A DNA stretch of 56,139 nucleotides, taken from the NCBI GenBank assembly GCA_903882905.1, contig CAIRYW010000017.1:1-56139 (forward strand), read 5' to 3'. This document shows positions 1 to 56,139 of this stretch, one piece after another. The position numbers and the translations under genes are program-made. Under the pieces are notes generated by a model. It had not been told where the DNA came from, did not search any database, and was given only the letters and a program-made list of their open reading frames with translations. Origin of the DNA: an uncultured bacterium (lineage in GTDB: Bacteria; Patescibacteriota; Minisyncoccia; Phycocordibacterales; CAIRYW01). The first letter of the stretch is position 1. Every line of letters starts with the position of its first letter.

Positions 1-404
1 ATCTTAATCAAAATCTCTAAAAAATTCCCTAATTCTTTTTTACTTAAATTTGATACAGCTTTAGAAATAAACTTACTAGCAATTTTCTTTGCTGCATTAA
101 GTTCCTTTTTACCTTTCGCTGTAATGGCAATATTCACAGACCTTCTATCCTCAAGATTTGATTTACGTGTTAACAATCCTGAATTTATTAGACGTTCTAT
201 CATCTCAGTGGCTGATGGTGAACTTATACAAAAATACTCCGAAACCTCCTTCATCGAGGGACTCTTTTTACTATTTACAAAATAGAGCACCCTCATCTGC
301 ACCATTGAAGGGATTGATTCATTTGTATTTTTGCCAAAAGCTTCTTTTAATTTCTGATTGAATGAAAATAAAAGCGATGTAATTTTTTCAATATCTTTTT
401 GCAT
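1..404 (-). CDS. MarR-family transcriptional regulator (3' end runs off the window; missing from the ORF track)
   Basis: Manual translation from ATG 404: MQKDIEKITSLLFSFNQKLKEAF...SMKEVSEYFCISSPSATEMIERLINSGLLTRKSNLEDRRSVNIAITAKG, a winged helix with the MarR DRR...TxxG motif. Confidence 0.85.
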   Translation of the reverse strand, partial: MQKDIEKITSLLFSFNQKLKEAFGKNTNESIPSMVQMRVLYFVNSKKSPSMKEVSEYFCISSPSATEMIERLINSGLLTRKSNLEDRRSVNIAITAKGKKELNAAKKIASKFISKAVSNLSKKELGNFLEILIK

Positions 405-405
405 A

Positions 406-437
406 TAGTTAGTTTACCTAATAGTTAGGTTCCCTAA
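406..437. promoter_or_regulatory. Putative MarR operator pair (16-bp tandem repeat, each unit an imperfect palindrome)
   Basis: tagttagtttacctaa / tagttaggttccctaa directly upstream of the MarR ATG; core TTAGG-N3-CCTAA. Confidence 0.6.
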
Positions 438-490
438 GTATATAGCAAAATGGAAATCAAGTCAAATAATAATTTGCTCCTGAAATTTGG

Positions 491-1219
491 CTAAGCAAAA
501 AACACCTTTCTTATTTTCATCACTAGGTGGGCAAAATCGGTTTCTTGTTCTCTACGAGGATAAGGAAGATTGATTTTAAATTCCTCTCTGACCTTCCCTT
601 CTTTTACAAGAATAATTCTTTCTCCGAGTGAAACAGCTTCTTCTATGATATGAGAAACTAAAACTATAGTTTTTCCTGTTTCTTTCCAAATCTTAATAAT
701 ATCGTCGTGTAATTCTGCGGTCGTAATTGCGTCCAACGCAGAAAACGGTTCATCTAAAAGCAAAACTTCTGGCTCAACAGCCAAAGCTCTTGCAATTCCT
801 ACTCTTTGCTTTTGTCCACCAGAAAGATCTGTGGGAAATTTTTCACTTAACTCTGCAATGTTCATTAAAGTTAAATATTTGTGGACTTCGTGAGTGAGTT
901 TTGGATCTTTGATTCCCTTTTGTCGTAGTCCGAGTGCAACATTTTCAAAAACTGTGAGCCAAGGAAACAGAGCTCCAAATTGAAATGACATGGAAACATT
1001 TGCAGGTTTAATTAATTTACCAGTTGTTGGTTGTTCAATATTTGCAATCATTTTTAGGATTGTGGTCTTTCCACATCCTGATGGACCAATAAGACAAACA
1101 AATTCTCCTTCTTGCACGCTAAAAGAAACATCTGTTACAGCTTCATCTTTTTCGCCAACATATATTTTGCTAACAGATTCAAAAATTATTTTTTTTGGTA
1201 TTTTATTTTCTTTATCCAT
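491..1219 (-). CDS. ABC transporter ATP-binding protein, NitT/TauT family
   Basis: Walker A GPSGCGKT, LSGGQKQR signature, LLLDEPF; start MDKENK at 1219 just after the permease stop. Confidence 0.9.
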   Translation of the reverse strand: MDKENKIPKKIIFESVSKIYVGEKDEAVTDVSFSVQEGEFVCLIGPSGCGKTTILKMIANIEQPTTGKLIKPANVSMSFQFGALFPWLTVFENVALGLRQKGIKDPKLTHEVHKYLTLMNIAELSEKFPTDLSGGQKQRVGIARALAVEPEVLLLDEPFSALDAITTAELHDDIIKIWKETGKTIVLVSHIIEEAVSLGERIILVKEGKVREEFKINLPYPRREQETDFAHLVMKIRKVFFA

Positions 1220-1220
1220 A

Positions 1221-2057
1221 TTACTCAAATCTAAATCTCTCAGCCTTATGTAAAAGTTTTTGCCAAACAAATAAATTCATAATTGCTATAAGAACTACCA
1301 TAACCAAAACTGAATAAATAAAAAGTGTGCCATTACCACTCGAGGATGCATGAACCAAAAAACTACCAATTCCGAAAAGATCATTACTTTCGACTCCACC
1401 TGGAATATAAGTATGAATTGCTTCGGCAACTATTGTTAAGTTCCAACCTTGGGCAAAAGCCAAAATCGAACCGGTAACCAGTTCTGGAAAAACTCCAGGG
1501 AGTATAACTTTTTTAAAATATGATAATTTTGTAATCCCAAAAACTTTGGCTGCATAGGTAATATCTTTTGGAATAATCTTTAATCCCCCAACTAACGTAA
1601 AAACAATATTCCAAAGCATACTTAAAAACAAAATAAAAATTGCTGCACCATTCAACATTCCAAATCTAACAAAAAGTAAAATAACGATTGGAAAAAGTGC
1701 CAAAACTGGGATTGATTCTAAAATATCAAAAACTGGCAAAAGTATTGCTTCAAAAAAGCGATTATAAACAGCTAGAATTGCTAAAGGAAAAGCAATAATT
1801 ACAGCCAAAACATATGCAATAAAAAGTCTGCCGAAAGTTGCAAACGAAGCTTCAACAATATCTCCTAGAGAAAAATTTTCTGGTTGATTAGAATTTAGTG
1901 CCGGAAAAAATCTAAAAACAAAATACATAGCCAAAACAATTATCAAAGGTGCCAATAAAAAAGTATAAAATTTTTGAATTGGAGTAGCTGGATAACTCAA
2001 AAGAAACCTCCTATGATAGTTTTTTACATGCTTGTGATCCCTGCTGATTTCTCGCAT
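1221..2057 (-). CDS. ABC transporter permease, NitT/TauT family
   Basis: Several TM segments, ESIPVLALFP, EAA-like YAAKVFG loop, WNLTIVAE; coupled to the ATPase. Confidence 0.85.
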   Translation of the reverse strand: MREISRDHKHVKNYHRRFLLSYPATPIQKFYTFLLAPLIIVLAMYFVFRFFPALNSNQPENFSLGDIVEASFATFGRLFIAYVLAVIIAFPLAILAVYNRFFEAILLPVFDILESIPVLALFPIVILLFVRFGMLNGAAIFILFLSMLWNIVFTLVGGLKIIPKDITYAAKVFGITKLSYFKKVILPGVFPELVTGSILAFAQGWNLTIVAEAIHTYIPGGVESNDLFGIGSFLVHASSSGNGTLFIYSVLVMVVLIAIMNLFVWQKLLHKAERFRFE

Positions 2058-2120
2058 ATAAACATTTTAACTCTTTTTGGCTAGAAACAAAATTTCTATC
2101 TTACGGAAAAATAACCTACA

Positions 2121-2705
2121 ATGATAAGAATGGAAATAGACGACAATCAACTAGTTAAAGATTACCTTAATGGATTAGAAGGTTCTTTTGAAATTATAGT
2201 AAAAAGATATACAAGGCCCTTGTATTCTTTTGTGTGGAGACTCTGCGGAAATAAGGAATCATCAGAAGACATAGTTCAAGACACCTTCCTTAAGGTTTGG
2301 AAAAATCTTAAGAGATTTGATCTGGAAAGAAATTTTAAAGTTTGGATTTACGCAATCGCTCGCAACAGTACATACGATTTCCTAAGAAAGAAAAAATTGA
2401 TTATGTTTTCTGAAATGGACAACACTGAGGATGATTCGACTTTTGAAGAAAACATCGCTGACGCGACTCCTTTAGCAGACCAATTATTTGAAGAAAAAGA
2501 AACATCTAAATTAATTGATGAATCAATAAAAAATCTTCCAGAAAGATACAAGGAAGTTGTTATACTTCGACATGAAACCGGAATGACGTTTGAAGATATA
2601 TCAGACACGCTCAAAGAACCTATGAATACTGTCAAAAGTCGATACAGAAGAGCTATTATGAAAATGCAAGAATCACTATTATTAAATGCACCAAAAAAGG
2701 TTTAA
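2121..2705 (+). CDS. ECF sigma-70 factor
   Basis: Region 2 EDIVQDTFLKVW...FKVWIYAIARN and region 4 HTH TFEDISDTLKEPMNTVKSRYRRA. Confidence 0.92.
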   Translation: MIRMEIDDNQLVKDYLNGLEGSFEIIVKRYTRPLYSFVWRLCGNKESSEDIVQDTFLKVWKNLKRFDLERNFKVWIYAIARNSTYDFLRKKKLIMFSEMDNTEDDSTFEENIADATPLADQLFEEKETSKLIDESIKNLPERYKEVVILRHETGMTFEDISDTLKEPMNTVKSRYRRAIMKMQESLLLNAPKKV

Positions 2706-2713
2706 AAGTCGTA
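2687..2713 (+). promoter_or_regulatory. Putative ECF-type promoter TGCACC-N17-CGTA overlapping the sigma gene 3' end
   Basis: tgcacc 2687-2692 and cgta 2710-2713; resembles SigW-type TGAAAC-N16-CGTA. Confidence 0.45.
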
Positions 2714-2738
2714 TTTACAAGGGTATAATCAAACTAAA

Positions 2739-3155
2739 ATGACAATAACAGATTTAGAAAAAATTTCTCTCAAGTTGGATATGATTCCATGTGAATACAA
2801 CTTAGAGGATAAAATAATAGAAAAAATTGAAAAAGCTCAAAGACATAATGCTCGCATTAAGTTAGAGTTTTTTGGTGTTTCTCTTTTTGCGATTATAGGA
2901 ATTGGTGTTTCCATTTTTGCAAAAATTTTCTCTGATTTTCAAAATTCAGTTTTCTATGATTACGCATCAATTTTATTTTCAGACACAAGGTTTGCTCTGA
3001 CGAATTGGAAACCTACTTTATTGCTCCTTGTTGAATCTGCTCCGATTCTAGATATTTTTATCATTGTCACAATAGTAGGAGTTGTGCTTTATCTATTATC
3101 TAAAACAACAAAAGAGGCTTCAATATTTTTACAACATAAATTAATTTACAAATAA
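2739..3155 (+). CDS. Membrane protein, probable anti-sigma factor
   Basis: Directly after the ECF sigma; short soluble N-terminus and two TM segments. Confidence 0.6.
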   Translation: MTITDLEKISLKLDMIPCEYNLEDKIIEKIEKAQRHNARIKLEFFGVSLFAIIGIGVSIFAKIFSDFQNSVFYDYASILFSDTRFALTNWKPTLLLLVESAPILDIFIIVTIVGVVLYLLSKTTKEASIFLQHKLIYK

Positions 3156-3156
3156 A

Positions 3157-3675
3157 ATGGAAAAAATAGAAAAATTTTTTGAGTCAAAAAAACTACATAA
3201 AGTAGTTATAGTTTTATTATTATTAGGAATAATCCTTTTTATATTTGAGGCAGGTGTATTAGTTGGATATAAGCAGGCCTTCTTTTCTTGTCATTTAGGT
3301 GAGAACTATTACAAAGATTTCGAAGGAAAAGAAGTTAATGAGCAAATACTTCCAAACATTGATACTCAAAATTTACCAAATTCTAATGGGGCAACAGGAT
3401 CAATATTAAAAATTTCCTTGCCTTCTGTTGTTGTTGCAGATAGAGATGGAGTGGAAAAAACTATTACACTAACAGATGACACAATCTATAGAAAATTTAG
3501 AGGAGACATTTTAGCAACTGATTTAAAAGTTGGTGATTTTGTTGTTGTTATTGGTTCTCCAACAGAAAGTGGAAATATCGAAGCAAGACTTGTTAGAGTT
3601 ATACCTCCCCCACCACAAGTAAACCAAAATGCTTTAGGTCAAAGCACAACTAGTAGTAGTTCGATTACAAAATAA
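3157..3675 (+). CDS. Membrane-anchored protein with DUF5666-like beta domain
   Basis: N-terminal TM; TDDTIYRK...DLKVGDFVVVIGSP...IEARLVRV pattern. Confidence 0.6.
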   Translation: MEKIEKFFESKKLHKVVIVLLLLGIILFIFEAGVLVGYKQAFFSCHLGENYYKDFEGKEVNEQILPNIDTQNLPNSNGATGSILKISLPSVVVADRDGVEKTITLTDDTIYRKFRGDILATDLKVGDFVVVIGSPTESGNIEARLVRVIPPPPQVNQNALGQSTTSSSSITK

Positions 3676-3685
3676 TAAAAAAATA

Positions 3686-5416
3686 ATGAAAAGTATTTCG
3701 TACCTTTTTTCTGGCGTTTTTTATAAGAATTTATGGCAATTTCATAAAAAGCTCTCAATTTTAGGTGTGATTGTTTTAGCCAGCACTGCTTATGGCTCTG
3801 TAAAAATAATTCAAAATATTGGAGTCGGTACAAAATATGTCTTAACTGAAGCTCAAACAGGAACAATCCTTGGAACAGTAACTGGAACTGGACAAGTCGC
3901 AGCATCAAACCAAATTGACCTAAATAATAATGTCTCAGGCACAGTCCTAAGTGTTAATGCTATTACAGGACAAAAAGTTAATGCAGGCGATTTAATAGTT
4001 GAAATAGACCCTACCACCGCAAGAATTTCTTTACAAAATGCACAAATTGCTTTAGCAAAACTTCAAGAACCGACCGATCCCCTACAACTCGCAACAGATC
4101 AAAATAATCTTAACAGTGCAGTAACTTCAAAAGCTACAGCCGAAACAACCGGAATAAACAATGTTTCAAGTGCGCTTATTGATATGACAAATGTTATTTC
4201 TGGACTAAATACGATGCTATATGACAAAACAGGATATCTAAATTCTTCACAATTAATTTCTATGCCGGATATTGCCAGAGCCGATGCTTTGAGCGCTGGA
4301 GTCGCATTTGATCAAGCAAATAATATGTATAAACAAAATATTGCGAACTCAAAAAATGTAACAAGGGATAGTTCTTCTGCTGATATCGATAAGTTAATTT
4401 CCAGTACACTTGATACAGCAAAAGCTTTGGCACAATCAGTACAAAACGCAAAAGTGGCCGTTGATTACATAAAAAACCTGGACACAAGTCAAAGTGCTTC
4501 CGCAAACACAACAACTGCTGAAAATAATTTAAGCTCTTGGACTTCAACAATGAATTCAGATGTTTCGAGTTTGCTTAATTCTAAAAACACAATAGATAGT
4601 TCAACAAACGATATTGAACAACAGACTCTTACTCTTAAAAAACTTCAACAAGGAACTGATCCTCTAGATATTCAATCAGCACAACTTAGTGTTGAAACCG
4701 CTCAAAATAATTACAACAAATATTTTGTAAGAGCTCCTCTTGATGGGATCGTAGCAAAAGTTAGTGTCCAAGTCGGAGATCAAACAACCGGAAGTGTTGG
4801 GACCTTCATATCAACTTCAAAAATTGCAAATATTTCTTTGAATGAAGTCGACTCAGCAAAAGTTGCTATCGGCGACAAAGTTAATTTAACATTCAGTGCA
4901 ATAAATAATTTAACAATCACAGGAACAGTTGCTCAAGTTGATCTCGTTGGAACGGTTAGTCAAGGAGTTGTAACTTATAATATACAAGTTGCATTTGATA
5001 CCGATGACACAAGAGTAAAACCTGGAATGAGTGTTAGTGCCTCAATAATTACCTCAGCAAGTCAAAATATACTAGTAGTCCCTTCTTCTGCAATAAAAAC
5101 CCAAGGAAATATCTCTTACGTTCAAGCGTTTAAAAACCCTGTACCAAAAAGTTCTGAATCAGGATTTACATCAAATGAAACTCCAATTCAAATTATTGTG
5201 CAAACAGGAGCCTCTGACAATACAAACACAGAAATTACCTCTGGATTAAAAGTTGGAGACCAAGTTATCACAAAAATAACAGCATCCGCAACTGGAGGTA
5301 CAACTAGTCAAACACCAAGTTTACTTAGTGCTGTCGGAGGTAGAACAGCTGGTGCCGGAGGTGGCGGTGCAAACTTTAGACCGACAACTGGTGGAGGAGC
5401 CGCAAGAGGAAACTAG
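3686..5416 (+). CDS. MacA/HlyD-like membrane fusion (adaptor) protein
   Basis: Lipoyl-like halves (VSGTVLSVN...GQKVNAGDLIVEID; RAPLDGIVAKVSVQVGD), long coiled coil, VKPGMSV, LVVPSSAI. Confidence 0.88.
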   Translation: MKSISYLFSGVFYKNLWQFHKKLSILGVIVLASTAYGSVKIIQNIGVGTKYVLTEAQTGTILGTVTGTGQVAASNQIDLNNNVSGTVLSVNAITGQKVNAGDLIVEIDPTTARISLQNAQIALAKLQEPTDPLQLATDQNNLNSAVTSKATAETTGINNVSSALIDMTNVISGLNTMLYDKTGYLNSSQLISMPDIARADALSAGVAFDQANNMYKQNIANSKNVTRDSSSADIDKLISSTLDTAKALAQSVQNAKVAVDYIKNLDTSQSASANTTTAENNLSSWTSTMNSDVSSLLNSKNTIDSSTNDIEQQTLTLKKLQQGTDPLDIQSAQLSVETAQNNYNKYFVRAPLDGIVAKVSVQVGDQTTGSVGTFISTSKIANISLNEVDSAKVAIGDKVNLTFSAINNLTITGTVAQVDLVGTVSQGVVTYNIQVAFDTDDTRVKPGMSVSASIITSASQNILVVPSSAIKTQGNISYVQAFKNPVPKSSESGFTSNETPIQIIVQTGASDNTNTEITSGLKVGDQVITKITASATGGTTSQTPSLLSAVGGRTAGAGGGGANFRPTTGGGAARGN

Positions 5417-5435
5417 AGAAACTGTCTGAAAAAAA

Positions 5436-6146
5436 ATGATTGAAATAAAAAACGTAAAAAAAGTATACAAAACTGGTAATGTAGAATTTGAAGCTCTTCA
5501 TGGAGTTAGTTTTAAAGTGGAAGATGGAGAATTCGTAGCCATTATGGGTCCTTCAGGATCTGGTAAATCAACTTTAATGCACATTATTGGGGCTTTAGAC
5601 ACACCAACAAGCGGACAATATTTTTTAGACGGAAAGGATGTTTCCAAATTAACAGATGAAGAACTTGCAGATATAAGAAGACAAAAAATTGGTTTTGTTT
5701 TTCAATCTTTCAATCTTCTACCTCGAACAACAGTACTTAGAAATGTGATGCTTCCCCTAATTTATGCAGGAATTCCTCATGAACAAAGAAGACCCCTAGC
5801 TGAAAAAGCACTTCTTGCGGCAGGTTTTGATGAAACCCACTTTGAACACAAATCTAACGAGCTTTCCGGAGGACAAATTCAAAGAGTTGCTATCGCAAGA
5901 GCCCTTGTGAATGATCCTGTACTTATTTTAGCCGATGAACCGACTGGAAACTTGGATACGAAAACAGGTGACATAGTGCTTGGAACTTTTCAAAGATTAA
6001 ACAAAGAGCATGGTCGCACAATAATTTTGATTACCCACGAACCAGACGTAGCAGAATATGCTGACAGAATTGTTTTTATAAGGGACGGAGACATAGTCTC
6101 AGATTCAAAAACACATAAGAAAAAAATAGTTCACCCTCAAAAATAA
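5436..6146 (+). CDS. MacB/LolD-type ABC ATP-binding protein
   Basis: GPSGSGKST, IGFVFQSFNLL, LSGGQIQRVAIARA, ADEPTGNLD. Confidence 0.93.
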   Translation: MIEIKNVKKVYKTGNVEFEALHGVSFKVEDGEFVAIMGPSGSGKSTLMHIIGALDTPTSGQYFLDGKDVSKLTDEELADIRRQKIGFVFQSFNLLPRTTVLRNVMLPLIYAGIPHEQRRPLAEKALLAAGFDETHFEHKSNELSGGQIQRVAIARALVNDPVLILADEPTGNLDTKTGDIVLGTFQRLNKEHGRTIILITHEPDVAEYADRIVFIRDGDIVSDSKTHKKKIVHPQK

Positions 6147-6150
6147 TCAC

Positions 6151-7374
6151 ATGACAATCCAAGATATTTATGAAGAAACATACACCGCCCTTTCGGCAAA
6201 CAAAGTCAGATCAAGTCTTACAATGCTTGGAATTGTTATTGGGATTAGCTCTGTGATTGCAATGATTTCGATTGGTCAAGGCGCACAAGGATCAATTCAA
6301 TCAAGTATACAATCTCTCGGTTCAAACCTTATTATGGTAACTCCTGGGGCACAGAGAACACCTGGAGTTGCTGTTTCCACTGGACGTGGAACAGCTCAGA
6401 GTTTAACTATGGATGATGCAAATGCAATTGCCTCAAGTGTCAGCGGAGTTTTAAGTGTCGCATCAGAAGTCTCAGGAAGACAACAAGTCACAGCTAGAGG
6501 TACAAACACGAACACAACTGTGCTGGGAACAAATGCTTCCTATTCAACTGTTAGAAACGTAAATACTGCTGATGGTTCTTTTATAACAGATGCACAGTCG
6601 AGTAGTCTTGCTCGCGTTGCTGTCCTTGGACCAACAACTGCAAGTGACCTGTTTGGGTCAAGTACAGAACCTGTTGGCCAGACAATCACAATAAAAGGGA
6701 TGCAATTTGATGTTATTGGCGTTCTTCAATCAAAAGGAGGAAGTGGATTTGGAAACAGAGATGATATGGTAATTATTCCAATCGCAGATGCACAAAAATT
6801 TTTAACTGGAAACCAATACGTCACCACAATAGATATTGCAGCTGTAAGTTCAGACGTTATGACTCAAGTTCAAGCAGATGTAACTTCCCTACTTTTAGAC
6901 AGACATAAAATTAGTGATCCAACTTTAGCTGACTTTAGCACAATCAATCAATCAGATATTGTTTCCGCTGCTTCTAGTGTTGTAAATACATTCACGATTC
7001 TTTTGGGTTCTGTTGCTGGAATCTCTCTTCTCGTTGGCGGAATCGGTATTATGAATATGATGCTAACAACTGTCACAGAAAGAACAAAAGAGATAGGACT
7101 TCGAAAAGCAATCGGTGCAAAAAAGAAAGATATCAGCACTCAGTTTTTAGCAGAAGCAGTAACTCTTACTTTCTTAGGTGGTTTAATCGGAATACTACTT
7201 GGAGCAGGAGTTGCTTATGCTTTTTCATATTTTGGAATAATTCAAACGCAAATATCCATTTATCCAATCCTTTTAGCTTTTGGGGTTTCAGCTGGAATTG
7301 GAATAATTTTTGGATATTATCCAGCCAAAAGAGCCGCTTCTCTTAATCCAATAGAGGCGCTTAGATATGAATAA
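6151..7374 (+). CDS. MacB/FtsX-family ABC permease
   Basis: RSSLTMLGIVIGI, GGIGIMNMMLTTVTERTKEIGLRKAIGA, YPAKRAASLNPIEALRYE. Confidence 0.93.
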   Translation: MTIQDIYEETYTALSANKVRSSLTMLGIVIGISSVIAMISIGQGAQGSIQSSIQSLGSNLIMVTPGAQRTPGVAVSTGRGTAQSLTMDDANAIASSVSGVLSVASEVSGRQQVTARGTNTNTTVLGTNASYSTVRNVNTADGSFITDAQSSSLARVAVLGPTTASDLFGSSTEPVGQTITIKGMQFDVIGVLQSKGGSGFGNRDDMVIIPIADAQKFLTGNQYVTTIDIAAVSSDVMTQVQADVTSLLLDRHKISDPTLADFSTINQSDIVSAASSVVNTFTILLGSVAGISLLVGGIGIMNMMLTTVTERTKEIGLRKAIGAKKKDISTQFLAEAVTLTFLGGLIGILLGAGVAYAFSYFGIIQTQISIYPILLAFGVSAGIGIIFGYYPAKRAASLNPIEALRYE

Positions 7375-7422
7375 TTAAAAGGTCAAAATTAAAAATTAAA
7401 ATAAATTAACAAAATAAAAAAA

Positions 7423-7857
7423 ATGAAAAACAAACACTTTACATTCACAATAATTTTAATCGTCATCGCTTTAGCTTCTGGGTTTTTTGCTGGTTCGTAT
7501 TACAAAGGTTCTCAGTCAACCTCAACAACAAGTAGTGCTTTACTGACACGAGGGACAACAACCGGGGCTGGATTAAGAGGAGTAAGAACTGGTGGTTTTG
7601 GTGGAGGAGTAACTGGAAATATAATCTCTAAAGACAACCAAAGTATCACTATCTCCATTCCAACAGGAGGATCACAAATTGTTTTTGTAAATCCAAGTAC
7701 AAGTATTGCAAAAAGTGTTTCTGGAACTCTTGATGACTTAAGCACAGGAACAACAGTAGTAGTAAGCGGTTCAACAAATTCAGATGGAAGTAGCCTTACT
7801 GCAAATTCAATCAATATTAGACCGGCACAAACGGCATCTTCTACCACTTCAAACTAA
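7423..7857 (+). CDS. Membrane-anchored DUF5666-like protein
   Basis: N-terminal TM, Gly/Thr linker, DLSTGTTVVVSGSTNSDGSSLTANSINI; resembles 3157..3675. Confidence 0.6.
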   Translation: MKNKHFTFTIILIVIALASGFFAGSYYKGSQSTSTTSSALLTRGTTTGAGLRGVRTGGFGGGVTGNIISKDNQSITISIPTGGSQIVFVNPSTSIAKSVSGTLDDLSTGTTVVVSGSTNSDGSSLTANSINIRPAQTASSTTSN

Positions 7858-7860
7858 AAA

Positions 7861-8628
7861 TTATTTACCTATAAAAAAGAAGAAAACTATAGAAACTAAA
7901 ATTCTATAGATTCCAAAGCCTGTAAATTTGTGATTTTTAACAAAACCAATAAAGGATTTAATTGCTACTAGCGCAACCACAAATGAAACAAAAAGACCGA
8001 GAGCAAGCATTTCAAATTGACTTGGGGTTGTTGCTCCAATTCCTTTAATTAATTCTAATCCAGTCGCTGCAAGCATTGTAGGCACAGCAATTAAAAACGA
8101 ATATTCGGTAATTGTTTTTCTGTCTATACCAATTGATAAACCTCCAATAATCGTCGCAGCTGAACGAGAAACTCCAGGAATTATGGCAATAGATTGAAAA
8201 AGTCCAACAATTGCACAATCTTTATAACTTAACTTTTTTATTCCCAACTCACTTTTATCTTCATCCTTTTTCAAAATTTCAAAAAGTATAATTACAATAC
8301 CTCCCAAAAATAAAGACCAAAGTACAATACTTTCACTACCTAAAAAATTCTTAACGATTTTATAGAATGCCAAACCTATAATACCTGTGGGTATAAATCC
8401 AATTACAATTCTTTTCAATACCTCCCAATCAAAGAATTTCTTGAAATACAAAACAACAACAGCAAAGATCGCACCGAGCTGGATTATAATTTCAAAACTT
8501 TTTAAAAAATCATCTTGTGTTAAACCCAAAATCTTCGATGTTAAAATCATGTGTCCGGTCGAAGAAATTGGTAAAAATTCAGTAATTCCTTCAACAATTC
8601 CTAAAATTATTGTTTGTGTTATGTGCAT
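7861..8628 (-). CDS. uppP: Undecaprenyl-diphosphate phosphatase (BacA)
   Basis: LGIVEGITEFLPISSTGH and PGVSRSAATI motifs. Confidence 0.95.
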   Translation of the reverse strand: MHITQTIILGIVEGITEFLPISSTGHMILTSKILGLTQDDFLKSFEIIIQLGAIFAVVVLYFKKFFDWEVLKRIVIGFIPTGIIGLAFYKIVKNFLGSESIVLWSLFLGGIVIILFEILKKDEDKSELGIKKLSYKDCAIVGLFQSIAIIPGVSRSAATIIGGLSIGIDRKTITEYSFLIAVPTMLAATGLELIKGIGATTPSQFEMLALGLFVSFVVALVAIKSFIGFVKNHKFTGFGIYRILVSIVFFFFIGK

Positions 8629-8679
8629 TAATAAATTGTATCATAAGGAATCAAATTTAATGTTATAATCTCTCCTACA

Positions 8680-9942
8680 ATGCAGATAGAAAAAGCTATA
8701 ATTGATTTTTTATATAACAACAAATTCATATTTGAAGAGTTTGGTCTTCTTATTGCTTTTGTTGCCAGTGCAGCTGAATCCATCCCAATAATTGGTTTTA
8801 TTATCCCTGGACAAACCCTCCTCGTAATTGCTGCCATTTTTTCTAGACTTGGGGCTTATAACATTTGGGAATTGATAGCTATTGCAGCTCTTGGATCTTT
8901 CTTAGGAGATGCAACTGGATATCTTTTAGGTAGAAGATACTCTGCACCTATACTTCAAAAAATGCGGGGATTTATTTCTCATGAAAAAATAGAGAAAACT
9001 AAAATATTCACAGAAAAGCATGCAGGTAAAGCAGTTTTTTTTGGTAGGTTCAATTCATTCACAAGATCTTTTTCTCCATTTTTTGCAGGACTCTCAAATA
9101 TTTCAAAACCAAAATTCTTTTTTTACGCTTTAATATCTGGAATAGCCTGGTCTTTTTGTTTTGGAATATTAGGTTACATCATTGGTGAAGGATTTACTGT
9201 AATAATTCCTGCAATTGGAAAGTTTGTGGCGATTGCCACAATTATCGCCTTACTCATCATTTATATTGCAGAAAAAGCTAAACTTCGTGGAGGTAAATTT
9301 ACAAGGAAACAAATCGGGCTTTTCATTACTTCTATTATTTCACTTTATGCATTCGCAATTATTGCTCAAAATGTTTCTGACAACGGCGCCTTATCAATTG
9401 TAGATCAACAAATTGGAGCCCTTGTCGCCTCTTGGAGAAATCCTCTTTTACTTTCTTCTATTTGGTGGCTTGGATTGATAGGACCTTGGACATTTACACT
9501 TATTTGTTTAATTCCAGTCTTTGTACTTTTATTGTTTAGAAGATTTAAAGATTTATTTTTTTTCCTTATCTCAATATCTCTCAGTGGCGTTTTGGTTGTC
9601 TTTCTTAAAGCAGAATTTTCGAGACCAAGACCATTACTTCATTTTTTGTTTAAAGAATCGAGCTCAAGTTTCCCGAGTGGACATGCTGTTTTAGCCACAG
9701 TTTTCTTTGGTCTTATTTGCTACGAAATGAAAAACTACCTAAAAGAATGGCAATTCGCTTTACTTTGCGCATTTTCAAGCATTATGATAATTTTAGTAGG
9801 ATTTTCGAGAATTTATTTCGGAGTTCATTTTGCAAGTGATGTAATAGGAGGATTCTTTTTTGGAATATTTTTTATATCCTTTACATTACTTTTCTTCGAT
9901 GTACTTCCACACGTTTACAAGAAAATAATTATCAAAAAATAA
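8680..9942 (+). CDS. DedA/PAP2 phosphatase fusion protein
   Basis: N-terminal DedA (LGDATGYLLGR, FFGRF) plus PAP2 motifs KAEFSRPRP, SFPSGH, SRIYFGVHFASDV. Confidence 0.9.
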   Translation: MQIEKAIIDFLYNNKFIFEEFGLLIAFVASAAESIPIIGFIIPGQTLLVIAAIFSRLGAYNIWELIAIAALGSFLGDATGYLLGRRYSAPILQKMRGFISHEKIEKTKIFTEKHAGKAVFFGRFNSFTRSFSPFFAGLSNISKPKFFFYALISGIAWSFCFGILGYIIGEGFTVIIPAIGKFVAIATIIALLIIYIAEKAKLRGGKFTRKQIGLFITSIISLYAFAIIAQNVSDNGALSIVDQQIGALVASWRNPLLLSSIWWLGLIGPWTFTLICLIPVFVLLLFRRFKDLFFFLISISLSGVLVVFLKAEFSRPRPLLHFLFKESSSSFPSGHAVLATVFFGLICYEMKNYLKEWQFALLCAFSSIMIILVGFSRIYFGVHFASDVIGGFFFGIFFISFTLLFFDVLPHVYKKIIIKK

Positions 9943-9957
9943 TTTTAAATCAATCAC

Positions 9958-11196
9958 ATGTCATACCACCCACCAAAAAAAATATTAGAAAGATATGCCG
10001 ATGTATTAGTAAATTTTGCCTTAGGTGGAGGTAAAGGAGTCCAAAAAGGTGAAACAGTATATTTAACAGTCAATGAATATGCAAAACCTCTATATATAGA
10101 GCTTTACAAAGCAATTATAAAAGCTGGTGGTAATGTTATCCAAAACTATATCCCTGATGAATCAGAGCCATATAGTAAAGCAAATAGTAGCGTTAGCAGA
10201 CTTTTTTACGAGCTTTCAAGCGATGAACAATTGAAATATTTTCCAAGTAAATATTTAAAAGGCTTAATTGATGAAACTGATCATTCAATATATATATTGT
10301 CTGATACAAATAAACACATCCTCAAAGGCATCGATCCTAAAAAAATCATGATGCGCGGTGAAGCCTTTAAACCTTATATGGATTGGAGAACAGAAAAAGA
10401 AAATAGAGGAAAATTTACTTGGACTCTCGCACTTTACGGAACACCGGCAATGGCAAAGGAAGCTAGAATGCCTCTAAAAAAATATTGGGATGAAATAATC
10501 AAAGCTTGTTTCCTAGACAAAAAAGACCCAATCAAAGAATGGAAAAAAGTTTTTGCTATGGTAGAAAAAGCTCAAGATAAACTTAACGCACTGCCAATTG
10601 AAAAAATGCATGTTAAAGGACCAGATGTTGATCTTTGGGTTCATCTTGGACATAAAAGAAAATGGATGGGAGGGAGCGGAAGAAATATCCCTTCTTTTGA
10701 ACTTTTTACATCTCCCTATTGGCCAGGCACAAATGGTTGGATAAGATTTTCCGAACCGCTTTATCGATATGGAAATTTAATCACAGGAATAGAACTTTGG
10801 TTTAAAGACGGAAAAGTTGTGAAAGCCAAAGCAAAAAAGAACGAAAAAATTCTCAAAGAAATGATTGCCACAAAAAATGCAGATAAAGCTGGAGAATTTT
10901 CTTTGACAGATAAAAGATTTTCCCGCATTACAAAATTTATGGCCGAAACCCTCTTTGATGAAAATGTAGGTGGTCCAAATGGAAATACCCACATTGCCCT
11001 TGGAAATGCCTATCACGACTGCCTTGCTGATGACCCTTCAACCCTTACACCAGAAGACTGGGAAGAACTCGGCTTCAACTCATCATCTGTTCACACAGAT
11101 ATTGTCTCAACTACTCCCCGCACCGTCACAGCCTACCTTGAAAATGGAAAAGAAATGGTAATCTACAAAGATGGAAAGTTCACATTCTTGGACTAA
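9958..11196 (+). CDS. Aminopeptidase, M29 (AmpS/AmpT) family
   Basis: NIPSFELFTSP, LFDENVGG, HIALG, NSSSVHTD. Confidence 0.9.
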   Translation: MSYHPPKKILERYADVLVNFALGGGKGVQKGETVYLTVNEYAKPLYIELYKAIIKAGGNVIQNYIPDESEPYSKANSSVSRLFYELSSDEQLKYFPSKYLKGLIDETDHSIYILSDTNKHILKGIDPKKIMMRGEAFKPYMDWRTEKENRGKFTWTLALYGTPAMAKEARMPLKKYWDEIIKACFLDKKDPIKEWKKVFAMVEKAQDKLNALPIEKMHVKGPDVDLWVHLGHKRKWMGGSGRNIPSFELFTSPYWPGTNGWIRFSEPLYRYGNLITGIELWFKDGKVVKAKAKKNEKILKEMIATKNADKAGEFSLTDKRFSRITKFMAETLFDENVGGPNGNTHIALGNAYHDCLADDPSTLTPEDWEELGFNSSSVHTDIVSTTPRTVTAYLENGKEMVIYKDGKFTFLD

Positions 11197-11923
11197 ACTC
11201 CAAATTCAAAATCACACTGAAGCAACCAAAAAACTTGGTCAAATAAAGGACGAAGTGATTTTATTCATAAAATCAAACAAAAATATCTATGAAAAAGATG
11301 TTTTAGATTTTATAAAAAAATCTTACAAAAAACACGGACTAGTAAATGATAGTAAAAAGGAATTTGCCATTGTAGCTTTTGGAAAAAATACCAAAGAAGT
11401 TCACTATTTTCCCAAAAAACAGGGTCAGAAGCTAAAAGCGAACAGCTTGATTTTACTTGATATTTGGGCTCGTTTAGATAAGCGAAACTCCCCTTATGCA
11501 GATATGACATGGATGTTCTATTTTGGAAATAAAGTTCCAAGTCAAATTCAAGAAAAATGGAAGGTACTAGCAGATGCTAGAGATATTGCAATTGAATATA
11601 TAAAAAAAGAAATCAGAAAAGGAAAATTACCTAGAGGTCTTGATATAGACAGAATATCTCATGATGTTATTGGGAAGTCAGGATTTGGAGAAAATATAAA
11701 ACATACAATTGGTCACTCCCTTGGATTTGATCATCCACACGGAAAACTACCAGGTATAAATTGGCGAGAATACTCCCCTATTTTAAAAAATGTCGGGTAC
11801 ACTGTTGAGCCTGGAATGTATTTTAGTGATTTCGGAATGAGAACAGAAATAGATTTTTATATATCAGAAAAGAATGAAATCGTTGTAACAACTCCAATCC
11901 AGAGCAAAATTGACACACTTTAA
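11171..11923 (+). CDS. M24-family metallopeptidase (catalytic domain only)
   Basis: LLDIWA...YADMT, HTIGHSLG, TVEPGMY, GMRTE. Confidence 0.85.
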   Translation: MESSHSWTKLQIQNHTEATKKLGQIKDEVILFIKSNKNIYEKDVLDFIKKSYKKHGLVNDSKKEFAIVAFGKNTKEVHYFPKKQGQKLKANSLILLDIWARLDKRNSPYADMTWMFYFGNKVPSQIQEKWKVLADARDIAIEYIKKEIRKGKLPRGLDIDRISHDVIGKSGFGENIKHTIGHSLGFDHPHGKLPGINWREYSPILKNVGYTVEPGMYFSDFGMRTEIDFYISEKNEIVVTTPIQSKIDTL

Positions 11924-11938
11924 TTTTTAGTGTATTTT
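11910..11938 (+). promoter_or_regulatory. Sigma-70 promoter of the orphan gene at 11950
   Basis: TTGACA-N17-TATTTT, ATG 11 nt downstream. Confidence 0.55.
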
Positions 11939-11949
11939 CAATTCGGCTT

Positions 11950-12309
11950 ATGAAAATATTCTTCTCTGTTCTTGGTATCTGGCATGGACTGCTATGGGCA
12001 CTAATCTCTTCTGGAACGATCCAAATAATCGACGCAGTTCCAAAAATCGATGCGAACCCCTTTGTGAATTTGCCAAACACACTATTGCGGATTGTAGGAG
12101 TCTTCGTAATTTTGTCTGCGGCATTTTTTGTGACGAAAGCGGTTGCAATAGGGATAACAGTACTATCCTTCACAAAAACATCCCTTGAGGATCACCGTAG
12201 AGGTCTGGAAGACCCAAAATGCATCACTTGTTACAAATGGTGTGGAGGCTTAGCAGGCTTACTGACATCAGGTCTATGGATATTGATGTACTTTTCATTT
12301 TCAAAATGA
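11950..12309 (+). CDS. Orphan membrane protein (about 3 TM, CxxCxxxC)
   Basis: 119 aa, richer in GC than its neighbours, own promoter and terminator. Confidence 0.6.
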   Translation: MKIFFSVLGIWHGLLWALISSGTIQIIDAVPKIDANPFVNLPNTLLRIVGVFVILSAAFFVTKAVAIGITVLSFTKTSLEDHRRGLEDPKCITCYKWCGGLAGLLTSGLWILMYFSFSK

Positions 12310-12319
12310 ATCGATACCC

Positions 12320-12342
12320 AAGCGCGAACAGCGCTTTTTTTT
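12320..12342 (+). terminator. Intrinsic terminator
   Basis: aagcgc-gaaca-gcgctt followed by a T-run. Confidence 0.65.
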
Positions 12343-12351
12343 ATAATTTTT

Positions 12352-13335
12352 TTACTTATCCCAACTAAAACCGTTTCCAAAGTGTCCGTATTTTGCAGTC
12401 TCACGAAATTGTGGGTCACGAAGTTTTAGAAATTCTATAATTGCTTTTGGTTTCAAATCATATCCTTTTATTTCTTCCTGTACTCCGTCAATATCTGCAA
12501 CTGCCATAAGTGGTTCAGCAACCCCAATAGCATATGCAAGATGTACGAATACTTCCTTCGCATTTCTTGCTTTCAAATAATCAACAGCAATTCTACGTGC
12601 CATATATGCAGCACTTCTATCTACTTTTGTGGCATCCTTTCCAGAAAAGCAACCGCCCCCAACAGGAATATTTGGTCCATAATTATCTACTGCAAGTTTT
12701 CTCCCTGTAAGTCCTGTGTCTGCTGCAAATCCTCCGATTGTCCAAACTCCGTTTGGGTTTTGCATCCAAACTTTTTGTAATTCTTCCCATGCACCATCAA
12801 AGTGCGGCAAGACTTTTGCTTTCATTACTTCTTCAAGTTTTACATCAGACATATCTCCGCTTGTACAAAGTGATGTCAAAACTTTTACAACTTTTCCATT
12901 ATTTACTGTGACCTGACTTTTACCATCGTGTCTTCCCATAGCTTTTGCAAGCTCACGAGAAAGCACAACCTCAAGCGGAAGAAATTCTAGAGTTTCATTG
13001 CACGCATATCCCACCATTATTCCTTGGTCGCCCGCTCCCTCTTGATCAACACCTGCTCCAATCTCAGGACTCTGCTCCACCACGTTTACATTCACTCCAA
13101 TATTTTCATCATACCCACAATCTTTGTAAACTTCCTGAGCAATTTTTCTCATGTTTACATAACCTGAAGTAGTAAGTTCACCTGTAATAGAAATAATACC
13201 GTGGCCTCCCATAGTTTCTATTGCTACACGAGATTTTGGATCTTGTGCAAGACATGCATCCAAAATTGCATCTGATATTTGATCACAGACTTTATCTGGA
13301 TGACCGACTGAGACACTTTCTGCTGTTTTTAACAT
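12352..13335 (-). CDS. metK: S-adenosylmethionine synthetase (compact, about 327 aa)
   Basis: ESVSVGHPDKVCDQISD, GAGDQG, GGGCFSGKDATKVDRS; start MLKTAES at 13335. Confidence 0.95.
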   Translation of the reverse strand: MLKTAESVSVGHPDKVCDQISDAILDACLAQDPKSRVAIETMGGHGIISITGELTTSGYVNMRKIAQEVYKDCGYDENIGVNVNVVEQSPEIGAGVDQEGAGDQGIMVGYACNETLEFLPLEVVLSRELAKAMGRHDGKSQVTVNNGKVVKVLTSLCTSGDMSDVKLEEVMKAKVLPHFDGAWEELQKVWMQNPNGVWTIGGFAADTGLTGRKLAVDNYGPNIPVGGGCFSGKDATKVDRSAAYMARRIAVDYLKARNAKEVFVHLAYAIGVAEPLMAVADIDGVQEEIKGYDLKPKAIIEFLKLRDPQFRETAKYGHFGNGFSWDK

Positions 13336-13390
13336 ATTTTTATAAACAATTAGTCCGCAACTAGCGGACCCCAAGATTAGAATATGACTA

Positions 13391-13482
13391 TTATCTTCCC
13401 TTGAGGGTTGGATTTGGCACCTTTTCTTTCGATGGTTGCCGGACAGATCACAAAGCCAATTCTTTCCCTGTCCTCTTGATAA
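13391..13482 (-). ncRNA. SAM-I riboswitch aptamer upstream of metK
   Basis: Minus strand TTATCAAGAG-gacag...ctgtc-CGGCAACC...GGTGCCAAATCC...GAAGATAA; P1 ttatc/gataa, pseudoknot ttggc/gccaa; downstream hairpin 13353-13369. Confidence 0.9.
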
Positions 13483-13513
13483 CTATTAAGTTGTGATAAT
13501 ATCTTAGCATTGT

Positions 13514-13936
13514 ATGAAAAAAACTCAAGAAAAAAAAGTATTAGTTTTTGGGACTTTCGACCATATTCATCCTGGACATATCTATTTTCTAAATGAAGCT
13601 AAAAAACTTGGAAATTTAACTATATCTGTTGCTTCTGACGAAAGCGTCTCTTCAAGAAAAAAAATAAAACCCTTAAAAAGTACTTCATCAAGAATCAAAG
13701 ATCTAAAAAGCCTAAAAATCTCAAACGAAATAATTTCTGGTGATAAAAAATTAGGCAACTGGTCAACACTTAAAAAAATAAATCCGGATATAGTTGCAAT
13801 CGGCTACGACCAAAAAGAACTAGAAATTGCTCTGAAAGACCTAAAGAAAAAAAATAATTTTAAATTTACAATCAAAAAAATCTCCGCAAAAAATCCAGAA
13901 AAATACCATTCAAGTATTATAAAAATCAAAAAATAA
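13514..13936 (+). CDS. Cytidylyltransferase-family nucleotidyltransferase (RibL/TagD-like)
   Basis: FGTFDHIHPGH (HxGH), PDIVAIGYDQ, HSS. Confidence 0.82.
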   Translation: MKKTQEKKVLVFGTFDHIHPGHIYFLNEAKKLGNLTISVASDESVSSRKKIKPLKSTSSRIKDLKSLKISNEIISGDKKLGNWSTLKKINPDIVAIGYDQKELEIALKDLKKKNNFKFTIKKISAKNPEKYHSSIIKIKK

Positions 13937-13945
13937 TTTTTAAAC

Positions 13946-14545
13946 ATGCAATACCTTGATCCCATTTTTTTAATCAATACGTTAGGGCTAGTTGGAATTC
14001 TCTCAATAATTTTTGCTGAATCAGGATTGTTTTTTGGTTTCTTTCTTCCTGGGGATTCATTAATTTTTACTGCGGGTTTACTTGCCTCTCAAAATTATTT
14101 AAATATTTGGATACTCGTGTTACTTGGATCAATTTGCGCAATCCTCGGAGACAGTGTTGGATATGCTTTTGGTAAAAAAATTGGACCAAGAATTTTCACA
14201 AAGGAGGATTCCTTTTTCTTTAACAAAAGTCATATTACCCGTTCACAGATTTTTTTTGAAAAATACGGAAAAAAAGCTCTGATCCTGGCAAGATTTGTAC
14301 CAATCATTCGTACATTTACTCCTATTATTGCTGGTGTTGGAAAAATGCCCTACAAATCATTCATTACTTACAACATTATTGGTGGTGTAAGTTGGGTCAC
14401 ATTAATGTCAGGTCTTGGTTACTTTTTTGGAAAGATTATTCCAAATCCAGATAAATATAGTTTACCTGTGGTGATACTGATTATTGTCATATCAGTCATC
14501 CCTAGTATTATCGAATTTCTTAGAAATAACCGAAGCTCCCAGTAG
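13946..14545 (+). CDS. DedA-family membrane protein
   Basis: FAESGLFFGFFLPGDSL, LARFVPIIRTF. Confidence 0.92.
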   Translation: MQYLDPIFLINTLGLVGILSIIFAESGLFFGFFLPGDSLIFTAGLLASQNYLNIWILVLLGSICAILGDSVGYAFGKKIGPRIFTKEDSFFFNKSHITRSQIFFEKYGKKALILARFVPIIRTFTPIIAGVGKMPYKSFITYNIIGGVSWVTLMSGLGYFFGKIIPNPDKYSLPVVILIIVISVIPSIIEFLRNNRSSQ

Positions 14546-14566
14546 GACCGACCTACCCCACTTTAC

Positions 14567-14622
14567 ACCACAAGGGTACTTCTTATTTTCTAATTCCTTT
14601 TAGTCATAAGAAAACAAAGTCG
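14567..14622 (+). repeat. Dispersed intergenic repeat, copy A (inverted relative to 44650-44690)
   Basis: accacaagggtacttct (14567-14583) is the exact reverse complement of 44674-44690; both copies also share a hairpin and an agtcg end. Confidence 0.75.
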
Positions 14623-14731
14623 TCCACAGGTGCCGACAATTAATTTTTATATAAGAAATCCTTGCTATAAAGAGAGAAAAATGTTTTAATTGTGATACGG
14701 CTTGAGGCCGTTTTTTGTTTAAATAAATAAC

Positions 14732-16528
14732 ATGGAAATCAGAAATATAGCTATAATCGCTCACGTAGACCACGGAAAGACCACTCTAACAGACGCTTTG
14801 ATGCGCCAGACTGGAATGATCACAACCGATGTATCAATGGACTCAAACGCCCTAGAAAAGGAGCGTGGTATTACTATTTATGCAAAAAATACATCTATTT
14901 TTTATAAAGACACAAAAATCAACATCGTAGATACACCGGGCCACGCCGACTTCGGTAGCGAAGTAGAGCGCGTCTTGCGTTCAATCGACTCAGTTCTTTT
15001 AGTTGTTGACGCACAAGAAGGCCCAATGCCACAAACACGTTTTGTACTAAAAAAATCTTTAGAGCTTGGACTTAAGCCAATTGTTATTTTAAACAAAATT
15101 GATAAACCTGCTGCAGACCCAAAAAGAGTTCATGATGAAGTTCTTGAACTTTTTATTGATCTCGGAGCAAACGATGAACAATTAAACTTCCCTATGGTCT
15201 ACGCTATCGGCCGAGAAGGAATCGCAAAGAAAAATCTTAGCGATGAAAGCGACAATTTAAATCCAATTCTCGATACAGTTCTCGAGCACGTACAACCAGC
15301 AAATACAAAAGATGACATCCCTCTTAAAGCTCAACCTTTTAATCTTGCGTATGACAATTTTCTTGGACGTATGGCAGTCTGCAGAATTTATGAAGGAACA
15401 ATTACGGATGGAGAAACTGTTGTTGTAAAAAAAGTAAACGGCGAGACAAAAAGTTATCGCCTAACAAAACTTTATACATTTGAAGGAATTGTAAAGAAAG
15501 AAGTTAAACAAGCTCACTCTGGAGATATTGTAATGATTGCAGGAATTCCCGATATTTATATTGGAGATACAATTTGTCACGATGCCACACAGGAAGCACT
15601 TCCTGCTATCAATGTTGATGAGCCAACTATTTCTCTTGAATTTTTTGTTAACGATTCCCCTTTTGCAGGAAAAGAAGGAAAATTTGTAACAACTCGTCAG
15701 ATTAGAGATAGACTGGAAAAAGAATTAGAAGTAAACATTGGACTTAAAGTTGATTTTTCAGAATCAGATAGATTTAGAGTGCACGGCAGAGGAGAACTTC
15801 ATATTGCAATTTTACTTGAATATATGCGTAGAGAAGGTTTTGAACTTTCTGTTTCTCAACCACATGTAATTATCAAAGAAGAAAATGGTAAAAAATTAGA
15901 GCCGTACGAAGAAGTAACAATTGATACTCCGGAAGAATACAGTGGGGCTGTTATTGAGAAACTCGGAAAACGAAAAGGTATTATGCACAACATGAAACAA
16001 GAAGGTTCTCAGGTACGAATCATTTTTGAAATTCCAACACGTGGTCTTTTAGGTTATAAAAATCAATTTGTTATTGATACTAGAGGTGAAGGAATTATTT
16101 GCTCACGTTTTATTGGTTTCCAAGAATACGTAGGTGTTATTGAAAAAAGAGAGACTGGCTCTATGGTTTCTATGGAAGCAGGAAAAGCTCTGGCCTTTGC
16201 ACTGGATAACCTACAACAAAGAGGAGTTCTATACATTGGGGCTGGAACAGAAATTTATGTTGGACAAGTTATAGGAGACACATCAAAAGGTGAAGATATT
16301 GATGTAAACCCAACAAAAGGAAAACAACTTACAAACATGCGAGCCTCAGGATCTGATGGAACAACTTACCTCACACCTCACCAAGAAGTTGATATCGAAA
16401 AAGGCCTTGAAATTATGCACGATGATGAACTACTTGAGATCACACCAAAATCTGTCCGCCTACGAAAAAGATACCTAACAAAAATAGATCGCGACCGCGC
16501 CGGCCGAAGAGCTAGAGGTTTGGAATAA
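14732..16528 (+). CDS. typA: Translational GTPase TypA/BipA
   Basis: [51 protein letters not shown]. Confidence 0.97.
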
Positions 16529-16538
16529 TGATTTGAAA

Positions 16539-16937
16539 CTAAAATAAATATTTATATTTAGGATAATGTTCTTTTATCATTTCCTTCCATTGTGTTGTTT
16601 CATTTTTACTACTTAAATCAGTTTTACCGTATACAAGCAATATACAGACTTGATTAGTATTTTTATTTATAGCTACGATACATCTATTACCCGAACTATG
16701 ACGAGATTCTTGAGTGCTAGAAATTTTAAATTCCGTTTTACAAACCACAATGTCTGCATTTTTGTCAGTAATGTACTCTGCAATTTTTTTTAAAAACAGA
16801 ATATCAATTTTTTCAAACTCCTCAATTATAGTTCTTAAAGTAAAATCCCATGCTCCTTTATATTTCTTTTCAAAAGATTTAATAAAATGCCTTTCTGCAA
16901 AAGGTTCAACAATGACTTCATACTTAATAGACTTCAT
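16539..16937 (-). CDS. Putative RelE/HigB-like toxin
   Basis: 132 aa, overlaps the antitoxin stop; SSGNRCIV...ILLVYGKTD resembles the RelE/HigB GxR...LLxYxK pattern. Confidence 0.55.
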   Translation of the reverse strand: MKSIKYEVIVEPFAERHFIKSFEKKYKGAWDFTLRTIIEEFEKIDILFLKKIAEYITDKNADIVVCKTEFKISSTQESRHSSGNRCIVAINKNTNQVCILLVYGKTDLSSKNETTQWKEMIKEHYPKYKYLF

Positions 16938-17616
16938 GAGGATCTTCTTGAGTTATGAGTGCATAGGAAACAATTTCTTCATCATCAGCCATTAAATATG
17001 GCAACTGGTTATGAGTAAAGTTTACAATTTCTTGGGTTTTTTTATCTTTCCATTTATGAGCAATTTTCTTCATTAAAGCTTCTTCTTCAGAAGAGAGTGT
17101 CTGTATTTTTTCATTCTTATTACTTTCAGATTCACTAATAAGAAACATATCTTTCCCGTCATCATTTTTTCTTTCAATATTTATTTTTCCGTCTTCTTCA
17201 AGTTCATCTAGTGCTCGAAAAAAAGTATCAGGTACTGGACCGTAAGTAATCTTTCGATATTGCATTCCACTCATACTTTCAAGATGATCGTAGAACCAAG
17301 CAAAATCTGCTAAATAAAGTAATTTAGCAAGTTTTGTTTTTGTTATCTTTCCATCTTTTGAAATATTCATACGCAAATATTTCAAAATCATGTGTTTATA
17401 CTTTTCAATATTTGCAATACTACCAGATAAAAGTTCATCAATACCAATACCAAAAAGCTTTGTGAACTTTTGTGCTTCATCTAAATCAAGTTTTTGCTTC
17501 CCTGCCTCGATTGCAGTGTAAGTTGGACGTGAGACTCCTATAGCCTTTGCAACTTGTTCTTGACTTAATTTTTTTTGAATGCGTAACTCTTTTATTTTTT
17601 CTATATAATTGTTCAT
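16924..17616 (-). CDS. XRE HTH plus Panacea (DUF4065/GepA-like) antitoxin
   Basis: HTH LSQEQVAKAIGVSRPTYTAIEAG; KLAKLLYLADF...YGPVP...FTH; start MNNYIEK at 17616. Confidence 0.85.
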   Translation of the reverse strand: MNNYIEKIKELRIQKKLSQEQVAKAIGVSRPTYTAIEAGKQKLDLDEAQKFTKLFGIGIDELLSGSIANIEKYKHMILKYLRMNISKDGKITKTKLAKLLYLADFAWFYDHLESMSGMQYRKITYGPVPDTFFRALDELEEDGKINIERKNDDGKDMFLISESESNKNEKIQTLSSEEEALMKKIAHKWKDKKTQEIVNFTHNQLPYLMADDEEIVSYALITQEDPHEVY

Positions 17617-17652
17617 ATGAACAATTATATAGAAAACCTGTAAAGAAGTCAA
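17597..17652 (-). promoter_or_regulatory. Sigma-70 promoter of the TA operon overlapping a perfect 40-bp palindrome
   Basis: TTGACT(17652-47)-N17-TATAAT(17629-24)-N7-ATG; palindrome 17597-17636. Confidence 0.8.
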
Positions 17653-17670
17653 ACAAATTTAGTCGAATTA

Positions 17671-17698
17671 TTGACATATACAATGTATACCATAAAAT
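17671..17698 (+). promoter_or_regulatory. Divergent sigma-70 promoter for the small ORF at 17744
   Basis: TTGACA-N16-TAAAAT; near-palindrome tatacaatgtata in the spacer; flanked by the direct repeat ttagtcgaa (17659, 17711). Confidence 0.6.
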
Positions 17699-17743
17699 AA
17701 ATACATAGGATTAGTCGAACCTAAATAAATTGAATAAAAAAAC

Positions 17744-17890
17744 ATGACCAGAAATGTAATTAGAACAAGCAAACGAATTGCTTCGGCAGCGTCTAGAGCT
17801 TTGCAAAATGCTAAAAATGGTAAAACTGTTAAGTCTATAGCAGGCGATGCTTTAGTAAACAGAAAGAGTAATTCAAAGAAAAGAGGTTAA
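17744..17890 (+). CDS. Small basic protein, 48 aa (missing from the ORF track)
   Basis: MTRNVIRTSKRIASAASRALQNAKNGKTVKSIAGDALVNRKSNSKKRG; promoter upstream and terminator downstream. Confidence 0.65.
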   Translation: MTRNVIRTSKRIASAASRALQNAKNGKTVKSIAGDALVNRKSNSKKRG

Positions 17891-17987
17891 TTGAGCAAAT
17901 GTAGTGGCTTATAGAGAACCTGCGGAGAAAGAGAACAGATTGAGTCAAGACTATTCACCCACGGTGCTAGAAAAGTACACCTCGCTT

Positions 17988-18017
17988 ATAAAAATACCGC
18001 TTGCGCGGTATTTTTAT
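17988..18017. terminator. Bidirectional intrinsic terminator
   Basis: ataaaaataccgc-ttgc-gcggtatttttat between convergent genes. Confidence 0.8.
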
Positions 18018-21000
18018 TTAGCTAATAATTTTATCAATTTCCCTCATTATTTTATCTGTTTCAGTAAGTGAAACTATTATTTGTTCGTACGTTTCAATCT
18101 CCATATTCGTTAGTTCTCTTCCTTTTCTGTCTTTCAAATATTTCTGAGCTGGCTGATATCCACCAATGTAAAAATTCCAAGCTATTTCAGGAACACCGCC
18201 AAAATATTGATCACTGTTAATATATACATTTTTATTACTGTAGGTTATTTTTTCTACTAAATTACTTCCCACAACTGAATAGGTCGTAATTGGTTTTTTT
18301 ACAATTGAATCTGTAAGTAAATGCAAATTACGAAGTTTTGTACCTAATGGTACAAGTTTCCAAAACGTTTCTTTTATTTCTGGAAATGGAACCCGAGGGA
18401 AATCAGTTTTGAGAAATTCTTTGTATTTTTCACGATAACTAGGAGAATACAAATATGCGTAAATGTAATCTAAAATATTCTCAGGTGTTGTCTCTCCAAC
18501 TATTTTATTTATCTCGTTCCAAATTTCTTTTTTAAGGTTTGAAATTTTTTCACCCTGTTGTGTATAAAAATAAAGTGGAAATGATGACCCAATTTCTGAA
18601 GTCTTATTTGAGACATAACTTGATTCAACCGTATTTCTATGAACTAAAACATGTCGAAATCCTTCAATTTTTTGTTGTCTACAAAGCATAATTCCAATAT
18701 TTTCTTTATTTAGGAAACATTGCATAACGTCCCAACGACCTCTTTCAATAAATTTTTTATCGTAGTAAACATATCGTATGTCAAAAGGACGGTAGTCTAT
18801 TTTAAAGACTTTGCTTTCTTCGTATTCAAAATTATGACTATTTGCATATGAAATAATGTTTGTTTTCAGATTTTCCTTATTTTCAGAAATTGCAACAGCA
18901 TCTCTACCTGTTACTATTCCCACACTTGAAATTTGGAATAAATCACTAACTGAAAAACCTTCATTGTACATATTCTTATTTACTCCCTCAGTCTTCCAAA
19001 TATCACAATCTTCAGGTAATTTTTTCCATTCCATATCATCCATATTTGAAGTGTCTAGAATTTGAAACTTATTTAAACGAGTTCCGTAAATATCACAAGA
19101 GTAAACTTCAGCAAGTTTCTTGTTGTTATTTTTTTGTGATTTTTTAACACCCAAAATTATTGAGACGCCAGACATAATATCAAAGACATTTTCGTCTTTT
19201 GTACCGTCTGGACTTATCTCTTTCTTTCTACTATTACCATGAAGATCGAGTACATATTTTGTCAAACGTATTTCGTAAATGCCATCTCATTCCTCTAAAA
19301 GTAGGGTTATCAATATATCCATGAGCTGTAATCATTCCTACAATTCCCTCTCCATTTTTTTCAATCAAACTTTCAGCAAAACGAATAAATTTAACGTAGT
19401 CATCATTAATCCATTTACTATTTCTCTCTTTTAATTTTTCTTTTCCTCCAATTTCCACCTTATACACATCATTATCTGTGTAATGAGGATTCATCGATTC
19501 ACCAGAATAAGGAGGATTACCTATCACCACCATAATCGGAAATTCTTTTTTTACTCTTGAGGCTTGTCTACTTTCTTCTGTAATACTATCTTGAAATCCA
19601 AAAAAACTATTTTGCTTTGAATAATCTGAAGCTTTATCTAAAGTGTTTGTTAAATATACACCCAGTCGCTCCTTAAGATTTTCAATGCCAGTATTTTCTA
19701 AAGTCATAGCAAGTTTTAGATGGGCTATTGTATATGAAGCCATCATAAGCTCAAAGCCGTGCAAACGTGGGACTAGGTCATTTTCAACATAAGATTTCCA
19801 AACACCTTCTCTACTCCCAAAAGATTTATAAATATGCTGTATCACCTCATTAAGAAATGTTCCAGTACCAGTTGCAACATCTAGTATTTGAACTTTGTGA
19901 TATTCTTTTTGGATTTTTTCTTCTTTTCCTTTACTATTTGTTTCTATTTTTTCCTGAGTAATTTTTTGATTATCCGCAAGCCCATTTTCAATACCAAAAT
20001 CATTCTTAAGAATAGAATCTACTGACCTCACAATAAACCGAACAACTGAAAGCGGAGTATAGAAAACACCCAATTCCATTTTCTTAACGGGATTATATTC
20101 AAGAAGGAAATCTTCATAGAAATGAATTACTGGATCAGGACCTTCGTGTGTTTTTCCAAACAAATCTTCAGTTTTAAAATATTCCTGCATTAAATCCTTA
20201 ACGTTAGCATGCGAAAAAACATCACAAAGCTCAGTAACTATTGTCTCTAGTCTTTTAGGGAAATTCACTCCAGCTATGTGATCAAAAAAATTTTGAAGAA
20301 AAGGGTTAGATGCCGGCACAAGTTCTCTTGCTTCCTGTCTTGTAAAATTTTTCGGTGTCTTATCGTTATATCTTGCAGCGAAAAGTCCATACACAAGTGT
20401 CTGAGCATACATATCAGCAAATTTTTCTATATCTATGTCTGCAATTAAATTTTCTTTTATGACCTGCATTATCTTTTTTAACTCTCCGTTTTCTGCCTTT
20501 TCTGAATTCAAAAAAGAAACAACATTATCCCGAATACGTTGAGCTCTTCCTCCCATTATTTTTGCAAGATGTTTCCCTGATTTAATTGGTTCCCGGCTTG
20601 AATGTGTAAAATCCAAAATTGTGCGGACTAACCTTTCCTTATTCTCAAGATTAAGATCAATACTTCTGTTTTTTAAATTTGGAGTACCAAGTGAAATAGA
20701 TTCATCGTATTTCTGTCCATTTCTATAAAATCTAAAAGAAAGGTAATCACTTATTATTAAATTAGTATAACCAAAATATCTAGTTGCTTGGGAGGATTTT
20801 TCTATTTTATCTAAATCCTCACCAACAGTTTTTACTTCAATATACAAAAGAGGTATCTCATTTTTAAGAATTATGAAATCTGGTTTGTTTCCACTAATGG
20901 CTTTTGGGTCATGTTGAATATGATATTTTTCTGATTTAGGGAAAAGAGTTTCCAAAAATTTCTGAAAACCTGTACGATATGACATTTCAGAACTAGTCTC

Positions 21001-21057
21001 ATCCTTAAAATAAGTAACTACGCTTTCTAGGTATTCAACTACATTTGAATTATCCAT
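18018..21057 (-). pseudogene. Type IIG/ISP-like restriction-modification enzyme (nuclease + N6-adenine methyltransferase + specificity domain) split by a frameshift near 19255
   Basis: KPDF...YIEVK nuclease motif, GVFYTP, LDVATGTGTFL, VIGNPPY, C-terminal YRPFD and IGGYQPAQKYLKDRK; FDKI continues as YVLDLHGN in another frame. Confidence 0.8.
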
Positions 21058-21077
21058 ATATTTATAGTCTTATTATT

Positions 21078-21842
21078 CTAACATATTGTATATTCACCTA
21101 CTTTTGTACGTTTTATCGAAAAAGCAAGAGATGGAACTCCGAGAATTTTTCCGAGCTCTTGCGCTAAGACGCGCATATAAGCTCCGCCAGTAGATAAAAC
21201 TTTTATAGAAATTACTTGATAATTTTCTTCAGCCTTTATTTTTTCATTCCATAAATCCAAAATTTCTTTTTGTCTAAAATCCCCAGTTACTTTTGCGATT
21301 CTATCTTGAATATTTTTTTGTAATTCTTCTCTACTAATTTCTCTTTGACTGAGAAATTCAATTTCGGTAATTTTTGCATTTGATTCGATTTCTTTTTCCT
21401 CTCCTTCCCTCGCCCACTGCCAAAGTGGTTTTCCTTCAAAAGTTTTTGAGGAGTAGGCGGGGTATTTTTGGGGGAGGGTTTTTAGTTGTTTAATTGCCGA
21501 TAAAAAACTCTCAGGAGCAAGGCCTCTCAAGAGGACGCCTTGCTCCTGAGAGTTTTTTGAGACAATTTTCACTTTTCCTAAGACATCTCCTGTATCTGTT
21601 TCAAAACCAAAAAGGACTTCGACTTCATATTCCTTCGAAAGGTACAAATAATCAGTTTTTAGCTTGCATTCCTCTCCTGCAAGGACCAAAAGTAGCCCTT
21701 CTGCCATCGGATCAAGTCTTCCTGCGTAGGTCAAAGGTAGGCCTTCATAGGCTGGATTTTCGGCTTTAAATCGGTTTAGGCATTCCAGTGGTGTTTCGCC
21801 AATTTCCTTGTAAAGTAATATTTTAGATTGTATTTGATTCAT
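21078..21842 (-). CDS. truB: tRNA pseudouridine synthase, TruB-like
   Basis: YAGRLDPMAEGLL, KEY, PAYSS, GAYMRVLAQELG, RTKVG. Confidence 0.75.
   Translation of the reverse strand: MNQIQSKILLYKEIGETPLECLNRFKAENPAYEGLPLTYAGRLDPMAEGLLLVLAGEECKLKTDYLYLSKEYEVEVLFGFETDTGDVLGKVKIVSKNSQEQGVLLRGLAPESFLSAIKQLKTLPQKYPAYSSKTFEGKPLWQWAREGEEKEIESNAKITEIEFLSQREISREELQKNIQDRIAKVTGDFRQKEILDLWNEKIKAEENYQVISIKVLSTGGAYMRVLAQELGKILGVPSLAFSIKRTKVGEYTIC
21502..21558. repeat. 57-bp palindromic element in frame inside the truB-like gene
   Basis: Perfect 22-bp arms aaaaaactctcaggagcaaggc / gccttgctcctgagagtttttt around a 13-nt loop. Confidence 0.85.
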
Positions 21843-21852
21843 ATATTGTTAA

Positions 21853-21916
21853 ACCCGCACACCAAAATACTTAAGAGTAAAGTGGGTACGTGTTGTTTAT
21901 TGTTTGGTGTACGGGT
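21853..21916. repeat. Intergenic inverted-repeat element
   Basis: acccgcacaccaaa ... tttggtgtacgggt between divergent truB and hisS. Confidence 0.6.
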
Positions 21917-21929
21917 AAAATGTATCAAT

Positions 21930-23168
21930 ATGACAGAAATAAACAAGAACAAACTTAGCACTGATTCTTATAAAGGTGTTCGCGACTTCTATCCAGAAGA
22001 TATGGCAATTGAGAATTATATTTTTAATATCTGGAAGAAAACAGCTGAAAGCTTTGGCTATGTTGAATACGGAGCATCTATTCTTGAACCCACAGAATTA
22101 TACAAAGCAAAATCAGGTGATGAAATTGTAAATGATCAGACATATTCTTTTAAAGACAGAGGTGACAGAGATGTAACCCTTCGACCAGAAATGACACCAA
22201 CTGTTGCAAGAATGGTTGCTGGCAAAAGACGAGAATTAAAATTCCCCCTTCGTTGGTATTCAATTCCAAATCTTTTTAGATACGAAAGACCTCAAAGAGG
22301 AAGACTTAGAGAACACTTTCAACTTAACTGCGATATTTTTGGACTAGAAGGAATAGAGGCTGAAGTCGAGATGATAACGCTTGCTTACCAAATAATGAAA
22401 AATTTCGGATTGAAAGATGAACAGTTTGAAATAAAAATAAATAGCAGAGGGCTTTTGATAGAAACTCTAGCTAAACAAGGTATTCCTCTTGAAAAAATTA
22501 CTGACGTAATCAGACTGATTGATAAGAAAAATAAGTTAAAAGATTTTGATGAGCAATACAAGGCACTTACCGGAAAAGAATTTGAACTAAATCTTCTTGC
22601 AAACCTAAAAATTAATTCATTGATCACAAAGTTAAGTAAAAAAAATATTCAAATAAACTTTGATTCATCTCTTGCTCGAGGTTTTGATTATTACACAGAC
22701 ATTGTTTTTGAAATTTACGACAAAAATCCTGCAAACCCTCGCGCTTTGTTTGGTGGTGGAAGATATGACAATCTTCTCGATATTTTTGGGGAGGAAAAAG
22801 TTCCAGCAGTCGGATTTGGCATGGGAGATGTCACTATTCGCGATGTCTTGGAAACCTACAATCTTTTACCTGAATATAAATCAACTACACAAGTGGCAAT
22901 TCTTCCCTTTTCTGCAGACTTTTATGATGAGGCAGAAAAAGTTGCAAATGAATTTAGAGGAAATAATATAAACGCCGTTGTAGATTATAGTGATAAAAAA
23001 ATTGGAGACAGAATTGCTAAAATTGATAAAGAAAAAATTGCATATATTTTGATAGTTGGAGAAGAAGAAGTGAAAACAAAAACATACAAACTAAAACAGC
23101 TTTCAACCAAAAAAGAAACTGAAATCTCTTTAAATGATATTAAAAAGATTATTTGGAAGAATATTTAA
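21930..23168 (+). CDS. hisS: Histidine--tRNA ligase
   Basis: KGVRDFYP, LRPEMT, FRYERPQRGRLREHFQ, RGFDYYT, GGGRYD; start MTEINK at 21930. Confidence 0.96.
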   Translation: MTEINKNKLSTDSYKGVRDFYPEDMAIENYIFNIWKKTAESFGYVEYGASILEPTELYKAKSGDEIVNDQTYSFKDRGDRDVTLRPEMTPTVARMVAGKRRELKFPLRWYSIPNLFRYERPQRGRLREHFQLNCDIFGLEGIEAEVEMITLAYQIMKNFGLKDEQFEIKINSRGLLIETLAKQGIPLEKITDVIRLIDKKNKLKDFDEQYKALTGKEFELNLLANLKINSLITKLSKKNIQINFDSSLARGFDYYTDIVFEIYDKNPANPRALFGGGRYDNLLDIFGEEKVPAVGFGMGDVTIRDVLETYNLLPEYKSTTQVAILPFSADFYDEAEKVANEFRGNNINAVVDYSDKKIGDRIAKIDKEKIAYILIVGEEEVKTKTYKLKQLSTKKETEISLNDIKKIIWKNI

Positions 23169-23172
23169 TTTT

Positions 23173-23598
23173 ATGAGTGATGAGGAAAGAGATTTTACTA
23201 GAGAAACAAATATAGAGGCAAAGCAAATCATACTCGGAAACATTAAGATACTGGCTGACGAGGTAAGAGCTAATGCTGGTTGGGACCAGAATCAAATTAG
23301 TGATTTTTTAAGAAGATATGATCTTTTATTAATAGACATTCATGAATATATTGGCAAAACAAAAGCTCACCAAGAAAACGATCGTCTGGTATATTTTGAT
23401 TTTGATACAAAAGACCTACTAATTATTAATAACTTTATAAAGAAAGTGATAATTCCTATTCAAGAAAGGAAAATGCAAAACCCAAGACTTCTTACTAATG
23501 AAAAAAGAGAGTCAATTGAAAATTTATTAAATTACTTAAATGGTATGGTTATGCAAGGTGATATTATCGTTAAAGGTTCATCCAAACAAAATGCGTAA
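23173..23598 (+). CDS. Hypothetical protein
   Basis: Open frame filling the gap between hisS and the exonuclease gene; no motif recognised. Confidence 0.6.
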   Translation: MSDEERDFTRETNIEAKQIILGNIKILADEVRANAGWDQNQISDFLRRYDLLLIDIHEYIGKTKAHQENDRLVYFDFDTKDLLIINNFIKKVIIPIQERKMQNPRLLTNEKRESIENLLNYLNGMVMQGDIIVKGSSKQNA

Positions 23599-24166
23599 AA
23601 TTGTATTCGATATAGAAACAAGAAATATTTTTGAGGATGTGGGAAAGGCCGACCCTGCCCTTTTGGATATTTCCATTGTTTGTATTTATGATTATTCAAC
23701 AGACGAATATTCAAGTTACCTAGTGGAAGAACTTCCTAAACTTTGGAAAATTTTGGAAGACACAGAAATCCTAATTGGATTCAATAGTAATCATTTTGAT
23801 ATTCCACTTTTAAATAAGTATTACCACGGAGATTTAAATAACATACAGAGCCTAGATATCCTAGAAGAAGTCAGAAAATCTATTGGTAGAAGAGTTGGAC
23901 TTGGAAATATTGCAGAAGCGACGCTCGGTCACGGAAAAAGCGGCCACGGTCTTCAAGCTGTCGAGTGGTGGAAAAAAGGAAATATAGAAAGTATAAGAAA
24001 ATACTGTATTGAGGACGTAAAAGTAACAAAGGAGGTCTATGAATATGCCTTAAAAAATGGCAAAATTAAGTATAAAGATGGCGAAATTATTAAAGATGCT
24101 ATAATTGATACCAAAGATTGGGACAACAAAAAAGAGGCTGTTTTAAATAGATCTCTCTTTTTTTAA
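23591..24166 (+). CDS. RNase H-like DEDD exonuclease (YprB/MrfB-like)
   Basis: VFDIET, IGFNSNHFDIP, YCIEDV; start MRKIVF at 23591. Confidence 0.82.
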   Translation: MRKIVFDIETRNIFEDVGKADPALLDISIVCIYDYSTDEYSSYLVEELPKLWKILEDTEILIGFNSNHFDIPLLNKYYHGDLNNIQSLDILEEVRKSIGRRVGLGNIAEATLGHGKSGHGLQAVEWWKKGNIESIRKYCIEDVKVTKEVYEYALKNGKIKYKDGEIIKDAIIDTKDWDNKKEAVLNRSLFF

Positions 24167-24195
24167 TATTATTAGATTATTAAGATTAAAAATTA

Positions 24196-24232
24196 ACCCA
24201 CCAAAAATTTTTAAAGAAAAATTTAGGCGGGT
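24196..24232. repeat. Intergenic hairpin element
   Basis: acccaccaaaaattttt-aaag-aaaaatttaggcgggt just before the DsbA gene. Confidence 0.55.
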
Positions 24233-24240
24233 AAAAAAAT

Positions 24241-25011
24241 ATGGAAAACGAAACATCACACGAGCATTCAAATCATGAACACCATGAACATAATCACCCA
24301 CACCAAGAACAAAAACAAAATCCTTGGGCAATCCCTTTGGCAATTGTTTTAGCTGGTGGAATTGTAGCTCTTGCAGTTTTTTATTCTGGAAAAACAACTA
24401 CAAAAAATAATCCAACTCAAGCTGATGGAGCAACCGCAACACAAAATGTTGATGTTAGGCCTGTTGATTCTACTGACCATGTTTTTGGTGATGTAAATGC
24501 TCCAATTAAGATTGTTGAGTACAGTGATTTACAGTGTCCTTATTGCCAGGAATTTGATGCGACAATGAGACAAATCATGACTGACTACAAAGGAAAAGTT
24601 GCTTGGATTTACAGAAGCTTCTGGGCAGTAAGAAAACTTCCAGATGGATCAGTCTTTCACCCACTTGGCGGCAAGGCCGCTGAGTCAGCAGAATGTGTTG
24701 CTGAACTTGGAGGAAATGATAAATTCTGGGATTACATTGGAAAAGTATTCGCTGATCAAGCAAATGGAAGTTTGGACAATCTAGATAAATACGCAACAGC
24801 AGAAGGGATTGATCAGGCAGCATTTGATAAATGTCTATCAAGCGGAAAATACACTGCAAAAGTTGCAAGTCTCTATCAAGAAGGACTTAAATCTCAGGTC
24901 AATGGAACACCGAACGCATTTATAATGAGTAAAAATGGAATTGTAGTTATTCCAGGAGCTGTGCCCTACGCACAAGTAAAGGCTGCTTTGGATAGTATTC
25001 TGAAGAATTAA
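24241..25011 (+). CDS. DsbA-family thiol-disulfide oxidoreductase, membrane anchored
   Basis: EYSDLQCPYC, VNGTP cis-Pro loop, TM segment after a His-rich N-terminus. Confidence 0.9.
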   Translation: MENETSHEHSNHEHHEHNHPHQEQKQNPWAIPLAIVLAGGIVALAVFYSGKTTTKNNPTQADGATATQNVDVRPVDSTDHVFGDVNAPIKIVEYSDLQCPYCQEFDATMRQIMTDYKGKVAWIYRSFWAVRKLPDGSVFHPLGGKAAESAECVAELGGNDKFWDYIGKVFADQANGSLDNLDKYATAEGIDQAAFDKCLSSGKYTAKVASLYQEGLKSQVNGTPNAFIMSKNGIVVIPGAVPYAQVKAALDSILKN

Positions 25012-25021
25012 AAACTATAGA

Positions 25022-25056
25022 AAAAAAGGCGCAAAGCTTCGCTTTGCGCCTTTTTT
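25022..25056. terminator. Bidirectional intrinsic terminator
   Basis: aaaaaaggcgcaaagc-ttc-gctttgcgcctttttt. Confidence 0.85.
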
Positions 25057-25065
25057 GTTTGATAA

Positions 25066-27984
25066 CTATTTCCAAATATCCCTTAGTTTACAATATTCGC
25101 AAGTTGTATCATCACATTTATTTTCCAAAATTTTTCCAGACCAAACAGAATCAACAAGAGATTGAATATCCTCCATAACTTTTTCAATATCAGAATCTGT
25201 AATCTCGAACGTTGAAATAGCACAATTTCCCTTTTCATCAGGAGTTAAAAAGACCAAAGAAGGAATAATTTTTTTGCCTTTGTACTTGGAATTGTCTTGA
25301 AGTAGTAACTTATAAAAAACTAACTGTCTAAAGTAATCTACGGTAGAATTTTTTGTATTACCTTTAATTTCATTTTCACTCATCCTACCTTTTGTTTTGT
25401 AATCAAAGACAAGAACTTCCTTATCTTTAACAATTACAGCATCAAGCCGACCTTTTAATGGAATTAAAACTTCTTTATTTCCAAATTTTCCACTAAAAAA
25501 ATTTTCTGTCTTAACTTCAGAAGAGACTTCCCCTTCAGTATTTAAGTGAGAAAATAAACTATGAGCTACATCACCAGCTCTTTTGCTTAATTCCTCAATA
25601 ATTGAATCTTTCTCAAACTTAGGTAACAGTGAACTATTTATATATTCACCGACTGTATCCTTGATAATTTTCTCTATTGTTTTTTCATCTTTCTCTGGTG
25701 ATTTCCAAATTTGATCCAAAGCCTTGTGCATAGCATTTCCCTTTTCTGATGAAGCATTTGGACCTTCGGGAACTTTCAAAATACTTTGCCAAACAAATTT
25801 GCTTGGGCAGTTTAAAAAGTGATTTAGAGCTGTGACAGAGAGACCTTCTTCTATTAAAACTTTTTTGGTGTAATCAATAATTTTTTCGTTGTCTTGCTTT
25901 TGAATATTTTTATTTGCCAAAGAATTGTTAACTGCCTGCGGGATGGATTGTTTCTTAATAGAATCTTGATTCAGCTCATCCAAAAATCTAAGTGGGGTAA
26001 ATAACTTTTCATCTTTGTTTTTTTCTGTTACAAACAAGGTAATGTGTTTTCTTGCTCGAGTTAAAGCTACATAAAATAGCCTTCGAGTATCTTTTAAATC
26101 TTCTCCTTCCTCTTTAGAATTTCCAGGAAGAACAAAAAATTCTCCATGCTTTCTAGAAATCCAAGATTCTTCTGTGGCAAAAGGAATAAATACATAATCA
26201 AATTCCTGTCCTTTACTTCCGTGAGCCGTCATTGCAAGCACTTGGGTCTCTGGAGCACCAATAGAAACCTTAATACTTTTTTCCTCAGCTGAAACTTTAT
26301 AAGCTAACAAATTTTTAATTAATTCACTTGGACTAGTAATTTCTCCTTGTTTTATAATTTGCTCAGAGAGTGAAATGATTCCTCTCCACACTTCCACAAA
26401 ACTTGGATCGCGGGCAATAATTTCTTCAAAGCCAGATAACTTTGCAATTTCAGTCAAAAAATGGATTGGACTATCGTTTACAATATTTTTCTTAATTGTT
26501 TTTAAAACAGGAATTATTTTCTCTACTTTTTCAAAATTTCCAGATTTTAGGGCTTTAATTGCTTCAATTTCTAATTCAAAATCTAAGTGCCAAAGTCCTG
26601 AGGCAATAGTTTTACTTAATAAATCAGTCTCTGAAAAATCATTTAAAAATCCAATCAATGAAAAAAAAATTAGACCTACAGGATGGGAAAAAATATTAAT
26701 TACTCTTTCGGAAGAAACCTTTATTCCTCGTTCCGTTAGAGCTCGTATTACATCTTCCAGCTCCTTATTTTTTCTTGTAATTATGGCAATTGTGGTTTCT
26801 GGTTCCTTTTTAATTATTTTATTTATTTCTTCACTTAAATATTCCTCAGCAGAAAAAACGTCTGGAGCAGAAATAATATCTATTGGCTTTGGCTCAGGCC
26901 TATGTCCAGTAAGCTTTACTCTGAGTTCTTGATGTTCACCTTCTGCATAGTTTTTTTCAATCATATTAAAACTTGCATCCAAAATATGTTGATGGGATCT
27001 AAAATTATCCTCCAATGCAATTAATTTCATATCATTCCATTTTTTTCCAAATCTTAAAAAATTTTCGAGAGATGCACCTTGAAAACGATAAATCGCTTGC
27101 TTTTCATCTCCCACAATAAAAACGTTTGGGTTATCGAAAAAATTAGCAATTAAAGTAATAATTTCATTTTGAGAATCATTAGTATCTTGATGCTCATCGA
27201 CGAGAATATACAAAAACTTTTCTTGAATTAACTGTAAAAATAATTCATCATTTTTTAAAGCTTTGAGTAGTTCAAAAATTAGATCGTCGTAATCAACTCT
27301 GTTTGCTTCTCTTTTTTGTTTTTCGTATTCTTTGTAAACCTTGGCAAATAAAATAGTTTTTTCACATTTTTCAATTAGTTTTTTTGCTTCAGCCTTTAGT
27401 CCACCCTTATTTTCTCCTCGTGTAGAAATTAAGTCTTTATCATTCTGAATTTCTTCAATTTTTTCTTTTGCAAAAACTAAAACTTGTTCAGGATTTTTAT
27501 CTCCTTTTTTTGATTCACTAATATTGTGAATTATTGAGTTTACATAAAAATCAGGTTTGCCTAAAGGTCTTATGAGTGCAAATTCTTTTTTCTCAAGAAT
27601 TTTTTTAATTAAAACTTCATTTTCAATTTCAGTTAATTGAACAGATTTATCTAAGTGCACAAAATGATCTCTATATTCAGAAATAAGCGAAGAAGCAAAA
27701 CTATGAAAAGTATGAACCCTAACTTCATCTGCTCTGCTTCCAATAATTTCTCTTAATTTCTTTTTGATCGCCTTAACTCCAGCATCGGTATAAGTAATTG
27801 CAAGAATCCCTGACGGAGGCGTATCTGTGAGGCGTAGAATGTTTGCAATGCGCAAAGTAAGAATAGTCGTCTTACCTGTTCCAGGCCCCGCAATAACCAT
27901 TACAGGCCCTTCTATAGTGTCCACAGCCTCCTTTTGGACCGCGGTTAGATTTTTGTATTTAGCTTGAAATTTCTCGTCTTTCAT
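25066..27984 (-). CDS. UvrD/PcrA-like SF1 helicase with C-terminal PD-(D/E)xK nuclease
   Basis: AGPGTGKT, LVDEHQD, VGDEKQAIYRFQGA, RRLFYVALTRA, GRLD...DYKT, terminal Cys cluster. Confidence 0.9.
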   Translation of the reverse strand: MKDEKFQAKYKNLTAVQKEAVDTIEGPVMVIAGPGTGKTTILTLRIANILRLTDTPPSGILAITYTDAGVKAIKKKLREIIGSRADEVRVHTFHSFASSLISEYRDHFVHLDKSVQLTEIENEVLIKKILEKKEFALIRPLGKPDFYVNSIIHNISESKKGDKNPEQVLVFAKEKIEEIQNDKDLISTRGENKGGLKAEAKKLIEKCEKTILFAKVYKEYEKQKREANRVDYDDLIFELLKALKNDELFLQLIQEKFLYILVDEHQDTNDSQNEIITLIANFFDNPNVFIVGDEKQAIYRFQGASLENFLRFGKKWNDMKLIALEDNFRSHQHILDASFNMIEKNYAEGEHQELRVKLTGHRPEPKPIDIISAPDVFSAEEYLSEEINKIIKKEPETTIAIITRKNKELEDVIRALTERGIKVSSERVINIFSHPVGLIFFSLIGFLNDFSETDLLSKTIASGLWHLDFELEIEAIKALKSGNFEKVEKIIPVLKTIKKNIVNDSPIHFLTEIAKLSGFEEIIARDPSFVEVWRGIISLSEQIIKQGEITSPSELIKNLLAYKVSAEEKSIKVSIGAPETQVLAMTAHGSKGQEFDYVFIPFATEESWISRKHGEFFVLPGNSKEEGEDLKDTRRLFYVALTRARKHITLFVTEKNKDEKLFTPLRFLDELNQDSIKKQSIPQAVNNSLANKNIQKQDNEKIIDYTKKVLIEEGLSVTALNHFLNCPSKFVWQSILKVPEGPNASSEKGNAMHKALDQIWKSPEKDEKTIEKIIKDTVGEYINSSLLPKFEKDSIIEELSKRAGDVAHSLFSHLNTEGEVSSEVKTENFFSGKFGNKEVLIPLKGRLDAVIVKDKEVLVFDYKTKGRMSENEIKGNTKNSTVDYFRQLVFYKLLLQDNSKYKGKKIIPSLVFLTPDEKGNCAISTFEITDSDIEKVMEDIQSLVDSVWSGKILENKCDDTTCEYCKLRDIWK

Positions 27985-28028
27985 TGGTTATATTGTCTCA
28001 TTTTACAGTCACTTTTTATATACCTATT

Positions 28029-28060
28029 ACAAAAATACCGCCAACAGGCGGTATTTTTGT
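28029..28060 (-). terminator. Intrinsic terminator after rpoD
   Basis: acaaaaataccgcc-aaca-ggcggtatttttgt. Confidence 0.8.
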
Positions 28061-28066
28061 TTTTAT

Positions 28067-29284
28067 TTAGTAGTTCTTTAATCTACCTACATTATCGTGA
28101 AGACGAATCTTTTCGAGAGCTTTAGCTTCGATTTGGCGAATTCTTTCTCGGGTTACAGCAAAAGTTTTTCCTACTTCTTCAAGGGTGTGCTGAATTCCAT
28201 CAAGGAGTCCGTGTCGCATTTCAAGAATTCTTCTTTCTTTTTCTGAGAGGTCATCAAGAATTTGTCCAACTTGGTCTTTAAGAATTCTCTGTGATGAATC
28301 TTGATCTGGAGATGGAATTTTTTCATCAGCAATAAAGTCTCCGTAAGTTGTTTTTTCATCACCATCATCTCCAACCGGAGTATCGAGTGATACTGTTGTT
28401 TGATCGATCTTTTCAATTTGGTAAACCTTATCAACATCTAGCCCCATTTCCACTGCAATTTCTTCTGGCATTGGATCTCGGCCTAAATCTTGAGAAAGTC
28501 TTCTTACAACTTGCTTGTATTTTGCGATTGTCTCCACCATGTGCACAGGAACTCGGATAGTTCGAGATTGATCTGCAAGAGCACGAGTAATTGATTGTCT
28601 AATCCACCAAGTCGCGTATGTTGAAAACTTATAACCTTTTGTCCAATCGAATTTATCAACGGCTTTAAATAAACCTAGGTTTCCTTCTTGAATAAGATCA
28701 AGTAATGTTAAATCTGGACTTCTTCCAACATATTTTTTTGCAATGGAAACAACAAGACGAAGGTTTGCTTTGGCAAGCAAGTTTTTCGCTTCCTCATCTC
28801 CATCCTGAATTCTTTTTGCTAAATCTTTTTCTTCGGCTGCGTGAATCAATGGATACTGACCAATTTCTTTGAGGTACATCTGGATTGAGTCGTAATTTTC
28901 TCTTTTGCTTCCATATTTTTTCAAAAAATCATCTTCAGTAGTTTTTATATCAAGAAAACCGCCTCCTTCGAGAATATCAATTCCTGCCGAAGTTAATCTT
29001 TCGTACAAAGAATCAAGAAAAACAACATCATCCTCAATTGTAGGAAAACTTTTCAAAATCTCATCATATGTGATGAACCCCCTCTCCTTACCCTTACCAA
29101 TAAGTAAAATAGCTTTTTTTTCTGAATCCTGATTCTTTTTTGATGCAGAAATTTTGGCAACTTTTTTTGCTTTTGGCGCTTTTTTTGCTTTAACTTTTAT
29201 TTTCTTAACTTTTTTTACAATTTTCTTTGCTGGTTTTTTAACTTGCTTTTTGGACTTTATTTTTTTTGTTGTTTTTTTCTTCAT
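28067..29284 (-). CDS. rpoD: Primary sigma factor
   Basis: [50 protein letters not shown]. Confidence 0.97.
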
Positions 29285-29296
29285 AAATTCTTTTAA

Positions 29297-30976
29297 TTAT
29301 CGAATAATATTATATTTTTTTGAAAGGTTTGAGAGATTAAGTGATATCTCTTGAAACTCTCGAAGCAGTCGACTTTCTTCTTCCTTATCTTTCACTGCTT
29401 CGGCTTTCTTTAATCTTTCAATTGATTTGGATAATTTTTCTCTTAAAATTTCGTCCTCTAACATGAAAAGGGCTTCGTTTTGGTAATAATCTAAATTCTC
29501 TGATCCATAATTCATCTTACCTTCAAAATAAATTTCATCTTTCTCTTCTTCTGGGAGGGATTCAAGACCAGTAAGATTCAAAATTTTCTTCCCAAACTCT
29601 TCTGCTTTTTCCTTATCCAATTCCCTCAAAACAAATAAAACTGAAAGAGCTTTTCGAAGGTAACTTTTACCTTTCGAAACATTAATATTTTTGGGCGGTG
29701 AACTTGAAATTTGCTCAATTGTAATTTTTTGCATCTCGTCCCGTAAAGCTCCTTCAGGAAGACTAAACTCCAAACTAACTTTTGCTAAGACTCTTGATTG
29801 GTCAATCGAACTTTCAATAGATCTTGCAAGTGGTAATATTTGAGACTTCAAAATTGTATCCGCCTCGCTACTTTTACCTTCAGTAATTTTTTTCTTTGCA
29901 ATTGAAAGAAAGTAATCAATCACACTTGGTGCTTCCCCGATAATTTTTTGCCAAGCTTTAGGATCAGTCTTAACAATATCTGCTGGGTCTTTTCCTCCAC
30001 TTATAACTGATGCTTTAACAAAAAAGCTTTTCTCTAGAGCCATTAAAGCCGCTCTGAAAGAAGCATTAACTCCAGCAGGATCTGAATCAAAAGAAATGAC
30101 AAGTGTATCTGTAATTCTTTTTAAATAAGTCAGGTGGTCGTAAGTGAGACTTGTACCACTAGTTGCAACAGTGTTTAAGACTCCTGCTTGATGACTCATG
30201 ATTAAATCCATCTGCCCTTCAACAAGCACTGCAAACTTTTTTTCTCTGATAGAATTTTTTGCAAAATTAATTCCATAGAGTGTTTTACTCTTTTCAAATA
30301 TCGGCGTTTCTGGACTGTTTATATATTTTGCTTCTTCACTTTCATTTTTAAGGATTCTTCCAGAAAAAGCTACAACTCTTCCGCTTGCGTCAAAAATTGG
30401 AAACATAATTCTTCCGCGGAATGCATCATAATTTCCTTTTGGTCCTTTTTTTGTAAGACCAGCAAGAAACAAATCATTTTCACTCCACCTTTTCCCTAAA
30501 CTTGTGATTAGTGAATGCCATTCATCTGGTGCAAATCCTACTCTAAATTGTTTTAGGGATTCAATTGATACTCCTCTGTCTTTCAAATAAATTAAAGCCT
30601 CTTTTGAATCACGAAGATTACGCTCAAAAAAAACAGTCGCATCTTCCATAATTTCAAAAAGTCTCTCTCGTTCACTTTTTTCTTTTATGTTTTCTCTTTC
30701 AATTGGAACCCCTGCTCTTTCAGCAAGAATTTTTAGTGCTCCTAAAAAATCCAAAGCCTCTATCTCTTCGACAAATGAAAAAATATCTCCTTTTTGGCCG
30801 CAACCGAAACAATAATAAGTATTTCTCTCCGGAGATACGAAAAAGGAAGCAGATTTTTCCTGATGGAATGGACATCTAGCTTTGAGGTAGGTTCCTGCTT
30901 TTTCGAGCGTAATATAGGAACCTACCACTTCTTCAATAGATAATTTTTCTTTTATTTTTTCTACTGTGGAGGACAT
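29297..30976 (-). CDS. dnaG: DNA primase
   Basis: CPFH...CFGC zinc finger, KYINSPET, TOPRIM VEGQMD / FDSDPAG. Confidence 0.97.
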   Translation of the reverse strand: MSSTVEKIKEKLSIEEVVGSYITLEKAGTYLKARCPFHQEKSASFFVSPERNTYYCFGCGQKGDIFSFVEEIEALDFLGALKILAERAGVPIERENIKEKSERERLFEIMEDATVFFERNLRDSKEALIYLKDRGVSIESLKQFRVGFAPDEWHSLITSLGKRWSENDLFLAGLTKKGPKGNYDAFRGRIMFPIFDASGRVVAFSGRILKNESEEAKYINSPETPIFEKSKTLYGINFAKNSIREKKFAVLVEGQMDLIMSHQAGVLNTVATSGTSLTYDHLTYLKRITDTLVISFDSDPAGVNASFRAALMALEKSFFVKASVISGGKDPADIVKTDPKAWQKIIGEAPSVIDYFLSIAKKKITEGKSSEADTILKSQILPLARSIESSIDQSRVLAKVSLEFSLPEGALRDEMQKITIEQISSSPPKNINVSKGKSYLRKALSVLFVLRELDKEKAEEFGKKILNLTGLESLPEEEKDEIYFEGKMNYGSENLDYYQNEALFMLEDEILREKLSKSIERLKKAEAVKDKEEESRLLREFQEISLNLSNLSKKYNIIR

Positions 30977-30980
30977 TTAA

Positions 30981-31033
30981 TTTTTGCGAAGCAAAAAACC
31001 TAACAACTTAAAACTATAAACTCAAAACTAATT
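30981..31033. repeat. Small hairpin plus degenerate heptamer tandem array between rpoC and dnaG
   Basis: tttttgc-gaa-gcaaaaa, then aacctaa caactta aaactat aaactca aaactaa. Confidence 0.5.
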
Positions 31034-31035
31034 TT

Positions 31036-34000
31036 CTATTCCCCTTGAATTTCGTCTCTGTAAGTTGCCTGAAGATTCTCAATCATTTTTGATTTCTCAC
31101 TTCCCTTGAATCCTGTTCCTGCTGGGATTAGTCTTCCTAGAATTACGTTTTCCATAAGACCATTAAGTCTATCCTCTGCACCTTGAGCAGCTGATTGAAT
31201 CAACACTCTAGTTGTATGCTGGAATGAAGCCGCAGAAAGAAAACTCTGTCGTGATAGAGAAACATCGGTGATTCCAAGAACAATCTGATCTGCTTTTGCT
31301 TCCTCAAGTCCTGCAGCTTTCATTTTCTCATTTTCTTCAAATAGTTCACTCCATTCAATTATAGCGCCTTCTGCAAATACAGTGTCTCCAGCTTTTTTAA
31401 CTTTTAGTCTTCCAAACATTTGACGAACGATTACTTCAATATGTTTTCTTGAAACAGCTTCCCCTTGAAGTTCGTAAAGTTTTTTAATTTCAGAAATAAT
31501 ATAATTCTCAGTTATTTCTTTTCCAGCGTATTTGAATAGATCATCAATATCAGCTGAACCGTCTGTTAGAAGTTCACCTTTCTTTACATTATCTCCAACT
31601 TTTACTAGAGGCATTCTAAGTCTGTGTACTTCGTATTCAATAGCAGCCGCTTTTTTGACTTTACTTTTTTCTTCAAGTTCTGGAATGATAACAATTTTCT
31701 TTTCTTTTCTTCCATCAGTAACTTCTGAAACAACTCCACTTACTTTTGATATTACAGCAGGATTTTTTGGTTTTCTCTTTTCAAAAACTTCTTCCACTCT
31801 AGGCAAACCTTGAGTGATATCTCCACCAATCTGCGCAGTTCCTCCTGAGTGAAATGTTCTCATTGTCAGCTGAGTACCAGGCTCTCCGATAGCTTGTGCA
31901 GCCACAGTTCCAACAGCTTCTCCTAAATCAATTAATTTATTTCTTCCGAGATCCAATCCGTAACATTTTGCACAGATTCCTCCTCTTGATTTACATGTAA
32001 GTGGAGAACGTGCAAACACTTCACTGACTCCTGATTTTTCAATTATTTGTGCATCATCATCTGTAATAAGATGACCTTTTGCAAAAATTTCTTCTCCCTT
32101 GGCATCCTTAAGATCATCTGCCAAAACTCTTCCTCTAATACTCTTTGAGATTGGAGATTCAATTCCAGACGCTGTTTCTTTTTTAAGAATAATTCCTTCT
32201 TTAGTTCCACAATCTTCACTTGTAATGATAACATCTTGAGCTGCAACGAAAAGTCTTCTTGTTAGATATCCCGCTTTAGCAGTGTTCAGAGCTGTATCTG
32301 TAAGACCTTTTCTTGATCCGTGAGTTGTAATGAAGTATTCAATTGGATTTAATCCTTCTTTTGATGAAGACAGAATTGGGAATTCAATTGTTTCTCCTGC
32401 GGTATTTTGAATCAAACCTTTCATTCCAGACATTTGTGTTATTTGAGAAAGAGAACCTCTGGCACCAGATTTCCACATATCATAAACAGAACTCTTTTTA
32501 TCCATGTTTTCAGGAATAATTTTTTCGATTTCTGCTTTTGCTCCGTGCCAAATTTCAATATTTTTTCTAATTCTTTCTTCTTCGGACAAAAGACCTTCGT
32601 TGAATTGATTAATTGCTTCTTCTTCCTTTAACTTTGATTTTGCAATAATCGCTTTCTTTCCTTCTGGAACTTTGATGTCATCAATACCCCAAGTTGTACC
32701 TGAAAGAGTTACATATTTGAAACCAAAAGCCTTGATCTTATCCAGAATTGGAGGAAGGTTTGCAATACCGTATTTTGACATCAAGTCTGACATCAATGCG
32801 GCCATAGCTTTTTTATCAATTTCTTTATTTAAGAATGGATATTCTTCTGGCAATAATTCGTTGAATAGAATTCTTCCAACAGATGTTTCAATCATTTCTT
32901 CTGCAATGTTTTCGAATTTCTTTGTGTTTGGCTTTCTAACCAAAACCTTCGCTCTAAATGAAAGATTGTCGAAGTTAAAAGTTGCGATTGCTCCTGATGG
33001 ACCGCTGAAATATTTTCCTTCTCCTTTTTCTCCAGGAACAATTGTCGTCATCCAATAAGCTCCGAGCACAATGTCGAGTTTATCAACTGATGCAATTAGG
33101 TTTCCACTACCTGGTTTAAGAACGTTTTTGTCAGAAGCCATGATTTCACGAGCTTCAAGTTGTGCTTCTTCAGAAAGAGGAACGTGAACTGCCATTTGGT
33201 CTCCGTCGAAGTCGGCGTTGAACGCGGTACAAACAAGTGGATGAACACGAATAGCATTACCTTCAATCAAAATTGGTTTGAAAGCCTGAATACCTAATCT
33301 GTGCAATGTTGGAGCACGGTTTAGAAGAACATATTTATTTTTGATTACTTCTTCAAGAATTTCCCAAACTTCTGGAGCACTATCTTCAATCAATCTTGAA
33401 GCTCCTCTTATGTTGTAAGCAAGTTCTCTCTTTAGAATTTGAGCGACAACGAAAGGTCTGAAAAGTTCAAGAGCCATGTGTTTTGGAAGTCCACATTCAT
33501 TTAATTTCAAATCTGGTCCAACAACGATTACAGAACGTCCAGAATAATCTACTCGTTTTCCAAGAAGATTTTGTCTGAAAAGTCCTCGCTTGCCTTTCAA
33601 GTTATCTGAAAGAGATTTAAGTGGGCGTCTCTGAAGTTGTCCTAGACCTACAAAAGAATTTCCACCATGTCTGATTGAGTTATCAATAAGCACGTCAACT
33701 GCTTCCTGAAGAATTCTTTTTTCATTTCTAAGAATTACGTCAGGTGCATTAATTTCTTTAAGTTTCTTTAATCGATTATTTCTGTTGATTACTCTTCTAT
33801 ATAGATCGTTAACATCTGATGTTGCGTGTCTTCCTCCATCTAGGGCAACCATCGGTCGAAGTGCAGCTGGAATAACTGGAATTGCAGAAAGGAACATCCA
33901 TTCTGGTTTGATATTTGCTTCTATCATTCCCTTAATAATTCCAAGTCTTCTATTGATCTTATCTCTGTCTTGAGCACCAGCTTCTAGAATATCTTTTTCA

Positions 34001-34704
34001 AGTTCTGTTTTTAATTTTTTAAGATCTAAACTTTTGAATAGGTTATAAATAGCTTCAGCTCCGATTGATGCTTCAAAAATTGTTCCATATTTTAGAGAAA
34101 ACTTGTGATAGTTAATCTCATCAAGAACTTTTCCAACTTTGATGCTTTCAATTTCACCTTTTGTTGTTAAGAATAATTCTTTGATTGCATCCTTTGTTTT
34201 GTCGTCCTGAATATTCTTTAGTTTATTTTTGAATTCTCCATCGAGGTCAGTTAGAATTCTTCTCTTTTCATTTTCATTTATTTTTGTGACAAGGTATCCT
34301 GCAAAGTAGACAACTTTTTCTACTTCTGATGATTGTACTCCAAGAATTAGAGAAATCCTTGATGGCATTGAACGCAAGAACCATATGTGGGCAACCGGTG
34401 TTGCTAGCTCAATGTGTCCCATTCTTTCACGTCGCACAATTGATCTTGTTATTTCAACTCCACATTTTTCACAAACAATTCCTTTATATCTAATTCCTTT
34501 GTATTTTCCACAATAACACTCAAAGTCTTTATCTGGACCGAAGATTTTTTCATCAAACAAACCATTTTTTTCTGATCTCTGAGTTCTGTAGTTCATTGTC
34601 TCAGGTTTTGTAACCTCACCATAAGACCATTCTCTGATTCTCTCAGGAGAAGCAACTTTGATGCCTATTGAGTCGAAATTTTGAAATTCTTTTTTCTTTA
34701 TCAT
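31036..34704 (-). CDS. rpoC: RNA polymerase beta' subunit
   Basis: NADFDGD active site, GKRVDYSGRSVIV, GEPGTQLTMRTFH. Confidence 0.99.
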   Translation of the reverse strand: MIKKKEFQNFDSIGIKVASPERIREWSYGEVTKPETMNYRTQRSEKNGLFDEKIFGPDKDFECYCGKYKGIRYKGIVCEKCGVEITRSIVRRERMGHIELATPVAHIWFLRSMPSRISLILGVQSSEVEKVVYFAGYLVTKINENEKRRILTDLDGEFKNKLKNIQDDKTKDAIKELFLTTKGEIESIKVGKVLDEINYHKFSLKYGTIFEASIGAEAIYNLFKSLDLKKLKTELEKDILEAGAQDRDKINRRLGIIKGMIEANIKPEWMFLSAIPVIPAALRPMVALDGGRHATSDVNDLYRRVINRNNRLKKLKEINAPDVILRNEKRILQEAVDVLIDNSIRHGGNSFVGLGQLQRRPLKSLSDNLKGKRGLFRQNLLGKRVDYSGRSVIVVGPDLKLNECGLPKHMALELFRPFVVAQILKRELAYNIRGASRLIEDSAPEVWEILEEVIKNKYVLLNRAPTLHRLGIQAFKPILIEGNAIRVHPLVCTAFNADFDGDQMAVHVPLSEEAQLEAREIMASDKNVLKPGSGNLIASVDKLDIVLGAYWMTTIVPGEKGEGKYFSGPSGAIATFNFDNLSFRAKVLVRKPNTKKFENIAEEMIETSVGRILFNELLPEEYPFLNKEIDKKAMAALMSDLMSKYGIANLPPILDKIKAFGFKYVTLSGTTWGIDDIKVPEGKKAIIAKSKLKEEEAINQFNEGLLSEEERIRKNIEIWHGAKAEIEKIIPENMDKKSSVYDMWKSGARGSLSQITQMSGMKGLIQNTAGETIEFPILSSSKEGLNPIEYFITTHGSRKGLTDTALNTAKAGYLTRRLFVAAQDVIITSEDCGTKEGIILKKETASGIESPISKSIRGRVLADDLKDAKGEEIFAKGHLITDDDAQIIEKSGVSEVFARSPLTCKSRGGICAKCYGLDLGRNKLIDLGEAVGTVAAQAIGEPGTQLTMRTFHSGGTAQIGGDITQGLPRVEEVFEKRKPKNPAVISKVSGVVSEVTDGRKEKKIVIIPELEEKSKVKKAAAIEYEVHRLRMPLVKVGDNVKKGELLTDGSADIDDLFKYAGKEITENYIISEIKKLYELQGEAVSRKHIEVIVRQMFGRLKVKKAGDTVFAEGAIIEWSELFEENEKMKAAGLEEAKADQIVLGITDVSLSRQSFLSAASFQHTTRVLIQSAAQGAEDRLNGLMENVILGRLIPAGTGFKGSEKSKMIENLQATYRDEIQGE

Positions 34705-34722
34705 AGTGATTATGGTTATTGA

Positions 34723-37700
34723 TTAATTTTTTTCTGAACCTCTTTCAGGTTTTGAATTTTCTTTCGACTTTCCTAGAACTACATCCAGCGCCAATCCTCT
34801 AAGGTTTGCAAGAAGTACGTTAAATGATGCTGGAGAATTGTGATTTACTATTCTTTCCCCTCTTACGATTGCATCGAATGTTGCAGATCTTCCTTGAATA
34901 TCATCTGATTTAACTGTAAGAATTTCTCGTAGCATATATGAAACTCCGTGTCCCAAAAGGGCCCAGACTTCCATTTCTCCAAATCTTTGTCCTCCATTTT
35001 GTGCCTTTCCTCCAAGTGGTTGCTGAGTAATCAAAGAGTACGGACCAATTGATCTCATGTGTATCTTGTCTTCTACCATGTGGTGCAGTTTCAAAATATA
35101 CATATATCCAACAGCAACGTCTTGTCCAAAAACTAGACCAGTTCTTCCATCAAAAAGTTTCATTTTTCCGTTTTCATTGAAACCTGCTTTTTTAAGTTCA
35201 TCTTTAATTTCTGTATCTGTTGCTCCAGCAAAAGGAGGAACAATTGCCTGATAGTTAAGTGCGTTTGCAGCAAGACCTAAGTGAATTTCTAGAATTTGTC
35301 CTAGGTTCATACGTGAAGGCACTCCAAGTGGTGTAAGAACAACATCAATTGGTGTTCCATCAGCCATATAAGGCATATCTTCTTCTGGAAGAACAATTGA
35401 GATAACACCTTTGTTTCCGTGTCGTCCTGCAAGCTTGTCTCCAACTGAAATATTTCTTAACTGTGCGATTTCAATGTGAATTCTTTTGATAATTCCACTT
35501 TCTAATTTATCTCCATTCTCTCTTGAGAAAACTTTTACACCGATGATTCTTCCTCTCTTTCCGTTTTCCATTCTCTTTGATGTATCCTTTACATCGCGAG
35601 CTTTTTCTCCAAAAATAGATCGGAGCAATCTTTCTTCTGGTGTTAGTTGTGTTTCACCTTTTGGTGTAATTTTTCCAACAAGAATATCTCCAGGGCGAAC
35701 TTCTGCTCCAACTCTAATGATTCCGTCCTCATCCAAGTTTCGAAGTTTTAATTCTCCAACGTTTGGAATATCGTGTGTTGTAACTTCGGGACCAAGTTTT
35801 GTGTCACGGACGTTTACAACAAATTCTTCAACGTGAATTGAAGTAAATTTACTTTCTTTAACTAATTTTTGTGAAATGACAATAGCATCTTCATAGTTTT
35901 GTCCTGCCCATGTCATGAAGGCAACAAGAACGTTTTGCCCAATGGCCATTTCTCCATCAACAGTTGTTGATGTATCTGCCAAAACACTATCTTTAGAAAC
36001 TTTTTCTCCAACAGAGACAGTAGGTCTTTGGTGAAAAGCAGTAAATTGGTTTGTTCTTTCAAAATGAGCTAAGTTGTATTCTTTTTCTTTTCTTCCATAT
36101 TTAACAGTCACTTTCTTTGAATCAACAGTTGATACAACTCCTTCATCTTCTGCCAAAATTACTCTACCTGTATCGAATGCTGCCTTTTTTTCTATACCAG
36201 TTGCAACAAGTGGAGCTTCAGGAATTACACAAGGCACTGCTTGTTTCTGCATGTTTGATGCCATAAGTGCTCTGTTTGCTTCATCGTGGTTTAGGAAAGG
36301 AATCATAGAAGTTGCAATAGAAAAAGCCTGATTTGTTGCGACATCCATAAGATCTACTTTGTCTCTGTTGATGTATCCTGGCTTTCCTTTAATACGAACT
36401 TCTACTTTTTCAACTGTAATATTTCCTTTTTCATCAACTGGAGTTGCGGCGTGAGCAATAATATAGCCTTCTTCTTCAAGAGCATTCATATAAGAAACGT
36501 CTTTTGTGACATGTCCATTTTTTACTTTTGCATATGGAGTTTCAATCATTCCGAATTCATTTACTCTTGCATATGAAGAAAGGTGAAGTACCAATCCAAT
36601 GTTTGGACCTTCAGGTGTGTGAATAGGACAAATTCTTCCATAGTGAGAAGTGTGAACGTCACGAACTTCAAAACCAGCTCTTTCTCGTGTAAGTCCACCG
36701 GGACCCAAAGCAGAAACTGTTCTTAAGTGTTCAAGTTCTGTAAGTACGTTTTCCTGCTGCATAAATTGTGACAGCTGGTTTGTTGTAAAAAATTCTTTGA
36801 TTCTTGCTTGAAGTGGTCTAGGAGAAATAAATTGCACAGGAAGATTTGATTCAGTATCAATTGTAGACATTCTGTTTTGAATGTTTCGCTTGATTTGAGT
36901 CATACCAACTCTAATTTTTTGTTGCAATAATTCTCCAACATAACGCACTCTTCTTGAACCTAGGTGATCAATATCATCAGCATTTGCTTCACCGTTTGAG
37001 TTCAAAAATGCAAGGTGATTAATTATTGTTACAAGATCATCCAAGCTTAGAGTTTTTTGTGTAAGAGATTTTTCATCCATTCCCTTCTCAAATCTCTTAT
37101 TAAATCTATGTCGTCCAACTCTTGAAAGATCATAGCGCTCTCCATCAAAAAGACTTGCGACAAATTCTCTCGCATTTTCTGCTGTTGCTAAATCTCCGTC
37201 TCTTTGTCTTTTGTGAATTTCAATAAGTGATTCTTCTTGAGTTTTTGTGTGATCTTTTGCAAGAGTTGCTTCAATATGTTTTCTGACTCCTTCATCTTTA
37301 AAAGCTTTCAAGATATCCTCAGTTGTCTTAAGTCCAAAAGCTCTAAGTAAGCATGTAATTGGGAATTTTCTCTTTCTGTCAATTCTTGCATATACAGCAC
37401 CATCAGCTTCACTTTCAATTTCTACCCAAGCACCTCTGGCTGGAATTATTTTTGCTCCAAAAAAGTTAAGCCCCTTTGATTCAGACATAGTAAAAAAGAC
37501 CCCAAAGGATCTTGCTAGCTGAGGAACAATAACTCTCTCAATACCATTAATAATAAAGGTACCGTGATCTGTCATTACAGGAAAATCAGCCAAAAATACC
37601 TCTTGCTCTTTTTCTGTACCTAAAATCTTATTCTTAAGTTTTACTATAACTTTTAGAGGGGCTTCAAGAGTAAGTTTGTTCTCTTTTGCATAACTTTCAT

Positions 37701-37962
37701 CAAACTTTGGCTCTCCCATATCAAATTTACCAAAACTGAATTCAAACTTCTTTCCTGAATAATCTGAAATTTTTCCAAATTCATCAAAAACTTCTTTGAG
37801 ACCTTTCTCAAGGAGAACTTTAAAAGAAGTTGTTTGTCCTTCCACTAGATTAGGAAGTTCAACTAATGGTTTCCTAAATCTTGAAAAAAACTTTTTGTTT
37901 TCGGTGTTGGCACTGACACCAGTTCTTATCGCCATGATCTTATCCTTTTCGATTGTGGTCAT
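34723..37962 (-). CDS. rpoB: RNA polymerase beta subunit
   Basis: GDKLAGRHGNKG, GGQRFGEMEVWAL, TPEGPNIG; the start could be a later Met. Confidence 0.99.
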   Translation of the reverse strand: MTTIEKDKIMAIRTGVSANTENKKFFSRFRKPLVELPNLVEGQTTSFKVLLEKGLKEVFDEFGKISDYSGKKFEFSFGKFDMGEPKFDESYAKENKLTLEAPLKVIVKLKNKILGTEKEQEVFLADFPVMTDHGTFIINGIERVIVPQLARSFGVFFTMSESKGLNFFGAKIIPARGAWVEIESEADGAVYARIDRKRKFPITCLLRAFGLKTTEDILKAFKDEGVRKHIEATLAKDHTKTQEESLIEIHKRQRDGDLATAENAREFVASLFDGERYDLSRVGRHRFNKRFEKGMDEKSLTQKTLSLDDLVTIINHLAFLNSNGEANADDIDHLGSRRVRYVGELLQQKIRVGMTQIKRNIQNRMSTIDTESNLPVQFISPRPLQARIKEFFTTNQLSQFMQQENVLTELEHLRTVSALGPGGLTRERAGFEVRDVHTSHYGRICPIHTPEGPNIGLVLHLSSYARVNEFGMIETPYAKVKNGHVTKDVSYMNALEEEGYIIAHAATPVDEKGNITVEKVEVRIKGKPGYINRDKVDLMDVATNQAFSIATSMIPFLNHDEANRALMASNMQKQAVPCVIPEAPLVATGIEKKAAFDTGRVILAEDEGVVSTVDSKKVTVKYGRKEKEYNLAHFERTNQFTAFHQRPTVSVGEKVSKDSVLADTSTTVDGEMAIGQNVLVAFMTWAGQNYEDAIVISQKLVKESKFTSIHVEEFVVNVRDTKLGPEVTTHDIPNVGELKLRNLDEDGIIRVGAEVRPGDILVGKITPKGETQLTPEERLLRSIFGEKARDVKDTSKRMENGKRGRIIGVKVFSRENGDKLESGIIKRIHIEIAQLRNISVGDKLAGRHGNKGVISIVLPEEDMPYMADGTPIDVVLTPLGVPSRMNLGQILEIHLGLAANALNYQAIVPPFAGATDTEIKDELKKAGFNENGKMKLFDGRTGLVFGQDVAVGYMYILKLHHMVEDKIHMRSIGPYSLITQQPLGGKAQNGGQRFGEMEVWALLGHGVSYMLREILTVKSDDIQGRSATFDAIVRGERIVNHNSPASFNVLLANLRGLALDVVLGKSKENSKPERGSEKN

Positions 37963-38159
37963 ATTTTTTTATGCCGAGCTTTGAACAATTAAAAAGCAAA
38001 AAGAGAAAATTACAAAAAATTCTTTTTTCGCTTTCAATTATCCGAGACGCCGGAAAGATTATTATGATTATCTATTTATAAAATAAATCGCGATTTGACA
38101 ACCATAACACAATCTTTCACGAATTCGCATGATTATACTACTATATTTATATAGCGCAA
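37963..38159 (-). promoter_or_regulatory. rpoB promoter and structured leader of about 160 nt
   Basis: TTGCGC-N16-TATAAT (38159-38132); long stems 38053-38118 and 37987-38039. Confidence 0.6.
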
Positions 38160-38185
38160 CATTGACATTACCTAGATATTAATGG

Positions 38186-38914
38186 CTAATGAGTTTTTCG
38201 CCATTCCTCAATATCCTTATGGTTACCAGACAAAAGAACCTTTGGTACCTTATATTTCTTCCCTTTATAAGCTATTACTTCAGGACGAGTGTACATCTCA
38301 CTTGAGGCTTCCCTTTCTTCTTCTCTAGAATCAAAGTTTCCTAAAACTCCCTCAATTTGGCGCGAAATAGAATCAATCAAAATCATTGCTGGAATTTCCC
38401 CACCAGTAAGCACATATGGACCGACGGAAATATTTTCCATTTTAAAAATCTTTTTTACACGAGAATCTATTCCTTCATATCTACCACAAATTAAAATAAT
38501 ATCAGAATATTTTTTTACAGAATTTTTAGCATATTTAGTATCAAAGTTTTTTCCATCTGGAGAGAAGAATACAATTTTAGGTGCGAGTTTTGAGTTGCGA
38601 GTTTTGAGGACTATCTTTTTCGATTTTTTCTCTAACCTCGCACCTCGCACCTCGCACCTTCTTAAAGCCACTTCAATGGCCTTAAGAACCGGCTCTGCTT
38701 CTATCACCATCCCTGGACCTCCGCCGTAAGGTTTGTTGTCTACTCTAAGATATGGCTTCTCTTTTCCTTTTTGAACTTTAGTTGGTTTTACAAAATCTCG
38801 TGGGTTATAGAAAAGAACTGAAATTTTCTTTTCGTTTATTGCTCGCGCCAAAATAGACTCGGAAAGGTACGAGTTAACTAAATCTGGAAATAATGTAATT
38901 ACGTGGAAACGCAT
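38186..38914 (-). CDS. trmD: tRNA (guanine-N1)-methyltransferase
   Basis: DNKPYGGGPGMV, LICGRYEGIDSR, SVGPYVLTGGE, YTRP, VPKVLLSGNH. Confidence 0.96.
   Translation of the reverse strand: MRFHVITLFPDLVNSYLSESILARAINEKKISVLFYNPRDFVKPTKVQKGKEKPYLRVDNKPYGGGPGMVIEAEPVLKAIEVALRRCEVRGARLEKKSKKIVLKTRNSKLAPKIVFFSPDGKNFDTKYAKNSVKKYSDIILICGRYEGIDSRVKKIFKMENISVGPYVLTGGEIPAMILIDSISRQIEGVLGNFDSREEEREASSEMYTRPEVIAYKGKKYKVPKVLLSGNHKDIEEWRKTH
38581..38660. repeat. Two mutually inverted heptamer arrays in frame inside trmD
   Basis: gcgagtt ttgagtt gcgagtt ttgagga and aacctcg cacctcg cacctcg cacctt. Confidence 0.75.
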
Positions 38915-38917
38915 GTG

Positions 38918-38952
38918 TAGCTATCAGCTTTTAGCTGTTAGCTATTAGCTTA
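38918..38952. repeat. Heptamer tandem array directly upstream of trmD
   Basis: tagctat cagcttt tagctgt tagctat tagctta. Confidence 0.75.
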
Positions 38953-38986
38953 AAGAAAAACATAATAAAAGCAAATATAGCTTTAC

Positions 38987-39014
38987 AAAAAAATACCCCT
39001 AGCGAACTAAGGGT
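38987..39014 (-). terminator. Intrinsic terminator of the GC-rich mini-unit
   Basis: Minus strand acccttag-ttcg-ctaggggt followed by a T7 run. Confidence 0.7.
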
Positions 39015-39050
39015 TGAAGAAAGGACTACCAAGTTGCAGTCCGAGGTCGG

Positions 39051-39176
39051 CTACTTGCCGTCGTCGGTCTTGGCAATTTGCGATCCGCGGCGCCGGCTGC
39101 TGAAACGGTCTGACCGGCGCGAACCGGGTTTAATTCCAATCGGGGTTTGTTTGCGGGCTTTGTTCTCTTGGCTCAT
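39051..39176 (-). CDS. 41-aa Arg/Ser-rich orphan ORF or structured RNA (missing from the ORF track)
   Basis: MSQENKARKQTPIGIKPGSRRSDRFSSRRRGSQIAKTDDGK; 73/126 GC by hand count; promoter TTGACG-N17-TAACTT at 39215-39187. Confidence 0.45.
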   Translation of the reverse strand: MSQENKARKQTPIGIKPGSRRSDRFSSRRRGSQIAKTDDGK

Positions 39177-39220
39177 ACAGCTTTAAAAGTTACACCAATG
39201 TTAAAATTTCGTCAATAGTT

Positions 39221-40006
39221 TTAATTTGAAATTGGAACTTCAATTCTTGGTGCGCCGTAAGGTCTTGAACCTAATTGATATTCTTTAAACTGCAAAATGA
39301 CACTAGAATCAGAAAACATGAAAGTATCGAAATTTGTTATAGTCGCAACCAACCCATCATTATTATCCAAAAAACTAGTGTCAGTATTGCCTGTTTGGGA
39401 GTAATATTTTTTCAATTCTCCTGTTGCATTCTTTGAAAGATTATTCAAAAAATCTACTGGCCTAAAAAAGTCACTTAATTTTTTTTCTGTTCCATCACTT
39501 AAGCTAAAAGTATGAGATTCAAAGTTTGTATATGGATGTGCAAGTAATCCCCCGCCGACAAAGGTCGAATACAGAACACTGACAGTCCCGAATTTTTCAG
39601 ATGTCGTAGCGTCACTTGTAAGAGCAATCTCAAATGGTGAAAGAGATGGAGGTGTATTTTCTGGAGAAATATTTGAAGAAACATCTCCCGTAATTTGTAA
39701 TTTTATTACCTGAACTTCTGCCTCTATTTGAGAATTAATTGCACCCCACTTATTTCCCAAAGTACTATCAAAAACTGGATAAGTAGCACTAAATGTCCAT
39801 TTACCTCCTGGATCTTTGTCTGTAATTGTTTTGGAACTGATAGTTGGTGTAAATACTTGTGTGGTTTGTGTTGTACTAATATTTTGTTCTGCAGATTTAG
39901 TATTTAAAACATAGGAAACAAGAATTTGAACATAGTGAGGATTTATAGCCACAAGAACTACTATCAATATAACGACTCCGACTATATAAGGAATAATTTT
40001 CTTCAT
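39221..40006 (-). CDS. Membrane-anchored DUF3298/DUF4163 (RsiV/PdaC-like) protein
   Basis: N-terminal TM; AHPYT...TFSLSDG...LSDFF; FKEYQLGSRPYG. Confidence 0.7.
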   Translation of the reverse strand: MKKIIPYIVGVVILIVVLVAINPHYVQILVSYVLNTKSAEQNISTTQTTQVFTPTISSKTITDKDPGGKWTFSATYPVFDSTLGNKWGAINSQIEAEVQVIKLQITGDVSSNISPENTPPSLSPFEIALTSDATTSEKFGTVSVLYSTFVGGGLLAHPYTNFESHTFSLSDGTEKKLSDFFRPVDFLNNLSKNATGELKKYYSQTGNTDTSFLDNNDGLVATITNFDTFMFSDSSVILQFKEYQLGSRPYGAPRIEVPISN

Positions 40007-40031
40007 TAAGTTGATTATAACATTTCCTGTG

Positions 40032-40106
40032 TTGTCATTCCCGCGAAAGCGGGAATCTAGGGTTTTACTACATACATCTGGATTCCCGCTTTCGCGGGAA
40101 TGACAA
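40032..40106. repeat. REP-like dimeric palindrome (ATTCCC-N8-GGGAAT core, dRS3/RPE-like)
   Basis: ttgtcattcccgcgaaagcgggaatctag ... ctggattcccgctttcgcgggaatgacaa. Confidence 0.85.
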
Positions 40107-40162
40107 ATAACATTTTAACTTATTTCTTTGATGATTAACACTAATAATGCTAGTCTGTCTCC

Positions 40163-40864
40163 ATGGAAGAACTAAAAGCACAACTAAATAAAATCAATCT
40201 TAAGCTTGAAAATAAAGCCATCGAGCGACTTTGGAAATTTAAAGAAATTGTTCTTGAAAAAAATAAGGTTTTAAACCTTACAGGTATCACTGAAGAAAAA
40301 GACTTTATTCTCAAGCACTTAATTGATTCCCTTTCAGTTATAGATTCCATACCTGCTGGAACAAGAAACATTATAGATATTGGTACAGGTGCCGGTTTTC
40401 CAGGAGTACCAATAAAAATCGCAAGACCAGAAATAAATGTTACCTTACTCGATTCATCAAAAAAGAAAGTAGTTTTTTTGAAAGAAGCTATCAAATCTTT
40501 AGAACTTGAAAATATAAAAGCTGTGGCAGAAAGAGCAGAAGATTTGGCACAAGATAAAAATTTTAGAGAGAAATATGATGTAGCAATTTCAAGAGCAGTA
40601 GCATTGCTTCCTGTATTAGTTGAATACTCTCTACCTTTTGTAAAAGTTGGAGGAATTTTTATTGCTCAAAAATCTCAAAACGAGGAAGAATTGAAATCAG
40701 CGGAAAGAGCAATAAACATTCTTGGTGGAAAAATTAGAGAAATTATTTCAATAAAAATAGAAAATATTCCGGATCGCTCGCTAATCATTATTGAAAAAAT
40801 TTCTCGTACTCCACTAAATTTCCCGAGAAAACCAGGAACTGCTTCAAAGGAGCCTATAAAATAA
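40163..40864 (+). CDS. rsmG: 16S rRNA m7G527 methyltransferase
   Basis: NLTGI, KHLIDS, DIGTGAGFPG, RAE, SRAVA, FPRKPG. Confidence 0.96.
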   Translation: MEELKAQLNKINLKLENKAIERLWKFKEIVLEKNKVLNLTGITEEKDFILKHLIDSLSVIDSIPAGTRNIIDIGTGAGFPGVPIKIARPEINVTLLDSSKKKVVFLKEAIKSLELENIKAVAERAEDLAQDKNFREKYDVAISRAVALLPVLVEYSLPFVKVGGIFIAQKSQNEEELKSAERAINILGGKIREIISIKIENIPDRSLIIIEKISRTPLNFPRKPGTASKEPIK

Positions 40865-40865
40865 A

Positions 40866-42554
40866 TTATTTCTGTCTTTTTTCTAAACGTAGGAGATGGA
40901 TATTTCTTTCTTTATCAAAACCATCAACATCAAAGGCGTACTTTTCTATCATTTTTGAAGCTTGATGAGCTCCGAGATAATGTGGCATTACCACGTAAGT
41001 TGCTCCTGCAAGATAAAGTTTCTTTGTCTGCACGATATCGTGTGACATTGTAATTACAATACCTGATTTGTTTTCTTCTCTGTAGGTTTTTGTTATAAGC
41101 ATATTTGTTTCAAAATCTGGAATAGTTGAAACAATCAATTTTATTTGAGAAAAATTAATTTCTCTCAAAAACTCAACATCATCAGCATCACCATATTTAA
41201 ATGGAATTCCTTCTTCTTCTAATCTTTTAATAGCCGAAGGATTAAAATCTACTGCAAAAAATTTAGCTTTTATATGCCTTGCTGCTTCAGAAAAATCTTC
41301 TCCTACTCTGTGATATCCAAAAATTATCATATCAAAATCATTTACCTTGGATTTTTTTTCATCTTTTGTTCCTTTGATCATTTCAAAGAAACCAATAAAT
41401 CTTCTCAGTCTGTTGTAAATATTTTCTGAATAAAGAATCAAATAGGTTGAAACTGATATTGTGAAAACAAAGACTAACGTGATAATTGAAACTATTGTGT
41501 TACTTATTTGTCCATTTGAAGCTCCAACGGCAACTAAGATAAGTGAAAATTCGCTAATTTGTGAAGAAGTCATTGCAACCAGAAAACTGGTTCTTTTTTT
41601 GTAACCCAAAATTTTCATTACAAAAAATACAATGATTGGATTAATCAACAAAACAAAAACTGAAAGAATAATTGAGGGATACAAGACTTGTGTATCTAGA
41701 CTCAAAGAAATTCTTGAGCCAAGAAGAACAAAAAACAACATGATAAAAAAATCTCTAAGTGGCTTAAGACGAGATCCTATTTCTTCGGCAAATGGAGAGA
41801 CAGCAAAAGTTGCACCAGCCACAAGGGCGCCAATACCTGATGAAAAACCAATTGCAGAAAAAAATGAGGATAATCCAAGTCCCCATGCTATTGAAAACAA
41901 AAAAAGTAATTCAGGAGAAGAGGAAAAAAATTCTGAAAGTTTTGGAAGTACATATTTACTTATAATGAAAAGTAGAACAACAATAACTATTCCTTTAAAT
42001 AGTAGAGCTAGAAAAATATGCTCAAGATCAGCACCTGTAGTAGAGACAGAAACATTTAGAGAGGCAACAATTAAAATTAAAGCGGCAATAAAATCCTCAA
42101 CCAAGAGCATTCCTAAAACAATTTTTCCATGAAGTTTACCCAGACTTCTTTTATCCGAAAATAATTTCAAAATTATAATGGTACTCGAAAATGCCAAAGC
42201 GGCACTAGCATAAGCAGCTGAAACGATATCGAAACCAAGCCACCTGACAACAAAAAAACCTGCGACTGAAGTGATAATTGCTTGTGTTACTCCAACAAAA
42301 AAGGAAGTAACTCCAACCTCTTTTATAATTTCAGGATTTAGATGGACACCAACAATAAATAAAAGTATTGAAATTCCAATTGTAGAAAATATTTCAAGAT
42401 CCGAAGTTGAGTGCAAAATATTAAAAACATAAGGACCAACCGCAATACCAGTAAGAACATAACCGACAATTAAAGGTTGTCTTAAAAGTTTCATTATTGC
42501 TCCAAAAAGAACAGCAACAAAAACAATAATACTTATTTCAAAAAAAAATGTCAT
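40866..42554 (-). CDS. CPA2 cation:proton antiporter with C-terminal RCK/TrkA-N domain (KefB-like)
   Basis: RQPLIVGYVLTG, FSSTIIILK, LLVED, QISEFS, GYHRVG, YGDA. Confidence 0.9.
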   Translation of the reverse strand: MTFFFEISIIVFVAVLFGAIMKLLRQPLIVGYVLTGIAVGPYVFNILHSTSDLEIFSTIGISILLFIVGVHLNPEIIKEVGVTSFFVGVTQAIITSVAGFFVVRWLGFDIVSAAYASAALAFSSTIIILKLFSDKRSLGKLHGKIVLGMLLVEDFIAALILIVASLNVSVSTTGADLEHIFLALLFKGIVIVVLLFIISKYVLPKLSEFFSSSPELLFLFSIAWGLGLSSFFSAIGFSSGIGALVAGATFAVSPFAEEIGSRLKPLRDFFIMLFFVLLGSRISLSLDTQVLYPSIILSVFVLLINPIIVFFVMKILGYKKRTSFLVAMTSSQISEFSLILVAVGASNGQISNTIVSIITLVFVFTISVSTYLILYSENIYNRLRRFIGFFEMIKGTKDEKKSKVNDFDMIIFGYHRVGEDFSEAARHIKAKFFAVDFNPSAIKRLEEEGIPFKYGDADDVEFLREINFSQIKLIVSTIPDFETNMLITKTYREENKSGIVITMSHDIVQTKKLYLAGATYVVMPHYLGAHQASKMIEKYAFDVDGFDKERNIHLLRLEKRQK

Positions 42555-42577
42555 ATGAAAATTATATCATTTTAAAC

Positions 42578-42614
42578 AAAAAACTTACCCACTTGAATTG
42601 TGGGTAAGTTTTTT
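42578..42614 (-). terminator. Intrinsic terminator
   Basis: aaaaaacttacccac-ttgaatt-gtgggtaagtttttt. Confidence 0.75.
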
Positions 42615-42635
42615 TAACTCTAAAATATTTTCAAC

Positions 42636-43454
42636 CTACGGATTCACCTCACTAAAGCTAGCATTGATGTAGCAAGTAGCATATTTGGTAGAGGTACCAG
42701 TTGTGGTAGTTGTTGCTCCTGTTATTGGATTGGGGAGGTTTTCACCACAAGTTAGTTTGTATTGTGTTTCTTTGGTAACTTTGCTGTCGTTGAATGTTTT
42801 AGGTGAAAGAATAGGATAAGTATAGGTTTGATCACCTTGAGCTGAGCCTGTAAGAGTACAAGTTGAGTATTTATCTTCTGTTAGTAGGTTAAAGACTGGA
42901 CTGCAATTTCCTCCTGTACCATTAGTTGAATTGTATGGATTGATGGTGTTAGCTTTGAAATCTTTTATTACTACTTGTCCTGAAGGAAGATTAGTACCTC
43001 CGTTTGTCTCTATATATATTTGTGCGGCTGATTTTGTACATGTAAGGGTTGTAGGGTTACAAGTTGAACCTACGCCATTTACAGCTACACAATCCTTGTC
43101 TGGATTACATCCGTCGACTATCTTTGTTCCCGAGCAAGCGAGTTTTGGGGTGCAGACTACGGGGGTTGGAATGACAGTGCCCACAGAGCCACCACTATTA
43201 TTAACAGGTGGATAATATACTGGGGGAGGAGGTTGAGGTGGTGGACAATTTTGTCCTAAAACAGCGCACCTTTGATCTCCACCATAATGAGTATTACCTA
43301 TATTAAAATTCCCACAACCTGAATCTGAATAGCAAACATGTCCTTTTTTACAACTTTTAGCTTCTGCTTTGGGAGCGTTTATACCAAAAGCAAATACAAT
43401 TGCAAAAACAAAACCTGAAATCAGAAATAATTTTTTCATATTTTTGGTATTCAT
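42636..43454 (-). CDS. Secreted Cys-rich, Pro/Thr-rich protein
   Basis: Signal peptide ending AEA, many Cys, CPPPQPPPPVYYPP segment. Confidence 0.75.
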   Translation of the reverse strand: MNTKNMKKLFLISGFVFAIVFAFGINAPKAEAKSCKKGHVCYSDSGCGNFNIGNTHYGGDQRCAVLGQNCPPPQPPPPVYYPPVNNSGGSVGTVIPTPVVCTPKLACSGTKIVDGCNPDKDCVAVNGVGSTCNPTTLTCTKSAAQIYIETNGGTNLPSGQVVIKDFKANTINPYNSTNGTGGNCSPVFNLLTEDKYSTCTLTGSAQGDQTYTYPILSPKTFNDSKVTKETQYKLTCGENLPNPITGATTTTTGTSTKYATCYINASFSEVNP

Positions 43455-43459
43455 ATATC

Positions 43460-44539
43460 TTATTTGTTATTTCCCAAATTAATAATAGATTGATTTATTT
43501 TTGCTTTCATATCAGATTTTTCTAACATTCCGAGAGTAATATCTGTATCAACTAGACTTAATGCTTTATTGTAGGCTTCTTTAGCTTTTGATTTGTCTCC
43601 CGTTGCTTCCAATAAAAGTCCTTTTACAACATAAGCGAATGAATCATTACCATAAAAACTTACCGCCTTTTCAATATCCTGGTCAATTTGATTTTTTAGG
43701 GATTCATTCTTTACTACATAATCATTGAGTAAAATTTTGGCATACGCCCTGTTTGCATATGCGTTACCATATTTATCATATGAATCAATCGATTTGGAAA
43801 AATCATCTATTGCAATTTGATAATTCCCAGAGTCTATTTCTGCCAGGCCAAAAATTTCATAGGCTGTAGCTTTTACATATGCAATCTGAGTTACATCGAT
43901 AGCAGCTTGCGCATATTTTTTTGCATTTTCAAAATCACCTTTTCCTTGAGCAATTCTTGCTAAGTTCATTAAAGCAACGTCATTTTTACTATCTATACTG
44001 TAAGCTTTTATGTAATCAGCTTCAGCAGAGGTTAGGTCACCAGATAGATCATACGCATGACCTCTTTTTACGTAACCAAGTGGAGAATCTGGATAAAGTG
44101 CAATAGCTTTATTGTATTGTTCTAATGCTTTAGAGTAATTTTGTAAGACTTCGTAAGAATATCCGAGAACTAAGTCTGCTTGATACTCTTGATTTTTGTC
44201 TGGACTATTTGCAAGAACCTCATTTGCTATAGCAATAGCTTTATTTCCATATTCTACTTCTTTGAACTCTAGACTAGCTTTTTCCAGATACGCATTGGCC
44301 AAATCAATTTTGGATTGATTGTCATTATTAGAACTTACTAACTGTTCAGCTATTTGTACTTCTTTTTCAACATCTCCAGATTGAGCATTTTTCATCAATT
44401 CATCGTTTAGAATAGTTTGATTATACTCGGCAAGGGAAATAATCTTACCGTTTTGAATTGTATAAAACTTTAAAAAGACGAATATCGATAAACCTAAGAG
44501 AACAATCACAATAAGGGAGATGATAAAATATTTTTTCAT
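43460..44539 (-). CDS. Membrane-anchored tetratricopeptide-repeat protein
   Basis: N-terminal TM; repeated TPR patterns such as LGYSYEVLQNYSKALEQYNKAIALYP. Confidence 0.88.
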   Translation of the reverse strand: MKKYFIISLIVIVLLGLSIFVFLKFYTIQNGKIISLAEYNQTILNDELMKNAQSGDVEKEVQIAEQLVSSNNDNQSKIDLANAYLEKASLEFKEVEYGNKAIAIANEVLANSPDKNQEYQADLVLGYSYEVLQNYSKALEQYNKAIALYPDSPLGYVKRGHAYDLSGDLTSAEADYIKAYSIDSKNDVALMNLARIAQGKGDFENAKKYAQAAIDVTQIAYVKATAYEIFGLAEIDSGNYQIAIDDFSKSIDSYDKYGNAYANRAYAKILLNDYVVKNESLKNQIDQDIEKAVSFYGNDSFAYVVKGLLLEATGDKSKAKEAYNKALSLVDTDITLGMLEKSDMKAKINQSIINLGNNK

Positions 44540-44640
44540 AAAAATTTTTGGAGCATTTTCGCCAATTAATTAATAGTAAATTGCTACATAAATTCTATCA
44601 TATAGGTACTAAAAAACCACAAAGGTTTGTTCACAGGTAT

Positions 44641-44764
44641 TTTTCTGCGCGACTTGTTTTTGTTTACAAAAACAGAAGTACCCTTGTGGTAAAAAATTCT
44701 GCGAAGCCTACTCCGGCACTCGTTGCTACTCGCCCGACTCGCGCCAGAACCCTTTGCGGTTTTT
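44641..44764 (-). repeat. Dispersed intergenic repeat, copy B with GC-rich extension
   Basis: cgact-tgtttttgt-tt-acaaaaaca-gaagtacccttgtggt shared with 14567-14622; extension aaaaattctgcgaag...ctttgcggttttt. Confidence 0.65.
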
Positions 44765-44778
44765 AGAAATTTAACTTT

Positions 44779-45138
44779 TTAGACGAACAAATAAGCTAGA
44801 GCACCTGCAAGAAGAGCCATATTTTTCATAAAATTTGCCTTATCTGTTGCATGAGCATTTGCGTCTGTTATTGTCCAAAAATTATGTATCATGAAAGTTA
44901 CAGGAATCAAAAATAGGACAATAAGGGCAACTGAAACCGGGACATACAAAGCAAGTAAAATTCCAGCTCCACCTAGGATGACCATCACTCCGCTAACTAC
45001 AACAGCAAGTTTAGGTGAAGGTACTTTTTTTGAAGCTGCATAATGAGCAAGCATATCTCGGTGTTTGAGATGATTAATACCACTCATAATAAAGTATCCA
45101 CCAAAAATCACTCTACTGACAATTAATAAATATTGCAT
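44779..45138 (-). CDS. DoxX-family membrane protein
   Basis: RVIFGGYFIMSGINH, HNFW, FMKNMALLAGAL. Confidence 0.88.
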   Translation of the reverse strand: MQYLLIVSRVIFGGYFIMSGINHLKHRDMLAHYAASKKVPSPKLAVVVSGVMVILGGAGILLALYVPVSVALIVLFLIPVTFMIHNFWTITDANAHATDKANFMKNMALLAGALAYLFV

Positions 45139-45242
45139 ATTTTTTTGTTAATTTTTAAACTACCTACTTTGGCTATCTATTTTACACCCAGAACAGCCTT
45201 TATCAAAAGGTTATCAGGAGAAGAACTTTCCTAAAAGTTTAT

Positions 45243-45998
45243 TTAGACTTCGATTTTTGAGAACATTTTTGCACCAATAAACATAACAATCAAAACTAAA
45301 ATTGAAATAATAGTTAAATCAAACCCTACTCCGAAATGGGCTGCGCCAGAAAGAGTCCCTCTCAGAGCATCAACTCCATAGGAAAGAGGATCTAACCTAG
45401 TGACAATCTCTAAGGCTTTAGGCAAACCATCAATTGGAAACAAAGCACCGGAGAGAAAAAACAAAGGCATAACAAGAAAATTTATTATTATTTGAAATCC
45501 CTGCATGTCATCAAGTCTAGAACCGATAGCTGTGCCAAGTGCTGTAAAAAACAAAGCAATCAAAAACATTGCAAGAAATGCCACAGGAAGCATAGTAAGA
45601 GAAATTGGTCTAAATCCCACAAAAAAAGTCAAAGTAAAAACTACCAAACCTTGTATCATCGCAACAGTAGCTCCACCAAGTGTTCTTCCTATCATTATGT
45701 AAATACGAGAAACAGGAGCAACTAAAGTTTCTTTTAAATAACCAAACTGCCTGTCCCAAATTATTTCTATACCAGAAAAAATAGATGTAAAAAGAATACT
45801 CATACACATTACTCCGGGTGCCAAAAATTGCATATAATTTCCTCCTCCAGCTTTTGCGTAAATAGGACCAAATCCGAAACCAAGAGCCACTAAAAATAAA
45901 ATTGGCTGGCCAAGTGAACCGATCATTCTAGATTTTGATCGAACGTATCTTTTTAATTGTCTAAGCCAGAGTATGTATATTATTTTGAGGTTTTTCAT
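45243..45998 (-). CDS. ABC-2 type exporter permease (DrrB-like)
   Basis: DRQFGYLKETLVAPVSR, PLFFLSGALFP, PLSYGVDALR. Confidence 0.9.
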   Translation of the reverse strand: MKNLKIIYILWLRQLKRYVRSKSRMIGSLGQPILFLVALGFGFGPIYAKAGGGNYMQFLAPGVMCMSILFTSIFSGIEIIWDRQFGYLKETLVAPVSRIYIMIGRTLGGATVAMIQGLVVFTLTFFVGFRPISLTMLPVAFLAMFLIALFFTALGTAIGSRLDDMQGFQIIINFLVMPLFFLSGALFPIDGLPKALEIVTRLDPLSYGVDALRGTLSGAAHFGVGFDLTIISILVLIVMFIGAKMFSKIEV

Positions 45999-46035
45999 AT
46001 ATTTTTGTTATGAACGTAGTGAATTAGAAAAATAA

Positions 46036-46167
46036 TGACCCTGTTAAATAAAATTTGATTATCACTTCGCTTTGTTTATTTTCATTACTCATTTTTGTTT
46101 ATATTAATCATTTATTTTAACTTCTAATCAAATTTTAATTTTTTGAAAAAATTATTTAACAGGGTGA
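46036..46167. mobile_element. MITE-like element with terminal inverted repeats and flanking TGA direct repeat
   Basis: tga-ccctgttaaataa ... ttatttaacaggg-tga; internal inverted repeat aaaatttgatta/taatcaaatttt. Confidence 0.6.
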
Positions 46168-46199
46168 GTAATTTATACTCGCTTTGCTCGTTAAATTAC

Positions 46200-46988
46200 T
46201 CAATGTTTCCAACGTCTAGCCATTCTTGAAGCTCCATTTTCTGCACCTTCATCCCTTATCTGTTTACCAGTGAGTGCCAAAAAAGCATCCTCTAAACTTT
46301 TTGTATTAGTCTTTTTTTTCAAATCATCTGGACTGCCTTCTGCAACAATTTTTCCATGATCAATTACTGCAATTCTATCTGCATTTCTTTCTGCCTCCTC
46401 CATATAATGAGTCGTAAAAAAGACTGATAAACCTTCCTTTTCACGCAGTGCCTTTATATGAGTCCACATATTATTTCTTGTTTGTGGATCAAGACCAAGA
46501 GTCGGCTCATCCAAAAATAAAACTTTTGGATGGTGAAGAAGACCGCGAGCAATCTCTAAACGCCTTTTCATTCCTCCTGAAAAATTTTTTACTAAATCAT
46601 TTTTTCTATCCCATAAATCAACAAGCTTCATAAGTTCTTCAATTCTTCGTTTATACAAAATTTTCTGTAGTCCATACATCACTGCATGAATTTCCATATT
46701 CTCGTAAGCAGTAAGCTCAGTATCGAGTGATGGATCTTGAAAAATAATCCCAAAAGAATTACGAACTTCATTGGGATTTTCTAAAACGTTAGAACCATCA
46801 AGTATCACTTCACCTGATGTAGGGACAAGAAGTGTTGTCAGCATTCTTATGGTAGTGGTCTTTCCTGCACCGTTTGGTCCTAAAAACGCAAAGGCTTCAC
46901 CCTTTTTTACATTAAAAGAAATATTTTTTACCGCTTCAATTTCATTAAAATTTTTTACTAATTTTTTTACTTCAATAATGTTTGGCAT
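46200..46988 (-). CDS. ABC exporter ATP-binding protein (DrrA-like)
   Basis: GPNGAGKTT, FSGGMKRRLEIARG, DEPTLGLDPQ, TTHYMEEA; start MPNIIEV at 46988. Confidence 0.93.
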   Translation of the reverse strand: MPNIIEVKKLVKNFNEIEAVKNISFNVKKGEAFAFLGPNGAGKTTTIRMLTTLLVPTSGEVILDGSNVLENPNEVRNSFGIIFQDPSLDTELTAYENMEIHAVMYGLQKILYKRRIEELMKLVDLWDRKNDLVKNFSGGMKRRLEIARGLLHHPKVLFLDEPTLGLDPQTRNNMWTHIKALREKEGLSVFFTTHYMEEAERNADRIAVIDHGKIVAEGSPDDLKKKTNTKSLEDAFLALTGKQIRDEGAENGASRMARRWKH

Positions 46989-47001
46989 ATTTAAAAAATT
47001 A

Positions 47002-47175
47002 TTAATTAAGCTGTTGTCCGATTTTGAATCCAACCCAGATTCCTACTATGGCAAAGACGGCGCTGAGGACAAGTGATGACGATGAAAACATATCTCCTCC
47101 CCAGAGGGCTGGAATATAACCTCCAACAACCGAACCGATTGTCATGAAGATAAAAACTAAAGATTTTGTACTCAT
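47002..47175 (-). CDS. Small Gly-rich two-TM membrane protein, 57 aa (missing from the ORF track)
   Basis: MSTKSLVFIFMTIGSVVGGYIPALWGGDMFSSSSLVLSAVFAIVGIWVGFKIGQQLN; fits tightly between fba and the ABC ATPase. Confidence 0.75.
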   Translation of the reverse strand: MSTKSLVFIFMTIGSVVGGYIPALWGGDMFSSSSLVLSAVFAIVGIWVGFKIGQQLN

Positions 47176-47177
47176 TT

Positions 47178-48041
47178 TTAATTAATCCTTGAAAAAATCT
47201 GAAGTTTTTCTTTGACCAGATTCTTCACTGCAAGTACAGCGTTCTCTGCGAGCTTGTATCCTGCAACTTCATCACTTTCATTCAGAGATTTTTTTAAAGC
47301 TTCCTTGTAAGCCACTCTTATCTCTGTATTTATATGTACGACTGAAACACCGTTTAAGATTGCATTTTGAAAATCTTCTTTAGAATTTCCTGAACCGCCA
47401 TGCAATACCAAAGGAATTTTTACTGCATCACTAATTTCTTTTACCCTTTGGATATTTAACTTCGGTTCTGGAGCAAACTTAAGCATGCCGTGAATATTTC
47501 CAACTGCAGGAGCAAAAAAATCTACGCCAGTCTCCATAACAAATTTTTTTGCGTCTTCTGCTGTCGTGAGCATTTTGTCTCCCACCGATGCTCCTTCGGG
47601 AATTGCATCCAACAATTTGGATGACGTTCCAATGTATCCTAATTCCCCTTCCACAAAAATATTTGGATTTACACTTTTTGCATACTCTACACACCGCTTC
47701 GTAATTTTGATGTTTTCATCAAGCGGTAATTTTGCTCCGTCAAAAATAACAGAATCAAAACCTTCATCAACTACTTCTTTAACTCTCTCAAATGAATAAG
47801 TGTGGTCAGCATTTAGAAAAACTGGAAGACCTTGATCCTTGTAACTTTTGACCAAAGCAACAACTTGAGGAATTCCAATAAAATCCCTTTCGCCTTCTGA
47901 AACTCCAATAATTACAGGAACATTTAATTCTTTCGCAGCTTCAACAATTCCTTTAAGGGTTTCTAAATTTGAAATATTAAAATGCCCGATTGCAACTTTA
48001 TTTTTATGCGCCTCTTCTATGTATTCTCTGTATGTTTTCAT
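47178..48041 (-). CDS. fba: Class II fructose-bisphosphate aldolase
   Basis: NADH, DG, VEGELG, GNIHG, LVLHGGSG, INT. Confidence 0.9.
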   Translation of the reverse strand: MKTYREYIEEAHKNKVAIGHFNISNLETLKGIVEAAKELNVPVIIGVSEGERDFIGIPQVVALVKSYKDQGLPVFLNADHTYSFERVKEVVDEGFDSVIFDGAKLPLDENIKITKRCVEYAKSVNPNIFVEGELGYIGTSSKLLDAIPEGASVGDKMLTTAEDAKKFVMETGVDFFAPAVGNIHGMLKFAPEPKLNIQRVKEISDAVKIPLVLHGGSGNSKEDFQNAILNGVSVVHINTEIRVAYKEALKKSLNESDEVAGYKLAENAVLAVKNLVKEKLQIFSRIN

Positions 48042-48112
48042 ATAAATATTTTATCACAAATCTACACACTAAGTTTGCAAACTTACCCAATAACTAATAA
48101 TATTGAAAACAA

Positions 48113-48313
48113 ATGAAAACGTACAATGATGATCCCTCCTCTTTTGAGGAAGACGGCCCACTTCGGATGACTTTCTTATTAGCCTTCGTATTCGGATTGC
48201 TCGGGATCCTCTGGATTTACGAGACAGTCAAAAAGGGCTTCTGCCTCATGCGGAACGCCTGGAGTTCCTGGCTGGAAGAAGGAAGAAAGCTCGATAAACA
48301 TCGTCTTTGGTAA
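48113..48313 (+). CDS. Orphan single-TM small protein
   Basis: 66 aa, about 47% GC by hand count; promoter TTGCAA-N17-TAATAT (48075-48103). Confidence 0.55.
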   Translation: MKTYNDDPSSFEEDGPLRMTFLLAFVFGLLGILWIYETVKKGFCLMRNAWSSWLEEGRKLDKHRLW

Positions 48314-48316
48314 CTC

Positions 48317-48347
48317 GCTAAGCCCTTACTGCTTAGCATTTTTTTTT
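48317..48347 (+). terminator. Intrinsic terminator
   Basis: gctaagc-ccttact-gcttagc followed by a T9 run. Confidence 0.8.
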
Positions 48348-48356
48348 GTATAATTA

Positions 48357-48551
48357 TAAGAACCTATCAAAAAAATAATGAACTTTACAAACAGCAAAAT
48401 TTTGAAGGAAAAAATGAAGGATGAGGAAGAAGGTTTAATTATATTAAGCCGACTGACGAAACTTAATTTTTTACCAAAATTTTGCCGTTTGGATGTTCAA
48501 GTGTCGGATTTAGGTATTTTTATTAACGGTTATTTTTTAGATAGGTTCTAA
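48357..48551. mobile_element. MITE-like element with terminal inverted repeats and flanking TAA direct repeat
   Basis: taa-gaacctatcaaaaaaataa ... ttattttttagataggttc-taa; internal inverted repeat aaacagcaaaattttg / caaaattttgccgttt. Confidence 0.65.
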
Positions 48552-48552
48552 C

Positions 48553-49560
48553 ATGTTTAATTCAAAAAAATATGATCTAATCGCAATCGGGGATACTGTC
48601 ACCGATGCTTTTATTCGCTTAGAAGAAGCTCATGTAAATTGCAAAGTAAATACAGAAGAATGCGAAATTTGTATGCGCTTCGGAGATAAAATTCCTTACG
48701 AATTTGTTGAGGTTTGTCCTGCGGTCGGAAATTCTGCAAACGGTGCTGTTTCTGCATCGAGACTTGGACTCAAAAGCGCAATCATCACAAACATCGGTAA
48801 TGATTCAGAAGGACTTGATGCCCTAAATCAATTTAAAAAAGATAAAGTCAGTACTGAATTTGTTGTAACAAACAAAGGAATGAAAACCAATTATCATTAT
48901 GTGCTTTGGTTTGAGTCAGATAGAACTATTCTTATCAAACACGAAAAATATCCCTATGCCCTGCCAAAAATGAAAGCACCGAAATGGATTTATTTAAGTT
49001 CACTTGGTGAAAATTCTTTGCCTTTTCATAAAACGATTGAAGAATATTTAATAAAAAATCCTGAAGTAAAATTGGCTTTTCAACCAGGTACTTACCAAAT
49101 GAAGTTTGGAACTGAAGCGCTAAAAGAAATTTATAAAAGAGCTGATGTCTTTTTCTGTAATATTGAAGAAGCTGAAAGAATTCTTAGAATTCAAAGTAGA
49201 GAAAATATAAAAGAGCTTGCAAAAAAGATTGGTGACCTTGGACCAAAAATAGTTTGCCTAACTGATGGAGCAAATGGTGCCTATGTATATGAAAAATCAA
49301 AAGACACTCTTCTCTTTATGCCGCTTTACCCAGATATCAAACCTCCCTACGAACGAACAGGAGCAGGAGATGCTTTTGCTTCAACTTTTACTTCGGCTTT
49401 GATTAAAGGAAAAACTCTTGAAGAGGCTTTGGTGTGGGCACCGATAAATTCCATGTCTGTAGTCCAGCAAATCGGTGCACAAAAAGGACTTCTCACAGAA
49501 CAAAAACTTTTAGAATATTTAAAAACCGCTCCTGCAGAATATAAACCAAGACTTGTTTAG
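48553..49560 (+). CDS. PfkB-family carbohydrate kinase
   Basis: GNSANGAVSASRLG, NIEEA, TDGANG, RTGAGDAF. Confidence 0.9.
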   Translation: MFNSKKYDLIAIGDTVTDAFIRLEEAHVNCKVNTEECEICMRFGDKIPYEFVEVCPAVGNSANGAVSASRLGLKSAIITNIGNDSEGLDALNQFKKDKVSTEFVVTNKGMKTNYHYVLWFESDRTILIKHEKYPYALPKMKAPKWIYLSSLGENSLPFHKTIEEYLIKNPEVKLAFQPGTYQMKFGTEALKEIYKRADVFFCNIEEAERILRIQSRENIKELAKKIGDLGPKIVCLTDGANGAYVYEKSKDTLLFMPLYPDIKPPYERTGAGDAFASTFTSALIKGKTLEEALVWAPINSMSVVQQIGAQKGLLTEQKLLEYLKTAPAEYKPRLV

Positions 49561-49563
49561 ATT

Positions 49564-50205
49564 TTACAAACTTACTTTACTTACATAATCTGCTCTCACT
49601 ACATATCGTAATTCTTTTGTAGAGCCGAATAAATCACAAGTTGAGAGAGTTAACATATTTTCTTTACTGGTTAGATCTACTTCTTCTTTGCTTGCTTGCA
49701 CTAGACGCTCATCGCGAACTTTATAAACATATTTTGTACTGGTTGAATAAACATCAATCTCATCCCCTGCTTTTAGGTTTTCAATTCCATTGAAAGCTTT
49801 ATAGGCTTGATTGTGAACTACAGAAAGTGTACTGCTATGTCCAAAGAGAAAAAGATTTCCACTTGCAGGATAACCTGAGCCAGAATATCTGACGGCACCT
49901 TTTAGGAGATATTCATTCAAAATTGCATTGTCTATAGTGTTTGGATCAGAGACACTTATATCCACTCCAACTTTTGGAATTTGAATTTTTGTTGGAATAT
50001 CTTTGGCCGTGACAACTTGATTTTGGCTAGTTGACCCATTTTGTAGGAGGTTAAGTTTAAGTGCATCCGCTGGAGAATTTCCATTTGGTAATAATTCTTC
50101 AGGGACAAAACCCAAGACATACAACACAATAAAAGTTACAACAAAAATGCCGGTAAAAATTAATCCGAAATTTATATACTTTTTTTGTTCATTATTTAAT
50201 CTCAT
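49564..50205 (-). CDS. Sortase
   Basis: N-terminal TM, LFGHS, LTLSTC, downstream catalytic Arg (LRYVVRA). Confidence 0.88.
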   Translation of the reverse strand: MRLNNEQKKYINFGLIFTGIFVVTFIVLYVLGFVPEELLPNGNSPADALKLNLLQNGSTSQNQVVTAKDIPTKIQIPKVGVDISVSDPNTIDNAILNEYLLKGAVRYSGSGYPASGNLFLFGHSSTLSVVHNQAYKAFNGIENLKAGDEIDVYSTSTKYVYKVRDERLVQASKEEVDLTSKENMLTLSTCDLFGSTKELRYVVRADYVSKVSL

Positions 50206-50351
50206 TTTATTTCTTCATTATCTCATTAAAAATCTGACATCCCAAACTTGCTCAAGGGTAGCCCTTGAGCGTTAGAGTTGACAAAAATAGTAAAAGTAGT
50301 ATAATACTGCTAAAGCTAAAACCTAGCTTTTCTAATAAATAATTCAAAAAT

Positions 50352-51998
50352 ATGGGAGACAAAAAAGATCAAATTCCACATAATTTACCTACAGATAACA
50401 CACAAACAGATGTGCACTATTCTTCTATAGAACAAAGTGTCCACACTTACCCTTTGGATCGTGAAATGCACGAAAAAACAGAAGAACCAGAAAAAGAAAA
50501 AGCTGGTGCAGACAAAGCTATTAAATACGCTCTTGTAATCGGTTTTCTTGTTATTCTTTTTGTTGTTAGTCTTGGAATTGTCTCTTTCCTACCAAGTATA
50601 ATTTCAAATGTATCCACAACAGCTTCCACTTACCTCTTCTCAACTTTTTCTTCTCAACCAAAAATTACTCTAACTTTAGACAAAAATGAAGTTGGAATAG
50701 GACAACCTTTTACCCTTTCATGGAAAAATAATACAACTGATACGAATGGAAGTTATTCTTTTAGTTTTAAATGTACTGAGGGAATTACCCTAGTCGATGC
50801 AAGTTCTAGTAAACCGATTGTATGTGGTACCTACTACCCTATCGGAAGCGACAATTGGTCTATTAAATTAATTTCAAATTCAAAAAATACAGGAAGTGTT
50901 TCTCTTCCAATGAATGTTAGTTTTTTTGAAACTAACAGAACAGAACCAAAACTTACAAATTCAATTTCCATCTTAGCTCTTGGAACAAATGGGAATAATT
51001 CTGGATCATCAAACAATTCTTCTACTAGCACAAATTCAGGAGTGACTGTGACTTCACAAAATAATTCACAGAATAATTCAAGTGGATCAAGAGCTTCATC
51101 ATCAAATTATTATTATCCTGCAAATGGCAAAAGTGATTTGGCAATTACTTTAGTCAAAAGCGGTATGGTGGTAAACAATGGAAGCTTTGTTCAAACTTCT
51201 GCAATTAATGCTGGATCAAGAGTTATGATTCAATTTAATGTTGCAAACAATGGAACGGCTCCTTCTGGAGCTTGGTCTCTAACAGCAACTCTTCCAACAA
51301 CAATTCAAAATGAAAAAACATACTCTTCTGGTACAGAGCCATCACTTAAGCCCGGAGATTCTTTCACTATGAGTCTTGCTTTTGATTCGTTTGATTCATC
51401 AGCAAATCAAGCGATTATTACACTTTTATCTAGTGCCGACTCAAATGTTTCAAATAATACTTTAACAATTCCATTTACTGCAGGTTCAACTTATAGCAAT
51501 AACAACAATTACAACTACAATAATAATTACTACAACAGCAATGGAAATTATTACAATAACAATGCAAGCCTAAACGTTGCAATAACCAACCTTGGTCAAT
51601 TCAACCGATCAACAGGACAGTTTTATTACAACGGATACAACAGCTCAATTTATTCAGGATCAACTGTTGGCGTTCAATTTACAGTGACAAACAATGGAAG
51701 TACTGCAACAGGACCATGGTCATTCAATGCAACGCTCCCAACAAATTCCAATTCTAACTACAATAATAATTATTGTAACGGATATAATTGCAATAATAAT
51801 TACTACAATAACAACGGAGGAACTTACAACTATTCTTCAGGAACAGAGCCTTCACTTGCACCAGGTCAAAGTATGAGTTTTACAATTGCCTTTGATAATC
51901 CAACTATTGGATCAGATACTGTTTATATTAATGCTTATGGAAGTTCTGTCTCAGGTGGAAACAACAGCGCTACAAGAACTTTCTACGTAAGTAATTAA
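50352..51998 (+). CDS. Membrane-anchored surface protein with two CARDB/Ig-like repeats and Asn/Tyr-rich tracts
   Basis: TM near the N-terminus; duplicated QFxVxNNG...WSxxATLPT...SSGTEPSLxPGxS...AFD. Confidence 0.8.
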   Translation: MGDKKDQIPHNLPTDNTQTDVHYSSIEQSVHTYPLDREMHEKTEEPEKEKAGADKAIKYALVIGFLVILFVVSLGIVSFLPSIISNVSTTASTYLFSTFSSQPKITLTLDKNEVGIGQPFTLSWKNNTTDTNGSYSFSFKCTEGITLVDASSSKPIVCGTYYPIGSDNWSIKLISNSKNTGSVSLPMNVSFFETNRTEPKLTNSISILALGTNGNNSGSSNNSSTSTNSGVTVTSQNNSQNNSSGSRASSSNYYYPANGKSDLAITLVKSGMVVNNGSFVQTSAINAGSRVMIQFNVANNGTAPSGAWSLTATLPTTIQNEKTYSSGTEPSLKPGDSFTMSLAFDSFDSSANQAIITLLSSADSNVSNNTLTIPFTAGSTYSNNNNYNYNNNYYNSNGNYYNNNASLNVAITNLGQFNRSTGQFYYNGYNSSIYSGSTVGVQFTVTNNGSTATGPWSFNATLPTNSNSNYNNNYCNGYNCNNNYYNNNGGTYNYSSGTEPSLAPGQSMSFTIAFDNPTIGSDTVYINAYGSSVSGGNNSATRTFYVSN

Positions 51999-52003
51999 TC
52001 TTT

Positions 52004-52039
52004 AAAACAGCCGAGGCGCTTAAGCGCCTCGGCTGTTTT
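52004..52039. terminator. Bidirectional terminator, perfect 36-bp palindrome
   Basis: aaaacagccgaggcgctt-aagcgcctcggctgtttt between convergent genes. Confidence 0.85.
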
Positions 52040-52040
52040 T

Positions 52041-53054
52041 TTAAATATCAATTTCTCCACTCTGAATTTGTTGTTTTAAATTTACATCAGAAATTGATGC
52101 CATGAAATCTAACATTTTTTGCTTTTCTATTCCGTCTGAAAAACTAGGAACTGAATCATTTATGACTACAGGAAGAATAGATATATTTTCTCCATTATTT
52201 GTCTTTGTAATTTGAAGAGCAATTGCATGGGTAGTTCCATAAGAAAAATTCTGATCAAAAACAAAATTACCTAAAGAATAAAAAATTGGTTTGTTATTAT
52301 AAATTTCAACGCCCTCTACAACATGCGGATGAGACCCAATAACCATATCTGCTCCACTATCAATCATCAATCTTCCGTTTTTTTTCTGTAAGTCGGTTGG
52401 GTAATCTTGATACTCAACTCCCCAATGTGGCATTACGATTACAAAATAATTCACATCTTTTAGTTCCTTTATTAAATCAAGAGTATGGTCAACCTTTCCA
52501 CCAAATTCATTCCAACCAATAAACGCTATTTTGAAACCATTTTCATTAAAAGTGGCAACCCTATCATCTTTATTAAAATAATCTCCAAAAGGCTGTATAT
52601 TTATGCTTTTCAAAAAATCATAAGATTGCCTTATTCCTTCAAGCCCAAAATCATTATTATGATTATTTGCCTGCGAGAGTGCATCAAAACCAACATTTTT
52701 CAAAATATTTAAAACGGAAGGATTGAAAGTAAATTGTAAAATTGTGTGATCTTGCGCTGAAATAGAATTAAAATTTGTTATAACGCCTTCAAGATTGGCA
52801 ACCGAAATATCAGAATTTTTTATTTGTTCTGTTGTAGAAGCAAAAATATAATTTTGTCCAAATTGATTAATTCTCAATCTCACCTGCCTATCAAGCATCA
52901 CATCACCTGCAACAAAGATACTGAGTTTATTTTCTGGAACTTGGATAGGAACAACAACTAGTTTTTCTTGAGCAGTATATTTTGGAAAAAAAATTACAAA
53001 TAATAAAAGTAAAGTAAAAATAGAAAGAAGTAATATTAATATTTTAGTTTTCAC
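52041..53054 (-). CDS. CapA-family (PGA_cap) metallophosphoesterase
   Basis: GDVMLDR, NLEG, ANNH, PHWGVEY, GSHPHV, YSLGNF; probable GTG start at 53054 after aaggaaa. Confidence 0.88.
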   Translation of the reverse strand: MKTKILILLLSIFTLLLLFVIFFPKYTAQEKLVVVPIQVPENKLSIFVAGDVMLDRQVRLRINQFGQNYIFASTTEQIKNSDISVANLEGVITNFNSISAQDHTILQFTFNPSVLNILKNVGFDALSQANNHNNDFGLEGIRQSYDFLKSINIQPFGDYFNKDDRVATFNENGFKIAFIGWNEFGGKVDHTLDLIKELKDVNYFVIVMPHWGVEYQDYPTDLQKKNGRLMIDSGADMVIGSHPHVVEGVEIYNNKPIFYSLGNFVFDQNFSYGTTHAIALQITKTNNGENISILPVVINDSVPSFSDGIEKQKMLDFMASISDVNLKQQIQSGEIDI

Positions 53055-53073
53055 TTTCCTTATAATTTTTCTT

Positions 53074-53107
53074 GAGGAGAGACCTCCAAAAAAAGAGGAC
53101 TCACCTC
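53074..53107. repeat. Imperfect hairpin downstream of gyrB
   Basis: gaggagagacctc-N8-gaggactcacctc (2 mismatches). Confidence 0.5.
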
Positions 53108-53115
53108 TAAAAAAT

Positions 53116-55185
53116 TTAGATATCCAATCTTGCCATTTTTGCGTTTGATTGGATGAAAGATTTTCTAGCTGGAACATCATTTCCCATCAAAATATCTACT
53201 ACCTTATCTGCCTCAATTGCATCCTCAATATTTATTTGCTTTAGCACTCTGTTGTTTTTGTCCATTGTAGTTTCTCCAAGTTCTTCGGCATTCATTTCTC
53301 CAAGACCTTTGTATCGCTGAATAGTAACTTTTTTATTTACTTTCTTGTCTTTTTCTTTTCCGCCTTTTTCATCCACTTCCTCCTCAGGCGTTTCTTCTGT
53401 GGCACCTTCCTCACCTTCTGAAACTTCTGTTATTTGAATTTTTTCATCTTTCAAAAACTTTTCTTTTTCTTGTTCAGAATAAAAATAATGAAAATCTTTT
53501 CCAAGTTTCAATTTGTAAAGTGGTGGTTGAGCAATATAAATATATCCAGCTTCGATTAAAGGTCTGAAGTGTCTATAGAAAAGAGTTAAAAGAAGAGTTC
53601 TAATGTGCGCACCGTCAACGTCGGCATCTGTAGCGATAATAATTTTGTGATATCGAAGTTTTGTAATATCAAATGTATCTCCAATAGCAGTTCCAAGAGC
53701 AACGACAAGATTTGTAATTTGTTCAGACGCGAGCATCTTGTCCAATCTAGCTCTTTCAATATTTAAAATTTTTCCTCGAAGGGGCAAGATTGCTTGAGTT
53801 CTTCTATCTCGTCCAGTTTTTGCAGTACCTCCAGCAGAGTCTCCCTCTACAATAAATAGTTCTGATTCTGAAGCATCTTTACTTTGGCAGTCGGCAAGTT
53901 TTCCAGGTAAAGTCATTCCCTCAAGTGCGCCTTTTCTTAGGATTGAATCCTTTGCCGCTTTTGCGGCTTTTCTTCCGCGCATCGCAAGAATAACCTTATT
54001 CATTATAGCTTTTGCGTCATCTGGATTTTCTTCCAAATACATTGAAAATGCATCACCCAAAACAGTAGATACTGCTCCTTGCGCTTCCATGCTTCCAAGT
54101 TTTGCTTTTGTTTGTCCTTCAAATTGAATTTCAGGAAGTTTTACAGAAATAACAGCGGTAATTCCTTCAAGCACATCGTCTCCGATAAAACTTTCATCTG
54201 CTTCTTTTGTATAACCATTTTTTTTGGCGTAAGTATTGATTGTTCTTGTGAGAGCGGTTTTGAAACCAGTAATGTGTGTTCCTCCTTCTGGGTTGTAAAT
54301 ATTATTCGCGAAACCTGCAATTTTTGCAGAAATATCATCGATGTATTGGATAGCAACTTCAACCAAAGTTTTTCCTTCTTCTTTTTCTACATAGAAAATA
54401 TTTTTGTGAATGGGTTTTGAGAGAGTGTTATAAAATTTAATTAGTGATACTAATCCTCCTTCAAAATAAAAACTAACAGAAGGAACATCTAGACTTTCAT
54501 CTTTCAAAAAGAATACTTCATCAAAATTAATTTTTTCTTTATACTCCCTGGCATCAACCACATTAATCAAAAGATTTTTTACAAGGTAAGCTTGCTGGCG
54601 AAGATGAGTTACTATTTTTTCGTAGTTAAATTCAATTCCCTCTTTAAAAATTTCAATGTCGGGTTTGAAAGTGGTAATAGTTCCGTGCTCTTTTGAGTTT
54701 GCAACTTTTTTTACTTTGCTAAGTGGTTTTCCTATTTTATATTCTTGAAGATATTTTCCTCCGTCTCTGTGCACTTCTGCTTTGAGGTGTATTGATAGTG
54801 CATTTACAACTGATGCTCCCACTCCGTGAAGTCCTCCAGAAAATTTGTAAGAATTATTATCAAATTTTCCTCCAGCGTGAAGAACTGTCATAATAGTTTC
54901 AAGAGCAGAAACTTTTGTTTTGGAATGCATATCAACTGGAATTCCGGCTCCATCATCAACAATTCGAACATATCCGTCAGGAAGAAGAGCTACTTCAATT
55001 CGAGAACATCTATTTGCCATAGCCTCATCGCGAGAGTTATCAAAAATTTCCCAAACTAAATGATGAAGACCATCTGGTCCTGTGGTTCCAATATACATTC
55101 CAGGTCGTCTTCTAACCGCTTCAAGACCCTCTAGGACAGTAATCTGAGCCGCTCCATATTGCTGTTTTTTTTCTGGTTTAACCAT
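53116..55185 (-). CDS. gyrB: DNA gyrase subunit B
   Basis: RRRPGMYIG, SGGLHGVGASVVNALS, VEGDSAGG, PLRGKILN, DADVDG, QRYKGLGEM; start MVKPEKK at 55185. Confidence 0.96.
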   Translation of the reverse strand: MVKPEKKQQYGAAQITVLEGLEAVRRRPGMYIGTTGPDGLHHLVWEIFDNSRDEAMANRCSRIEVALLPDGYVRIVDDGAGIPVDMHSKTKVSALETIMTVLHAGGKFDNNSYKFSGGLHGVGASVVNALSIHLKAEVHRDGGKYLQEYKIGKPLSKVKKVANSKEHGTITTFKPDIEIFKEGIEFNYEKIVTHLRQQAYLVKNLLINVVDAREYKEKINFDEVFFLKDESLDVPSVSFYFEGGLVSLIKFYNTLSKPIHKNIFYVEKEEGKTLVEVAIQYIDDISAKIAGFANNIYNPEGGTHITGFKTALTRTINTYAKKNGYTKEADESFIGDDVLEGITAVISVKLPEIQFEGQTKAKLGSMEAQGAVSTVLGDAFSMYLEENPDDAKAIMNKVILAMRGRKAAKAAKDSILRKGALEGMTLPGKLADCQSKDASESELFIVEGDSAGGTAKTGRDRRTQAILPLRGKILNIERARLDKMLASEQITNLVVALGTAIGDTFDITKLRYHKIIIATDADVDGAHIRTLLLTLFYRHFRPLIEAGYIYIAQPPLYKLKLGKDFHYFYSEQEKEKFLKDEKIQITEVSEGEEGATEETPEEEVDEKGGKEKDKKVNKKVTIQRYKGLGEMNAEELGETTMDKNNRVLKQINIEDAIEADKVVDILMGNDVPARKSFIQSNAKMARLDI

Positions 55186-55221
55186 CCTTTTTATTTGAAT
55201 TTGATTGAAAAAAATTACATT

Positions 55222-55267
55222 AAGTCCCGACGTTTCAGTCGGGATCCCGACTGAAACGTCGGGACTT
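55222..55267. repeat. Perfect loopless 46-bp palindrome in the gyrB leader
   Basis: aagtcccgacgtttcagtcggga|tcccgactgaaacgtcgggactt; extended -10 TGcTATAAT on the minus strand at 55296-55288. Confidence 0.9.
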
Positions 55268-55357
55268 TTTTGGCTTTTTGTCCTTATATTATAGCATTTT
55301 TTGAGTAAATAAATCAGCATTGACAGACATATTTATTAGTGGTAACTTTGAATAGAT

Positions 55358-55783
55358 ATGAACACTGACACGACTGCTCTTGATTCACTCAAGGGCGAAG
55401 AAAACCCACGCAAACAAACCGAGGCTCTGTTGAACAGTTTCAACGACATCAACGGCCTCACTGCAGCAGTGGACGTCATTGGCTTCTACAAAGAAGTTCA
55501 TTCACTCTGGTACGTGTACCAGCAGATTGAATACAATGCCCTATCGCCCGAGCTGTACAAAGAAAAACAGTTCCGGCAATCTGGACTTGACGCAGCGAGG
55601 AGAAGTTGCCTCGACAGGATGGTCACGTTGTGCCTGCAAGCAAAAGGCAAACAACGCAGGCGACTCTACTGCGAATTCAAAGTGACCATCAACTCAATGG
55701 ACCAAAACCGCTACGTCTGCATAAGTGGAAGGAAGGCTCTCAGCCGAGTTCCCTTGTGGCTCTACTGGGGAAGTTGGAAATAA
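55358..55783 (+). CDS. Orphan hypothetical protein
   Basis: 141 aa, visibly GC-richer; promoter TTGACA-N17-TAACTT (55320-55348); terminator-like hairpin 55805-55840. Confidence 0.65.
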   Translation: MNTDTTALDSLKGEENPRKQTEALLNSFNDINGLTAAVDVIGFYKEVHSLWYVYQQIEYNALSPELYKEKQFRQSGLDAARRSCLDRMVTLCLQAKGKQRRRLYCEFKVTINSMDQNRYVCISGRKALSRVPLWLYWGSWK

Positions 55784-55855
55784 CCAGCTGCGCACATTCT
55801 CATCACCGTCTCTCGCTTCATGTGATTGACGGTATTTTTTATTTTCACTTTTTGC

Positions 55856-55885
55856 AAAAGCCGCCCCTAACGGGGCGGCTTTTTT
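55856..55885. terminator. Bidirectional intrinsic terminator
   Basis: aaaagccgcccc-taac-ggggcggctttt. Confidence 0.85.
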
Positions 55886-55913
55886 GTTTGTATTTTTTAT
55901 TTTTCTCCCCTCC

Positions 55914-56139
55914 CTACTGAATCATCTTGTTAGCAAGCAAACTCATCAGTCGAACAGCATTACCCTGAGCAACCTTGGCGTCTTTACTTGCAACAAAGGC
56001 ATCCCATTGTTTGGTGATATTTGGATCAGCAAGTTGTCTGACATCACTCTCAAGCTTGACACGGTCATCATATGAGATAGCGCCTGTGGTGTTTAGAACT
56101 ACATCAATGTATTCCTTCAAGACTCTAGAGGTTTGAATA
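55914..56139 (-). CDS. Hypothetical protein, 5' part outside the window
   Basis: Frame open to the window edge; stop at 55914 before a terminator. Confidence 0.55.
   Translation of the reverse strand, partial: IQTSRVLKEYIDVVLNTTGAISYDDRVKLESDVRQLADPNITKQWDAFVASKDAKVAQGNAVRLMSLLANKMIQ

Follow-up and report, generated by a model that had tools for sequence, protein, structure and literature searches.

Four small units, o1 to o4, lie singly between core genes over 44 kb of the stretch of DNA analysed (56,139 nt; the window), and we think it rather probable that they are small accessory genes, unrelated to one another and each transcribed on its own as a monocistronic unit, in an AT-rich member of the Paceibacterota lacking Shine–Dalgarno (SD) sequences, with GC content at third codon positions (GC3) under selection. 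Overall, the units would then be ordinary small genes of the accessory kind, with a single feature of their composition left unexplained. This reading draws on the anatomy of the units, a leaderless style seen genome-wide, synteny and protein-level conservation of o3 and o4, empty sites in relatives and the persistence of the GC3 excess. Judged by its sequence, the window belongs to a genome of the Paceibacterota/Parcubacteria (CPR), and the closest relatives of its Fba are from Paceibacterota MAGs (86% and 75% identity).

Anatomy of the units

Each unit reads as a promoter and an ORF with a hairpin and T-run on its 3′ side, and the promoter sequences with their spacing, the terminators and the GC values given in a preliminary description of this DNA were reproduced for all four. 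The −10 box ends 11, 10, 9 and 9 nt before the ATG in o1, o2, o3 and o4, respectively. The o1 promoter (11910..11938, plus strand; TTGACA(11910)-17-TATTTT-11-ATG(11950)), like those of o2, o3 and o4 both read from the sequence and recovered as a pattern match, overlaps the final codons of the upstream M24-peptidase gene, whose stop is at 11923. The ORF (11950..12309, plus strand; 119 aa) has no homolog in any database searched; the probability of an open frame of such length, given its own composition, is 6e-4, and its hydropathy segments predict a multi-pass membrane protein. The terminator (12320..12342, plus strand; AGCGC/GCGCT hairpin and T-run) faces the convergent metK gene and was, like the first hairpin of o4, read from the sequence, whereas those of o2 and o3 and the second hairpin of o4 were called by the scan tool.

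The o2 unit lies directly upstream of trmD on the same strand, with its promoter at 39187..39215 (minus strand; TTGACG(39215)-17-TAACTT-10-ATG(39176)), a putative 41-aa ORF at 39051..39176 (minus strand) and a terminator at 38986..39014 (minus strand; 8-bp hairpin and T-run) about 75 nt upstream of trmD. The peptide would be strongly basic (12 K+R in 41 aa), but the frame is no longer than chance (probability of being open 0.28); no protein homolog and no Rfam match was found for o2, which is missing from the protein database in which o1 and o4 are present. The product of o2 would be either a basic peptide of 41 aa or else a small RNA.

The o3 unit comprises a promoter (48075..48103, plus strand; TTGCAA(48075)-17-TAATAT-9-ATG(48113)), an ORF of 66 aa (48113..48313, plus strand), predicted to be a single-pass membrane protein with its transmembrane segment at residues 15–40, and a terminator (48317..48347, plus strand; GCTAAGC...GCTTAGC and T-run). 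In o4, the promoter (55320..55348, plus strand; TTGACA(55320)-17-TAACTT-9-ATG(55358)) has an extended −10 (TGg-TAACTT), the ORF (55358..55783, plus strand) encodes 141 aa, and the terminators (55805..55885, plus strand) consist of ACCGTC...GACGGT with a T-run followed by a GC-rich hairpin of 12 bp that the convergent gene shares. Adjacent genes run divergently or convergently or are transcribed separately, which would be why each unit has an intrinsic terminator of its own. The account of the units as self-contained, monocistronic, GC-enriched and lineage-restricted is supported; the word 'family' does not suit them, as they show no sequence similarity to one another and no repeat common to o1–o4 among the repeat families listed.

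The pattern TTGnnn-N17-TAnnnT-N9-11-ATG, put forward in the preliminary description and set post hoc, occurs four times in the window; all four occurrences are indeed the units, but their number is not enriched, since the first-order Markov expectation is 3.2 ± 1.7. The TAACTT −10 boxes of o2 and o4 fail the consensus rule of the scan tool (at least 4/6 in the −10). That the promoters are real is nevertheless backed independently by boxes kept in orthologs from two related loci, L001 and L002: the o3 promoter is kept in L001 and has the counterpart TTGATA-16-TAACAT in L002, and that of o4 is kept in L001 with a spacer of 16 nt. A −35 box matching at 5–6 of 6 positions was found in three of the four units versus none of 46 host genes, with starts as called in our own analysis, a figure softened by three host −35 counterexamples (TTGACT-17-TATAAT-7-ATG at 17652, minus strand; TTGATA-18-TATCTT-8-ATG at 13476; TTGACA-16-TATAAT at 50278). 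Most of the unit promoters lack a TG extension and have poor −10 boxes, and this difference from typical host promoters may reflect a distinct regulatory class that the reading of the units as ordinary genes underplays.

Gene-start style of the source genome

An SD-like 4-mer at −18 to −5 precedes 1/46 host genes compared with 214/1534 control ATGs, and none precedes any of the four units, in agreement with the preliminary description. Conversely, a TAnnnT box ending 3–14 nt 5′ of the start is present in 21/46 host genes (337/1534 controls), and a TG-extended −10 in eight of the 46 (26/1534). To judge from these counts, the lack of an SD and the ATG adjoining the −10 box are a leaderless style of the whole genome and not special to o1–o4. 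With 45 of the 46 host genes lacking an SD and 21 having a −10 near the start, the 'shared architecture' fails as a signature of cassettes; the leaderless, SD-free layout is this organism's general style for promoter-proximal genes and so no cassette hallmark. The scarcity of SDs agrees with a report that one subgroup of Parcubacteria has no anti-SD motif; the motif was detected in just 48% of Parcubacteria (PMC9297842).

There is a likeness to the leaderless 'group C' genomes of GeneMarkS-2, which are defined by a Pribnow box at a distance of about 10 nt from the start; in group C leaderless genes of Actinobacteria and Deinococcus-Thermus the −10 lies about 6–12 nt 5′ of the start and there is no SD (PMC6028130). 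The four units and many host genes share this layout, with a −10 some 6–11 nt 5′ of the start codon and no SD. In contrast to the first-in-operon genes of group C, the host here is a member of the Paceibacterota, and its internal genes also lack SDs (SD in 1/46). Our literature search found no paper on leaderless expression in Paceibacterota, only incidental mentions.

Conservation of o3 and o4

Syntenic homologs of o3 lie at 8622–8819 (minus strand) in L001 and 9714–9923 (minus strand) in L002. The former is 36% identical over 55 aa (E = 9e-8), and the L002 ORF shares the conserved C-terminal motif G-x-KL-x-K-x-x-LW; the terminator stem is kept in both, with 86% nucleotide identity to L001. 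Among the 59 loci compared, 17 hold both fba and pfkB, which are divergent in 12 of them. Besides the window itself, o3 is present in two of these 12; the fba–pfkB gap is only 31–150 nt in nine, all more distant relatives, and L016 carries a different insert of 1244 nt. The empty sites that the preliminary description advised looking for were thus found for o3, together with another insert, and o3 is, on this comparison, a lineage-specific gain. Conversely, some sites without an insert in the window hold other small genes in L001.

The homolog of o4 in L001 (250–759, minus strand) is 37% identical over 135 aa (E = 1e-26), and both o4 terminators have counterparts there; in L002, o4 is absent beside gyrB. 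A profile search added two further proteins (E = 1.4e-15 and 1.3e-10), and the family has four members among 1.84e9 representatives. The AF2 model has six helices (pLDDT 78), and o4 is predicted from it to be soluble and all-helical; its family is tiny and lineage-restricted.

Promoter, ORF and terminator of both units have been passed on as one block, in synteny. One frame is conserved at the amino-acid level, indels are multiples of three and pN is below pS in both ortholog pairs, while the ORFs are only 43–55% identical in nucleotide sequence, are less conserved than their flanks and evolve about five times faster than neighbouring genes. These sequence comparisons show o3 and o4 to be real genes with stable inheritance. 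The suggestion of 'fast turnover' has to be set aside, with o3 syntenic in three genomes and o4 in two, and their promoters and terminators kept despite the randomization of host synonymous GC/AT states described below.

GC3 excess

In a genome of 34% GC, o1, o2, o3 and o4 have GC contents of 41.4%, 57.9%, 47.3% and 49.5%, so that the earlier hand counts of 58% and 47% were correct for two of them. Their GC3 values (0.392, 0.667, 0.582 and 0.606) stand 5.7 to 15 SD above the mean of 46 host genes (0.226 ± 0.029; maximum 0.296). The bias is even along each ORF and ends at the start codon. Both C-ending (0.67 vs 0.25 in host genes) and G-ending codons (0.36 vs 0.21) are raised, which is suggestive of overall GC content rather than of classic codon optimisation.

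The excess is also kept in orthologs: GC3 of o3 is 0.58, 0.59 and 0.54, the last in the deeper L002, and that of o4 is 0.61 and 0.51. At 892 host four-fold sites compared between the window and L001, 30 S–S pairs were counted against 27.6 under independence; the resulting exp(-2*lambda*t) of 0.018, from a simple two-state model with wide error (hand-calculated upper bound of per-lineage retention about 0.35), indicates that host synonymous GC/AT states are fully randomised. The persistence of GC3 while host synonymous states were randomised suggests that the excess is actively maintained.

Working hypothesis

We hypothesize that the sigma-70-type promoter of each unit would start an mRNA at or within a few nt of the ATG, giving a leaderless transcript from which o1, o3 and o4 would be translated. 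The units would have been gained in this lineage, probably through foreign DNA of GC-richer origin, and then inherited vertically with fast protein evolution, their GC-rich synonymous composition being held by selection on the transcript or codons, whether for expression level or for the stability of short leaderless mRNAs. It is tempting, though doubtful, to extend this to a distinct expression class in SD-less Patescibacteria, made up of lineage-specific small genes that are leaderless and monocistronic, have −35-dependent promoters in place of the extended −10 type usual in the host and keep GC-rich synonymous sites by selection. In such a class, GC would be kept against strong AT-biased mutation, for example if it determined how stable or how translatable short leaderless mRNAs are, and GC3 would be a readable mark of the class.

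Alternative explanations

It is rather unlikely, in our view, that the units are passively ameliorating foreign genes from GC-richer donors, such as GC-rich Paceibacterota, whose excess is not yet erased or was re-acquired or exchanged after the split. Their composition is like that of a genome of about 50–58% GC, with GC3 above GC1 and GC2 and both C- and G-ending codons raised as noted; there are Paceibacterota loci of 51–54% GC among the relatives (L010, L009); and the distant o4 homologs P0004 and P0005 appear by eye, from protein sequences alone, to be rich in Ala, Arg, Gly and Pro, as in GC-richer genomes. Allele replacement via conserved flanks could also yield flanks better conserved than the ORFs, and atypical genes make up on average 8–9% of prokaryotic genes according to the GeneMarkS-2 paper (PMC6028130). 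The units do resemble atypical or ORFan genes in their deviant GC and GC3 (o1–o4), lack of family annotation, narrow (o4) and patchy (o3 and o4) distribution and absence from more distant relatives (o3), with the deviation here being to higher GC within an AT-rich genome. Nevertheless, an excess predating the split would be expected to have fallen to about 0.26–0.46, whereas both lineages show 0.51–0.61 and the deeper L002 shows 0.54; that syntenic orthologs keep their deviation across saturated synonymous divergence is not a prediction of plain amelioration. Recent exchange between these lineages is argued against by the o3 and o4 proteins, which are far more diverged than their neighbours.

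Against maintained accessory genes, one might also set mobile cassettes captured by a dedicated site-specific system, either integron-like or novel, or else small toxins (type I toxin–antitoxin) or anti-phage defence effectors; this seems to us very improbable. Integron gene cassettes are likewise short single-gene units between other genes, with content varying among relatives, as do the presence, absence and different insert at the o3 site. Such cassettes lack promoters, bear an attC site each and stand in arrays beside an integrase. The units, by contrast, are dispersed, have their own promoters and terminators and share no repeat; no integrase or transposase was found among the annotated window genes, no attC was found, the sole hairpins at the units being terminators followed by T-runs, and flanking direct repeats were only chance-level 7-mers, matched or exceeded in 129–156 of 200 shuffles. 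The preliminary observation of no integrase or att-like repeat therefore holds, and the unknown capture process it proposed gains neither machinery nor repeats; the syntenic inheritance of promoter, ORF and terminator together also counts against it. As in type I toxins, o3 (one transmembrane segment) and o1 (several hydrophobic segments) are predicted small membrane proteins in transcription units of their own, and the window also carries other defence-type genes, a Type ISP restriction–modification system and an HTH-SocA antitoxin. However, o4 is predicted to be soluble and o2 basic, no antisense promoter or RNA was detected (on the minus strand, the promoter scan gave nothing in the first 500 nt or so downstream of o3, its nearest site being at 48919), and the best Rfam antitoxin match, fstAT, scored 17 bits where the gathering score is 72 and lies beside o2, not inside it. 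Searched with the four ORFs and five homologs, PADLOC-DB 2.0 gave no family at E <= 0.1, PHROGs and Pfam had no match for the ORFs or homologs, and phage and plasmid searches had none for the units, which leaves the proposed defence or host-interaction effectors without support. Somewhat less improbable, though still an outside chance, is that some or all units are small structured or regulatory RNA genes with incidental ORFs, as was also suggested earlier. This is most plausible for o2, with its 58% GC, promoter, two hairpins, T-run, chance-length frame without protein homolog and position just upstream of trmD, and the o4 transcript has a fold z-score of −2.8. As local peaks of GC that have a promoter and a terminator, the units also recall the GC-rich islands formed by structured RNA genes; unlike these, o1 to o3 have unremarkable fold z-scores (+0.05, −0.94 and −1.49, terminators included), and o3 and o4 are conserved as proteins, with frame-keeping indels and low nucleotide identity. 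A tRNA/tmRNA search found none, and an Rfam search at gathering thresholds gave no match at any unit, with only sub-threshold hairpin matches in permissive scans. The sole Rfam 15 match at gathering threshold within the window was a SAM riboswitch at 13388–13485.

The four small ORFs and their genome

The window has a GC content of 34% and carries the core genes rpoB, rpoC, rpoD, dnaG, gyrB, typA, metK (preceded by a SAM riboswitch), trmD, fba, hisS and truB, as well as ABC transporters, a Type ISP restriction-modification system and an HTH-SocA antitoxin. The nearest relatives of its Fba protein are found in Paceibacterota/Parcubacteria MAGs (86% identity in L001 and 75% in L002, two of the 59 fetched loci of related genomes, and ≤65% in the rest), pointing to a CPR/Patescibacteria bacterium as the host. 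When window proteins were compared with the 59 loci by tblastn, the gene order from gyrB to the DUF3298 gene was seen to be kept in both L001 and L002, with neighbouring proteins in this stretch 62–90% and 43–83% identical, respectively. Missing from the syntenic stretch of both are window positions 42636–44539 (a hypothetical protein and a TPR protein) and 45243–47033 (an ABC-2 permease and ATPase pair), larger accessory insertions in which GC at third codon positions (GC3) is host-like.

Four small ORFs, o1 (11950–12309, + strand, 119 aa), o2 (39176–39051, − strand, 41 aa), o3 (48113–48313, + strand, 66 aa) and o4 (55358–55783, + strand, 141 aa), had been singled out in the preliminary description as GC-enriched orphan mini-cassettes of one architecture, perhaps produced by an unknown process of capture or gene birth. 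As an observation on the sequence this was accurate: in all four, the promoter-like boxes, the spacers between them and the spacing to the ATG match the description exactly, a hairpin and T-run lies 3′ of every ORF (terminator scan and direct reading of the sequence), and no integrase is present among the annotated window genes. The four units are, nevertheless, unrelated accessory small genes. The analysis gave no support to a capture mechanism, an RNA family or a role in defence, and at least two of the four have been stably inherited after a lineage-specific gain.

Expression signals

The shared architecture, taken initially as the mark of a cassette, is mostly the normal leaderless, Shine–Dalgarno (SD)-free gene style of the host. 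The exact cassette pattern, which was fitted post hoc, occurs four times in the window, each time at one of the four units, compared with 3.2 ± 1.7 occurrences expected from a first-order Markov model, and is not enriched. Upstream of 46 ordinary window genes used as a reference (host genes), an SD-like 4-mer at −18 to −5 was found once, as against 214 of 1534 control ATG triplets. A TAnnnT box ending 3–14 nt 5′ of the start was present in 21/46 host genes and 337/1534 controls, and with a TG extension in 8/46 and 26/1534. Clear host examples of a −10 box near the start lie at 2739, 7861, 8680, 13514, 39221, 40866, 47178 and 49564. On the basis of these statistics and examples, the genome as a whole is predicted to use SD-free, largely leaderless expression. 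The scarcity of SD motifs agrees with the reported detection of the anti-SD motif in only 48% of Parcubacteria (PMC9297842), and the −10 boxes near starts agree with GeneMarkS-2 ‘group C’, which is defined by a Pribnow box placed some 10 nt from the starts of first-in-operon genes (PMC6028130). Full-text searches of main texts found no literature on leaderless expression in Patescibacteria other than incidental mentions and the same anti-SD observation (PMC9297842). For annotation, starts that lack an SD and have a −10 box next to the ATG are the usual form in this CPR lineage, and neither gene callers nor human readers should treat these features as special.

One difference from the host remains, the −35-type promoters of the units. 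Three of the four have a −35 box matching at 5–6 of 6 positions at 17 nt, with weak −10 boxes, whereas a −35 of at least 5/6 occurs in none of the 46 host genes at the start calls used here. The TAACTT boxes of o2 and o4 fail the consensus rule of the scan tool; the promoters of o3 and o4 are credible because their boxes are conserved in orthologues. Three sites in the host make this contrast less sharp. At 17652(−), a little inside the start called for the HTH-SocA gene, there is TTGACT-17-TATAAT-7-ATG; position 13476 has TTGATA-18-TATCTT-8-ATG, and position 50278 a perfect TTGACA-16-TATAAT. This last promoter belongs to the stretch 50278–51998 and lies 46 nt upstream of a gene for a 548-aa protein that has no family match and carries internal repeats of 99 nt (51202/51646) and Asn/Tyr-rich repeats of 21 nt. 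At 16539–21057 the HTH-SocA (Panacea) antitoxin gene and an adjoining 132-aa ORF stand next to a split Type ISP restriction-modification gene pair, and within this region a promoter, TTGACA-16-TAAAAT at 17671(+), faces short ORFs only.

Inheritance of the small genes

A homologue of o3 was found by tblastn in L001 (65 aa, 36% identity, E = 9e-8) between fba and pfkB, and the same position in L002 holds a 69-aa ORF with the o3 C-terminal motif G-x-KL-x-K-x-x-LW. Both fba and pfkB are present in 17 of the 59 loci and are divergent in 12 of these. Empty sites were sought at this locus and found in nine of the 12 (L004, L009, L011, L012, L013, L014, L015, L017 and L019), where the fba–pfkB gap measures 31–150 nt and contains no ORF; o3 occupies the gap in L001, L002 and the window, and L016 has a different insert of 1244 nt.

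The o4 homologue in L001 (169 aa, 37% identity over 135 aa, E = 1e-26) adjoins gyrB; o4 is missing next to gyrB in L002. This homologue was recovered by tblastn and missed by a word-seeded homology search, in which o4 and o1 retrieved only themselves and o2 retrieved nothing. A profile of the two o4 proteins run against 1.84 billion representatives yielded four proteins only, the two queries and two more (E = 1.4e-15 and 1.3e-10), and all four members share the motifs R-x-x-C-V-x-x-M, G-x-x-RR and C-terminal PLWLYWGSW[KR]. An AF2 model predicts a six-helix protein (pLDDT 78), with no match in the PDB at E ≤ 0.001.

Between the window and L001, nucleotide identity is 0.80–0.86 in flanking coding sequence, 0.58–0.69 in promoters, 0.55 in the o3 ORF (0.46 in its 5′ part, 0.76 in its 3′ part), 0.86 in the o3 terminator and 0.43 in the o4 ORF. 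The corresponding dN is 0.50 in o3 and 0.56 in o4, compared with 0.097 in fba; in both ORFs pN < pS, with synonymous sites saturated. The orthologues keep the −35 and −10 boxes, the 9–11 nt to the ATG and the terminator stems. These protein homologues, with their conserved promoters and terminators, show that o3 and o4 are real, fast-evolving, lineage-restricted protein genes whose signals have been passed on along with them. They define two new families of small proteins, with conserved motifs and with fba/pfkB and gyrB as syntenic anchors.

The convergent neighbour of o4 shares 79% identity with that of L001, and the conserved block upstream is gyrB's own TGcTATAAT promoter; a larger foreign island around o4 was therefore rejected. 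The convergent gene 3′ of o4 (55914–56139, − strand) runs beyond the window end, has a GC3 of 0.40, also above that of the host, and matches L001 3–119 over 39 aa, where the L001 contig ends. A 46-nt perfect palindrome with a 20-bp stem (AAGTCCCGACGTTTCAGTCGGGA/TCCCGACTGAAACGTCGGGACTT) at 55222–55267, absent from L001, lies between the putative extended −10 of gyrB (TGcTATAAT, minus strand, 55288–55296) and the gyrB start near 55185, and therefore inside the gyrB leader.

The o1 product has several hydrophobic segments, and its frame is unlikely to be open by chance (P = 6e-4); its neighbours occur in none of the 59 loci. The ESM Atlas gave only unnamed clusters below 0.9 for o1 and o3 and was uninformative. 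The 41-codon frame of o2 is not significant (chance P = 0.28), and o2 may therefore be either a very short basic peptide or a small RNA. Its position is a synteny break, the DUF3298 gene being followed in L001 and L002 by genes other than trmD. Nearby, five tandem 7-nt units (AGCTAAT AGCTAAC AGCTAAA AGCTGAT AGCTACA; TRF period 7, 4.7 copies) at 38916–38950 (−) stop one base short of the trmD start codon (38914), and an inverted repeat with 29-nt arms, 97% complementary (TTGTCATTCCCGCGAAAGCGGGAATCTAG...), occupies 40032–40106, in the intergenic region from which the DUF3298 gene and rsmG diverge.

Between the ABC ATPase gene and fba, a 57-aa ORF with two TM segments (47002–47175, − strand; GC3 mildly raised at 0.38) is conserved in L001 (75%) and L002 (51%) and is a real small gene hidden by longest-ORF calling. 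Another 57-aa ORF, 48378–48551, was not counted because it is not conserved in L001. Small real genes such as o3, o4 and 47002–47175 are easily overlooked in annotation.

RNA, defence and mobile capture

Structured RNA (RNase P, tmRNA, 6S, SRP or a riboswitch) is a natural first guess for GC-rich islands, and RNA-level units had been proposed. Rfam gave nothing at gathering score and nothing credible in permissive scans of the four units, ARAGORN found no tRNA or tmRNA, and fold z-scores of the transcripts, terminators included, were +0.05 (o1), −0.94 (o2), −1.49 (o3) and −2.82 (o4), so that this reading was rejected. The suggestion of defence effectors fared no better, PADLOC, PHROGs, Pfam and NCBIfam giving no matches for the four ORFs or their homologues. 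Searches of phage and plasmid collections with o1, o3, o4 and the o2 transcript produced no matches, and the proposed capture process is unsupported by any flanking or shared repeats. The idea of a dispersed, fast-turnover class holds in that small-gene content between core genes varies among relatives, but not in its turnover, since each gain is then kept. Where the window has tight junctions, L001 carries two further small genes. The first (12734–12985, +) encodes an 83-aa TM protein with CxxC...CxxC and has a 40-nt leader containing AGGA; the product of the second (6754–7296, +) has 180 aa and matches LPD3 weakly, and a GC-rich 160-nt stretch follows this gene.

Persistence of GC-rich codon composition

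The GC enrichment originally described is borne out (41.4, 57.9, 47.3 and 49.5% for o1 to o4). GC3 is 0.39, 0.67, 0.58 and 0.61, respectively, compared with 0.226 ± 0.029 (maximum 0.296) in the 46 host genes, so that the four ORFs exceed the host mean by 5.7 to 15 SD. Along each ORF the bias is even, and GC drops to 0.25–0.32 over the 60 nt that precede each ATG. Orthologues have similar values (o3, 0.59 in L001 and 0.54 in L002; o4, 0.51 in L001), the host median GC3 being 0.21 in L001 and 0.37 in L002.

At 892 host 4-fold sites from eight orthologue pairs (window versus L001; GC fraction 0.176), G/C was present in both genomes at 30, against 27.6 expected if independent. In a two-state model exp(−2λt) is 0.018, with ~0.13 retained per lineage and an upper bound, from a hand calculation of sampling error, near 0.35. 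With retention so low, a GC3 excess that preceded the split, however extreme at the outset, should have decayed to ~0.26–0.46, but the values for o3 and o4 are 0.51–0.61 in both lineages. At codons for identical residues the third base is the same in 31/54 cases for o4, which by a rough estimate is near random expectation, and in 17/24 for o3; sites turn over while composition stays.

From this we infer that selection, acting on GC, codons or mRNA, actively maintains the GC-rich composition. Alternatively, persistence could result from repeated import, or be an artefact of a rate estimate that is too high. C-ending codons are raised (NNC 68/101 versus 0.25 in the host) and G-ending codons too (NNG 27/74 versus 0.21), and 4-fold C+G is 0.50 in the units and 0.18 in the host. 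Translational selection alone is weakened as a cause by the rise in G-ending codons and because likely well-expressed host genes (TypA, RpoB/C) reach an NNC of only 0.31–0.37. If selection is the true cause, these loci would form a small natural system for testing synonymous-GC selection in a strongly AT-biased, reduced genome, a gene-specific GC3 of 0.5–0.6 persisting beside neighbours at 0.2 across saturated divergence. Beyond what is of routine interest, the system offers only this composition and perhaps the −35-type promoters.

Full-text searches found no account of GC3-deviant small genes in Patescibacteria in the main texts covered. Other Patescibacteria loci that are AT-rich likewise contain small genes with outlying GC3, several of which have TM segments; among 261 crude ORF calls from 14 loci there were 21 outliers, a few of which may be spurious frames. 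Outlier genes lie at L016 3094–3573, 7174–7392 and 16949–19172 and L021 3712–4350 (GC3 0.45–0.59 versus 0.30), several of the outlier genes in these two loci encoding small membrane proteins.
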